The translations under genes were made by a program, and so were the position numbers. This document shows positions 1 to 64,000 of a DNA stretch of 64,000 bases, piece by piece. This DNA is from Octopus sinensis. Taxonomy: Eukaryota. Every line of letters begins with the position of its first letter. Position 1 is the stretch's first letter. The notes under the pieces are model-generated. The model did not search any database, was not told the DNA's origin, and worked only from the letters and a program-made list of their open reading frames with translations. The stretch is from positions 167,462,001 to 167,526,000 of the forward strand of contig NC_042997.1 of the NCBI RefSeq assembly GCF_006345805.1, written 5' to 3'.

Positions 1-76
1 TCAGTGTCTTTACGATACAGGAAAAAGTATATATATTTGTGAAGGGAACCTACTTTTCATCGGCAACTGTGATTGT

Positions 77-121
77 CACACGCCGATGACGGGTCAATAC
101 TCAGAAACTCGAGTCCGTGTG
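77..121 (+). ncRNA. Minimal type-I hammerhead motif with core variant CCGAUGA, inside a rod-like structured repeat (about 1-285)
   Basis: CACACG-CCGATGA-C-GGGT-CAAT-ACTC-A-GAAAC-TCGA-GTC-CGTGTG. Stem I extends (AACTGTGAT/ATCACAAGTT), and 34-50 pairs with 148-165. Confidence 0.75.
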
Positions 122-342
122 TATCACAAGTTGGAGTCGGGAAGGATGGCTTCCCTTTGCAAATACTGAAAGGGCACAGAAAGTATGTCTAAAGCCAGCT
201 GGAGGAGGTGTCCTCCTCGGGCTACAGACTACAGTAGCATCCACCCTTAGGGGTTAGCCATATTTAAATGGCAAATATACGTCACTATATATATATATAT
301 ATATACTAAGTATGTATGTATATATCCATATATATATATATA

Positions 343-633
343 TCACCATGATCACCATGACAGACCAGGCTATCAGATGCTGCTACACACCACTGGTCAC
401 AATGCGTTTCGCATTGTTTTAGCCTTCAAACGGCTAAGTGAGCAGGCCGACAGAAGAAAGAGTGAGAGAAAGCTGTGGCGAAAGAGTACAGCAGGGATCA
501 CCACCACCCCCTGCCGGAGCCTCGTGGAGCTTTAGGTGTTTTCGCTTAATAAATACTCCCAACGCCCGGTCTGAGAATCGAAACCACGATCCTACGACCG
601 CGAGTCCGGTAACCACTGGGCCATTGTGCCTCC
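343..633 (-). mobile_element. tRNA-derived SINE (family D)
   Basis: Minus-strand head GGAGGCACAATGGCCCAGTGGTTA...GGTTTCGATTCTC has A- and B-box-like motifs; short repeated tail; embedded in (TA)n. Confidence 0.7.
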
Positions 634-1422
634 ATATACATATATATATATATATATATACCATGTAAACACGCATACACACATATACAGATTAAAATAT
701 ACAATGTGTGGGTGCTATATTGGTTCGTGCTTCTTGTTAAACATTAACAGAAACCTTTAATGTTATTATTGTCATAAACACTGACATCTTGAGCTTCATA
801 TCCGTTCTGTCCTGCCTTAACTATCTCTAACCTTTCCGCTGGAACAGAAATCTGACCACTTTAATGTTACACTACGGCAAAGGTCAATATACTTCAGCAC
901 TTTATACCTTAATTAATATCCTTATTATTTATTATCACCGCCTTTCTCACTTCCTCTGTTTCTGTCGTTTGTATTGATGCTGATATTGTTTCCATTGTCC
1001 TTTTCCGTTGTCTTTTGCGTCGTCTTTAAGATTTCTTGTTGACATGTTTCCTGAGAAAACTACTGACTGCTAAATAAAGAATATGAAACGCATGGTTAAT
1101 TATACATTCAGGAGGTTAGCGGAGGGAGCTGGCTAAATATAGATGGTCTATTAATATCTTCAAGGTAGACGCCGTCTGCAGATTTTCATGAAACTAAATA
1201 GATACTGTTTGTATATGTTCACTGGAAAGACTGTCTCTGGTTGTTGGTTTCATTACCAATGTCTATATATTTTAGATAAAGATTTATGACCGTCTCTACG
1301 CTATTTATACAGAGTCTGCTAAACACTGTTTAAAGCCGACTTAAAGAATCTATGTGTTGTCCTACTCATTCCGAAGACAAATATTCACAGAGCACATGAT
1401 ATTAATATTCTACCTTCGATAT

Positions 1423-1758
1423 GAGACCCCCTTCGGTCATGACTGACCGTGGGATTGCGCCTAGAAAGTTACCCTCCCAGGCACAAGTCCGGGCAAGGTT
1501 GTTTATGGAAGACCAGCAGTCACCCATGCGTACCGGCCTCCCCTCTGCATACCACCAGTGTTATCCAAAGGAAAGGCAACGGCCAATACAGCTTGGCACC
1601 TGTGATGTCGCAACTCATCTCTACAGCTGAGTGGACTGGAGCAACGTGAAATAAAGTGTCTTGCTCAAGAACACAGCACGCAGCCCGGTCCGGGATTCGA
1701 ACTCACGACCTCACGATCGTAAGCTCGACGCTCTAACCACTGAGCAATGCGCCTTCAC
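1423..1758 (-). mobile_element. tRNA-derived SINE (family C), full length
   Basis: Head TGAAGGCGCATTGCTCAGTGGTTAGAGC...GAGTTCGAATCCC; body matches copies at 5876-6090 and 33005-33195. Confidence 0.85.
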
Positions 1759-1973
1759 TATACTGTCACTAAAATGATAAATGAAACCTTTTGTTAGATC
1801 ACAGTCATCAGTTTTACCAGGATTTTCCATCTCATCAGAAAGGACAGAGCTTTAAGGTTCTCACAAAGTTAGCTGTTCTCTGGATATGTGCGACATGATT
1901 GCATTTATCAACGAGAGAAGGAAAGGCACTATTCTGTACAGGGGCAACTTTTGGACATCTATCTGAAACAGAA

Positions 1974-2067
1974 GTGTGCGTGTGTGTATATGTGTATGTG
2001 TGTATGTGTGTGTGCGTGCGTGTGTGTGTGTGTGTTTGTGCACAACAGAAGTATAGACAGCCAGACA

Positions 2068-2104
<37 letters not shown>

Positions 2105-2320
2105 TCTTCCGCAAGAATAACACTGAGAGTGAGTTTGAAGTCTCAGCCAGTTAGTCTATCATCGGACAGTCCGATATGTGTGTGTGTGTATGTGTGCGCG
2201 CGCGTGTGTGTATGTGTGCATAGCGTATGTAGGAAGGGTGTAGTTTGTGTGTGCGTGTGCATGTGTGTGTGCATGCATGTGTGTGTCTTCGTGTGCGTAT
2301 GTGTGTGTCTTCGTGTGTTT
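1974..2320. repeat. Compound (TG)n/(CA)n microsatellites
   Basis: Direct inspection; source of the spurious CV/HT-rich ORFs. Confidence 0.95.
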
Positions 2321-2393
2321 ACGCTCGTCTCTCATTACCTTGCTCTCGCACTGCATTGGCAAAAGAATCTATGGAAGCCAAATCACCTACATA

Positions 2394-2901
2394 TCTATAT
2401 ATATGAAACTCAACTTGTGAGTCTGTGAGTGTATCTGTGTGTGTGTCTGTGTGTTTAACTTCCCGGCACATCTCCTCCTAGCCAACAAATCGTAGAACCA
2501 CCAAAAATGGGTCACTTAAAGTTTAGGCGAATAAAAATTGAACTGCGCTATTTCTGTTCCGAAATTCATCTCGCAAGTGCAAAAATCGATAATGTGTTTG
2601 TTTAGGCCTTATCCCATGCATTGAATAGTGAACTTTACTCAGTCAGCTGTTTGACGTGAACTGTGTTCACCACGCGTGCAAGCATGCGTAAATTGCATGA
2701 AAAATAAAAATCAAGATATAAAAACGAATCGCCGTAAACATTGTAGAAATTTGGCAAGGAAATGAATTTTCGGGATGTAGCCTGGAGGGTTTTTTCGTAT
2801 TAACCGTTTGGACTTTGTGAACACATACCAATTGTTTTCATAACATTTTTAACGCTTTGAATTAAATGTGACCATTTTGCAAAGCCGGGCAATACTGCTA
2901 G
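2394..2901 (+). mobile_element. Non-autonomous Helitron-like element
   Basis: 5' A|TCTATATATATGAAA followed by a GTCT/GT-rich tract; 3' GCAAAGCCGGGC...CTAG|T; inserted between A and T, no TSD. Confidence 0.7.
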
Positions 2902-3189
2902 TATTAATTATGTTAAACAAAATTATATAGCATTAGAATATCATTGTATTCATAATTGAGGATGTGAGCGATACAAAACTTTTTCGCGTGTGCTTTTGAT
3001 GAATCGGTAGAGGGTCGAAACAAATATATTGCGAGGTTTAGTCACGTCATTTTACTCTCCGAGTTCAAATGCCGCTGTAATGTATTTTATTTTTCATTCT
3101 TCCGTTGTGCATAGCAGAAAGTATCAGTTATTACTCGTGTATATCCCTATACCAAAAACTGTACGGTCTTGTAAATTTATGAGAAATTT

Positions 3190-3372
3190 TTGATTTCAAA
3201 TTGTGGAACGTGACCAGCAGTTTTAGAGAAGGAGGTAAGTCGATTACCCACCCGTGATCAAGGGATGATTAGCAAAGTCGACCTCGGCGGAATTTGAACT
3301 CAGAACATAAAGAGGAACGAAATGCTGCTATTTTGCCCAGTGTGCTAACGATTCGACCAGCACGCCATCTTA
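3190..3372 (-). mobile_element. SINE family A, internally deleted (a degenerate plus-strand copy lies at about 2985-3135)
   Basis: AAAGTCGACCTCGGCGGAATTTGAACTCAGAAC core; TTTATGAGAAATT duplicated on both flanks. Confidence 0.75.
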
Positions 3373-3769
3373 ATTTTATGAGAAATTATTAATATGAAAA
3401 CACGTAGTTTTTCTAGTGGTGGCAGCTATTACAAGGGAGGTAATCATCCCCTCCCAACATAAGACGGGATTAGAAATTACGTATATGTGTCTGCGTCTGT
3501 GTGAGTAATATAAATATAACGAAAGAGACGAAGAGCTATCATATACTTGTTATGTGTGTGTGGTTTGAGTATTGTGATTGTTTGTGCGCGCGAACGTTTG
3601 TGAATATGCAGTCATGTACTCGTCAACTCGCTTATGGAGGGAAGAGCTTTATAACAACGTATTTGCCTTCGCGCATGTGCGTATGCGCATGAGAGACACA
3701 AAGAGTGAGTGAGCAATCATCTGTTTGCCTTCACGAGTGTGGAGTGTCTGTGTGCCAGTGTGCTCGCGC

Positions 3770-4325
3770 ACGCATTGAGTGGTGCGTGTGTATGTGTGTT
3801 CGTGCACGCATTGTTTTGTGTATGTGTGTGTGTGTGTGTGTACTCACGCGTTGTGTTGGGTGTGTGTATACATACATGTATGTATATTACTGCAAATATA
3901 TTCATACTTGTGTATACGTGCAAACTCGCACATGTGTCTTTCTTATGTTTGCATATCTGTATTTGTTTATGTGTACGTGCGTGTGTGTGTGCGTGCGTGT
4001 GTGTGTTCGTGTGTGTGTGTGTGTGTGTGTGCGTATGTGTGTGCACAAGGTGATATATATGTTCGTCTCTACATATTCACCTCTGTGTATGCAAGTGTGT
4101 ATAAGTCAGTGCAGTGCATGTATGTGAGAATGTCCGCTATGCGCATATGTATTTGTATGTGCAGTTCTAAGTAAACTTATGTGTGATCGTGTATATGTGT
4201 ATATATATGCGTGTGTGCGTGTCTGCCTCCATGCGTGCGTATGTGTGTGTGTATGTATCCCCTTGCGTGTGTGCGTGTGGATGCCTATTTGTTGTGTGTG
4301 TGCGCGCGCGCGCGTTTGTGTGTGA
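3770..4325. repeat. Degenerate (TG)n-rich low-complexity tract
   Basis: Direct inspection. Confidence 0.9.
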
Positions 4326-4438
4326 AAAGTGATATTCTCCTCTGTGATAACCAGTTCTTTGAATTCAAGTCTATTTGGACGGTTTACTAACTTCATTTTA
4401 TTACAAGACATTTTGTCGGGCTGGTCAGAATCTCTGCA

Positions 4439-4516
<78 letters not shown>

Positions 4517-4742
4517 CTCCTTCTCTGTCTCTCTACGTAATTCAACGCCAGCCTAGCCAGAAGCCAACAAGTTTCTGTGGAATAGCTAGTGTTCAAGTGG
4601 ACAGATATCAATCATCGACACAAACAGCTGTTTCCAAAACTTCTAAGTACGTAATCGTTATCGGTAAACCACCACCATCACCACCGCCGTCGCCGCCGTC
4701 ACCGCCAACGAAGTCACCACCACCACCATCACTACTACTACT

Positions 4743-4793
<51 letters not shown>

Positions 4794-4794
<1 letters not shown>

Positions 4795-5065
4795 GAAAAC
4801 TGTAATGGTTGTGCCTCTAATAATTAGTGCATTGGGAACTGTACGTAAAGATAAAGACAAATAGTTGAAGGAGAGTGGAGTAGGATGTCCTGTAGAGCTT
4901 CCACAGAAAGTTTACCTCTTAGGGACAGGGAAGATTATCAGATGGGGCGGAGGGGTTCTAAGCACTTGAAAGGTTATTGAAAGCTAGTGGATACCTAAGG
5001 TTATAACCCGTTACCCACATAAACCCTGCAAGGAATAAGACCGATCTAGAGTCAAATCAATAATA
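4794..5065 (+). mobile_element. 3' fragment of an R4/Dong-like non-LTR retrotransposon next to (TAA)n
   Basis: Translates as VPLIISALGTVRKDKDK*LKESGVGCPVELPQKVYLLGTGKIIR, matching the REL-LINE C-terminal pattern VP.I.GALG...QK..LLGT..I.R. Begins immediately after (TAA)n at 4745-4793. Confidence 0.7.
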
Positions 5066-5149
5066 TTTTTTTCTCTTACTATTACCGCAAGGGCAATGGA
5101 ACAGAAGGGATGACATTACAAAGAAGGGTTATAGACAACTAACAACTCC

Positions 5150-5395
5150 CTTAACTCCTTGGGAGTCGTTTGGGCGTTGCAGCCATGCAGCCATGCAGCC
5201 ATGCAGCGTATCTAGGGCGAGAAAGCCTGTCGGAGCCCATCCCTCTCCGGGCTAAACTCACTTCTATAGTTGAGAGGACTGGAGCAACGTGAAATGAAAT
5301 GTTTTGCTCAAGAACACAACGGATCGCCAGATCCAGGGATCGAAATCACAATCGTCATGAATCTAACACCCTAACCACTAAGCCACGCGCTTCCA
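5150..5395 (-). mobile_element. SINE related to family C with a different tail
   Basis: Shares CTGGAGCAACGTGAAAT...TTGCTCAAGAACACA and a tRNA-like head. Confidence 0.7.
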
Positions 5396-5875
5396 TTCAA
5401 GCGAATTGGTTGAATGAAAGGAAACAGGGGGGAAATGTTATATGTTATACATGGTATACACATGTCTGATTCAAGAGAAGGAACAACTAACAGATGAAAG
5501 ATTATAGTGACTAAAGATTATAGTAAACGTCCTCTTTTACCTGTAATCCTTCGCAGACAGATTCATGCTAAAAATCGGTTGATTTATTCAAGTCATTACT
5601 GACGAGTAACACACCTCCTCCTCAATTCTCAGTTGTACCTTGTGTTACTTAGAAAAGTTAATGAGGGCTTGATTGAAGAGTAAAGTGCTCAATCCTTTCA
5701 GTTATGTTCATCAAACAATGTCTTTCGACATAGGCACAAATCAGAGGAAATCTGCCTGCTTTTCCAGATCAAAGAAAGGTGGTAGGAGAGTTTTTACGAT
5801 TGAGTCGGCCGAACAATGTGGAAAAATAGAATGTCCACCTTAGCATTCTATAGATGACTAATTTGGGGGTATACT

Positions 5876-6090
5876 GAGACCCCCTTCGGTCATGACTGAC
5901 CATGGGATTGCACCTAGAAAGTTACTCTCCCAGGCATAAAATCTGGGCAAGGTTGTTTATGGAAGACCAGCAGTCGTCCATGCATACCGGCCTCCCCTCT
6001 CCACGCTACCAGTGTTATCCAAGGGAAAGGCAAAGGTCGATACAGCTTGGCACCCGTGATGTTGCAATTCATTTCTACAGCTGAGTGAAC
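5876..6090 (-). mobile_element. SINE family C, 5'-truncated
   Basis: Close match to 1423-1640. Confidence 0.85.
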
Positions 6091-6351
6091 TCGAGAAACT
6101 TTTGCTCGAGCCATGGTGCTACCAACAACATGCTAAAAATCCCTGCCATTAATTTGGTGTGGATGGGCAATATCAAATAATACAATTGCAACATATATTT
6201 AAATTAAACATGAAAAAAAATTGAAATATTATCATCACTTACATGGAAAAATCGAAATATTATCTTTCAGTATTTTATAAGGTAAACTCTTAAATTATTA
6301 ATTGACGCATTATTAATTATCTTACAACAGCAATGCCTGGAAAAATCATGG

Positions 6352-6839
6352 ATTACAGGAAAAAATGCGAGCATGAAAAGTAATAATCTTAAGATTACAA
6401 ACTTGGATGTGAATAGGACAAGTTATTACACCTGGAAAAGTATAGGACAAGCTATTACTTCTAGTAAAGTAAAGAATAAGAGACTTTTTACTTAAAATAT
6501 TGCAGCTAAAGTTAAAATTTATATATTAAACTTATTTTATTATAGTTTATTAATAACACTATACTAATTTATGTAGAACTTAGCTAATTTACTACCTTAA
6601 ATACAAAAAAAAGTGACTAATTAGACAAACTTACAAATAAGCTGAACAGTTTTGTACAATAAATTTAAAAGATGAGACCTGTAAAGAGTGATAAATTAGA
6701 ACTGGCATTCTTTGCTGCAATATTTTAAGTAAAAAGTTTCTTATTCTTTACTTTACTAGAGGTAATAGCTTGCCCTATACTTTTATAGGTTTATAGTCTT
6801 AAGAATATTACTTTTCATGCTCGCAGTTTTCCTTGTAAT
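6352..6839. mobile_element. Fold-back / MITE-like element with long inverted arms
   Basis: 6352-6402 is the reverse complement of 6789-6839, and 6448-6511 of 6710-6772; AT-rich spacer. Confidence 0.7.
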
Positions 6840-6959
6840 ATATATAAATATAAAATACACTTTCATTGAAATAAAGTTTCCCAAATGTGATTGTCAGTGT
6901 GGCACACTTTTCCAACTTTAATCAATCCTTTCTACTGAAATCAGAAGGCCTCAGATTTT

Positions 6960-7510
6960 GGGGAAAGGGATTAAGTCAATTACATCGACCCAAGTACATA
7001 ACTGGTACTAATTTTATCGACCCCGAAAGGATAAAAGGCAAAATCGACCTCGGCGGAATTCGAACGCAAAGCCTAACGGCGGAAGAAATACCTATTTCTT
7101 TACTACCCCACAAGGGGCTAAACACAGAGGGGACATGCAAGGACAGACAAACGAATTAAGTCGATTATATCGACCCCAGTGCGTAACTGGTACTTATTTA
7201 ATTGACACCGAAAGGATGAAAGGCAAAGTCGACCTCGGCGGAATTTGAACTCAGAACGTAACGGCAGATGAAATACCTATTTCTTTACTGCCCACAAGGG
7301 GCTACACTCAGAGAGGACAAATAAGAACAAACAAACGGATTAAGTCGATTATATCGATCCCAGTGCATAACTGGTACTTAACTTATCGACCCCGAAATGA
7401 TGAAAGGCAAAGTCGACCTCGGCGGAATTTGAACTCAGAACGTAACGGCAGACGAAATACTGCTAAGCATTTCGCCCGGCGTGCTAATGTTTCTGCCAGC
7501 TCGCCACCTT
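6960..7510 (-). mobile_element. SINE family A, one head plus about three tandem ~180-bp body units
   Basis: Head GGTGGCGAGCTGGCAGAAACATTAGCACGCCGGGCG; repeated GTTCAAATTCCGCCGAGGTCGACTTTGCCTTTCATCCTTTCGG...AAGTACCAG. Confidence 0.85.
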
Positions 7511-7527
7511 AATATAATAATATAATA

Positions 7528-8801
7528 TCAGGTCATCTCATATGTTCTGTCCGAATTTTGAATAAAGAAAACAAGTGATCAAATGTTATATTTAATTGAA
7601 ATTTAATCATCAAATGTACTTTCACTGATTATCTATAACTTCCTTCCATCTATTTACAAGCTTTTTTAATCCCATCAATGTAAAATTCTTTTGGTTTCAA
7701 AGCGAAGAAGTTTCGACCTCCTCCTGGCTTGCGAAAGTTATGTCCCCCAAATGATTCTGTAAACTACGAAACAAACGGTAGCCTGAAGGAGCAAGGTTGG
7801 GAGAATAAGGTGGATTAGGAATTTTTTCCCAACCAAGCTCTTCGATCTTCTGTGGTGTGATCTTTGCAGTATGGGGCCACGCATTGTACTGATCAAACAT
7901 CACTCCTTTTCGATTCACTAAAGCGGGTCTTTTTTGTTCAAAACTTGGTTCAAACGCTCTAATTGCTGACAGTAGACTTGAGCATTGATTGTTGCATTAG
8001 GTGGTAACAATTCAAAGTGAATTACTACCTTGCAATCCCACCAGATAAAGAGAAGAACCTTTTTTCCATGAAGTTCCCTTCTCGGTTGTGGTTGAGCTTT
8101 TTCCCTTTTACCAAGCCACTATTTACGACGTTTAACATTTCAATAGAATATCCATTTTTCGTTACCAGTCACAAGTCTATCCAAAAAGGGTGAAATGAGT
8201 TCGCGAGAATGGAGAGAAGAGCAGATGTCAACTTGGAATTTGCGGTTGCTTTCGGAAAATTCATGAGGCACCCATTTTCCAAGTTTGGGAACTTTCCAAG
8301 TTCTTGAAGATGACGATGAACTGTTGTATGGTTTGAACTAAGTGTTACTGTCAATTCTTCAACTGATAATGCAGGATTTTCTTCAAGTAATGCCTCAAGG
8401 AGCTTATCATCAAACTCAACTGGACGTCCTGTTTGATCTTCATCTTCAAGGCTGAAATCTCCACTTCTGAACTTTGCAAACCATCTTCTGCAATTTCTTT
8501 CATTCAAGCATTCTTTCCCATAAACTGAGTGTATGTTTCGAGTCGCTTCGGCTTCAGATTTTCCTTTTTTGTACTCATAAAGCATTATATGCCTTAAATG
8601 CTCTTTGGATACTTCCATGTTAGAAAGGGTTTAATCAAAGAAATTTTAATTCTATTATTCTGTAAAATAATATTTAATTAGTTTAAATGTACACAAATGC
8701 ATAAAAATAATTTTAAATTCCATTAGACATTCTAAAATACTGTTAAATTTCATTCAATTTTAACAAAGGTAAAATCGGACAGAACTTACGGGATGGCCTG
8801 A
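7528..8801 (-). mobile_element. Full-length mariner (DD34D-type) transposon with a frameshifted transposase pseudogene
   Basis: TIRs TCAGGTCATCTCATATGTTCTGTCCGA / TCGGACAGAACTTACGGGATGGCCTGA with flanking TA. ORFs 8169-8618 (HTH, GRP) and 7697-7918 (NAWPHTA, PPYSPNLAPSGY); WVPHE motif in a shifted frame. Confidence 0.93.
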
Positions 8802-9350
8802 TATACTATAATAAATGTGAATGTCAGTGTGTCAGCGTGTCACACTTTTTAAACTTTTCTCCTAAAGGCCGTAGCTCAACATATACTATTTTGCAATCAG
8901 GCTGACTCTGCGAGTAAATTAAAAACATACCGGGCCGAATCCGGACCCACAATCCTGAAGTTTTGGATTCCCAAGTTTTCATTACTGTGATTGTTTACTG
9001 CGATTTTTTTACGTTACTTTTTGTGATAATTTTTTTTTTGTACGATAACAATTTTTGTAATCTAAAGGCTAATTCCGTGAGTAAATCGAAAACATTCCGG
9101 GCCGAATCCGAAACTGCAATCCTGAAATTTTGGATTCCTATGTTTTCATTACTGCGATTGTTTCCGGCGATTTTTTTAAATGACTTTTTGCGAGGAATAT
9201 GAACTTCATTGAGATATGACTCCGAAGGAAGAAATTGCAACAAATTCTCCAAAACAAATCAGAGATCTGTTTGCAGATCTTCCCATTCAGGGTCAGTTGC
9301 TTAAATGCTATATACTAGTTTAAAAGCCGCCAGGGCGGCTTTTAGCTAGT
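8802..9350 (+). mobile_element. Non-autonomous Helitron-like element with two internal ~150-bp repeats
   Basis: 5' TATACTATAATAAATGTGAATGTC; 3' hairpin AAAAGCCGCC-AGG-GCGGCTTTT then CTAG|T; repeats CCGGGCCGAATCCG...AATCCTGAA at about 8930 and 9096. Confidence 0.7.
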
Positions 9351-9367
9351 AGTTTATATATATATAT

Positions 9368-9555
9368 ACTCTCCTTTTTTTTCTCTCCTTCTTTCTGTGT
9401 TTTTCTCTCTCTGTGTATCTTTCTGTTGAAGAGCGTAGGCTCGAAACGTTAAAGACTTGTTTTATTTATATTTCCTGAGCGCCATACTAATACAATTGTT
9501 CGTTTGTTTTCCACCTGCCTTCGTCTTTTGTTTATTTTCATAAAGCTTCCCGTTA
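9368..9555 (+). mobile_element. Solo 3' end (pLTR-like) of a Neptune-like PLE with a hammerhead-like motif at 9418-9455
   Basis: TCTTT-CTGTTGA-A-GAGC-GTAG-GCTC-GAAAC-GTT-AAAGA; homologous to 18635-18808 and to the PLE 3' end at 25745-25925; flanked by (TA)n. Confidence 0.7.
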
Positions 9556-9556
9556 T

Positions 9557-9623
<67 letters not shown>

Positions 9624-10159
9624 TATATATATTATATATAATATATATATATATATAATATATATATATATATAATATATATATAATATATATATATATT
9701 AATAATGCTCTGACGAAGCTATAAGAAGATACACAAGCACTCAGGCCTGAGTGATCTGCTTCTTAAAAAAAAAGGAACAGCTTGCTAGCGATTTTGCCAG
9801 TACGCTGCCTTCTCGATTCTGCCATAATATTAGATGGTGATCGTGACAACGGCGGTGTTGGTGGAGGTGTTGACGGTGGCGGCTTGGTTTACGAAGATTT
9901 AACATTGTCAACTTCACGTCAGAAAGCGGATCGTAGAACAATATACATTTTCACTAAACTTACGGGGTTTCATTTCGTTGTTTGTGTGATTTTTATCTTT
10001 ACATATTTTCTTTTTTTTTTTTTTTTTGTAAAAGTTTTTGTTTTTTATACTTTCTTCTTTCTTCGTTAAACTTCCCGTAGTGGAATTTAGCAGAATCGCC
10101 ATCTTTTGATATTTTTGTTTAAGAAAAGAAAATAATATATAAATACATACGTTCATATA

Positions 10160-10167
10160 TATGCGTA

Positions 10168-10245
<78 letters not shown>

Positions 10246-10306
10246 TGTTATGTGTATATGTGTGTGTGTTGGTATGTATGTATTGTGTGTGTAAATATAT
10301 ATATAC

Positions 10307-10346
<40 letters not shown>

Positions 10347-10623
10347 TAAATGTATACACACACACACACGCACCACACACACACACACACATATTAGATA
10401 TATATATGTGTGTGTGTGTGTATGTATATACACATATATATGTATATGCATCTATACATACACTCACGCACTCGTACGTAGATACATATAAATAAACAAG
10501 AAATACTTTATCAGATTAGTTGAAGTTAATACAGCGGGGGGATATAAATTTATTTCTTCAAGTTTATTTATTTAGTTTGGGAACATATATGTGAATATAT
10601 GAGTCTGTACGTATCAGGATATA

Positions 10624-10657
<34 letters not shown>

Positions 10658-10696
10658 TACATACATACCTATATATATATATATATATTATATATA

Positions 10697-10752
<56 letters not shown>

Positions 10753-10957
10753 ATATTTATGAATGTATGTATGTATATGAGTGTGAGTGTTGTATTAGTG
10801 TGTAAATATATATGTGTCGTTATTGGTTGTCATTGGCGTCCTTGATATTTGTAGCTTTTGTTGTTGATGTTATTTACGTGCGTATGTTTGCGCGCGCGCG
10901 CGTGTGAGCATGCGTGTGCGCGCACGTTTCAGAATGTTGGTCCAGAGAAAAAGGTAC

Positions 10958-11012
<55 letters not shown>

Positions 11013-11120
11013 CAGATAGATAGATTCATTCATTCATTCATTCATATATTGATTGACTGAGAGACAGACAGTGAAACATGGGTAAGATGCGTGAGCTCAC
11101 GTTTGAGAATGTTGATTAGG

Positions 11121-11172
<52 letters not shown>
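10160..11172. repeat. Compound (TA)n/(TATG)n/(CA)n/(GATA)n/(TG)n microsatellite field
   Basis: Direct inspection. Confidence 0.95.
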
Positions 11173-11174
<2 letters not shown>

Positions 11175-11207
11175 ATAGAAAGACAAAGAGAAGGAGAAAG
11201 AGCAATT

Positions 11208-11626
11208 ATATTTCTTTACTACCCACAAGTGGGTTAAACACAGAGGGAACAAACAAGGACAAACAAACGGATTAAGTCGATTACATCGACTTCAGTCCGA
11301 AACTGGTACTTTATTTATCGACCACGAAAGGATGAAAGGCAAAGTCGACCTCGGAGGAATTTGAACTCAGAACGTAGCGGCAGACAAAATACTTATTTCT
11401 TTACTACCCACAAGGGGCTAAACATAGAGGGGACAAACAAGGACAGACAAACGGATTAAGGCGATTATATCGATTTCAGTGCATAACTGGTACTTATTTA
11501 ATCGACCCCGAAAGGATGAAAGGCAAAGTCGACCTCGGAGGAATTTGAACTCAGAACGTAGCGGCTGACGAAATACCGCTAAGCATTTCGCCCGGCGCGC
11601 TAACCTCTCTGCCGGCTCACCGCCTT
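11208..11626 (-). mobile_element. SINE family A dimer with a 14-bp TSD
   Basis: TSD GAGAAAGAGCAATT at 11194-11207 and 11627-11640; two body units. Confidence 0.9.
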
Positions 11627-11994
11627 GAGAAAGAGCAATTGAAGCCAAACTTCATCGTGATGTATGCAACTCAGTACCCTGTCACTTCTATAATTTTGCC
11701 TTTAGTTTCTAATTGCAAATAAGCAAGCCTTTTTGTTCTATATACATATATGTATATATGTGTGTATGTGTGCGTGTGTAAGTGTGTGAGTGTGCGTGGC
11801 GTGTGTGTGCGTGTTTGTGTGTACACACACGCATTCATCCTTGCATATGTGTGGATGTGAATGTGTGTTTGTGTTATTAAGACATCAGGATATTTTCCTG
11901 AGCATGAAACCAATGGTAGCCTTAATTCACAGCTACAGGAATTATATCCACCAATGCGGTGGATACATCCACAATGCATTGTTCGACATTTACG

Positions 11995-12058
<64 letters not shown>

Positions 12059-12095
12059 GACAGAGAGAGAGAGAGACAGAGAGAGACAGACAGAC

Positions 12096-12180
<85 letters not shown>

Positions 12181-12217
12181 TCGATATAGATATAGATGTA
12201 GATATATACATATATAT

Positions 12218-12450
12218 ACTCTTTCACTCTTTTACTTGTTTCAGTCATTTGGCTGTGGCCATGCTGGAGCACCGCCTGTAGTCGAACAAATCGCCCCAGG
12301 GCTTATGCATTGTAAGCCTAGTACATATTCTATCGGACTCTTTTGCCGAACCGCTAAGTTACGGGACGTAAACACACGAGCATCGGTTGTCAAGCGATGT
12401 TGGGAAGGGACAAACACAGACACACAAACATATACAAACACGCATACATC

Positions 12451-12522
<72 letters not shown>

Positions 12523-12632
12523 CAAGGCATTGGTCAGTCCAACGCTATTGTAGAAGACACTTGCCCAAGGTGCCACGCAGTGGGACTGAACCCGGAACCA
12601 TGTGGTTCGTAAGCAAGCTACTTACTACACAA
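12218..12632 (-). mobile_element. tRNA-derived SINE family B (CORE-like GGCACCTTGGGCAAGT, internal microsatellite)
   Basis: Matches copies at 22362, 46692, 54281 and 58601; B-box GGTTCAGTCCC. Confidence 0.85.
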
Positions 12633-12694
12633 AGTGTACACTGTATATATACTTATGTATATATATAACATGTACATATGTGTGTGCGTGTGTA

Positions 12695-12725
<31 letters not shown>

Positions 12726-12805
12726 ATATATATATAATATAAATATAATTGCGTGTACTTAAGTATGATTTTGTGTATCTGTGTGTGTGTGTGTGTGTGC
12801 GTGCG

Positions 12806-12846
<41 letters not shown>

Positions 12847-14100
12847 CCTGATATCAGACACATCATCGCCAGCAATTTCAAACTGTAACAAAAGGCCAAC
12901 AGGCTCACTGTCGGGAAGAGACCAAATCGTATAAATATGACTAGCATATCAGCCACATTACTAATTATAACACAGAACGCCTCTTACGCCCACCTGTCAC
13001 GTTAGGTGTAATAAATCTATTTTGTTACATTGTAACTTATACTGTTTTATCTCCACTAAAAAAAAATCTCTAATTAGTGTTAGCAGGGAAATATATTTAC
13101 AACTAATGTTCTACGTCACAAAGCGATATATGCACTGATTCGATGCATGTGTAGCGAAATAGCACTTTGAACCATATGAATTTTAACATACAATGATATC
13201 AAATATGAAAGCAGGAATTTATTAACTCGGAAAAGAACATATCCACTGATCGCGGATTCTCTTACTGTGTAGAAATTCGTTGCGCGCGCACACATCGATA
13301 CAGATATGATACACATGTGCTTGTGTGCGTGTTTGTATGTGTGTGTGTTTGTATGTATGTGTGTGTGTATTATGTGTGTGCATAAGTTGTCTAAAAGTCC
13401 ATAAGTCAGGAAAAATGCATTCGTATATCTGTCAATAGAGTGGGTATTTTGCATTTCATAACGGCTACCTATAATGAGTGCAGGGTTACATAATCGGACT
13501 TTTACTTAACACTCCGTCCAATCCTAGCGTGAAACTGATTGGTAAGATCGATCGTAATGGAATTATAATGCTGTACACTTCGATTAATGTGTGTGTGTGA
13601 GCGCATGCGTGCGTGTGTGTGTGTGTGTGTGTTTACATACAAACAGGTGCGACTTACACGAAACAGAAATAATGTCCAGAATTAAAGGGGTTGAAGAAGA
13701 GTATTACTAGCCCAACAACTGTTTCTGAGAGCTCGATGGTCCAAAATAATAATTGTAAATTGATTTCATCGTCGGATGATACGAGCCTCCATTTACACGG
13801 AAGAAATCTTTTTTGGGGTATTGACAGAAAGGGGATTAATACCGTTGAGGGAGGTTAAAGAACCAGAAACACGAGTCTGGGAATCCGCTAGTGGGAAGCT
13901 TTTACAATTTTTACCATGAAAGAGAAATGTTTCCTCGATAACTGCATGGTTTTTGCATTTAGAACTTAAAGTATGTTACAAATACACTTTAACTAACCAA
14001 ATGTTCGTTTTCATAATCACTGATTGACACTGATGCTGTTACACACACACACACAACACACACACCACTCACACACACACACATACACACACACACACAC

Positions 14101-14190
<90 letters not shown>

Positions 14191-14195
<5 letters not shown>

Positions 14196-14720
14196 AATTT
14201 AGAGAAAAACCTCTATTAAACAATTCAATAAAGTAAGATGTTATTCACACCATATAGAAAACTTATACTATAAAAAAATCTTATTCTAAAAATCAATAAA
14301 ATACAATAAATTGTAATTAGTAGTAAAAAGACTACGCACGTTTCATGGCTATATTTTCAAATAGATAATAATAATAAAATCAATTCGATTTAAAATTAAA
14401 TCGAACTAAAATTAATTCTATTTAAAAAATATAGTCACTCATCAGGTCTAAGATAATAAATAATAAAAAAATAATAATAGAATAAATGTACTTATCTGAA
14501 CTTATACTAATTATCAAATAAATATATTAAAAAATACGTGTATTAACTATAAATAATCGAAAAGCATTTAACAATATTTCTGAAAATAAAAATATAACTT
14601 ATTCTGTCGAATTGTTTAATAGAGGTTTTTCTCTAAATTATATACATATATATTGTGAAATTTAATTTAAAATTGTTAATTGAATTTTTCCGTGTAAGTT
14701 TATAATTATTTCCCTAATAT

Positions 14721-14730
<10 letters not shown>
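14191..14730. mobile_element. Fold-back element in (TA)n enclosing a hammerhead, with an asymmetric tail
   Basis: Arms TATATAATTTAGAGAAAAACCTCTATTAAACAATTC (14191-14226) and its reverse complement (14609-14644); tail ends TTCCCTAATATTAT, like 41790-41835. Confidence 0.7.
14329..14449 (-). ncRNA. Type-I hammerhead motif with a very long AT-rich stem II
   Basis: Minus strand AGAC-CTGATGA-G-TGACTATATTTT...AAAATATAGCCA-T-GAAAC-GTGC-GTA-GTCT; canonical core, GUA site. Confidence 0.75.
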
Positions 14731-14760
<30 letters not shown>

Positions 14761-14915
14761 TATATATATATTATATAATATATATATATATATATATAAT
14801 AAAGCAGCATCAGCGTCCAACAGTGATTAGTATTCATGTTCTGATAGCATCTCGTACAGATGTATCGTGCTAAAGAGCACAAACATACATCAGTAGCAAA
14901 CCAAAAGCGTCCAAA

Positions 14916-14960
14916 TTGCTAAATCCAGATTTCTGCGTCCCTGCACTTCATCAGTAGCAA
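14916..14960 (-). ncRNA. Minimal hammerhead motif (AUU site)
   Basis: Minus strand TTGCTA-CTGATGA-AG-TGC-AGGGAC-GCA-GAAAT-CTGG-ATT-TAGCAA; perfect 6-bp stem I. Confidence 0.65.
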
Positions 14961-15489
14961 ATACCCACTATCAGCTGCTTGACATAGAACATCAGTGATT
15001 ACCAACCCACTGGTATCGCAAATAGCTGGTGGGCTGGGTAAAACTTCATTATTTGCGACGGAAGCAATATCGGTTTATTAGTTCAGAATACCATTTTGTA
15101 TATCATACTTATATTAGATATACTGTAGAAAATCATGCATTTGTGTATGTGTGTGTGTGTGTGCGTGCGTATGTGTGTGTTTGTGTGTGCGTGTTTGTGT
15201 GTGTGTGTATATATGTATGTACATACAAACATCGTTTTTAATATCGGGACTTAATAAAAATAAAGCTGCTATAAATAACAGCATGTAGCTTATCGGGATT
15301 AAAACCCCACTTGGATGGAAATTAAGTCGAAGGCTGCCCATTCATCTCAGACGTACATCGTCTGTGAACATGGCAGAGGTGATACTACGTCAAGAGTTGT
15401 AAATCCCACAGTTTACAAAACTTAATCGTTTTACTCTTTATAACCATGAAATCTAGCTATACTTTAGTATCATTTGGATTATTATGTTA

Positions 15490-16212
15490 GGAGCTGATGA
15501 CTTATTGCCGCTTTTTATTCTAATAAGTCAAGCAGAAACCCTTTTCCATAGTCATGAACACTCGTCCTAAGGATTTTGGTCTCCACGTTAACTCAGACAA
15601 AACAGAATACATAAGCTTAAATCAAAATGGAACAATCAAAACAGTATCTGGTACACCTCTCAACTGTGTAGAAGAATTTACTTACGTAGATACTAAAGTG
15701 TCTAGTTTCGTAGCAATGTAAACACACGCGTTGGTAAAGCCTGGCGTGCTGTCGGTATATTATCTCTAGTGTGGAAATCTAGACTTCCAGGCAACACGAG
15801 AAGGAGCCTCTTTCAAACAATTGTTAGCTCTGTTCTATCTTATCGCTGCTCAGCATGAACCCTTACCTCAAAATTGGAAAGAAGATTCGATGAAGCCTAC
15901 ACTTGTATGCTAAATGTGGCTTTGAATATCACCTGGAGAGATCATCTGACCGATGAGCGAGTGTATGGGAACCTTCGTCCAATATCAGACATCATCAAAG
16001 AGCGTAGAGTCAGATTTGTAAGGCTTTGCTGGAAAGCTAAAGACGAAATTGTTAGTTAAGTTCTTATGTGGGAGCCTACATAAGGAAGCTTTATCAGGGG
16101 ACGAAAAGCTAAGATTAATAGCAAGCAGATTTCTGATGACCTGCCGAATATGATAAACAATGGAATTGGATGACAACAAAGTCACGAGAGTGCGTGCCAG
16201 CAGTGCGACTGA
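15490..16212 (+). mobile_element. Decayed RTE/RTEX-like LINE, RT C-terminal part
   Basis: ADDL near 15493; GLHVNSDKTEYISLN...VEEFTYV; ORF 15874-16059 YTCMLNVALNITWRDHLTDERVYGNLRPISDIIKERRVRF. Confidence 0.8.
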
Positions 16213-16296
16213 ATGTATGTATGTATGTATGTATGTATGTATGTATGTATGTATGTATGTATGTATGTATGTATGTATGTATGTATGTATGTATAC

Positions 16297-16400
16297 TCTG
16301 TATTTGATTATTTGAAATAGTTCTCTAAGGAAGGAGCTGGTTTCTAACAAGGATACAAAACCCCATCGTTGGGAAGTAGATAGAAAAAATATGTATAACT
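16297..16400 (-). mobile_element. 3' UTR remnant of a (CATA)n-associated REL LINE
   Basis: Its reverse complement matches 29460-29540 (CCAACGATG..TTTTGTATC.TTGTTAGAAAC.AGCTCCTTCCTT); abuts (TATG)n. Confidence 0.7.
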
Positions 16401-17392
16401 GCATCTATGTACGTACATTTCTCGGCCTCTGTTTTATATTTGTTGATTTTCTTAAAGACGATGAGCACCGTTTTGTTGTATTCATATTTTTCAGCTTTCT
16501 CTAATATTCTTTATTTTCCCTATATATTCTCCACTCCTAAACAATATTTTCTAGTTGCGGAAGACCTATATTTCACTGTACTCGTAGCACGTATAATCTC
16601 TTCGTTGAGCAATGTATTCTAAATGACATTACTCGCGGTTTCCTTCTTGCGATTTATGTAACACCTTCTTTGCCTATATAATGATTATAACTGATTACTA
16701 TTAGAGCCACGGCATTCGATACCAATTCCTATTTTATCATGTAGTTCAGCTTTAATTTAAAGTGTCCACGATAATGATACGTTGTTGCTCTTTTTTATGT
16801 TTAGCCCCAGGTTACTCCTAGTACTACAGGCAAAGGATCAAATGCGTTCGCCTTAAGGCACTGCATTTCGTCTTTTATTCAAACCATACGAAGTGTAAGG
16901 AGTGCCTTTCAATATTGACGTTAGGGGAAATATAAGAGATAAATTTACTTGAAAAGAAGCCTCTAAACAGTTTAACTACATTTTTTGACTTAATAATACA
17001 TCTAAAGATAATTAATATTCACATTAGGAAAAACAACTTTTTATAAAGAAACTGCAATAATCAAGAAAGCAGATGGCTATCGGGGAAATGGTCAACAAAG
17101 CAGAAAAAATAGTGACCCCTGCAGGTTCTACTACACCAACCACTGAAAGTAGTTGATGTAGTATTAATACTATTATCTTGTAGCCAGTGCTGTTGCTGTT
17201 GTTGTCCTTGTTGTTGAAGATCTTGCACTTGTGGTGGATTAAGTGAAGTGAAATTAAACAGTTTGTAACATTATAAGGTCTTTAGTTAATGTTTAATTAA
17301 GCAATTATTTGAAGTTACTTAAATTTAGTTTAATAAGTGATGTGAAATAAATATATTTCTCTATTGCGTGGAGATATACACACAAACACACA

Positions 17393-17423
<31 letters not shown>

Positions 17424-17691
17424 CACGTTAAATGTAGTAAGTCAAGTAAAACAAATTCAAAACATGTATTGTACATACAGAAGTAATTTAAATGAATTCC
17501 CCTCCATTATCCTTACTACCACCAGAACCACAACCACAACCACAATGAAAACCACCACCACCACCATCGTCGGTTCAAACACCAATACTACCACCATAAC
17601 AAAACATTGACACTTCAAAAATCAAAACATTGACACTTCAACAGTACAGTATAGTAGTAGAATTAAAACCAACTCTTCACAAGGGTAAATA

Positions 17692-17755
<64 letters not shown>

Positions 17756-18054
17756 CATTATTATTATTATACTAAAAACATATAACAAGAAGTTGAAGTA
17801 CCAAGATTAGAAGTAGTAATACTCAGGAAACATCAAGAATATTGTAGTTACCAACTTCCATTACTTAAAATAACTTAACCAACACCAACTGCTTGAAAGG
17901 GGAGGTAAGTTATTTCTGATGGGTTTTTAATGTAAAGCGAAAATGTTTATCTCGCTCTTCAGCTTCAAGACTGCGCGTTTTAATCACAGACATTAATTTC
18001 ATTGTGAGACTAAGTATATTTTTTACTAAACCTATCGTGTACGATTGCAAATAA

Positions 18055-18150
18055 CAGTGTGGTTAAGGGTTCGGTCCCACTGCGCAGAACTTTGGAAAAG
18101 TGTCTTCTACTATAGCCCCAAGCCGACCAAAGCCTTGTGAGTCGATTTGA
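18055..18150 (+). mobile_element. SINE family B, 5' fragment
   Basis: GGGTTCGGTCCCACTGCGCAG...GTGTCTTCTACTATAGCC...CCGACCAAAGCCTTGTGAGT. Confidence 0.75.
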
Positions 18151-18445
18151 CATACATATATACATACAAACATACATACATAATGTATGCATACATACAT
18201 ACATACATACATACATACATACATACATACATAATGCATACATACATACATACGTACATACATACATACATACATACATACGTACATACATAATGCATAC
18301 ATGCATACATGCATACATACATACATAGATACATACATACATACATACATACATGCATACATACATGCATGCATACATACATGCATGCATACATACATAC
18401 AAAGATGCATACATACATACTTACATATATATACATATATATATG

Positions 18446-18523
<78 letters not shown>

Positions 18524-18524
18524 C

Positions 18525-18620
<96 letters not shown>
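18151..18620. repeat. (CATA)n/(TA)n/(GATA)n compound microsatellite
   Basis: Direct inspection. Confidence 0.95.
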
Positions 18621-18634
18621 TCGCCATGATAGAT

Positions 18635-18808
18635 TGTTAGCCACTACACACATTTTTTTCTCTTCTTGTTTTTTCTGTGTCCCTTTTGGTAGAAGAGCGT
18701 AGGCTCGAAACGTAAAAGACTTTTTCTATTCCTGAGCGTTATACTAATACATCTGTTTGTTTTGTACACCACCTATCTTCATCTTTTGTTTTTTTCGTAA
18801 ACTCTCCC
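18635..18808 (+). mobile_element. Solo PLE 3' end with a degenerate hammerhead-like motif at 18679-18720
   Basis: GAAGAGCGTAGGCTCGAAACGTAAAAGAC; homologous to 9368-9555 and 25745-25925. Confidence 0.7.
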
Positions 18809-18842
18809 TATATATATATATATATATATAGATATATATATA

Positions 18843-18890
<48 letters not shown>

Positions 18891-18910
18891 ATATCTATAT
18901 ATATATATAT

Positions 18911-19195
18911 AATTATTGATAGGGAAGACAGTGTACTGTAAGCTTTGTTTGACACGACAACCGTTTCGGCCTACAGTACACGCTGTCTTCCCTATCAATC
19001 ATTTAAAACATACTAAATGTGCACCGAGGAATTCCTACGTAGATCTTCCGACGAAAGTACGGTACTGCGGATGACGCCTGGTAGCCGTATGTGGTGAACA
19101 TGGTCTCAAAGCACACTACTAGCAACATACCTAAAATAAGGTATTGATACTACATTTTAATGTCTCATATCTAAACTTCAATTTAAGCGTAACCT
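18911..19195. mobile_element. Fold-back element in (TA)n with a tail
   Basis: ATTGATAGGGAAGACAG-TGTACTGTA inverted against TACAGTACAC-GCTGTCTTCCCTATCAAT; the loop carries minus-strand GGCCGAAACGGTTGTC (possible hammerhead 3' half). Confidence 0.55.
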
Positions 19196-19238
<43 letters not shown>

Positions 19239-19266
19239 TATATATATATATATATATATAATAATG

Positions 19267-19313
<47 letters not shown>

Positions 19314-19400
19314 GATGATGATGATGATGATGATGACGATAACAATACTAATAATAATAATAATAATAATATAATAATAATAATAATAATAATAATACTA
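19196..19400. repeat. (TA)n/(TAA)n/(GAT)n microsatellites
   Basis: Direct inspection. Confidence 0.95.
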
Positions 19401-19745
19401 GTAATCATCCTAACGCTCAAACTAAATATAGAAGTAATAACAAAGATAATAATAAACAATATATGGAAATGAATAAAGATAATTATAATATACTCATAAA
19501 TAAAAATAATAAGAAAAATGATCATAGTAAGGATAATACCAAAAATAATTCGAATGGAAATAAGCAGAATTATTATATACCCACCAGGGTAAGGGGAGTC
19601 AACACTGAAATTTTTAATTTCTTAGAAGTAAATGAAAAAAACTAAATGATGGAACCTGTAACTGGGGTAAATCTTTACCAAGTTCGGCGACAACTCTGGA
19701 TATGTTTTGGTATTCTTAAACCTTTTCAATGAAGCATAGTCTTAC

Positions 19746-19972
19746 TTATTTCTTTACTGCCCACAAGGGGCTACACATAGAGGGGACAAAATAAAGACAG
19801 ACAAACGGCTTAAGTCGATTATATCGACCCTAGTGCGTAACTGGTACTTAATTTATCGACCCCGAAAGGATGAAAGGCAAAGTCGACCTCGGCGGAATTT
19901 GAAATCAGAACGTAACGGCAGACGAAACACCGCAAAGCATTTCGCCCGGCGTGCTAACGTTTCTGCCAGCTC
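19746..19972 (-). mobile_element. SINE family A monomer with a 12-bp TSD
   Basis: TSD GCATAGTCTTAC at 19734-19745 and 19973-19984. Confidence 0.9.
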
Positions 19973-20679
19973 GCATAGTCTTACCAGTATTCACCAGACC
20001 CTGGAGAATTGGAAAATATAAGAATTTTATGAAATTCACTCTCTCCTAATATCCCATTTAATTCATTTTAATAAACTTGAATTTCAAGATTGTCTCCTTT
20101 GCTGTTCATGAGCAAAATTAATCATTAAGCTGAAGTTGTTTTCTTCCTCACTCCGGGTTTAATTAAAATTAATTAACATTTTAAGACTCATTGTATTATG
20201 TATAACACTACACACTGAGCTGTTTTCTTTTCATACAGATGGCGTCTCTGTGCAATGTTCATCTTACCCGGTCCTTTTTATATAGATGAAGATTACGGCA
20301 AATAAATAAAATTTAGAAATAAATATAATAAAATAGAAAATCAATAACCAATTTGAGATAACCTCCAATTAAATTAGTTTCATTTTTTTAAATATATCTC
20401 CACACGAGATAGCTGACACATTTCATTAGCAATCTTACTTTCCTGGCTGATAAAATATAAACTGTGAATATCCTGTTGATTCTGGATAGGAATTATTAAC
20501 AGATATTATTTGCCAAAAATCTGACAAACATCTAAACCTTAATTCTTCGGTGAGATGACAGTACTATCTAATTAAAAAAGCAACGGGAACAACAACAACA
20601 ACAACAATAGAATCAACAATAGCAGCATCGGTAATAGTAAACTTACAAGGAAGCTATATGCGTGCTCTCGAATTGATAT

Positions 20680-20892
20680 AAATTTTGGCATAAAGTCAGT
20701 ATTTTAGGGGGATAGGTGGGTGTAAGTCTATTTCATCGATCCCAGTGCTCAGTTGGTATTTATTTTATTGGCCCAGAAAGGTTAAAAGGCAAAATCCACC
20801 TCGCCAGAATTTGAACCCAGAATGTACAGACGGACGAAATGCCACTAAGCATTTTGCACGGCGTGCTAACGCTCCTTCCAGCTTGCCGCCTT
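20680..20892 (-). mobile_element. SINE family A, older subfamily
   Basis: Diverged match to the family A head and body. Confidence 0.75.
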
Positions 20893-21964
20893 AGATTTGC
20901 TCTAGATATTAGTAACTGGATCTCTTCATAAGCACACTCTGCCGGCTTAAAAGAAAGAAAGACACACGTATTTTAGTCATTACGCTAGAGACCAGTCAGA
21001 TCATACTGACTGGTCGACAGATGACAAAAATATTACCAGAATACATTTGTGATTCTGGAGGATGAACATTGCAATTGTCCAATAAAAGAATAGCCTTGTT
21101 ATCCTAAAGTAGATATTTTTTTTCAAAAATTGCCTTTTACGTTTTGAAAAAAATGATTTTTTGAAAAAAACTTGCCTTAAACAAACTTCCCGACATCCAT
21201 GCATTGCTATAGACATCATAAACCACTAGCAAAAACAGCGTTTCCTTAAATGTCCAATGTCCCACATTTTCCAGTAACAAAGTTTCAGCCCTCGTCCACC
21301 CGTATTATCTATCTACAAAAGAGTTAAATTACGTTTTTAATCTAATCCTCAAATATGAAATTGTATTTTTCAATGGCCTCAATACCTCTGAAATCAAAGA
21401 CGGTCCCTTCTCTCAAGGGGAAGAAGGTACCCAACCTCCAGTAATCGTTGACTCTCCAGAAAGCTCAAGAGAGGTCCATAATGGACAATGCTGCTGTTGC
21501 TACTGCATACCCAGACATTCTCGACCGCATCCAAAAAAGAACTACATGACTGACTGATATGAAGCCACTGACAGACACGCTCCAGCCTTTGGCCCACATG
21601 CACGTTTTCTCATCGTTTCTGCGGATATGGGATAACCGCTACAATAATGGCTTCTACTCCTTAGAGCTAGATGAGCCATTCAGATATTCGTAACGTACTC
21701 AACTCTCCTTCTCTCATCAACCTTGTTGGGCTTAATCCCACTGAGCCTGCACTAATCAGTCCTTCCTTCTCAGAACGTTACCCCTCTGGGATTCCCTTTC
21801 CTGCAGTTGTTGACTTACAATGGATCAAGAGGAATATTAATGGCACCAATCTTGCCATTATAAGAGGGCTAGAAAACACCATGGACACTGCTTCTTCTTC
21901 CAGACTCAGTAAGTAAATAAAACTTACTGATTTCTTTTCTTTTTACAAATTAAGTTCAAGAATG

Positions 21965-22335
21965 CTACGTCAACTTTTTAAGTTTTCTAAATCACCCACT
22001 AAAAACACGCAGGTCTCCGCAATATCTTTCTCTTCGTGATACTGCTTAACCTTTTCAATGATAATTTGGTCTGAAATTGACATACTTTCGGTTACTTTTC
22101 CCTAATCCACTTAAATAATATTAAATCTAATGTTGAAAAGTTTGCTTTTAATGTTTGCCGTATATCAGTACATTTATTGGTCTCTGAATCAGCCATAGAC
22201 TGCATTAATTTTTTCATGGTTAAAATTGTTAAAGGACTTATGATATATTCACACTTGAAAGTGTTCCAATTTTCAACGTATCCAAATTCAGTATTCAATA
22301 TTGTTGTGCAATATAAAAGTTATATTTTTTTTCTT
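21965..22335 (-). mobile_element. pogo/Tigger-like transposase relic (CENP-B-type HTH)
   Basis: TLKANFSTLDLILFKWIREK...ISDQIIIEKVKQYHEEKDIAETCVFSG* resembles the pattern LD..L..W....R...ISG..I...A......C..S.GW. Confidence 0.6.
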
Positions 22336-22361
22336 TTCACACATTTCCCAGCTTGGTGAGT

Positions 22362-22776
22362 TTTACTCTTTACTCTTTTACTCTTTTACTTGTTTCAGTC
22401 ATTTGACTGCGGCCATGCTGGAGCACCGCCTTTAATCGAGCAACTCCACCCCGGGACTTATTCTTTGTAAGCCCAGTACTTATTCTATCGGTCTCTTTTG
22501 CCGAACCGCTAAGTGACGGGAACATATACACACCAGCATCGGTTGTCAAGCAATGCTAGGGGGACAAATACAGACACACAAACACACATGCACACACATA
22601 TATATATATACATATATACAACGGGCTTCTTTCAGTCTACCAAATCCACTCACAAGGCTTTGGTCGGCCCGAGGCTATAGTAGAAGACACTTGCCCAAGG
22701 TGCCATGCAGTGGGACTGAATCCGGAACCATGTGGTTGGTAAACAAGCTACTTACCACACAGCCACTCCTGCGCCT
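22362..22776 (-). mobile_element. SINE family B, full length
   Basis: Head AGGCGCAGGAGTGGCTGTGTGGTAAGTAGCTTG...; AGAGTAA-type tail. Confidence 0.9.
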
Positions 22777-23202
22777 AATGTTTTGTTAACATTATAAAAC
22801 ATTTTACCCTATAAGTAGAGAAAGTCAAATACATAACACTTTGGTGAAAGACACAAACTTTTTCTTTTTTAATTTCAATTTAAACAATGGCATTGTAGCG
22901 TTAGCAACCAGCACTTAAAACAAAATTAGTGAAGCGCAACAAATAGCACCAAACAATAGTGCAATACATACTATTAGATACTGAGTTAATAAAATGTTTT
23001 ACATCACATTTAGATAGATAGATAATAGATACATACATACATACATACATACATACATACATACATACATACATACATACATACATACATACATACATAC
23101 AGTACTCATCGAGTATCTTTAACTCGTACACAACCCTCTTTGAATATATATGTCTGTATGTGTATTCATATTGTGCGTGTGTGTACACATAAAAATATAT
23201 AT

Positions 23203-23705
23203 AAACATTACGTTATATAATTAGGGTTCAGTAAAAAAATTTACTTTACCACACACCGAACTTTTAGAAATAGCAGCCAAAAAATTTTAGCTATTTCTTC
23301 TACTATAAGAAAAGTCTCCCAGACAATGTATACTAAAAAATAATTCACGTAGGTATAGAGGGAAAAATAACGAAAGATCACACGTACATCGATTACTTGA
23401 GAACGCCGTTTCTGGATTAGTTGGATAAGGAGATGCTAGAAATACATACTCCTATCAACATTTCTTTCGTCAGCCCAAGATATCGTTTGGTTTAAATTTG
23501 AGAGCACTTCTTATAGTAGAAGAAATAGCTAAAATTTTTGGGCTGCTATTTCTAAAAGTTCGGTGTGTGTGGTAAAGTAAATTTTTTTACTGAACCCTAA
23601 TTATATAACGTAATGTTTTAAATATACCGTAAATAGTCTTTTTACATACTGAACACTACTTGGTAAAATTAATTAATAATTAATTAATTTTACCCTTTTA
23701 TTATT
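23203..23705. mobile_element. Fold-back element with ~105-bp near-perfect arms enclosing a hammerhead, plus a tail
   Basis: 23203-23310 is the reverse complement of 23509-23618; tail TTGGTAAAATTAATTAA...TTTACCCTT then (TA)n. Confidence 0.8.
23396..23479 (-). ncRNA. Type-I hammerhead motif with an extended stem II
   Basis: Minus strand CTTGGG-CTGACGA-...GTTGATAGGAG...CTCCTTATCCAAC...-GAAAC-GGC-GTT-CTCAAG. Confidence 0.7.
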
Positions 23706-23783
23706 GTGTATATATATATATATATATTGATTGATTGATTGATTCTAGTTTCAGCTCATGAGTTGTGGCCATGCTGGGGCACC

Positions 23784-23875
<92 letters not shown>

Positions 23876-25029
23876 GCCTTTGTATATTTACTTACATATA
23901 AATATATATACATATATATATATGCATATACATATATACATACAGACTCACTGAGTCAATCCGGCCAACAACATCAGGCTCTGGTCACCTTAATATACTC
24001 CACTTCTACGAACCAACATGGGACCTTTTACCTTCTTACAAGACCTCTTAGAAATAGCAGGCCAAATTTCCTTCATATAGATGTCTGTCGTTTTTCTTTT
24101 TTTTTTTTTTTCAATGCAGTATGGTCGTGGTTGGAATATCATTGATGATATGTCCTTTCAGTTAATGTGGCCTGTGGCCAAGCAGCATAAACATCAACTG
24201 TTACACTTGTACGTTACACTACAACTCACTTCACTAAATTACACTATGCTGCTTCGCTGAAATTTCTCAAGACCTCTGACATGGGCATTATTTAAGCCAC
24301 TATACATCATTAGAAATGTTAATTAACACTTCTCTCATTTTTTCTCAACGTCTCTCTTCTACTTTTCGCTTGCTCTTTTTCTCTTTATATATGTATTTAT
24401 ATATCCAAAGATGTATGTGTATGCGTTTGTGTGTATCTGTGTCTACACGTGCAACATTTTTTGACATAAGGGAAAGATAGAGACTACTCAATACTTATAA
24501 CAGACTTCATATAAGCAATAAAAATGCTTAAAACAAGATATTTATTAAAGGTCGTTACAAAAATTCAGTCGAAAATAAAAAGCGATGCAAAACTCGGATT
24601 AACGACAGTAAGAAATATCTGTTTTAATATATATATATTTACACACACATATTAAATTACTTCCTGATATATTAATAGCGGTTCGTTTCGTTACTACATT
24701 GCATTCTAGGCCAAATCTATAGAGTTCTTAACCAAAATCGTACGATGTTGGTCTAAAACCCTACGCCTAGATATACAATCTGTTCGCAGATAGAAAAAGT
24801 AAGAATAATCGTATATGCATAATACAATTCTTCTTGGAATTTCGTCTGTGTCAACACCTTCCATAGCTATCCATGAAATCATTGCATATGAACCCATTTA
24901 TATTAGTGACTAAAGTAAATTGGATACACCGATTTGCATAATTAACACTTTCTTAGCAGCTAATTGGAATATTGAATTACTGGATGTTGACAGTGCGTGT
25001 GTGTATGTGTACATATATATGTCATTTAC

Positions 25030-25923
25030 TTCAACTCCTGCTCTTTCTGTCCTTCTCTGTAAATCGGTCAGACGGGACGCCGCTTCGCTGATCGATTCGC
25101 GGAACACCACCGAGACATTAACTCGGCAATGACATCCCGGTCTCGTGCCATTTCCACTCTACCGGTCACTCTTTACAACACCTGCCAGTGTTCAGATTGT
25201 CTTTGCACAAGGAATATCTGGACTCCCACTTTCGCCGTGAACAGGAATTAATCTTCTCTCTTTGTTCCTTTGCGCCACATGGGCTCGACTCCCCTCTTCA
25301 TCTCTTCACTCCATCCTACCTCTCCTCTCTTGCCTTGACACCTACTTTCTCTCTTCACTCCTATCCACCTTCTCCCTTCATTGATACCCCTCCATCCACA
25401 CACACCCTCCACACAGCCCACTCCAACACGCTCCACTCACCCCCACATTCTCACACCACCCACACATCCTCACCCCACCCCCACATCTCCACCCTCACTT
25501 CCCCACACCCCAACACCACCAATCCACACCACACACCACCACATCACCACTCCACCCCACACTACTCAGTACACACTAGCACTGACCACTTCCCAGCATC
25601 CACACAGATTACAGACGCACACACACACGCACACACTTACTCACATACACGCACGCGCACCTTCGTTTTGGGATCACCAGTACTTTATTATCTATCCTTC
25701 TTCCTAGCTCTACTGTCTAATCACCTTTGTCAGTTAGCATGACTGACCGCTAACTACACAAGTTTTTTTAATTTTCTCTCTGTTTATTTCATCGTGTTCC
25801 TTTCTGTTGAAGAGCGTAGGCTTGAAACGTAAAATACTTTCTCACCTTCCCGAACGTCAAACTAATACACCTGCTTGTTGTTTATACACCTGTCTTCGTC
25901 TTTCGTTTTTCTGTAAATTTCAA

Positions 25924-25925
<2 letters not shown>
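25030..25925 (+). mobile_element. Neptune-like PLE: GIY-YIG endonuclease C-terminus plus 3' UTR/pLTR
   Basis: SCSFCPSL*IGQTGRRFADRFAEHHRDI...PVSCHFHSTGHSLQHL...REQELIFSLCSFAPHGLD; hammerhead-like motif at 25800-25837. Confidence 0.85.
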
Positions 25926-25967
<42 letters not shown>

Positions 25968-26068
25968 TTTCACACGCACACAATCCGCTCGCGGACAGAA
26001 AAAGAACTGTTGTATATGTACATTTCAACTTTCTCTCTCTCTCTCACTGTATATATGTATGTATGTGT

Positions 26069-26111
<43 letters not shown>

Positions 26112-26116
26112 TATAT

Positions 26117-26154
<38 letters not shown>

Positions 26155-26228
26155 TATACATACATACATACATACATACATACATACATACATACATACA
26201 TACATTACATACATACATACATACATGC

Positions 26229-26283
<55 letters not shown>
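25926..26283. repeat. (TA)n/(CATA)n/(GATA)n microsatellites
   Basis: Direct inspection. Confidence 0.95.
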
Positions 26284-26284
<1 letters not shown>

Positions 26285-27229
26285 GCAAGTATATGATGTA
26301 TTATATTGTGTAATATGAAAAACATAAATTATAATTTCGTCTACTCGTCATGAATTATAACCATTCCACTACAGTTGTCATATGATACAGCGTGTCGATC
26401 AATCAGACACTCCTCAAGGTAAGATTGATAGCAAGGGTCAGAAATCTGTGATGTAATGTTGTAATATTTTCTGTGCATCGTCACGGCCAATTATCAAATT
26501 ACGGAAGATTAATATATTGAAAGAAAGGGTCAGGGAGAGACATTTATAAATAGTATAGAGTGACTTGAGATATGTAGCCATGACATACTAATTAGGGTGT
26601 GTATAAATAGATTATTGCTGGTTACAAGCGTTCAAGATGGATATTCTAATATATAATTAATATATATTTATACACAGCTCTGCGTGTAATAGAAAGCATA
26701 AAGTAGGTTTAATGCAGTAAATCTTTAACTGAGGAAATGTAAACAGATATGAATACATCTTATTAATTTTTTTTTTTTGTGACAAAGAGAATTTCAAGGC
26801 ATTTTTACGTATGCTTACAGTTCAGCTTAAAATCGTAATAATAGTAGTTTAACAAATTTACTTTTATCTTAGACATTTTAATACACGCCGCGTCAGCAGA
26901 AGTATTTATTAGTTGTTTAATCTTGTTACCAGTAAACGCAAGACATGTAAATTATTTTAGCCATTACAGCTAAATTTTAGCGTTTTATATAAATGACGAT
27001 TTCTTTACAGCTCTCTTTTCGAGCACGAGAACAGATTAGCAATTTTCCTTCGAACAATGAAACATATCAGGATAATCTTCATTTTTCTTTATACGAAAGG
27101 AATAACAAGCTATAATTGACAAAAATATTTCATTTATAATATTCCTCAGAAAGGCGTGAATCCAAAATCTCGCTCAAAAATTTGGTGACGTAGGAATATG
27201 ACTCTTCTGCAGTAAAAATCTGTTCATAT

Positions 27230-27688
27230 CTCGAAAGAGTCAAGAAGCTGGCTACCCGCATGGTTCTTGGTCTCAAGCATTTGTCTTATGAAGAAAGGCT
27301 GAAGACGCTCGACCTTTATTCTCTAGAAAAACGACGACGCCGTGGTGATCTCATTCTCGCTCACAACATCATAAGCGGAAAGTGTAACCTCTCGAAAGAG
27401 CTGTTCTTCACTCCTGCTCCAGAGCGTCGGCTGCGGAGTCACTCCGAAGAGCTCTATCTGCGACGATTTCATCTCAATCGAAGGAGAGGGGCTCTCTTCG
27501 TCCGGGTTGCGGATCCGTGGAATAAGCTGCCGGACGGGATAGTGAAGATACCGACGATCGCTCGGTTCAAAGTCTCTCTTGACCAGAAATGGCCTGAACT
27601 CTTTGCATGAACACCCTCCCTGTACATAACTCCATGTCCCCCTACATGGCCTTGCTTTTTGCTTTTTGAGCCAAAAAATTAACTAACA
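27230..27688 (+). mobile_element. CR1-clade LINE 3' end (5'-truncated)
   Basis: ORF 27260-27610 LKHLSYEERLKTLDLYSLEKRRRRGDLI...RVADPWNKLP...FKVSLD; 3' hairpin CCATGT-CCCCCT-ACATGG. Confidence 0.9.
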
Positions 27689-28959
27689 TATATCTGCTGC
27701 TTTGATTAATTTGTCCTATTCGCATAAGGTCTAATAAACCGAAATATGTGTCCATGATAATCACTTGCCAGACAGCCTTTTCCTAAGCACACAAATTAAC
27801 TTTAAGAAATCAATTCTTAATTTTTGAAATCATCTCCACTTTTCTTTGAGAGTCGCGAAATTTGTTGCTGCTTTTGTTTTCGTCCTCCAAATCTGTAGAA
27901 ATTTTAAATTAATTATAAATTATGTAAGTAAGACATTCACAGTCCTAAAAAGAAAACGGTCATGGCTGGAGTGCACTAGATAATGGTTCTGCTCGGTTAG
28001 AGTTAACATAGTGCTGAAAACACCACAGCTATAGCAACAACATATCAATTTCATTCAGTGTGCCCCACAATCAACAGGTTCTACATAGTTTTCGATCTGC
28101 AGGGAAAAGCAGCCAAATCACTCTTATATAACAGATTTCCATATTTAAAAAAGAGCACATTATTTAACATAGTCCTTGATACGCCCAAAATTTTTGAATG
28201 ACAACAGTTGAAAGAACTTTGATCATAAGTATGTTCAAAGTTGGCCTGGGGCTAAACAACAATAGCAATTTCATTGATAACTATGAAAACTTCTGACGCC
28301 CTTTTAACCTTCACTTTCACCACTTCTGTCTAGTCTACCACTTCGTTGCTCATTTCTGTCTAGTCTACCACTTCGTTGCTCACTTCCTTCCTTTATTTAC
28401 ACCATCACCGTCCTATCACCATTACAACTATCACCACAAACACCACCTCCTCAATTTCCAGAATCACTTATTATCCTTCAGCAACCTCTACTATCATCAT
28501 CATCCTCTTATCTTCGTCATTATTTTCTTGTTTCCCATTCACCAACTTGTTATCTGTCCGATGCCCGATTAACAAAACAAACATTGTATCAGCTACCACC
28601 TCATCACTTCTAATTAAGGTTTTGTTTTTGTCCTTTTATTAATTCCTTAATTTATTTCATAATGAGATATCAAAGTTGTTTCTTTATTATTGCTATTCCA
28701 TCAACATTGTTCTTAGTATTCACGTCTAAGGTACTTTATTATTAAATCGAGAATTGTACTTTATTCTAATCTGTCGTGGGAGGACATAAGGCAAAGTTAC
28801 TGCGGTATGATTTGAACTTGGCACATAACTAAAACACTTCAGGCATTTTACCCGACGCTCTAACTATTCTGACTTTTCTAACTATTCTACTATCTTCACT
28901 AAAACAAGATACAACTATAGAATCATTTTTCTATCTATCTGATTTCCATCATTGTTATT

Positions 28960-29562
28960 GGTATAAAATGTGAATTTCTAATCTCGTTTTAGAAGCTGAG
29001 GATTTCGAAGTAAACATCCCATTATCATCTTTCTCCGAGGATAAATATAGAGAATTTCTGTTATTGAATACATACATAAACATCAACACAGGTAATATTG
29101 GTGGAACATTTCCCTCAAAATTTCTACCAAGAGCAAACTTAAAAGGTCGGATATTTATCGTTTTGCGGGACAAACAAAAGTACGCACCGTCATAGAGGTC
29201 GGCTGCTCCACTGCTGTGAATATCTGTTCAAGAAATCAAACGGAAAGAGGACATCTAAGGATAACTGCTTCAATACTAGGTTATAAATTATAAATTCACA
29301 TTGATACCAATAATGATTAGGGCATTTGATTTTGTTGGAAAATGCTTTAGTGAGTGTGGAAAGGCTAGGGTTTTCAGAGAAAGAGATCAATCTGCTAATT
29401 AGCACATTAAAAGTACAATCTGTAAGAATTTCTCACGCTCAAAATGTGACATTGGTTTCCTTATCTACATTCCAACGATGTAGTTTTGTATCTTTGTTAG
29501 AAACTAGCTCCTTCCTTGCCGGAAGACTTCAAATAATGAAGAAAAAAAAAACAGAGGAGAAC
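28960..29562 (+). mobile_element. Decayed R4/Dong-like REL LINE 3' portion abutting (CATA)n
   Basis: Fragments RDKQ..TVIEVGC (PD..E-type REL region) and ERLGFSEKEINLLISTLKVQSV; 3' UTR shared with 16297-16400. Confidence 0.65.
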
Positions 29563-29917
29563 ATACATACATACATACATACATACATACATACAATATA
29601 CATTCATACAATAGTACATACATACATGCATTACATACATACATGCATTACATACATACATACGTACATACATACCGGCATGCATACATACATTCATATA
29701 TACATGCATACATACATACATACATACATACATACATACATACATACATACGCACATACATACATACATACGCACATACATACATACATACGCGCATACA
29801 TACGCACATACATACATACATACATGCATGCATACATACATACATACATACATACATACATACATACATACATACATACATACATCGATATCAATGTACA
29901 CTCATACATTCATATAT

Positions 29918-29959
<42 letters not shown>

Positions 29960-29999
29960 AACGTATATTCATATATATATATATGTACTTGCATACATT

Positions 30000-30040
<41 letters not shown>

Positions 30041-30113
30041 GACATACATACATTTATACTCATACACACACACATACATAGAAAAAAACACACACATACA
30101 TACACACACACAT

Positions 30114-30156
<43 letters not shown>

Positions 30157-30335
30157 AACACACACAAATAGACGTACTAGCGAAAGACCATTCAACACAT
30201 CTGCTTTTTCTTACAAACACATACACACATGAATACACACATACATACACGCGCGCACATACACTTACATACACACATACATACCCACATACATACCCCC
30301 CCCCCACACACACACACACACACACAAACACACAA
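29563..30335. repeat. (CATA)n/(TA)n/(CA)n microsatellite field
   Basis: Direct inspection. Confidence 0.95.
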
Positions 30336-30885
30336 TAATATGACATACTTGGCAAGATTTAGAACCACAATGAATAAAATCTCCAGAGGATTTCACAAAA
30401 TAGTTTTGTAGATATGTGATGAAAATATTCATGAATTTTTTTTTGTTTGTTTCCTAAATCAATAAAGATTAAAGATAGATATAAAGTAATAGTACGCGTG
30501 TTTGCAATATGGCAATATTTGAAAGTGCAAAAAATCGGTGTATCTCAATATATGGATCGAATAGCAAGTAAATAAAGAAAGTGTGCGACTCAGGACAGAA
30601 GTGAATTATATAAAAGAGTGACTTGTATTTTCTATATTAGATGATTTGTCAAGTTTAGTACACAAATGTGTGTTAAAAATTTCTAAAACAAAAAGACTGA
30701 ATAATTAACTCTTTTCTATAAAGAGTTAATTATTTAGGTGCACGTATTTAAGTGTGTGTGCGTATGTGTGAGTGAGTGTGTGTGTGAGTGTATATATGTA
30801 TGTACGTGTGTGTTTGTGTCTGTGGGTATTTATATGTATATATATATGTGTATATATATGTATTTATGTATGTGTGTCTGTATAT

Positions 30886-30935
<50 letters not shown>

Positions 30936-30944
30936 TGTATGTAT

Positions 30945-31505
30945 GTCTACACTTCTTCTTATATAAACTCTTACCCTCTGTGTAGCAGGGATTTCCACAG
31001 AACACATATACTACGTTATTACGTAAACAGGATCTGGCTAGCGGACACGACTCCTTAATTCGACAATTACATTCCCCCATCCCACATCGGTATTAATTTT
31101 CCGATTACTAGAGGTTTAATCGCCTCCGACTGTCAGGTGTTGACCTGACGTAATGTTTACGTTAGAGCTAGTATCAGTTTGGAAGTTATAGAGTTCATTA
31201 TAAAGATTTGTGTGGGTATATTTCTTAAGGCTGAGTTTAGATTTATTGATGGAAGCTATGCTCGAACCTAGATTCGGAGTTCTAGAGTACGACCATTTCC
31301 CTGAGGATTTATTAAAAATAGAATAATATTTATGATTTTTAGGAAGATTTTCCTTCAATATATTGAAAAACAATTTGGGTAAAGATTTGACTTGAAGACA
31401 GAAGGGCGGGGCAAACCATGTAATTTCACGTTTCCTAGATTTTGAGTATTTGGTCTGATTAGATTTTATATAGTTTTTATATTTATGTGAATTCCTAAAT
31501 GCCAT
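30945..31505 (-). mobile_element. PLE fragment (thumb to GIY-YIG N-half), inverted segment
   Basis: RKREITWFAPPFCLQVK...HKYYSIFNK...SYSRTPN; CNCRIKESCPLARSCLRNNVVY...RVYIR (YIG remnant). Confidence 0.85.
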
Positions 31506-32020
31506 CTTATTAATTCGGGCCTCATTCGTACTAAAGCAAAATATGAATCTTCTACAACGTTAGCTTCGTATATACAAGAACTCAAACTAAAAAAATATAC
31601 AATACTCATTATCTTAGTCTATAATAGCAGAAGCACCCCCATACAATACAATTACGCGTGTATATAAATTGTGCATTAGTGAGTCCATGAACATTCTTCG
31701 TCGATATGAGCCTACATCATTAAATATGTTCTCGGATGCTATATTTTCCTGTAACCATAGATACCGTTCAACATTTAAATATTTTGATAATCCTCGACAA
31801 ATTAACCATTAAATTTTTGATTAACTATATTTCAATTAATCTCTATACTCCTGCCATCCTGTAGCTTCATATTGATAAATTATACCTGCTTAATATTTTC
31901 TAAATCGCATTTCCCATAATTCTTGTCATAGCATTTCCTCCCCCTGTTAACAACTGCATCTCCCTATATAACTAAATCTCATCTACCCAGTACAACATTG
32001 CTCGAAATGTGACATTCGCC
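31506..32020 (+). mobile_element. Same PLE: GIY-YIG C-half and 3' UTR, direct segment
   Basis: KYESSTTLASYIQELK...SIIAEAPPYN....KLCISESMNIL....LNMFSDAIFSCNHRY. Confidence 0.8.
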
Positions 32021-32269
32021 CCCTTCCCTTTTTTTGAAGTTAATGTTATTATTTAAAGTTAGTACTGCTTGGTTATATCACGGTTGTTAAATTGTTGAAC
32101 GTTGTTTTTGTGTTTTGTTAATACACAACTGTTTACTGCTTTGTGGAAGTCCGGTGTTCGTTTCCTCCTTGTTTTGAGTGGGGGAGGCGCTTGTTGTGGA
32201 GGATGGATTTTGATTGCGAAAGATTGGGTTTTTCAGGCATAAGTACGTCAGAAAGTGAAATGGTAGATT

Positions 32270-33004
32270 CAATTGGAGGAGGAGATGACAAGAGAAATGG
32301 AGGTAAATATCGAAAAAAGTACAAAAAGTTTTGCGGCAGGACGTAAAAGAATATAAAAATATGATGCAAAAGGAGGGGTATGTAGAGGAACTGACCCCTC
32401 CTAGTGAAGTATCAAAAGATGTGCAGGTTAAAACAGTGATATACAAGATATGTATTGAAGGAAAAAATAATTGACGTAGCAACGAAGGATCATATTGAAA
32501 GATGCTTGGGGTGCATCTGACCGTAAATCATGTATATGGCCAGGGGCAACAACTATGCGTTGGTAGAAATAAGCTTTCATACAGAAGAAAGGGCCCGGCA
32601 GCACTCTGTGGCCGCCCTGAAGACACAAGAGATATTATTTCTACAATCTTACATTGGAAGGCGTGTTGCCAAGGTAAGAGTAGAGGAAATCTCGCCGGAA
32701 GTGAATAAGGTCTGGCTGGTGGAAGCAATAACTCTAGACTTGGAGGAAAGAATATCAATCCTCCAAGCAACAAGGATATCAATGCAAAATTTTCTGGGGC
32801 GGGGACTGGAGGTGATTGTCCATGCTACCCCAGAAGATCTGAATAACATTGCAGACACTATTTTCGTAGGTGAAAAGAGGTTGAGTATTGTGGTGGAGAG
32901 CAGAAGGCCTCGTTGTTTTAAGTGTGTCCAGATGGGCCACAGAAGAGCTGAATGCCCTCCACCCCCAGCGAAAGTCACAGAAGTCAGAATGGAGGAAACC
33001 GTAC
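32270..33004 (+). mobile_element. LINE ORF1 relic (L1/Tx1-like, RRM-like region plus CCHC zinc knuckle)
   Basis: ORF 32530-33045 contains RRPRCFKCVQMGHRRAECP (CX2CX4HX4C); ends where the SINE begins. Confidence 0.7.
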
Positions 33005-33195
33005 TGACACTTTATTTCAGGTTGCTCCAGTTCACTCAGCTGTAGAAATGAGTTGCGGCATCACAGGTGCCAAGCTGTATCGACCTTTGCCATGGGCGAC
33101 TACTGGTCTTCCATAAAACAACTTGCCCTGACTTGTGCCTCGGAGGGGAACTTTCTAGGTGCATTCCCATGGTCATTCATGCCCGAAGAGGGCCT
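33005..33195 (+). mobile_element. SINE family C, 5'-truncated
   Basis: ACACTTTATTTCAGGTTGCTCCAGTTCACTCAGCTGTAGAAATGAGT... Confidence 0.8.
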
Positions 33196-33214
33196 TTACT
33201 TTTTATATATCATA

Positions 33215-33872
33215 TTCAATGTATGACAAAGTTTTACTGTTGTATTCGTCCGGCGACAATATCTGCCATGGGTGTGCTCTGTTTAAAAGCACAATATATA
33301 TATTGGATGAGGACAGAATTCATCCCAACAGCGGTGAGTGAGAACGTTACGTGTATTTCTGCCTTTGTTTAAGCCGATCAATAACGTGTACTCACTACCA
33401 GTATTCTTAGACGAAATCTATCATCACAGATATATACGAAAACAGTGAAGCAGCCATTGGTGCTCGATTGAAGAAAACAGCCGCTCGATTGAAGAAAAAT
33501 CCGTTATATAACGCAGAAACATTATCAGATTAAAAGAGTCATTTGGGTATCGTACTTAATGTAAATACATTGTGACAGGCAAAATTTACTGGATTTTTAT
33601 TCAGCCAGACGGCTACACCAGTGACTTAGTTCACTGTTTTCGAATACGTCTGACGAAAGATTTCGTTTAAGCATGCTAGCAGTGAGAACACGATATTCAT
33701 AGCGCCCAACGAGGCAAAAATGCATCTAACGTTCTCACTCGCTGCTGTTGAGACAAGCTACCCTTCGCAACGATATAAACATATTGTGTTTCTAAACACA
33801 GCGCATACATTGGAGATATTGTCTCTGGACGAACACTGCAATAAATTTTGCCTGTCACGATGTATTTGCATG
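33215..33872. mobile_element. Two diverged copies of a MITE-like repeat in inverted orientation
   Basis: 33215-33465 aligns to the reverse complement of 33610-33860; TIR-like TGTAAATACATTGTGACAGGCAAAATTTA (33560) / TAAATTTTGCCTGTCACGATGTATTTGCA (33870). Confidence 0.65.
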
Positions 33873-33907
33873 AAATATTACAGGATCTCATTCTCTCTCT
33901 TTCTTTG

Positions 33908-33967
<60 letters not shown>

Positions 33968-34702
33968 TGTTGTGTGTGTGTGTCTTTATGTAATAGATTA
34001 TTTTATAATAAGAAATGTGGTGATAGTTAAAGATTAAAAATTAAAGTTCATAAACTTTAACATTTCACAGAGAAGAAAATATAAAGTAAAAGAGTCTAAT
34101 AATAAATATTGATGATAAATTTATGGTGAGGAAAAGGAAATGGAGAATAAAGAAGTGCACCCTCATTTAAAGAGAGTAAAATATTAAAACAACTAAGCAA
34201 ATAAGGAATTTTGGAATAGACATGTAATTATTTAAGATGTTTATGATAAATGCTGAGCAAAGTTACGAAAGGACGTAACTCCAAAGTGTTCATGCAAATT
34301 CTAGATTATTAAATAATTAAATTCTTAAATTACTAAATTATTAAATAATTGGAGAATTAAATGGTAAATGAAATTAAATTAGGTAAAAGAGTCTATATTT
34401 GGAAGTTTAGGAAATTAGTGACATAAATGACGAATTATTTGAAAAAATTACAGGAAAATAGGAAATAAACTTTAAAAGGGTTAAAGATCAGAAAGAATGT
34501 AAGTGAATCTATAATATTTGTGCAGAAAATCGAATGCTGCAGTCAGAGTTACTAAACCACTGTTATGGAGAATGCATGAGAGAAAGAGCGTTTGTTTGAA
34601 GTCGAAATGGAGGACATTTTTGAGTCGTATAATTTTTCAGTTAAAACGGAAATATATTTTCACTGTTTAAATTTTCATTCCGTATAAATTTATTTTGAGT
34701 GA

Positions 34703-35510
34703 TAGGCGTAAGCGTGGTTGTTAAGTAAGAAGCTTGCGAGAGGTACCAGGATCATTACCTGGATTCTCCACCCAAAGGCGGCGAGCTGGCAGAAACGTTA
34801 GCACGCCGGGCGAAATGCGTAGCCGTATTTCGTCTGCCGCTACGTTCTGAGTTCAAATTCCACCGAGGTCGACTTTGCTTTTCATCCTTTCTGGGGTCGA
34901 TATAATCGACTTAATCCGTCTGTCTGTCCTTGTTTGTCTCCTCTGTGTCTAGCCCCTTGTGGGTAGTAAAGAAAAAGGTATTTCGTCTGCCGATGCGTTC
35001 TGAGTTCAAATTCCGCCGAGGTCGACTTTGCCTTTCATCCTTTCAGGGTCGATAAATTAAGTACCAGTCACGCACTGGGATCGACTTAATCCCTTTGTCT
35101 GTCCTTGTTTGTCCCCTCTATGTTTAGCCCCTTGTGGGCAATAAAGAAGTAAAAAGCTTGCTTCTTAATCATATCGTCTTGGGTTCAAATCTACTGCGCA
35201 GTACCTTGAGCAGTGATCTGCTGTAGTTCTGGGCCGACCAAAGTGGATTTGGTAGACAGAAGTTAAAAGAAACCCATCGTATGTGTAAGTGTGCGAGAAC
35301 GCGCACGTACATGTCAGTTCCCCACCACTGCTTATTAACGGTGTTAGTTTGTTTACGTCACCGTAACTTAGTGGTTCGGGAAAAAAGAGTCCGATGGATT
35401 AAGTATAAGTTTTAAAAATAAGTACTTAGGTCGATTTATTCGTCTGAACCCCTCAAGGCGTTGTCCCAGCAAAGCCGCAGTCCAAAGAATAAAAACAAGT
35501 AAAAGATGAT
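34703..35510 (+). mobile_element. Old SINE family B split by a nested SINE family A dimer (34776-35146)
   Basis: B head 34703-34737 resumes at 35147; TSD AAGTAAGAAGCTTGC / AAGTAAAAAGCTTGC. Confidence 0.8.
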
Positions 35511-35564
35511 AAAAAAATGATGAAATTATGAGATTTTAGATCCCTAAGTGACTTCTGGGACACA

Positions 35565-35682
35565 CTGCATGTGTGTGTTTACGTGTGTCTGTGCGTGTGT
35601 GTGTGTACTGAGTGTGTACGTGTGTAATACGCACACACGCGTGCGCAGGATTTTGGCTTCATCAATCTATGGATACATGTGC

Positions 35683-35723
<41 letters not shown>

Positions 35724-35914
35724 CGCGCATGCTAATGCTGTTTATGTTATTGTTGTGGTTCTTGTTTGCTGCTGCTGTTGATGCTGCTGCTGATGATGAA
35801 GATGATGATGACGACGACGACGGCGACGATGACATGATGATGAGGATGATGATGATGAAGATGTGGAGGGGAAGGAGGAGCAAGGTTAGGGTGGTGGTGG
35901 TGGTGATGGTGGTG

Positions 35915-35957
<43 letters not shown>

Positions 35958-36439
35958 CGGCTGCAGCAGTACCACCACCACCACCACCACCACCACCACT
36001 ACCACCACTACCACCACTACTACCAGTACCAGCACTAGCAACACCAGCACCACCAGTAATGATGGTGGGAATAAAGTTGTGGATGGAAGAGTAGGCCTTC
36101 ACTTCCCCTCCATGGCTGTGTGAGGTCCCTACTGATGTTTATTTTCAATTTCCAGAAAAGCTGCAGTAAATGGCTCGGTCCGGACTGATGATGTCTTAAG
36201 CCATTCGACATTTGTCTTCTCTTATCTCAAGGTGAGTCTTGTCCTTCACTCACCCTCACCGTGTGTTATCAAGATCATTCGGGACCCCACCCTCTTATCG
36301 CAGTGTTTCTCCTGTCTTTGCTACCCAGCCTTCCACCGAAGTTTTACACAAATATTGACTTAAGATCCTGCTAGCAAAATATAAATATTGTCAACTCATA
36401 ATGATCATGTCGATAGTCGTAGAGATGATGTTGTTGTTG

Positions 36440-36471
<32 letters not shown>

Positions 36472-36741
36472 GGTGGTGGTGGTGGTGGTGGTGGTGGTGG
36501 TGGTAGTGGTTTTGGTGGTGGTGGTGGTGGTGGATATAGCGGCAACTTGTTACAGTGTTATAATGTTTGTTGAAGTATCTGGAAGAAGGGGAGCGGGTTG
36601 TGTGGCTGATAAGGATGATGGTGTCGACAGCGGTGACGGTGTTTGCGAGCAGCAGTAATGGTGGCAGCGGTGGTTGAGTTGTGGTGCTGATGATGATGAT
36701 GATGCTGATGGACTGCAGGGTGCAAGTGTATTGAATGTGTA

Positions 36742-36812
<71 letters not shown>

Positions 36813-36839
36813 ATATATATATATATGTATTTATACATT

Positions 36840-36872
<33 letters not shown>

Positions 36873-36922
36873 GTATGTATATATATATATGTGTGTGTGT
36901 ATGTATATGTATATATACATAT

Positions 36923-36997
<75 letters not shown>

Positions 36998-37145
36998 AGG
37001 ACGTAAGTTTGAATATTTGATGATGATGATGATGATGATGACGACGACGACGATGACGATGGTAGCGGCGGTGGTGGTGGTGAGGATGATGATAATGATG
37101 ATGACGATAACGACAAAGAAGACGACGATGATAAAGTTGATAATA
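35565..37145. repeat. (TG)n, (GAT)n, (GGT)n, (GTA)n, (CCA)n, (GTT)n and (TA)n microsatellite field
   Basis: Direct inspection; source of homopolymeric ORFs. Confidence 0.9.
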
Positions 37146-38129
37146 GCAGATATGTTGATGTGGATGAAAGAATTTGGGAATATTGGCGGTTGTTTGTGAT
37201 AATGGCAGTATCATTAAGGATACTGAGTGTGGTTGTGGTGAAAGAATTATAGTATTTGCTAGATCTATTGCGGATATGGAGACAGTGGTGGCAGCGGCGG
37301 CGGCGGCAGGGTGGTGAAATTATAGTGACTATTATAATGACACAGCTCCTCACACATGATGGCTCCATAAGTAACATTCCTGCGAAGTAAAGTTTCTACA
37401 ATTTCTTGCCCGCATTCATCTAAGTCCACGTTCAGTAAAACGCCATCAAAAACTTTTTTTTACTCCATGAAACGCAAAGCAATCGATTCTGACATTGTCC
37501 TCAAGCATCATTGAACTCTGATATTTTTCTCTTTCTACAAGAATCTATTCCGACCTCTCAAAATATGCTACACGGTATCCTTCTGTCTCCAACAGAAGAA
37601 ACCTCTTTAATCTTTCCAGCTATCAAGTAGTCACTCACACAACATCTAAAAATGATATAGAGACAATTGTAAACATTTATTTTCTCCATCAGCATCAACC
37701 CTTTCTCCATCTTCAGTGACTTCTAGTACATATTCTGTAGAGCCAAATCAACTGAGGACCAAGAGTGCTTATATGCACCGGAAACCAATATAAAATGGGG
37801 GTTTTTTTCATGGTAACTATCTCAGTATTGCGTGTTCTAATACAATATCCACTTTTAAGTGGAGATAAATATCACCTTTTGATTTAACACTGCTTCTGTC
37901 AGTGTTAATAATTTTTTAATAAGCCCACTACCTATTCGCGACACTAATACTTGTTTAGACACTGAAGTCCTATGTATTTTGTCTTTTATGTCTTTCACCA
38001 GTGGTATTTTAGCACTGAGAAATTTGTTGAAATAGTAGTTGCTCTTTGAATCAGTTAAAATATTTGACCTGTCAGACATGAAAATCAAGGATACACTCAA
38101 CTACCTCACACTCTCTAGTCTAGAACATA

Positions 38130-38987
38130 CGTGGTGGTATCAAAAGGTTCCCGGGCTAGTTATGTTTAATAAAAAAAAAAAACTTATTTACCTAAGTTTT
38201 AACATCATCTTCTCCGAAATAGTCGTTTTGCGCAGCAATACACCAGTCTCAGTGTTTCTGCCTCTTTTGGAATCCGGCCTGGAAATCGTTTTCTGTAAGC
38301 GAGTCGTGGACCTTCAGCAATTCGCTCTGGATCTCGGCAACGGTGTTAAAGCGGTGGCCTTTGAGCTGCATTTTCCTCTTGGGGAAGAGATGGAAGTCCG
38401 CCGGTGCTAAATCTGGCGAACAGGGTGGGTGCGGAAAGGATACCATGTTGTTTTGAGGCGAGAAACTACAGATCCCGTCGCTTACGCCGAATGTCCTCCC
38501 TCAAACGCTTCAAAACGTCGCAGTTGGACTCTCGATTGACGATCTGGCCCTGTGGTGGTGGGGAGGGGTGATTCTCGTAGCACAATAACACATTTGACGC
38601 TCATGGTTGGTCTTCCAGATTGTTCATCGTCGTCCATGGATGCTCTTCCGCTTTTGAAGCGCCCGTGCCACTCGAAGCATTGCGTACGATCCATTACTTC
38701 GTTGCCGTAAGCTTGCCGAAGCATGCTCAATGTCTCTGTAGCAGACGTCCCAAGTTTAGCGCAAAATTTCACGTTGACTCTTGTTCCTGTCTGTGACAAA
38801 ATCGCAGACTACAGCATACACGTGATTAGAAAAACACAAATTTCACAACTTGCGACGTAAACACAGCGATGTCACACGGCAGACTGCCTCATGAAATTCA
38901 CTGCTAGCTCTCAATCCGTAGGCACCCGTGTGCTGCCATTCGTTTGCAGACTGCAGAACTAGTCCGGGAACTTTTTAATATACCTCG
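38130..38987 (-). mobile_element. Internally deleted mariner (same family as 61823-63047)
   Basis: TIRs CGTGGTGGTATCAAAAGGTTCCCGGGCTAGT / ACTAGTCCGGGAACTTTTTAATATACCTCG with TA; ORFs 38482-38799 (HTH, SGRP) and 38249-38446 (PPCSPDLAPADFHLFPK). Confidence 0.92.
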
Positions 38988-40844
38988 TACAATGAATATA
39001 CATTATTTCACTACAAATATTAGATCTTACAATCTCCGATGATCTCTCTAGGAAATAATATATTCACAAACGTAACAAAAGTTACATCGCAAACATTAGC
39101 TTTCCTCTTCTGGGCCACAAAACATTTTATCTCCGAACAGTTTCTGATACTCTACATATCGAGAGACCTGTAATATAGTACTGCTACACACACAAACATA
39201 GATTACATCCAAAAGAAAACTAACCGGCAAATTTGCAAAACCCATTCTCTATCACACTTCAACCTCTTACTTATAAGTGTACTGTATCTTCCTTTTGTTT
39301 TCCTACTGCTACTCTGACGACCTCTGATCGTTAGAGATACTAACATACACACCAAGACCCGCCCTCGATATATTCGTTTCTCTACTTTCCGTCATTCATC
39401 CTGTGTCTCATCATTTCTGGCCTCAGTACCAAATCTATACCAATTTTTTTCTTCTCCAAAACATCACCTACTGGAATTCCCTTCTCAACCATTTTTTTTT
39501 CTGTCACAAGTCTCGAGGGACCTCCCGAAGGCTACATTCGAGAATAACCACAGGATTTTTTTTAATTTTTGATAGCCACTTCCCATGTTGTGTGATAAAC
39601 ATGAAATTTCTATGATGGACTGCTCAGTCACTCTGATGATTGCCGAATTTTGTCGCTGCTTCAATCAACAACAAAATAATCGATATATCCCGATCGTCCT
39701 GTATGCAGGATTGTAGTTACAGTTATGTTTCCAACACTTACACTATCATCACAACAGTTGTAAATGTAGCATGCAGACTTAAGTGAAGCAGGGTTGTGCA
39801 ATCTTCCACCTCACTCTCTCTTCTCAACTTTTCGGATCCAGTGTCATGACAAATCAAGACAACCGTCGAAAGTTTTGAACGGTAATCTGTAAGGGTTTTC
39901 TTTCCCTTCACTTTTGCCTTTCAAAAATTTCACAAAAGGCAGTACATTTTCATCTAAACTCATTTACCTTTGACCCAACAGAATCGTTTTACTATTTACT
40001 GCCGGGGGATGGGGGACGGGCAGGAAAAGATCTGGCAAAAGAAAGGAAACTTGCGCACCCGCTTTCTTCTTTCACGATAACGAGTCAACTGAACTACGCC
40101 AGACACAAGTGGGCACTTAACTAAAACTATTTGCAAAAGTAAATATTCAATTACGTTTTCTCTATTATACATTTCTACATAATATTCTAATTTATAAACA
40201 GCTTTGTAGAGTTCAGTTTCAATAAATGTTTATTTATTCAACAATTCAATTCGTAAGTTTGAGTGTTGTTATATCTTTTGTTGTTTGCAACCACTTCTTT
40301 GTAGGACACTTGATTTGAATGAAATTTGCGAGATGCTAATATGTTCCAATGGAGTTCCTCTCTGTAGTTTAGGGAAAGGGGTTGCTCTTTTGCTTTTGTT
40401 TTTGTTTTTACCCTTTCATTTTTCTTAAGTAGCATGAATTCTTTCATCTGCAAATGAAGGGCGTCCAGTTGAGCAGATATAAAAACTACGTTTTTTCTTT
40501 TGTTCTCAAATGCGCTAATAGCACTTAAACTAAACAAATTATTATTTAAAGATGGGGTAGTGTTTTGGATAGGGCGCCCCATTTCTTGGTTTCTGTGTTA
40601 CTCCCAGAATTGATATAACGAAGTAATTTCCAGTAAATATTCAACTTTATGTTAACATCCAAAATAGAAGACTTTCTAACATAGAGAAATTTGGGTGGAG
40701 GAAACAGTCTATTGTAACGACTTCGGTTATTAATCGATACTTCTTTCATCAACTCTTGAGTATTGATTCATTAATGTTGACCACGGCGAGATTTGAATTC
40801 AGAAGGCTTGGATAGTGAGCATCACCAGCATTATGTGTGCTGTC

Positions 40845-41040
40845 CCCACCCAACCATCACTTCACAACCGATGCTGGTGTGTTTAGGTCCCTGTAACTTA
40901 GCGGTTCGGCAAAAGAGAACGATAGAATAAGTGCTAGGCTTACAAAGAATAAGTCCCGTGGTCAATTTCATCGACTAAAACAAACCCTTCAATGCGGTGC
41001 TCCAGCATAGCTGCAGTCAAATGACTGAAACAAGTTAAGA
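40845..41040 (+). mobile_element. SINE family B, 3' half
   Basis: ACAACCGATGCTGGTGTGTTTA...GCAGTCAAATGACTGAAACAAGT. Confidence 0.8.
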
Positions 41041-41079
41041 ACACCAAGGCTGTGTAGATATTAGAACATTTATAGATAG

Positions 41080-41131
41080 GTCTTACAGCTGTTTCCAGGA
41101 TATTTATTAATTATATCCCTTCATCGGAGAC
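41080..41131 (-). ncRNA. Minimal hammerhead motif (core CCGAUGA, GUA site)
   Basis: Minus strand GTCT-CCGATGA-A-GGGATAT-loop-ATATCCT-G-GAAAC-AGCT-GTA-AGAC. Confidence 0.7.
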
Positions 41132-41411
41132 GGTGTGAGAGGATGGTTAAGTAATAGTTAATTTAGATAGGATACAAAATAGAGAGTGGGGTGGAGGAAA
41201 GAAAATAGCTGTGAGATATGTAGAGATATTGAAGTTGTAGATCCATTGTAGTAATGGATAAACAATTCCTTGGCATCTCTCTTAAGGACACACCGACTCC
41301 TCAATATATATGTATTTACTTATAATAAGTGTAGATCACGAGTGGGTATATATTTATAAAAAAGAAGTTTGAAAACGCCACTATATAAGATAAACTTTAA
41401 TTTTCTTAGAA

Positions 41412-41459
41412 ATTTTACATGTTTCGGTTCTTCTTGAAAAAACGAACCTTATCAAAAAT
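41412..41459 (-). ncRNA. Degenerate hammerhead motif
   Basis: Minus strand ATTT-TTGATAA-GGTTC...GAACC-GAAAC-AT-GTA-AAAT; two core substitutions. Confidence 0.5.
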
Positions 41460-41602
41460 ATTTTAAAAAGTTAAGTGTAATAAAAAAGTTCATAATTGTT
41501 TCTTACTGGTCTCAACAGAATCCACGTGGTTGTTTTTAGCTGCCTTATGTGTCCGAATGTGTCCGATAATATATATATAAAAACTCGCTAAGAAGGTCTA
41601 GA

Positions 41603-41654
41603 AACCACCTGAAGAATGTCTAAGATGTGCTGACACGAAACGATCGTAGTGGTT
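41603..41654 (+). ncRNA. Minimal type-I hammerhead ribozyme motif, intact core
   Basis: AACCAC-CTGAAGA-A-TGTC-TAAGATGTGCT-GACA-C-GAAAC-GATC-GTA-GTGGTT; followed by an AT-rich tail ending TTCCCTAATATT and then (TA)n. Confidence 0.85.
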
Positions 41655-41859
41655 ATTCATTTGTTAAATTTTAATTTATATAAATTATTTTATGTATTGG
41701 CTTAAGTCTTTCTTTGTTTGATTTGCATAATAATGGTTTTGTCTCTAATTATTATAATATAATATTTTACTATAAAATTGGATTCAATCTTAAATCTGAT
41801 TTTTCCTTGTAAATTTGGATTTATTCCCTAATATTATTATTATATATATATATATATAT

Positions 41860-41891
<32 letters not shown>

Positions 41892-41917
41892 ATATAATAT
41901 ATATATATTATCGTCTA

Positions 41918-42345
41918 TCATTTACTTGCTTCACTCATTTCACTGCTGCCATGATGGGGCACCGCCTTGAAGAGTTTTTAGCCGATTGGATCGACTCTTG
42001 TATTTTTTTTAACTTGGTAGTTTACGGTGATGTAAACACATCAACACCGGTTGTCAAGCGATGGTGGTGATGGTGGGGGGAACAAACACAAACATGCACG
42101 TACGCACACACACATATATGTGTGTGTGTGTGGATTTGGAACACGGAAACTGAAAGAAGCTTGTTGTGTTTAAATATGTACATATGCACAACAGGCTTCT
42201 TTCAGTTTCTCTTTACCAAATCCACTCTCAAGGCTTTGATCGACCCGGGCACATAGTAGAAGACACTTGCCCAAAGTGCCACGCAGTAGGACTGAATCCG
42301 GAACCAAGGGGTTGGGAAGCAAGAGTCTCAATGCACAGCCTCGCC
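41918..42345 (-). mobile_element. SINE family B, older subfamily
   Basis: Diverged match including GTAGAAGACACTTGCCCAAAGTGCCACGCAGT. Confidence 0.8.
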
Positions 42346-42504
42346 TTTCCTTCTCGCTCTTTCTTTTTTTTCTCTCTCTCTTTCACTCTCTCTCTCTTTT
42401 CCTCTACTTAAAAGAGGTGGAAATTAAATTTTTGTTGCATATTAATATCATTATCAAAGTGTTTTTTTTTTATATTTCAAACTGCAATTAATGTTGTTTT
42501 TATG

Positions 42505-42830
42505 TTTCAGACAATGATTATTCAACAATAAAATGCACTATGAGCGTCTTGGTTTATCGAAACAAAGTCGGAAATTCAAACACGAAGAAATTACACAGCT
42601 AAAAATGGAAAACAAGCTTCGGCACATCAGTCGGTTCGCAAATGGAAGCGGGGATGTTGCTACATAAACCGAAGAATGGAAGGCCAAAACATCTGAAGAA
42701 AATATTGAATGTATCCGTCACTCGTTTCAACTTTCCCCATCTAAGTCTATCTGTATTGCTTCCGCTTCACTGCCTCTACCGAGATACGTCCAGTCGTAAG
42801 GATGCTGTTTTAGCGTATGAGATAAGAATG
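42505..42830 (+). mobile_element. Tc1/mariner-superfamily transposase N-terminus relic (DUF4817-like HTH)
   Basis: Frameshifted WFIETKSEIQTRRNY...SVRKW...KPKNGRP-TSEENIECIRHSFQLSPSKS. Confidence 0.6.
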
Positions 42831-43691
42831 AAAAACCATTCAGAGATTGTTAAGTTCTGCCATCTGTAAGATGTTTGAACTTTTAGAGGGGATGTTGCAA
42901 CTTGTGTAGATCTGGCGTGATGTTTCTAGACCGCATGAGCATGATGCCTAATTACAAAAGAATAAAAATTAGGGGATAGTATCTTCTGCATTGGAATGTA
43001 TCTTGTTGGAAGTATCTACGAGGCGATCGTTAATGTAATTAATGTATGAAACATTAGGTGATGCCATTGATAAAATTAATAGAGTGTGAGTCAGATAGCT
43101 GCAGTCACACTCTGTAATTGAGTGGTGTGACAAGAAACGTCGGCTGATGAAGTGATAAATAGAAATAGTCCAATGTTTAGTAACTCAGCCAAAATGTTTT
43201 CGTTTATATTCGGTTGAAGGCGTTGCTTTCGACCGAAGTACTGAAGGACGAGAAAATCCTGGTGTGTGACGTTGGAGAGGGATTAGCCAATAGTTCTGAC
43301 TCTGAAGACCTTGCATAACTGGTCGCTGAAAAGTAAGAGAGATTCGAGGTAATGATGGAAGTAGTTTTTAACAATTGTTTCCGTCGTTTTCAGAAGTTAG
43401 AATCTAATATGATGCGTTGTAAGTTGGTGGAATCAGAGAAGTCACTCTGCTTTGGAATAGAGCACGCAATGACGTACAGCTATAGACAGGAGCTAGACTG
43501 TTATAATCTGGATCCTCGTCCACTTGAGTGTTGTTGCCGGCACTGTTATGTTATTGTCGCCACTATTATGTTGTGGCGGTATTCTGTATCTTATTTTTGC
43601 CTCGTCTATCGTGCTATCGCAGATAGCTCCGCAAGATAATGACTTTGAAAGCGTCTACCTTGACGGTAACTCGAACTCGAGCTCCTTACTT

Positions 43692-43883
43692 TGGTTCATG
43701 GAACAGATCCTCTATATCCTGTCTACCCTGATAAAAAAAATTCAAGAATAGGTATCGGAAAATCATCAATATTCGCTCTCATCTTCTTTTAATACTAATA
43801 TAGATAGGAAACTACTGGCCTTTTAGGAAAACATTTCCCAATGCCACACTATTGTAAGATCTCCAGTAAATGTATACTAAAAA
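43692..43883 (+). repeat. ~190-bp direct repeat of 46073-46262 (PLE thumb-coding segment)
   Basis: Roughly 90% identical by eye. Confidence 0.85.
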
Positions 43884-44682
43884 AACATTTGGAAACAATT
43901 TTTTTATTTTTGTCTCATTCGAACCGCCTATATTTTCACAGGGAACAGTAATGGATGTATCTCACATTATAAATAATTCCATATATTCTGTACCACAAAG
44001 GTTTAGTGATTTTTTCAATACATAAATGATTGTCCTTTTCGTTTCATCTCGAAAAGTTACATTGCAAATACATTCACCTATAAAATATAATTTCTTTCCA
44101 GTTACACCCTATGCTACTTTATTTGATTTAGATAATTTCGGCTTACCGCTTTGCCTCCATGTTTCTTCATTTGTGATAGTGATGTCACTCCACGTGTCTA
44201 ATTGCATTTCGACACTAGTAGCTTCGATTCTCTGACGAATTTTCTGTTTGTTGTACAAAGTCTTTTCTCTGATGGCCAACTATTTATTTTTTCTCGTTTG
44301 GACCAATTTTTCGACATCTTAGTTGTGCAGTGCGATTTGATGTGCCCTGTGTTCTCACATTGAAAACACTGCTTTTTTGAAAGGACACTCGTTTCTCAGA
44401 TGCCTACCATCGCATGCCATACATAGGTCTATCTCCTGTTGTATATCGTATTTTTTGGGAAACACTTTATCCGTCTTCCGAGTCTTCCAAACTGGTTTTA
44501 TCTGTAAACAATCTCTGCGTTGGATTTTTTTTGTGTCGTGCCTTACTTTTTATATCTTATCACACACTTCTGACAGTTTCTGGAGAATTATATCCTGTTC
44601 TATATTTAAGAGATGAGGAATTATGTACATTATTTACATTATTTACATTTAACGGATATTTGTCCACATCTTGTTTGTTGTT

Positions 44683-44728
44683 AACACAACGTTTCGGCTG
44701 ATATACCCTCCAGCCTTCATCAGGTGTC
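44683..44728 (-). ncRNA. Minimal hammerhead motif, minus-strand copy
   Basis: Exact reverse complement of 44777-44822. Confidence 0.8.
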
Positions 44729-44776
44729 GAAATTTCCCTTCATCAGGTGTCGAACCCAGGTTCGAAATTTCTCCAA

Positions 44777-44822
44777 GACACCTGATGAAGGCTGGAGGGT
44801 ATATCAGCCGAAACGTTGTGTT
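44777..44822 (+). ncRNA. Minimal hammerhead motif (GAAAC-GUU, no loop 3)
   Basis: GACAC-CTGATGA-A-GGCTG-GAGGGTATAT-CAGCC-GAAAC-GTT-GTGTT. Confidence 0.8.
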
Positions 44823-45907
44823 AACAACAAACAAAATGAATACAAATATCCGTCAAATGTAAATAATGTAAATAATGTAATTATATCCTGGTTCATTTCC
44901 AGCTTTGCGAGAATTTTCGTTCTGACTTCTCCGATCTTTTTAGCAGTAAGTCTCTGAGTAAAAATCAGGCACTTGAACGAATCTGAAGTTAGTTTATCCA
45001 GTTTAAATTTGTTGCAATCTCTGTTCCCTCTGCCCGCATTTGTGGTAAAGCCTTCGTCATCGCTTTTCTCAGTTTTCAAACACTTCCAACGTGTGTTGAG
45101 CAACGATGATTTTTCACTAAACATCCTACATAAAATGTCAATTTTGTCCGTGAAATTTATGTCAGAAACTTTTTTAGGCAATATAAAGTTATAGTATTTT
45201 TTGTGCTCTGTCGTCGCCAGTTTCCTCGAATTAGATGAGTTTTCATTTCATCCGTCCAGTTTTGGCATATCTTTTTGGAAAATTCGTTCAAATCTTCGGT
45301 AATATGCTTTGAAGGTGACTCTTTCTTCCGGGTCAAATCTAAATTCATTTATTGAATTTGCTACATGGTCTGGCGAAAACATATTTTCCGGTTTTGTTAC
45401 CAACTTCATTGGCTGTAGCATTTGTTGTTCTTGTTGTTCTTTGAGTTGCTACAATAGTACGACATACAAAACGTCATAAAGAGCTACATGCATCTCGATA
45501 GCCACAGATTGCCTATGTTTCATGTATAGAAACTCGTTTGGAGCAAGGGATGTAAAGGGACATATATAAAAGTTTGGTTTCGTTTTTCAGTTCAAGGTTA
45601 TTATATACCAACTCATCTGGAACAAAGCATGACTGAAGTTAGATGTTCAGAGACATAAAAAGATTACCATAATCTATATTAATCTGATGATCTTCATAGC
45701 TGAAATGATACAAAAATTTGTTAATCCGGTTTGAAATTTAAAGAATGAGAGATTATAAAAATAACTTTGAAATTATCAAAGCGATCTTATTTCTTTTCCA
45801 ATTTTCTAATTCTTTGATGTTATACATATACATATATAAATACATACATACATGTGTGGTGTGTGTGTGTGTGTATGTGTGTGTGTGTGTGTGTACGAGT
45901 GTGTGTG

Positions 45908-45965
<58 letters not shown>

Positions 45966-45989
45966 TGTTTAGACACAACTGTCTGTATG

Positions 45990-46623
45990 CAATCATTTCT
46001 GTTTCACTCCATTTTCCTCTAGGGACATTTATTGAAAAGGCAGCTCTTTACTTCAACAATCTTTGTAAATACTGGTTCATGGAACAGATCTTCTGTATTC
46101 TGTCTACCATAAAAAAAAATTCAAGAATAGGTATCGGAAAATCATCAATATTCACTCTCATCTTCTTTTAATACTAATATAGATAGGAAACTACAGGCCT
46201 TTTAGGAAAACATTTTCCAATGACACACTATTGTAAGATCTTTAGTAAATGTACACTAGAAATATCTACTCTTTCGTTACCAATATAAAATCAATTGTAG
46301 CATCCAAAAAACCATACTAACTGTATATCCATGGTGTTTAAGTAGAAAGAAAATGCATGTCCTTTAGACCAAACATGCAACGGTAAGTCAGATGTTTATG
46401 AAGCAGAGGATAACACAGTTGAGCCGAATCAGACATTGGGAGAAAACGTTATATCGGCATGGCGTTGGGCTGATTTAATTGAGGTCCTATAACCTTTTTT
46501 CCATCTTTCAATCAACCATATCAACAGATAACCACAACATTGGAAGAACATATATGATCTTTGAAAGACAGAAGAATCGAAAAACAGAAGCATCAAATGA
46601 AAAATACTCGGAAAACCAAAAGC

Positions 46624-46661
<38 letters not shown>

Positions 46662-47240
46662 CACTCTCTCTCTCTCTCTCTCTCTCTCTTCACTCTTTTA
46701 CTCTTTTACTTGTTTCAGTCACTTGACTGCAGCCTTGCTGGAGCACCGCCTTTAATCGAGCAACTCGACCCCGGGGACTTATTCTTTTGTAAGCCCAGTA
46801 CTTATTCTATCGGTCTCTTTTTGCCGAACCGCTAAGTGATGGGGACATAAACACACCAGCATCGGTTGTCAAGCAATGCTAGGGGGACAAACACAGACAC
46901 ACAAACATATACATACACATACACATATATATATATATACAACGGGCTTCTTTCAGTTTCCGTCTACCAAATCCACTCACAAGGCTTTGGTCGGCCCGAG
47001 GCTACAGTAGAAGACACTTGCCCAAGGTGTCACGCAGTGGGACTGAACCCGGAACCATGTGGTTGGTAAACAAGCTACTTACCACACAGCCACTCCTGCG
47101 CCTGTATAAATGAAACCAAGAAGAGCGGGCATAAATTCTACAAAGTCTTAAAGAGCCTAATACATGTCTCAACTTAAAAAGTGAAACTTTTGCGAGGTGC
47201 CCTGCCATGATCAAATTCATACTAGCCAACTGAAAAGACA
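45990..47240 (+). mobile_element. Decayed PLE (same type as 30945-32020) interrupted by SINE B
   Basis: Frameshifted NRYRKII...NTNIDRK...KHFP...KIFSK; ACPLDQTC...VYEA...RYIGMA...TTTLEEHI*SLK...IK*KILGKPKAY; after the SINE, CLNLKSETFARC. Confidence 0.75.
46692..47103 (-). mobile_element. SINE family B, full length, young
   Basis: Near-identical to 22362-22776. Confidence 0.9.
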
Positions 47241-47469
47241 AACCTTCGAGGCACAAACCATTTTCAGGAACTGCCTTGCTGCGAAGAACTCTTTTTCCCT
47301 CTTCCCTCTTCCATTTCTTCACATTCCCAGTTTAACAGTTTTCTATGCATTTGAGCCGGAATACCCTTTTTCAAACACTCTAACAGATTTAGCACACTCA
47401 ATGAGATTCAGTGCACAGACTGGACGTTATTATCCTTGGAATTTTCGAGCGAATATGAAAGTGAACGAA

Positions 47470-47520
47470 ACACACCCACACACACACATACAGACGCGCG
47501 CGCGCACATCACACGCACGC

Positions 47521-47597
<77 letters not shown>

Positions 47598-47637
47598 TGT
47601 ACAGATGCAATAATTGAGTATATTTGTCTATGGCTTT

Positions 47638-47735
<98 letters not shown>
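47470..47735. repeat. (CA)n and (GATA)n microsatellites
   Basis: Direct inspection. Confidence 0.95.
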
Positions 47736-47976
47736 TACATATCTATGCATGTCTACGCCTACATATGTTTATATATAAAATTGAATAAGGGTAGAAATTG
47801 AAATTAATCAATTAAAACCAGTGGCCTAGTATATAAAAATAATCCGAAGATTAAAAATATTTTTTACATACAAAATTTAAAGGACTGACCACTAAAAGTG
47901 GACAGTCAATATGCTAGATATAGCGTGGAAAATAGCGATTTTGACGTCTATATCTAGTAAATTTTGTATGTTTATA

Positions 47977-50702
47977 TCATCATCATCATCATCATCATTT
48001 AGCGTCCGTTTTCCATGCTAGCATGGGTTGGACGGTTCTACTGGGGTCTGTGAAGCCAGAAGGCTTCATCAGGCCCAGTCAAATCTGGCAGTGTTTCTAC
48101 GGCTGGATGCCCTTCCTAACGCCAACCACTCCGTGAGTGTAGTGGGTGCTTTTTACGTGCCACCCGCACTGGTGCCAGACAGAGCTGGCAAACGGCCACG
48201 AACGGATGGTGCTTTTTATGTGCCACCGGCACGAGGGCCAGGCGAGGCTGGCAACGGACACGAAACGGGGCGGTGCTGGCAACGGTCGCGAAATGGAAAG
48301 TTCTCTTACATGCCACCGGCACTGGTAACACATCTGCAATTTCCATTGATCGATTTCCATTGATCGATTTCGATTCTGATCCTCACTTGCCTCAACACGT
48401 CTTCACAAGTAGAGTTTGTGTCCCAAGAAGGGAAGGTATGCATACGTAGGCTGGCTCCATCCCATGTAGAAGGCCACGGGTTGTGGACTCACTTGTCCTG
48501 CCGGGTCTTCTCGCGCACAGCACACTTCCAGAGGTCTCGGTCTCTAGTCATTTCCTCAGTGAGACCTAAGTTCGAAGGTCGTGCTTCACCACCTCGTCCC
48601 AGGTTTTCCTGGGTCTGCCTCTTCCACAGGTTCCCTCAACCGCTAGGGTGTGGCACTTTTTCACACAACTATCTTCATCCATTCTCGCCACATGACCATA
48701 CCAGCGCAAACGTCTCTCTTGCACACCACAACTGATGCTTCTTAGGTCCAGCTTTTCTCTCAAGGTACTTACACTCTGCCGAGTGTGAGTACCGGCATTA
48801 CACATCCATCGGAGCATACTGGCTTCATTTCTAGCGAGCTTACGCATATCCTCAGCAGTCACGGCCCATGTTTCACTGCCATGTAGCATGGCTGTTCGTA
48901 CACACGCATCATACAGTCTGCCTTTCACTCTGTGCGAGAGGCCTTTTGTCACCAGCAGAGGTAAGAGCTCTCTGAACTTTGCCCAAGCTATTCTTACTCT
49001 AGCAGTTACACTTTCAGCACACCCGCCCCCGCTGCTGACTTGGTCACCTAGGTAACGGAAACTATCAACTATTTCTAGTTTTTCTCCCTGGAAAGTGACG
49101 GAAGTTGGTCTCAGAGCATTTTCAGTGTTTATTGTTCCTGAGCATCTGCCACATACAAAAACCATCTTCCTAGTTAGCCTTCCTTTGACATTGCTGCATC
49201 TCTTATGTGTCCATAGCTTACACTTGGTGCATCTTATAGAGTTTCTACCTACACCTTTTCTACAGATCGAGCAGGGCCATCTACCTGTAGGTGTTTGTGA
49301 TTTGTCTACCTTCCTACTGATTACGACTTTGGTTTTAGCTAGATTGACTCTGAGGCCCTTCGATTCTAATCCTTGTTTCCACACCTGAAACTTCTCCTCC
49401 AGTTCTGATAGCGACTCAGCAATTAAAGCAAGGTCATCAGCATAGAGGAGCTCCCAAGGGCATCCTGTCTTGAATTCCTCCGTTATTGCCTGGAGGACTA
49501 AGATAAATAGGAGGGGGCTGAGTACTGAGCCTTGGTGGACCCCTACCTCTACCCGGAATTCTTCACTGTACTCATTTCCAACCCTCACCCTACTAGCGGC
49601 GTCCCTATACATGGCCCGCACAGCTCTCACTAACCATTCATCTATCCCTAGTTTTCTCATTGCCCACCAGATAAGGGATCGGGGGACCTGTCGAAGGCTT
49701 TCTCCATGTCAACAAAAGCCAGGTACAGGGGCTTATCTTTGGCTAGGTATTTCTCCTGCAGCTGCCTTACCAGGAATATAGCATCAGTAGTACTTTTCCC
49801 TGGCACAAACCCAAACTGCATCTCATCTAAACTAACTCTCTCTCTAATTAGTTGGGCTATGACCCTCTCCGTAACCTTCATCACCTGGTCCAACAGCTTG
49901 ATACCTCTGTAGTTATTTGTATCTAGGGCATCACCTTTACCTTTGTAGCAGTTGACTATTATACTGCTACACCAGTCATTGGGTATGACCCCTTTGTGTA
50001 TCACCTGATTAACTATATGGGTGACTAGGCTATAGCCGACACTACCAGACATTTTGAGCATCTCTGCAGTGATTCCTGATGGGCCTGGGGCTTTCCCTGT
50101 CTTCATGCTTCTAATTGCCTTAGCTACCACAGAACTATCAACTCGGATAGCTGGTCCCTCTGTTGGGTCAACATTCGGCAGACTCTCTTTATCCCATTCA
50201 TGTTCTTCATTCAGCAACCTTCATAGTGGCATCTCCAAACCTCTCTCTTTGCATCCTCATTTAGCACAAGTGAACCATCTTCCATGCGAACACACTTCTC
50301 TCCTACCCTCACGATTCTCTCTCACACACTGTCTTGCAACACGAAACACCTCCAGTCTTTGGTCCTCACGGCGCAGAACATTGGCAAATTTTTTCTTATC
50401 TGCTTCCCCTCTGGCTAAATAAACCTGTCTCCTAGCTTCTCTTTTGGCAGTCTAATACAATCCCTGCTACCCCCATTTTTCCAGACCTTCCAAGCCTGTT
50501 TCTTTCTCTAATAGCCCTGTCTACAATATTGTTCCACCACCACGTTATTCTAGGTCGAGAGGGGACTTTGCACCAGCCACAGATCTGGTCAGTGGCTCTC
50601 AGCAGGTTGTCCCTTAGAAACGTCCAGCTGTCTTCTAACCCCTGTGATGCTCTATCCCCTTCTACTTCGTCAGAGGCTTCAAGTAATATGTCCCTAAATC
50701 TA
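47977..50702 (-). mobile_element. RTE-clade LINE, 5'-truncated, young, few frameshifts
   Basis: ORFs 49657-50217 (KAPGPSG, YRGIKLL, QFGF, FVDMEKAFDR) and 48566-49660 (GVHQGSVLSPLLF, LYADDL, FRYLG, RLRWYGHV, GRGRPRKTW); 3' UTR with repeats and a (GAT)n tail. Confidence 0.95.
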
Positions 50703-50737
50703 TATTTATAAATATTTATAAATATTTATAAATATGT

Positions 50738-50774
<37 letters not shown>

Positions 50775-50778
<4 letters not shown>

Positions 50779-52580
50779 CAGAAAATTTTAAAGGGACTGG
50801 ACGTAAACATCCAATTCACGATGGAATATAGCCAACAACAACTCCCCTTCCTCGATATCCTCATTAAGAAAGCTAATAATATAATAGAAACAGACATATA
50901 CTATAAGCCTACAGACTCTAAGCAATATCTTCCATTCAATTCATGCCACCCCAGACACACCAGGATGAATATCCCCTTCAATCTAGCAAAAAGGATATGC
51001 ATATAGTCTCTAACGCAAACACCAGAGACACACGACTACAAGAACTAAAAGATACCCTAATCACCAGGAACTATCCCTTCCTTATTGACAAGTGCATTCA
51101 ACGTGCCTTCAACTAACATCAAGGAACTGAGACATCCAAATCAAAGAAAAACTTACAACCAAAAGCCTTACCATACATCTCCACACACAACCCTCTCAAT
51201 AACGAAGCCTTCGACACCATCCTCCACAACATACCCCTCCTAAAAAAAGACCACAGAATGAACACAATCCTCCAAACACACACGATCATAAAAAGCAAAA
51301 GACAGCCTAGATCCATGAAAAGTCTCCTTACACAAGCCCGAATTCACTCTTCAACACAGAAGCCGACAGTAAAAAAATGTGGAAGACCCAATTGCGGGAT
51401 ATGCGACTATCTAATCGAGGGTTCTGAGTTCTCCTTCAAACAGGGACAACGGTTTACAGTGAAAGCAACTTCACATGTGCTTCGGAGAACCTAATATACT
51501 CACTAACCTGCTCCGGGTGTCAAGAGCAGTACATAGGCCAAACAAAAAATGGTTTGCGTAAACGAATGGCCCTGCACAGAGATCCAGATAAAAATTCCCA
51601 AAAAAGAAAAATAGCTTTTAGCCAACACATAGATACTTGCGCCAACAAAAAAACACCAAACTTCAGAATTTTCCCCCTCTACCAATTTAGGGACGATACA
51701 ACCTCGAGACAAAGAATAAGTAAAGAAAATCTCTTTATTACAAATACAAGCCACTTCTTAACGGGTCTACGACAAACAATTAATATACCTCAACTTTAGA
51801 ATAAAAGAAAAATATATATATACACACACAAATACTACACTCCATAGAATCCATTACTAATCAGCCCCTTCATAGCTATATTTACACCCTTCATATTCTC
51901 CCTCTCTTGTTTCTTTCTTCTTCTTCTTCTTCTTCTTCTCTTCTTCATCATCATCGTTATCATCATCATCGGCGTCATCATCATCGCCACCATCATCACC
52001 ACCATCTTCTCCTTCTCCTCCTTCCTCTTCTTCTCTTCTTCATCATCATCGTTATCATCATCATCGTCGTCATAATCATCACCACCATCACCATCATCTT
52101 CTCCTTCTCCTTCTTCTTCTTCTTCTTCTCTTCTTCTCCCACCCCCTACCCCTTAAGTTTGTCACTAATGTTTTTTAGTATAACACCTACGCTAATTCTA
52201 TAAACAAGCCTGTCAATATAAATATTCTCCTGAATTGAACTGAGACTGCCAGCCGCCACTGACCATTCAAAATACGACCATCAGGGCACTCCCAGATTCT
52301 CCCACCCCCCTTTCCTCACCAGCCTTCCCTCTACTACCTCCCAAGAACTCACAACTACCTCGAACACACAAGTGCAAACAAGGGAGTCAGAGAAAGGCAG
52401 AATGCCACTTAAATCTGAACACTACTATAGAAATATTCTTTTAAAAAAACTTTTCTTCTAATTTTTCTAAATTTAATTATTTAATCGTTACAGTTTGAAA
52501 AGGTCTCAAAATGACCGAAACCGGTACTGAAATGTTCACTATAAAATTATTTTAGCATTTTCTATTTTTTACTTGTTTTT
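50775..52580 (+). mobile_element. Neptune-like PLE, 5'-truncated: RT end, thumb, Zn finger, GIY-YIG, 3' UTR
   Basis: IQFTME...LPFLDI...TDIYYKPTDSKQYLPFNSCHP; CGRPNCGIC; NLIY..TCSGCQEQYIGQT; flanked by (TA)n at both ends. Confidence 0.92.
52491..52529 (+). ncRNA. Degenerate hammerhead motif at the PLE 3' end
   Basis: CAGT-TTGAAAA-GGTC-TCAAAAT-GACC-GAAAC-CG-GT-ACTG. Confidence 0.55.
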
Positions 52581-52581
52581 C

Positions 52582-52614
<33 letters not shown>

Positions 52615-52655
52615 TACGCACACATATGTATTAATAAATATATATTCATGTATAT

Positions 52656-52700
<45 letters not shown>

Positions 52701-52712
52701 ATACATACATAT

Positions 52713-52804
<92 letters not shown>

Positions 52805-52868
52805 ATACATGAATATATATATATATATACATATATATTATAATATATATGTGTATATTCATGTCTAT

Positions 52869-52939
<71 letters not shown>

Positions 52940-52944
52940 TTAGT

Positions 52945-53041
<97 letters not shown>
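52582..53041. repeat. (TA)n and (GATA)n microsatellites
   Basis: Direct inspection. Confidence 0.95.
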
Positions 53042-53043
<2 letters not shown>

Positions 53044-53467
53044 CAGGGCGTATTCCGTCATGCACATGCCTATACACGCTGTTACCTGTGTATCACAAAT
53101 TCCTCTTTCTGCTAAACCACACTGACTGAAAAATGCACTCAATCACACCACCCTGCTTGCACCTTTGGTATTATCAACAAACAGAGGTCGGCTTCGTAAC
53201 TTCCGAAAGCGACATCTACCGGTCGATTCTCAAGCCAGATATTCCTGTTCTTGACGTCATCTTTCTAATATAAGACCAATCCTTTCAATTCAACTTATTT
53301 TTAGTGAACAGCACTTCTTTATTACCGATGCACCACCTACCTTAAAAAGTCTCACACTTGCCCTTATCCTACACCGAGACACCGTGTATCAAAAATAGAT
53401 TCTGGTCGAAAACAAGATATTTCATGATAAATTTCGTTGTTTTTGTGAGATTTTTTTATGGCACTGG

Positions 53468-54054
53468 TTATTCTTATTATTGCTGTTGTTGTTGTTGTTG
53501 TTGTTGTTGTTATTGTTGCTGTTTATGACGTTATTGTTGGTGGTGGTGGTGGTTGTCCTCGTGGTTGTAGCGGTGGTAACGGTGATGATGGTGATGGTGG
53601 TGTTGTTAATGATGGATGGTGATGGTGGTAGTGGTGGTAGTGACGGTGATGGTGATGGTGGTGGTGGTGGTGGTGGTGATAGTGTGTAACTGGTGGTGGT
53701 GGTGGTGGTGATGATGGCGGTGATGATGGTTGTGATGGTGGTGATGCTGTTGATCATGATGGTAATGATGATGGTGGTGTTGTTAATGATGGATGGTGAT
53801 GGTGGTGTTGTTAATGATGGATGGTGATGGTGGTGGTGGTGGTGGTGATGATGGCGGTGATGATGGTTGTGATGGTGGTGATGCTGTTGATCATGATGGT
53901 AATGATGATGGTGGTGTTGGTGATCGTGGTGATGATAGTGGTGGTGGAGGTGAAGAATGTGATTGTAGTGGTGATGGTGGTGGTGGTGGTAATAGTAGCT
54001 GTGGTGGTTGTGGTGATGGTGGTGATCGTGATCGTGGTGTGGAACTGGTGGTGG
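53468..54054. repeat. (GTT)n/(GGT)n/(GAT)n trinucleotide low-complexity tract with internal duplications
   Basis: Direct inspection; followed by a SINE A fragment at 54055-54155 (-). Confidence 0.9.
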
Positions 54055-54280
54055 AAATTTCGAGTGAGGGGTAAGTCGATTACTTCGACCCCAGTACTCA
54101 AACGGTATTTATTTTATCGACCCCCGAAAGGATGAAAGGCAAAGTCGACCTCGGTTATTATTGTTGCTTCTTTGTGTTGACGAAATGTGGTTCACGTGTT
54201 TACAGTAAGTCTGTGTTGCGCTTTGCTTTCTTCACTTTTTTTCTGTGCGTGTGTTGTGAGCTGGGAGTGTTGTGGGGTTT

Positions 54281-54548
54281 TTTACTCGTTTACTCGTTTA
54301 CTTGTTTCAGTCATTTGACTGCGGCTATGCTGAAGCACCGCCTTTAATCGAGCAAATCGACCCCGGGACTTATTCTTTGTAAGCCCAGTACTTATTCTAT
54401 CGGTCTCTTTTGCCGAACCGCTAAGTGACGGGGACGTAAACACACCAGCATCGGTTGTCAAGCAATGCTAGAGGGACAAACACAGACACACGAACATATA
54501 CATACACATGCACATATATATATATATATTATATATTATATATATATA

Positions 54549-54587
<39 letters not shown>

Positions 54588-54748
54588 TCCGCCAGGCTTC
54601 TTTCAGTTTCCGTCTACCAAATCCACTCACAAGGCTTTGGTCGGCCCGAGGCTATAAGCAGAAGACACTTGCCCAAGATGACACGCAGTGGGACTGAACC
54701 CGGAAGCATGTGGTTGGTTAGCCAGCTACTTACCACACAGCCACTCCC
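54281..54748 (-). mobile_element. SINE family B
   Basis: Matches the other B copies; expanded internal (TA)n. Confidence 0.9.
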
Positions 54749-54799
54749 ATGTAACTCTTAGTATTTTTGTTGTCTATTTTTGTCGCATGTTTAGGTTCA

Positions 54800-56100
54800 G
54801 TGAGATGTTTTGTTTTTTATATTTGATATTCTTTGGTATTGCTTGCAAGAAAATGGGAAGAGGATTTGGTAGGTGGTATTTTTCAAATCAGTTTCAACCA
54901 GGTTTTTAAGTGCTTTCAGTTCTGTTTCTAAGTGCTTTAAGAGCGGTTGTGCAGCAGTGCCTGAAGACTGGTTGGAGAGTATGTGTATAATATCCTATTT
55001 GTATAAGGTTGCCTGTATATTTTGTAGAGGTGCTAGAAAGTCGTGTAGGTAGAGGCTGGAAAGCGTAGGTGAGGTGACAGGTTTTGTATTCCATGCTGCA
55101 AACTACAAGTTCTGGAAGTGTTGTTCTTGTACACTTCTTAGACTAGGAAACCCACGGGTGTTCTATTATCCAGTAGCTTCTGTTGTTTATTATAGAGACA
55201 TTAAGTATTCTAGTATAAGTTCATATCGGGGAATGGCATCGAAAGCTCTTCTGATGTCGATAAAGGTTACAACAGTATTTGTAGCAGTTTTCGTTATATT
55301 TTATTATGTATTGTTCCTTTCTTTTTAGTCACTATGCATTTTCAGCGAAGTCGCGTGGCTTAATGGTTAGGGCATTCAGCTCACGATTGTAAGATTGTCA
55401 GTTCGATACTTTATTTCACGTTGCTCCAGTCCATTCAGCTGGCAAAAATGAGTTACGTCTGTAATATAAAAGGCAAGCCTTGTCTCACTTTGTGTCATGC
55501 TGAATCTCCTTGAGGACTACGTTAAGAGTACACTTCTCTATTAAGTGCTCAGCCACTTGTATGTAATTTCACGAGCAGGCTGTTCCGTTGATCGTTTCAG
55601 CTGGAACCTTGTCGTCATAACCGACGGAGTGCCATTTTCTGCGATAGGTTTCCGATTAGTGCAATAATTAAGTGTGGTGGTTTGAATCCATGATGTAATT
55701 TGGAGAGAGGGCTGTGATGTTAGCTATTACAATTCCTGAAATATTTTAGAGTATGCTCATAAGGGTGATGAACCTGCATGATGTTATTTCATTTGGGTTT
55801 TCAGTTGCGTTTTATAATTGTTATGATTTTACCCATCTTGTATATTTTGTTAATTTGACAGTGCTGATTGTTGTAGATGTTCATAAGTGCGATGATTCCT
55901 TGAAATCCTAGACGTTTTTGGTTAAGGTTTGTGAATTTGTCTGGCTCAACAGCTTTCGAATTTTTAGATTTTCTTAATTTCTTTTATGTTTGATAGAAAG
56001 AAATGCTAGAAGTTACGGTTTCTGGTAAAGATACATATTTTTAAAATTTATGTCCCTATCTTTTTCGTGTGATTTTTTTAGAGGCTATTTTCGGAAAATG
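54800..56100 (-). mobile_element. Heavily decayed Jockey/I-like LINE RT, split by a SINE
   Basis: KSKNSKAVEPDK...KMGKIITI...SCRFITLMS...HHGFKP; NTVVTFIDIRRAFDAI. Confidence 0.65.
55345..55635 (+). mobile_element. SINE related to family C
   Basis: GCGTGGCTTAATGGTTAGGGC...GTTCGAT-ACTTTATTTCACGTTGCTCCAGTCCATTCAGCTGGCAAAAATGAGT. Confidence 0.75.
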
Positions 56101-56189
56101 CCTGATGAGATTATTTATTTTGTATTGCGTTATGGGTATATTATTTGAGATTGTTATAGTAGCATATGGTATGGTATGGTTCTCGTTGT

Positions 56190-56675
56190 TACTAAGTTGA
56201 AGAAAAAGTTCGTTAAAATAATGATTTTTTTATGTAAGAATCTATTCAAAAACAACTCTTCTTCTAAATAAAGACCATTATTTTCCATGATCTTCTACCA
56301 ACGATCTGCAAGTACCAATCCTTCGGCTTTGAATCGAAAAATTCTTGACAAGCTTCTTCAACTTCATTGAATGACTCAAATCGGTGACCTTTCATAAAGG
56401 GATGCATTGATCGGAAGAGACCGTAGTCAGATGGAGCAACGTCTAGACTATTGGCTGGATGCGGCAGAACTTCCACACCGTCCAGTTCTTCAATTTTGTT
56501 ACTGGTCTTTCTGGCGGTGTGCGGCTTTGCATTGTCTTGTTGAAACAAAGCGTGTTTCGAGGATCACAGTGAGTCACCATTGAACATGACATAAACTGAA
56601 TGAACACACACACTACAAAAATATATAAAACAGCATTATTTTAACACGGCGCACGAACTTTTTCCTTAATCTAAT
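56190..56675 (-). mobile_element. Internally deleted mariner
   Basis: ORF 56264-56548 QDNAKPHTA...HPANSLDVAPSDYGLFRSM; imperfect TIRs ...GAAAAAGTTCGT / ACGAACTTTTTC... Confidence 0.85.
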
Positions 56676-56914
56676 ATTATTAACATGTTGAATTACACAA
56701 TAAACAGTATTACTGTTGTTTTATGGTTTATGTTTGAAATATGTTTACCAGTTTGCCAACTTTATGTGGTCTATTATATTTTTTTATTTCCTTGTTTAAT
56801 TGTTTAATATTATTTTTTATTTCGGTTGTGTATACTGTTGATGAAGTGTGTTTCAAGTTGTCTCTGGTTTTATGAGATTAGTATTTCTGCTAGATAATAT
56901 ATTGCTCACTACTT

Positions 56915-57750
56915 AGGGGGAGAATTGGCAGAATTGGTGCAGCGTCGCATACAATGTCTTGCTGTAGTTGCGGCCCGCTGCGTTCTGAGTTCGAGTCCCG
57001 CCAAGGAAGACTTTAGCTTTCGTCTTTCCAGGGTCGATAAAATAAGTACCAGTCTAATGTTGGTGTTAATAAAATTGACGAAAACTTTCCCCAAATTTAA
57101 GTCCTTATGCCTATGTGAGCAATCAGTATTTCTCACTATTGAAGAGGATGGATCAACGGAATTGGGGGAGCAGCAGACTTAAAGTAGTGAGGTATTAAGT
57201 TGAGGTCCTTTATATTCTGAGTTCAAATTCCAATGATGTCCACTTTGCCTTTCATTTTTTCGGGATCGATAAAATAAATACTAGTTGATCTTTGGGTCGA
57301 TGTAATCGACATACGCTCTTCCTCGAAATTGCTAGCCTTGTGCTAAAATTTGAAACCAATATTAATAGCTTATTAACTAAGCGGGGGAACTGGCAGAATC
57401 GTGAGCACGCTGGGCGAAGTGCTCAGCGGTATTTCGTCTGCCGTTACGTTCTGAGTTCAAATTCCGCCGAGGTCGACTTTGCCTTTCATCCTTTCGGGGT
57501 CGATAAATGAAGTACCAGTTACGCACAGGGGTCGATATAATCGACTTAATCTGTTTGTCTGTCCTTGTTTGTCCCCTCTATGTTTAGCCCCTAGTGGGTA
57601 ATAAAGAAATAGGTATTTCGTCTGCCGCTATGTTCTGAGTTCAAATTCCGCCAAGGTTGACTTCGCCTTTGATCATTTCAGGGTCGATAAAATAAGTATC
57701 AGTTGAGTACTGAGGTCAAAATTGCTGGTCTTGCGCCAAAAATGTAATCA
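56915..57750 (+). mobile_element. Cluster of three SINE family A copies (the last is a dimer, 57378-57750)
   Basis: Repeated GTTCTGAGTTCAAATTCC...TTTCGGGGTCGATAAA..AGTACCAG. Confidence 0.85.
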
Positions 57751-57762
57751 GTATTATATAAA

Positions 57763-58152
57763 AAATCGTTACTTGCACAGTGTAACAGTGAGAGCTGGAA
57801 CGAATATTTGCATATTTATTTTTATATCGATTAGCAGATATGAGCACTGATCAGCAAATATTTTGTTCGCTGAAAGAATAAACAAAGGCCAGCTGTTTGA
57901 CTAGACTCAAGAGTCCGGGGTACTTCTAGCTGATGAGACACAACATGTCGAAACACTGGTGTCCCAGAATCTTCTGCGCCAATGAATCATGTGTGTTGAA
58001 CATACAATCACCATAGAAGAGAGAAGATTTTCTCCTTTGATGTTCATTACAGTGACCAGCATATTTTGAGTCCGAACCTGCCTAGACGGATGAAGAATAA
58101 ATATGCAAATATTCGTTCCCGATCTCACTGTAAACGGTGCAAATAACGATTT
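57763..58152. mobile_element. Fold-back element with ~60-bp arms enclosing a hammerhead
   Basis: AAATCGTTACTTGCAC...GGAACGAATATTTGCATATTTATT is inverted at 58093-58152. Confidence 0.75.
57924..57969 (+). ncRNA. Type-I hammerhead ribozyme motif, canonical core, GUC site
   Basis: TTCTAG-CTGATGA-GACA-CAACA-TGTC-GAAAC-ACTGGT-GTC-CCAGAA; one mismatch in stem I. Confidence 0.85.
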
Positions 58153-58378
58153 CTTATTGCTATTGTTATTGTTTTTCATCCCACAATTCAACTATGTTCA
58201 AGTAGATGTCTTCGACTCGTACTTAATTATTTTACCCGTATTTTGGAATGTGTTGGATTTGAAATCCAACCATTTCAATATGTCACTGTAATAAATGTCC
58301 AAAACAAAACAACCGCAAATATATCTGAGCTTTAAAAAACAAATATTGGTAAAACTTAACAGTTGCCAGAGTAATTAT

Positions 58379-58580
58379 TACGGAGATGTACTTGCATAGC
58401 AAGTGAACTGATCTGAGATCGTGTGCTGGAAAGAAAACAATCGCAGCGTGGAAGGTGTTTATAAGCCATTTAAGAAACACACAAAAACCGTTAGATTCAC
58501 TTCAACATTTAAATTTAATTTGCCAAAATATTTTCGTCGCTTTAAGACTGCGACCTGTGCACTGACAAAATTCCGTGCTA
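58379..58580. mobile_element. ~200-bp insertion with a 12-bp TSD, unclassified
   Basis: TSD CAGAGTAATTAT at 58367-58378 and 58581-58592. Confidence 0.7.
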
Positions 58581-58600
58581 CAGAGTAATTATCCTTCTTT

Positions 58601-58910
58601 TTTCTTTTTACTTGTTTCAGTCATTTTGACTGCGGCCATGCTGGAGCACCGCCTTTAATCGAGCAACTCGACCCCGGGGACTTATCGGTCTCTTTTGCCG
58701 AACCGCTAAGTGACGGGGACATAAACACACCAGCATCGGTTGTCAAGCAATGCTAGGGGGACAAACACAGACACACAAACATACACGCACATACATATAT
58801 ATACGTATATACGACGGGCTTCTTTCAGTTTCCGTCTACCAAATCCACTCACAAGGCTTTGGTCGGCCCGAGGCTATAGTAGAAGGCACTTGACCAAGGT
58901 GCCACGCAGT
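58601..58910 (-). mobile_element. SINE family B, 5'-truncated
   Basis: Matches the other B copies. Confidence 0.88.
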
Positions 58911-59442
58911 GTTCTTTTCATATTTGAAAATTGTAGTTCTTTTGCGATTTCTTTAAGACTTGTTTATTTATTTGCATGAAATTGTTTTGATTATTTTCCA
59001 TTTGGATGTAATGTTTAGAAATATCGTCCTCTTCTCTTTCTCACGCACTCTCTGCCCAAAGCTAATAAAATGAATTTGACGCAACCACAAAAGTCCATCA
59101 ACAAGCAACATATTTGAATTAAACAGGTACAACAGACTTACACAAATAGCAAATCTAATCTTTATGTTTCGTCATCAACACTGTCGTCATTTTCGTTATC
59201 ATTGTACAGAAGAATGTTACTGCTAGATATTTATATTTTACTCCCATGCATTTGAACTGTTATGAAGCATGTGATTATTCCATTGAGTTATTTGGTCGCA
59301 CTGAATGTCTATTCTTTTATATGAACTCTCAGGCAAACGGACTAGGATTCCTATCACCGATTTTTCTCAACTACAGTTTCTTAACGCCGAGTATGTGCGT
59401 GTATGTTCTTTAGATTCAGTCAAAGAACGAGAAATACCGATT

Positions 59443-59506
<64 letters not shown>

Positions 59507-59657
59507 CTATCCATCTATCTATCTATCTATCTATCTAGCTAGCTAGCTAGCTAGCTATCTGTCTGTCTGTCTATTTATCTATCTATCTTTACCTCTCTTT
59601 CTCTTACTGTGTGTGTATACGTATGTATGTATGTATGTATGTATGTATGTATGTATG

Positions 59658-60215
59658 TCATTATTCAATTTTATTTTAAGATTTCCTACCAATAGAGAAA
59701 GAGCCGGTTTCAAGCCTAGATTCAAATCTCTTTCATTGGAATTTCAACATCAGCAATAGGGTATGTATGTATGTATGTATGTATGTATGTATGTATGTAT
59801 GTATGTATGTATGTATGTATGAATGTATGTATGTAGTATGTATGTATGTATGTATGTATGTATGTATGTATGTATGTATGTATGTATGTTTTATGCATGT
59901 ATTCTCATGCATATAGTTGCATATCTAGGCATGCTCATATATATTTAAATGTTAAACTTCTGGGAAGTTTTACAGATTTTTACTGTTCCAGTGATGGACT
60001 GGATCTGTAGACTTCGAATTAGCTTTCCCCTTTCTGGTTTTCAGAAGCCTTATTTCTCAAGATTGGTATTTAGGCAGTGTGTTCATATCCCAGAGCCCCA
60101 ATAATTACAGATATAAACCTGAACTAAGTAAATTACAGATATAAACCTGAACTTGCAATCTGGATAGAGTAACTGCAGATTTATCAATAGCTCAGCATAG
60201 GTGTTCTTTTTTCTT
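59658..60215 (-). mobile_element. R4/Dong-like REL LINE 3' end within (TATG)n
   Basis: FRFISVIIGALGY...NLEK*GF*KPERGKLIRSLQIQSITGTVKICKT; (TATG)n on both sides and inside the 3' UTR. Confidence 0.8.
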
Positions 60216-60691
60216 TCTCTATGTGTATATGTATGTATGTATGTATGTATGAATGGATACGTGCAGCTTTGTATGTTTTGTTTTATGTATGTCTTTTTAT
60301 GTATGTATGTATGTATGTATGTATGTATGTATGTATGTATGTATGTATGTATGTATGATTTATCCTTGAGTTTAACTTAAGTTCTTCTTAAGAGAGTTCA
60401 AGCTGGTTGCGAACAAAGCGACACGACTTTGGATTAACAGAATTCCCGGTATTTGCGAATATGTGGTCGAGTGTATTAACGGTTGTGTTTATGTCGAGTT
60501 ATAATAAAGACAGTTTTACATTCAACCGAAGGATTACTTAGTCCTCTTTTGCAGAGTTCATATTTATTATTCTTTTACAAGAATAATAATGCTGACAGCA
60601 ACTTCGAAGTTTTGGCCCACTTGGTCTCCATCGCATGAAGGCTAAGAGGCCGAAACTTAGAAGTAACTATTAACACCAATAGTGCAAAAGA

Positions 60692-60800
<109 letters not shown>

Positions 60801-61313
60801 CGAAAGTCTGAGTGTTACCAACGCAATCCTTCCATAGTTTACATATGTTTTTACTCAATTTCAACTTATTTTAACACTGAAATAAAATCATGATTGTGTG
60901 TATAAGTATTTGGATATACAGACGATTGAAAAAGTAATCATTGTATGCAGCACAGCTTGTTCAGTTATTTGAAACTGTTTTCATTTCCTAGCCACACTGA
61001 GTTTCTACTTCCTCCCACGGTTTCTCTGTTGTCTTAAACCACCGAACACCAATAATGAATTGTAAGAGAGAAGTAATGTCGACTACTTGACACAGTATCA
61101 AATCTTTTGCAATGTCTTCAATGGGCATTAATGCCACAATCTTCTCTTTTGCTGCAAGATCTACAGTAGAGTCCTTTGAACATCGCTATCTCTGAATTTA
61201 TACTGGCATGAAGCCAGTATGGTGAGTTTACCGCTACAAGTGTTAATACACATGTAGATAGATAGAAAGAAAGAGAGAGAGGAGAGAGAGACGAGATTAA
61301 TATATATACATGG

Positions 61314-61375
<62 letters not shown>

Positions 61376-61380
61376 TATAT

Positions 61381-61765
61381 ATGAGCAAAACGCCTCCCGT
61401 CCAATTGACGGTGCTGGGTTGTCTAACATTTAAACCAAATTTTCTCAAAACAACTTGTCCGACCGTCCCATTTTGTGGCATTATTTCAAGCCAGCCATCT
61501 TTTTTGGCGCAAACTGCACGTGCATTTCTCTCGCGTACGCGTAGTATCAATCACAACAGCTGATATACTTGCGCGTACAAATGCACGTTCCCACGGCTTT
61601 ATCGATCGCATTCTCACCCGGAATCGATTTTTGTAATTTTTTCAAGACTTATTACACGCCCTGATACCGTCGATATCTACATATCAAATTTGAGCGCAAT
61701 CGGATGGAGGATGCTTGAGATCCTAGAAGACACACAGACAGACAGAACGGATTTTATATAATAGA
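61381..61765 (-). mobile_element. Non-autonomous Helitron-like element
   Basis: Minus-strand 5' A|TCTATTATATAAAATCCGTTCTGTCTGTCTG; 3' hairpin CCGTC-AATTG-GACGG about 12 nt before CTCAT (CTAG variant). Confidence 0.7.
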
Positions 61766-61822
61766 TTATACATGTATGTATAGATATATACATATATGTA
61801 TGTATATGTGTGCGTGTATATA

Positions 61823-63047
61823 CGAGGTGGTATCAAAACGTTCTCGGACTATTTCTGTAGTGCATCAGCAGATGACAGCACACTGTTGCAAGCGCATTAA
61901 GAGCTATCAGTGTTCTTCATGAGGTAGTGTGCCGAGTGACATCGCAAGTTGTGAAATATGTGCTTGTGGTCACGTGTATGCTGTAGTCTGCGATTTTGCC
62001 ATCGATAGGAAGTTGGAACAAAGAGCCAACGTGAAAATTTGCGTTAAACTTGGGAAATCTGGTGCAGAGATATTGAGCGTGCTCCGGCAAGCTTACAGCC
62101 ACTAGCAATGGGTCGTGCTCTATGTTTCGAGTGACACGAGCGCTTCAAAAGCGGAAGGACGTCCCTGGAAGACGATTTGCGATCTGGAAGACCTATCACC
62201 AGCGTCACACTCGGGAATGTGGAGAAAATTTATCAACTTCTGCATGAGGATCGTCGGAATACAATCAACGACATTGCTGATGCTGTTGATCTATTGTATG
62301 GGTCCATGCAGGCAATCCTAACGTCTGAATTGAACATGCGGCATGTCTCTATTAAGTTTGTTCCCCGCCTGCTGACCATTGAGCAGAAAGAACATCGAGT
62401 CGAAGTCTGTCAAGATCTCCGTCAGCGTGCCGCTGGTAACCCATCCTTCATGTCGAGGATCATCACCGGTGACGAGAGTTGGGTCTACGGGTACGACCTT
62501 GAAATGAAGAAACAGTGGACACAATAGAAGAGCCCTTCATCCCCACGACCGAAGAAGGCACTACGGAGCCGCAGCTCAATCAAGAACATGCTCATCGTTT
62601 ATTGGGGGAGGGGTTGACGTCCACGGTATTGTGCGTCGAGAATTCGTCCCCACTACGGCCAAACAGTCGATCGAGAGTTCTACTGCGACGTTTTGAAGCG
62701 TTTGAGAGAGGACATTAGATGAAAGCGACAGGATTTGTGGAGCGCGAAGAATTATATTCTTCACAATAACAAGGCATCCAATCACCGAACTCTCGTCACT
62801 CGTGTGTTTCTCACCAAAAACAACATGGTGTCGCTTGTGCATCTGCCCTATTCGCCAGATTTAACACCTGCGGACTTCTATCTCTTCCCCAAGAGGAAAA
62901 AGCAGCTCAAAGGTCGCCGTTTTTACACCGTTGCCGAGATCCAGAGCGAATCCAGGCCGGATTCCAAAAGTGGCAGGAACGCTGGAACCAGTGTATTGCT
63001 GCGCAAGGTGACTATTTCGAAGTAGATGATGTTAAAACATAGGTAAA
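61823..63047 (+). mobile_element. Mariner transposon, near full length, pseudogenised, right TIR missing
   Basis: Left TIR TA|CGAGGTGGTATCAAAACGTTCTCGGACT; SGRP, KFVPRLLT, IITGDESWVYGYD, PYSPDLTPADFYLFPK. Confidence 0.92.
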
Positions 63048-63589
63048 TTTTTCAGGAGAGGATGTATTGCCGAATGCAAATAGTTCATGAAAACATGGGT
63101 GAGGGGAAGGTCCCAGATGGAAGCCAATAACAGAACTGCTCTGAAATGGAATTGGCAGGACTTCTACCAAAGGTATTGTCCGTTCCTATCACCCCATATC
63201 TCCTTTACAAAACAGAGTCGCGCACATGTTGCCTGTCTCGTTTCTCTATTTGTTTCTTTCGTTGTTCGAAAAAGAGTTCATCTTCCATGTTTTTCATTTT
63301 TATGTTCTCGTTTCTCATTTTGTTCACGTATTTTTTTTTGACGTCATGTACCCAAATATGCCTGTATGCATACATATATATGTAGGCATGTACATGTATG
63401 TCTGCATATATGCATATATATATATTATTTATATTATTATATGATCGAACGCCACGCATCCATTTCCAAGTAAGTTTTATCTTAATAATTCCTATACACA
63501 CTCTACAACCTATCTCTCTGCGATCTCCCTCTCTTCTTCCTTTGTTTTTCTCTCTCACTCTTTCTCTAATCCTTCTCCTCTCTCCTTCA

Positions 63590-63594
63590 CCGTT

Positions 63595-63645
<51 letters not shown>

Positions 63646-63734
63646 CTCTCTCTGTTAGACAATATCGACGAGCACAGGGGAGGTAACTCATTGTTAAAGA
63701 GTTGCTTTCCCTATTGTCTTTGACAGCTCTACCC

Positions 63735-63778
<44 letters not shown>

Positions 63779-63826
63779 GTCTATCTATCTATCTATCTAT
63801 CTATCCATCTATCTATCTATCTATCC

Positions 63827-63865
<39 letters not shown>
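63590..63865. repeat. (CT)n and (TATC)n microsatellites
   Basis: Direct inspection. Confidence 0.95.
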
Positions 63866-63866
<1 letters not shown>

Positions 63867-64000
63867 GATCGTGTAAAATTAATTTTGCTAGTTTTTTTTT
63901 GTGTGTATTTTTTTATTGTTTCTTCTAAAATTATGCCGACTTCACTAGCTTAAATCATTAACTAGCTTATTTCTCTAATGACATAAGAGAAACACTTTTT

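Follow-up and report, generated by a model that had tools for sequence, protein, structure and literature searches.

What makes a short stretch of DNA fold back on itself? The question is raised by six loci in the window, i.e., the whole stretch of 64,000 nucleotides of Octopus sinensis DNA analyzed here. An earlier note had described them as a recurrent architecture of inverted arms, a central hammerhead ribozyme and a tail on one side only, and had proposed retrotransposed derivatives of Penelope-like elements (PLEs), or retrozyme-like units, rather than MITEs. Do these loci form one kind of element? From what do they derive? And how were the two arms of each produced? The copies used to address these points are the best 30 hits per genome search, and the samples consequently lean towards young copies.

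Arms, tails and hammerheads in the window

The inverted arms are present at every locus named. At 14.2 kb, an inverted-repeat search of the window returned arms of 41 bp (14197-14237/14598-14638, 90% identity); those at 23.2 kb measure 110 bp (23204-23311/23508-23617, 97%), those at 44.6 kb 113 nt (44616-44728/44777-44889, 92%), and those at 57.8 kb 66 bp (57758-57823/58093-58157, 88%), while the pairs at 18.9 and 47.8 kb were verified by mapping against family copies. What does not survive is the idea of a single recurrent element: the six loci represent six unrelated families, here A to F, and their top cross-match is 16 nt (E 0.002; for family C, the comparison covered the final ~110 nt).

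Each locus resolves into two copies in opposite orientation. At 14.2 kb (L061), a 5′-truncated, tail-less family A 3′ end lies on the minus strand (14198-14612, reference -500 to -79), holds the hammerhead and ends in (TA)n; the second copy, on the plus strand (14609-14728, -107 to 0), bears a tail of ~80 nt. The 18.9-kb locus (L121, family E) joins a tail-less minus-strand copy (18911-18970) to a tail-bearing plus-strand one (18969-19195, -234 to 0; tail ~190 nt) that ends in (TA)n. Family B, at 23.2 kb (L001), has the same layout, with a tail-less copy at 23204-23508 (minus strand, -394 to -82) and a tail-bearing copy at 23507-23705 (plus strand, -198 to 0; tail about 85-95 nt), again ending in (TA)n; the (TA)n ends claimed for several elements are thus seen at 14.2, 18.9 and 23.2 kb. 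The family C locus at 44.6 kb (L031) consists of a tail-bearing minus-strand copy (44598-44751; tail ~35 nt), in which a short internal duplication places a second core half at 44746, and a tail-less plus-strand copy (44752-44878). The 12-bp TSD noted there is real (44586-44597 and 44879-44890, unstranded). At 47.8 kb (L151), the tail-bearing family F copy (47775-47942, minus strand, -167 to 0) is truncated 3′ of the family hammerhead, and the tail-less copy (47924-47972, plus strand) has an internal deletion; their junction is an imperfect palindrome. Finally, the 57.8-kb locus (L091, family D) pairs a short inverted copy (57760-57824, minus strand) with about one full unit (57814-58157, plus strand). 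Here both arms extend as far as the distal end, giving a tail/tail pair, and so the one-sided tail, which is found at 14.2, 23.2 and 44.6 kb, is missing; no TSD was seen at this locus.

Type I hammerhead motifs occur in the named elements at 14445(-), 23473(-), 44723(-), 44782(+) and 57930(+), the numbers giving core position C3. Those of family A (14328-14451, minus strand; stem II insert ~94 nt; fold z -4.4) and family B (23396-23479, minus strand; insert 54 nt) are long-stemmed, whereas that of family D (57924-57969, plus strand) is a canonical three-stem ribozyme. Rfam scored only this last one of the five, at 57.9 kb (RF00163, 34.1 bits). With a relaxed motif scan, the window yielded 10 distinct cores, whereas 100 shuffles gave 0.83 on average (max 3). 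Stem II inserts of 44-93 nt characterize families A, B, E and F. The hammerhead core is kept among copies: in arms that span it, the 10-nt core is intact in 26/30 cases for A, 26/30 for B, 91/143 for C, 5/22 for D, 6/11 for E and 6/9 for F, and the commonest core letters are the canonical ones in all six families.

The half ribozyme at 18.9 kb and its absence at 47.8 kb are effects of truncation. The family E copy keeps only the GAAA half because its 5′ end falls inside the hammerhead, and longer copies of families E and F hold the full motif. Likewise, only truncation that happened to leave the ribozyme in the middle makes it central; at 44.6 kb there is instead one in each arm. The hammerhead probably travels as a passenger with the 3′ repeat of the element and does not cause the fold-back. 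The architecture matters mainly for annotation, in which such loci are wrongly labelled as MITEs and hammerheads with long stems go unnoticed.

Fixed 3′ ends and the formation of the pairs

The 5′ junctions vary from copy to copy (family A starts range from -34 to -1016), and the 3′ ends are fixed at two sites, distal and proximal, that differ by the tail. The counts (distal/proximal/other) are 13/22/5 for A, 22/16/2 for B, 88/71/9 for C, 19/6/13 for E and 33/20/1 for F; in family D, 3′ ends cluster in two places, at about 350-363 and 387-400 in query coordinates, and a few inverted pairs were read by eye. Tails measure about 35-38 nt in C and D, about 80-95 nt in A, B and F, and ~190 nt in E. 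Variable arms with constant 3′ ends are what an inversion generated at insertion had been predicted to leave, and the claim that the arm pair is made at that moment is supported.

Could these nonetheless be true MITEs, i.e., non-autonomous DNA transposons with fixed terminal inverted repeats? They are short, have inverted ends and often sit in TA-rich sites. However, nearly every copy has an arm length and a junction of its own, the ends are asymmetric, and many copies have no inverted arm at all, a complete pair being present in 13/28 loci of the tail-only family C sample. Family C TSDs are 10-14 bp long, and longer copies continue into tandem units or into sequence that encodes RT/GIY-YIG. 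With neither invariant terminal inverted repeats nor a short constant TSD, MITE identity was rejected and retains next to no probability; retrotransposition, as the earlier note had it, is the reading that the junctions, 3′ ends, TSDs and PLE-type sequence support.

The central observation concerns how the two ends are combined. Genome-wide, 88/93 head-to-head pairs unite one tail-bearing and one tail-less end: 6/6 in family A, 7/7 in B, 53/56 loci in C, 4/4 in E and 18/20 in F. The five exceptions are four tail/tail pairs and one tail-less/tail-less pair. The C and F sets were selected with inverted queries, which inflates the frequency of inversion and of junction palindromes; among family C loci chosen without regard to the tail (L261-319), 21/22 pairs are mixed.

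Another question is whether a pair records one event or two. PLEs are reported, in the review PMC6765202, to land next to copies already in place, and (TA)n targets attract clusters. Four families have such targets: (TA)4+ adjoins 25/35 3′ ends in family A, 33/38 in B, 15/25 in E and 51/53 in F (10/159 in C; background 8%). A later copy landing beside or inside the first in opposite orientation is nevertheless very improbable. A single TSD surrounds the whole pair in 45/57 family C entries (score at least 8, against 1.7% of 809 mismatched flank pairs), the pairs are head to head and of mixed tail class, and the arms share subfamily markers: at marker -125 of family C, arms of the same insertion agree in 86% of 43 pairs, with 52% expected. 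Marker -57 shows no such concordance (0.60 vs 0.63 expected). In families A, B, C and F, variants are shared 2-6 times more often inside one insertion than across insertions; no within-insertion sharing was found in family E (3 pairs, 147 sites).

Variants common to both arms would also be left by a single cDNA that snaps back at a palindrome to serve as its own template, or by insertion of a palindromic master RNA. Junctions do favor short palindromes, overlaps of at least 2 nt being present in 35/58 against 32% in simulated joins, and several full-length family C pairs meet at the same hairpin. Self-copied arms, however, would have equal 3′ ends, while in 88/93 pairs it is precisely the tail that sets the two ends apart; arms that stop at separate RNA sites are hard to reconcile with fold-back of a single cDNA. 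In addition, the outer end of the second arm is the fixed proximal site adjoining the TSD, and arm starts often lie far apart (e.g., -107 and -500). This origin is therefore improbable. The earlier note had left the choice between fold-back and second priming; the former is improbable, and priming on both strands fits.

Each fold-back, then, consists of two 5′-truncated copies of one PLE 3′ end, joined head to head and nearly always of mixed tail, that probably arose in a single insertion in which the element's enzyme nicked both strands and primed reverse transcription on each, from two RNA start sites. The pair itself is already known: an inverted 5′-truncated copy with a one-sided tail is described for PLE insertions (Craig et al. 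2021, PMC8557442, in its account of insertion units), so that the loci are not a new class. For the green anole Poseidon in vitro, the results that bear on this point (Frangieh et al. 2024, PMC11167929) include cutting and extension of both strands, two RT start sites that define the tail, a predicted dimer, and dispensable hammerhead cleavage. Combining that system with the present counts, a probably dimeric RT-endonuclease would make staggered nicks in the target; one active site would start at the distal RNA site and the other at the proximal one; both cDNAs would mostly terminate early, and their 3′ ends would then be joined, frequently via short self-complementary sequence. The near-strict mixed pairing and the shared variants amount to a genome-scale prediction, in which the in vitro RT start sites are mapped onto two target strands.

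Parents, ORF-less units and a tRNA-like cassette

Which elements donate these ends? The loci at 14.2, 18.9 and 44.6 kb are 5′-truncated 3′ ends of ORF-bearing PLEs. In family A, RT and CxCX5C-GIY-YIG pieces were recognized in six long copies by motif reading and tblastn; Pfam gave no significant hit for the ORF fragments. Its pieces (L183, L185, L186) carry the CxCX5C linker, no CCHH, and CxxC/CxH near the EN end, as in the Hydra clade defined in PMC8557442 (in its clade descriptions), and the (TA)n flanks (25/35) match Hydra-clade targeting. Family E resembles this clade; its coding evidence is an endonuclease piece, whose single copy has one linker cysteine changed, and its 3′ sequence lies downstream of an endonuclease-coding piece in 5/13 other loci. 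Long copies of family C have an RT 23-39% identical to an intact Neptune ORF (tblastn) and a GIY-YIG region. The broken frames of L320 and L322, read by eye, show the Penelope/Poseidon-clade combination of a C-terminal GIY-YIG with CCHH and no Zn-finger linker, and the targets are not microsatellites (TA flanks 10/159, plus TSDs). The labels of Hydra type for A and E and Penelope/Poseidon type for C are suggested by motifs and targets. Among the retrieved copies of these three families, no full-length copy and no intact ORF was found; all are broken.

The loci at 23.2, 47.8 and 57.8 kb (families B, F and D) are, by contrast, ORF-less tandem hammerhead units of the retrozyme-like kind, of ~582, ~540 and ~335 nt, respectively. 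Tandem copies are L013 (period 582) and L014 in family B and L163 in F, and 9/30 family D loci read through the unit end. The longest stop-free frames are 71, 66 and 104 aa in B, D and F; none of the three families matched three PLE proteins by tblastn, and no autonomous partner sharing their 3′ end was found. The proposal of ORF-less, retrozyme-like units is supported for these three loci; that all six are minimal ORF-less derivatives is not supported, since longer copies of the 14.2, 18.9 and 44.6 kb families carry RT and/or GIY-YIG coding sequence. The ORF-less units may borrow the PLE RT-endonuclease machinery in trans. Their PLE insertion marks support the proposed partnership between PLEs and retrozymes, and are a more direct sign of PLE-mobilized animal retrozymes than co-occurrence.

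Family C holds the one surprise. In the 3′ UTR, after the stop codon, its longer copies contain a tRNA-like cassette, absent from the window because both 44.6-kb arms are truncated 3′ of it. Its A box lies at +8 and its B box at +53; in 15 distinct tRNA genes of this genome they lie at +8 and +52-54. The best global alignment (z 6.8) is to tRNA-Arg. The cloverleaf has decayed, and no tRNA was called by ARAGORN (0/14 loci) or Rfam (0/2 copies); a decayed tRNA fold is common in SINE heads. Among tail-selected loci, 14/15 arms that reach the cassette start stop between -9 and +5, i.e., within 14 nt, against ~5% expected, which is how a SINE-like RNA driven by a Pol III promoter would behave, and 26/29 complete heads start between -18 and +2. 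Short copies are only slightly less diverged than long ones (4.4% vs 5.8%, in a sample with selection bias). The lack of T4 runs (0/27 copies) is uninformative, since ORF windows lack them as well (0/16).

What sets this 5′ end? With modest confidence, the tRNA-derived cassette is most likely a putative Pol III promoter that would define the start of a ~290-nt SINE-like RNA. A tentative alternative, clearly less probable, dispenses with a promoter: RT would stall, or two cDNAs would pair, at a GC-rich hairpin over the first bases of the cassette. A 24-nt hairpin (-9.1 kcal/mol) does span the start, and symmetric pairs meet at its loop, with a 2-nt center in both orientations, as expected for two annealing cDNA ends. 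Both subfamily marker sets (-125, -56) occur in long and short copies, and RNA-seq shows no discrete RNA ends: reads neither start nor end in pile-ups at the cassette or ribozyme, and depth is equal on both strands. Yet copies also start at the cassette when their partner arm is missing or has its truncation at another point (e.g., L208, L210, L213, L272, L277); an RT stalled by the hairpin would presumably stop at its 3′ base, not just beyond its loop; within the cassette, another hairpin of similar energy (about -9 kcal/mol) is no hotspot of that kind; and the boxes keep the spacing of real tRNA genes. Excision from a long transcript by RNase P-type processing would place the RNA start at +1, where 7/29 complete heads begin (+1/+2). 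The majority start 2-14 nt upstream, and with the cloverleaf decayed and no tRNA called, this route is unlikely.

If the promoter reading is followed through, family C would be a Penelope-driven SINE in the making, a proposal that we hold at even chances. A Poseidon-type PLE would have captured the putative promoter just past its stop codon, and an RNA of ~290 nt, consisting of promoter, (AAT)n, hammerhead and tail, would be inserted in trans by the parent RT-endonuclease, most copies that reach this point being SINE-like. Were the cassette a working Pol III promoter, PLEs could spawn SINE-like progeny; no such PLE was found in the literature searched (Repbase and Dfam lay outside its scope). 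PLEs would then have SINE-like and retrozyme passengers of their own, and family C would serve as a template for the origin and movement of Pol III/hammerhead repeats such as schistosome Sm-alpha.

Relation to described systems

Relative to the cited literature, as far as its accounts of these elements extend, the additions made here are the 80-190-nt tails, the hammerheads with stem II inserts of 44-93 nt, and the family C cassette. The closest relatives are the EN+ PLE insertion units of PMC8557442, which, as described there, are alike in 5′ truncation, the adjacent inverted 5′-truncated copy, the tail at one end, the terminal-repeat hammerhead and Hydra-clade (TA)n targeting. Their tails are given as 30-40 bp, a range into which C and D fall and which the other families exceed, and the near-strictness of mixed-tail pairing, counted here, is not quantified in that account. 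The in vitro Poseidon system matches in two-strand cutting and extension, two start sites, dispensable hammerhead and predicted dimer; the results cited from PMC11167929 include no genomic analysis of head-to-head pairs, and the octopus elements are other families, known here from sequence.

The 44.6-kb layout corresponds to the dual minimal hammerheads, one on each strand and separated by 100-700 bp, of Cervera and de la Pena (2014, PMC4209133). In both, each arm holds one minimal type I motif whose helix III is palindromic, a layout attributed in that description to truncated PLEs. Helix II is 6-8 bp there, far shorter than the stem II inserts of families A, B, E and F. Families B, D and F resemble the animal non-LTR retrozymes (Cervera and de la Pena 2020, PMC7229834; Li et al. 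2026, preprint 10.64898/2026.07.22.740005) in that they, too, are tandem units that lack an ORF and contain a type I hammerhead. For those, dependence on PLEs was proposed from co-occurrence and pLTR similarity. Unlike the retrozymes as described in these accounts, the present units show the PLE insertion signature, with two 3′ ends, and mixed-tail inverted pairs in B and F; the latter two also exceed the 170-400-nt range given in PMC7229834.

As for the cassette, the schistosome Sm-alpha/Sj-alpha SINE-like hammerhead retroposons, in the outline given by the review PMC6765202, share with family C a Pol III-type promoter (putative in C) followed by a hammerhead. They are presented there as ORF-less tandem repeats, with no partner named, whereas the family C cassette lies within the 3′ UTR of a PLE that bears an ORF, and the copies carry PLE insertion marks. 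The TRIMp3 elements Helenus, Ajax and Cassandra (Kojima 2024, PMC10886601, as characterized there) offer a shared theme, a Pol III promoter of small-RNA-gene origin in a retroelement terminal repeat, possibly via SINE insertion; those are non-autonomous LTR elements, while family C is a PLE whose parent encodes both RT and endonuclease.

Fold-backs and hammerheads in the window

Every fold-back in the window consists of a minus-strand and a plus-strand copy of one 3' end, facing apart, and is read here as two 5'-truncated 3' ends placed head to head. What looks like an "arm" is the stretch common to both copies, what looks like a "centre" is the private part of the longer copy, and the "tail" sits on whichever copy started at the distal site. 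The earlier note had seen a recurrent fold-back layout, with a central hammerhead and in most cases a one-sided tail, at 14.2, 18.9, 23.2, 44.6, 47.8, and 57.8 kb (here families A, E, B, C, F, and D, respectively). The inverted arms are indeed present at these places, the 12-bp TSD claimed for C is exact, and the proposed origin of the fold-backs in retrotransposition of the Penelope-like element (PLE) type is borne out as a real insertion pattern. Three details had to be revised: the six loci have no common sequence beyond chance, the ribozyme of C sits in each arm instead of the middle, and D is without the one-sided tail. The half ribozyme of E and the missing one of F stand as local observations, but longer copies of both hold the full motif, so that these gaps are due to where each copy is truncated.

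A motif scan of the window places type I hammerhead cores at 14445 (-), 23473 (-), 44723 (-), 44782 (+), and 57930 (+), and yields 10 distinct cores against a mean of 0.83 over 100 shuffles. The one hammerhead that Rfam scored in the window is the 57.9-kb motif of D, and microsatellite matches dominate its output; the genome around the window (2.72 Gb) is microsatellite-rich. In all six families the core diverges less than its surroundings, which may come in part from base composition and not from selection. Is hammerhead cleavage then the origin of the 5' ends? This candidate was rejected: two of the 24 body-internal starts listed fall at -92 (counted from the 3' end), adjoining the predicted site, and there is no hotspot.

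Hammerheads of A, B, E, and F carry stem II inserts of 44-93 nt, and such long-stem-II forms, one of which likewise lies beside an intact Neptune-type PLE (locus L247, near 640-760), escape Rfam and short-spacer descriptors. Other repeats in the window have related features. Three copies of another TA-flanked family (9375-9611, 18597-18863, and 25773-25965) bear a hammerhead-like GAAA half, and at 41304-41886 a minus-strand Neptune-type 3' end adjoins another hammerhead element (core 41609, +), whose own 3' end resembles the tail of A. Two older fold-backs, at 33233-33845 (219 bp, 74%) and 6352-6839 (140 bp, 72%), have no hammerhead core in the scan.

Identity of the six families

Each of the six elements was searched genome-wide and the best 30 loci per element were fetched; C was additionally sampled by its tail alone, by an upstream cassette, and by the ORF end. 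Before counting, 23 duplicate loci were removed, L042 was counted once for the pair classes, and arms were mapped onto one natural copy per family.

Family A can be followed upstream for over 2.6 kb, into sequence coding for RT and GIY-YIG that has a CxCX5C linker and lacks CCHH. C runs into RT and a linker-less GIY-YIG. The 3' sequence of E comes after an A-like endonuclease piece in L127 and also at 5 of 13 further loci, in two cases via deletions. The ORF copies of all three are broken. As judged by motifs, not trees, A bears the Hydra-clade signature as defined in PMC8557442, and C is of the Penelope/Poseidon type. Pfam returned nothing significant for the fragments of A or for L184 (3673-5628, -), where a different Hydra-like PLE has an open frame of 652 aa that is 37-46% identical to the RT of A. 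In the window, 31230-31418 (-) is a fragment resembling a Hydra-like PLE ORF (39% over 64 aa).

Families B, D, and F occur as tandem units (582, about 335, and about 540 nt, respectively) that continue past their own 3' end into the following unit, gave no PLE-protein match, and fit non-LTR retrozymes in form. The B tandems counted are L013 (= L018) and L014 only; the pattern also matched L005, L008, L019, and L030, of which L005 is a head-to-head junction and hence outside the count. L014 contains, at 2327-3090, a diverged tandem B subfamily (72-83%) with the hammerhead core and stem I kept and stem II shorter. The earlier suggestion of ORF-less or retrozyme-like units thus holds for B, D, and F, and fails for A, C, and E, whose longer copies or linked loci carry PLE coding pieces.

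The earlier note had also proposed a search for autonomous PLEs with the same tail. Intact Neptune PLEs exist in the genome, with 781-789-aa frames holding RVT_1 and GIY-YIG; none of those fetched has a 3' end in common with B-F, and they were discarded as partners. In tail length and TA targeting B and F are like A, and D is like C, so that B and F may be paired with A-like partners, and D with a C-like one. As for Neptune itself, 50775-52605 (+) of the window is a 5'-truncated, (TA)n-flanked copy with 96% identity to L247, which has an intact 784-aa RT/GIY-YIG frame, and in three Neptune subfamilies (L247-L257) the 3' ends, here too either tail-less or tail-bearing, are separated by about 35-40 nt and lie beside (TA)n.

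Two 3' ends and the pairing of arms

Aligning copies genome-wide, as the earlier note had advised, revealed 5' ends that differ from copy to copy in the mapped arms of all families and 3' ends fixed at two preferred sites in every family, a distal one with the tail and a proximal one without it. The tail is shortest in C (about 35 nt) and D (about 38 nt), longer in A (about 80 nt) and in B and F (about 85-95 nt), and reaches about 190 nt in E. Ends lie at (TA)n in A (25/35), B (33/38), E (15/25), and F (51/53), against a background of 8%, and rarely in C (10/159).

How are the two ends combined? The ends of 93 head-to-head pairs could be classified, and 88 of these pairs combine one tail-bearing with one tail-less arm (A 6/6, B 7/7, C 53/56, E 4/4, F 18/20). 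For C loci chosen regardless of tail the figure is 21 of 22. In 45 of 57 C entries the pair as a whole lies within a single TSD, mostly of 10-14 bp; the rate among 809 mismatched flank pairs is 1.7%. Two arms have more variants in common when they belong to one insertion than when they come from different ones; this holds for A, B, C, and F, and the three pairs of E gave no such excess. Two C subfamily markers are concordant between arms more often than expected (86% of 43 pairs versus 52%, and 78% versus 60%), and a third has no excess concordance. Overlaps of at least 2 bases occur at 35 of 58 close junctions versus 32% in simulated joins, in a collection whose C and F sets are query-enriched. 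A complete inverted partner is present in 13 of 28 loci of the tail-only C sample; inversion is therefore common but optional.

An inverted 5'-truncated copy with a one-sided 30-40-bp tail is a standard PLE feature (Craig et al., PMC8557442), restated in a curation guide (PMC8969392), and hammerhead pairs on opposite strands, 100-700 bp apart, have been described (Cervera and de la Pena, PMC4209133). In vitro, a Poseidon protein was found to cut both strands and to extend them from two RNA start sites, the interval between the sites being the tail; a dimer is predicted, and ribozyme cleavage is dispensable (Frangieh et al., PMC11167929). From this published work and the counts obtained here, which are observed directly in the copies, we infer the enzymatic steps: the most likely route would be staggered nicks in target DNA, priming on both strands with one RNA start site per strand, early stops of both cDNAs, whose template may be one RNA molecule or two RNAs of the same source locus, and finally a joint between the cDNAs at their 3' ends.

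A further observation concerns the sequence ahead of the 3' ends. In families A-F both ends tend to fall 10-25 nt past a short motif of similar type, which is rich in pyrimidines in the families that target TA and reads TAAATA in C. In F it matches at 32/32 and 18/18 ends, in A at 6/12 and 14/22, and the pattern was picked post hoc, without a proper null.

The cassette of family C and known precedents

Longer copies of C carry a tRNA-like cassette of 75 nt between stop codon and hammerhead, then (AAT)n, a tract often broken by later LINE-end-like insertions (L203, L208, L247, L264, L270, L289, and L298). Its A box lies at +8 and its B box at +53, while all 15 distinct tRNA genes fetched have A at +8 and B at +52-54. 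The best alignment is with a tRNA-Arg (z 6.8); ARAGORN and Rfam made no tRNA call on it. We lean slightly toward regarding it as a putative Pol III promoter. Runs of T4, which could serve as terminators, were absent from all 27 copies and equally from all 16 ORF windows. A stand-alone tRNA SINE was rejected, the sequence upstream being the end of the PLE ORF.

The cassette start is also where copies begin. Among complete cassettes chosen by the cassette alone, 26 of 29 start at -18 to +2 and three continue into the ORF; in tail-picked loci, 14 of the 15 arms reaching the cassette start stop at -9 to +5. Two arms were read by eye owing to internal deletions, and two belong to a single symmetric pair. 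From the way longer copies decay, stops of about 5% would be expected per 16 nt. Overlapping the cassette start is a hairpin of -9.1 kcal/mol, which might halt RT or bring two cDNAs together by pairing; this explanation deals poorly with starts whose neighbour is an unrelated point or ordinary target DNA. RNA reads (three raw runs that carry the label of a related species, plus one contig set) have strand-switch joints clustering at the same place, and the hotspot therefore extends beyond this assembly. They have no pile-up of starts or ends at the cassette and equal depth on both strands, and are compatible with either the presence or the absence of a Pol III transcript.

The insertion pattern itself is already published for PLEs. 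The by-products are a tail-pairing rule in numbers, marks of PLE insertion on the retrozyme-like units, long tails, ribozymes with long stems, and a Pol III promoter that a PLE may carry. The main text of an octopus repeat annotation (PMC13282606) does not mention hammerheads, and a squid genome paper, in its available text, counts them and nothing more (PMC6962438). In the open-access articles searched, no PLE with such a cassette was found. Partial precedents come from two sides: the schistosome repeats, which combine a Pol III promoter with a hammerhead (review, PMC6765202), and the tRNA-like promoters of TRIM LTRs (PMC10886601).
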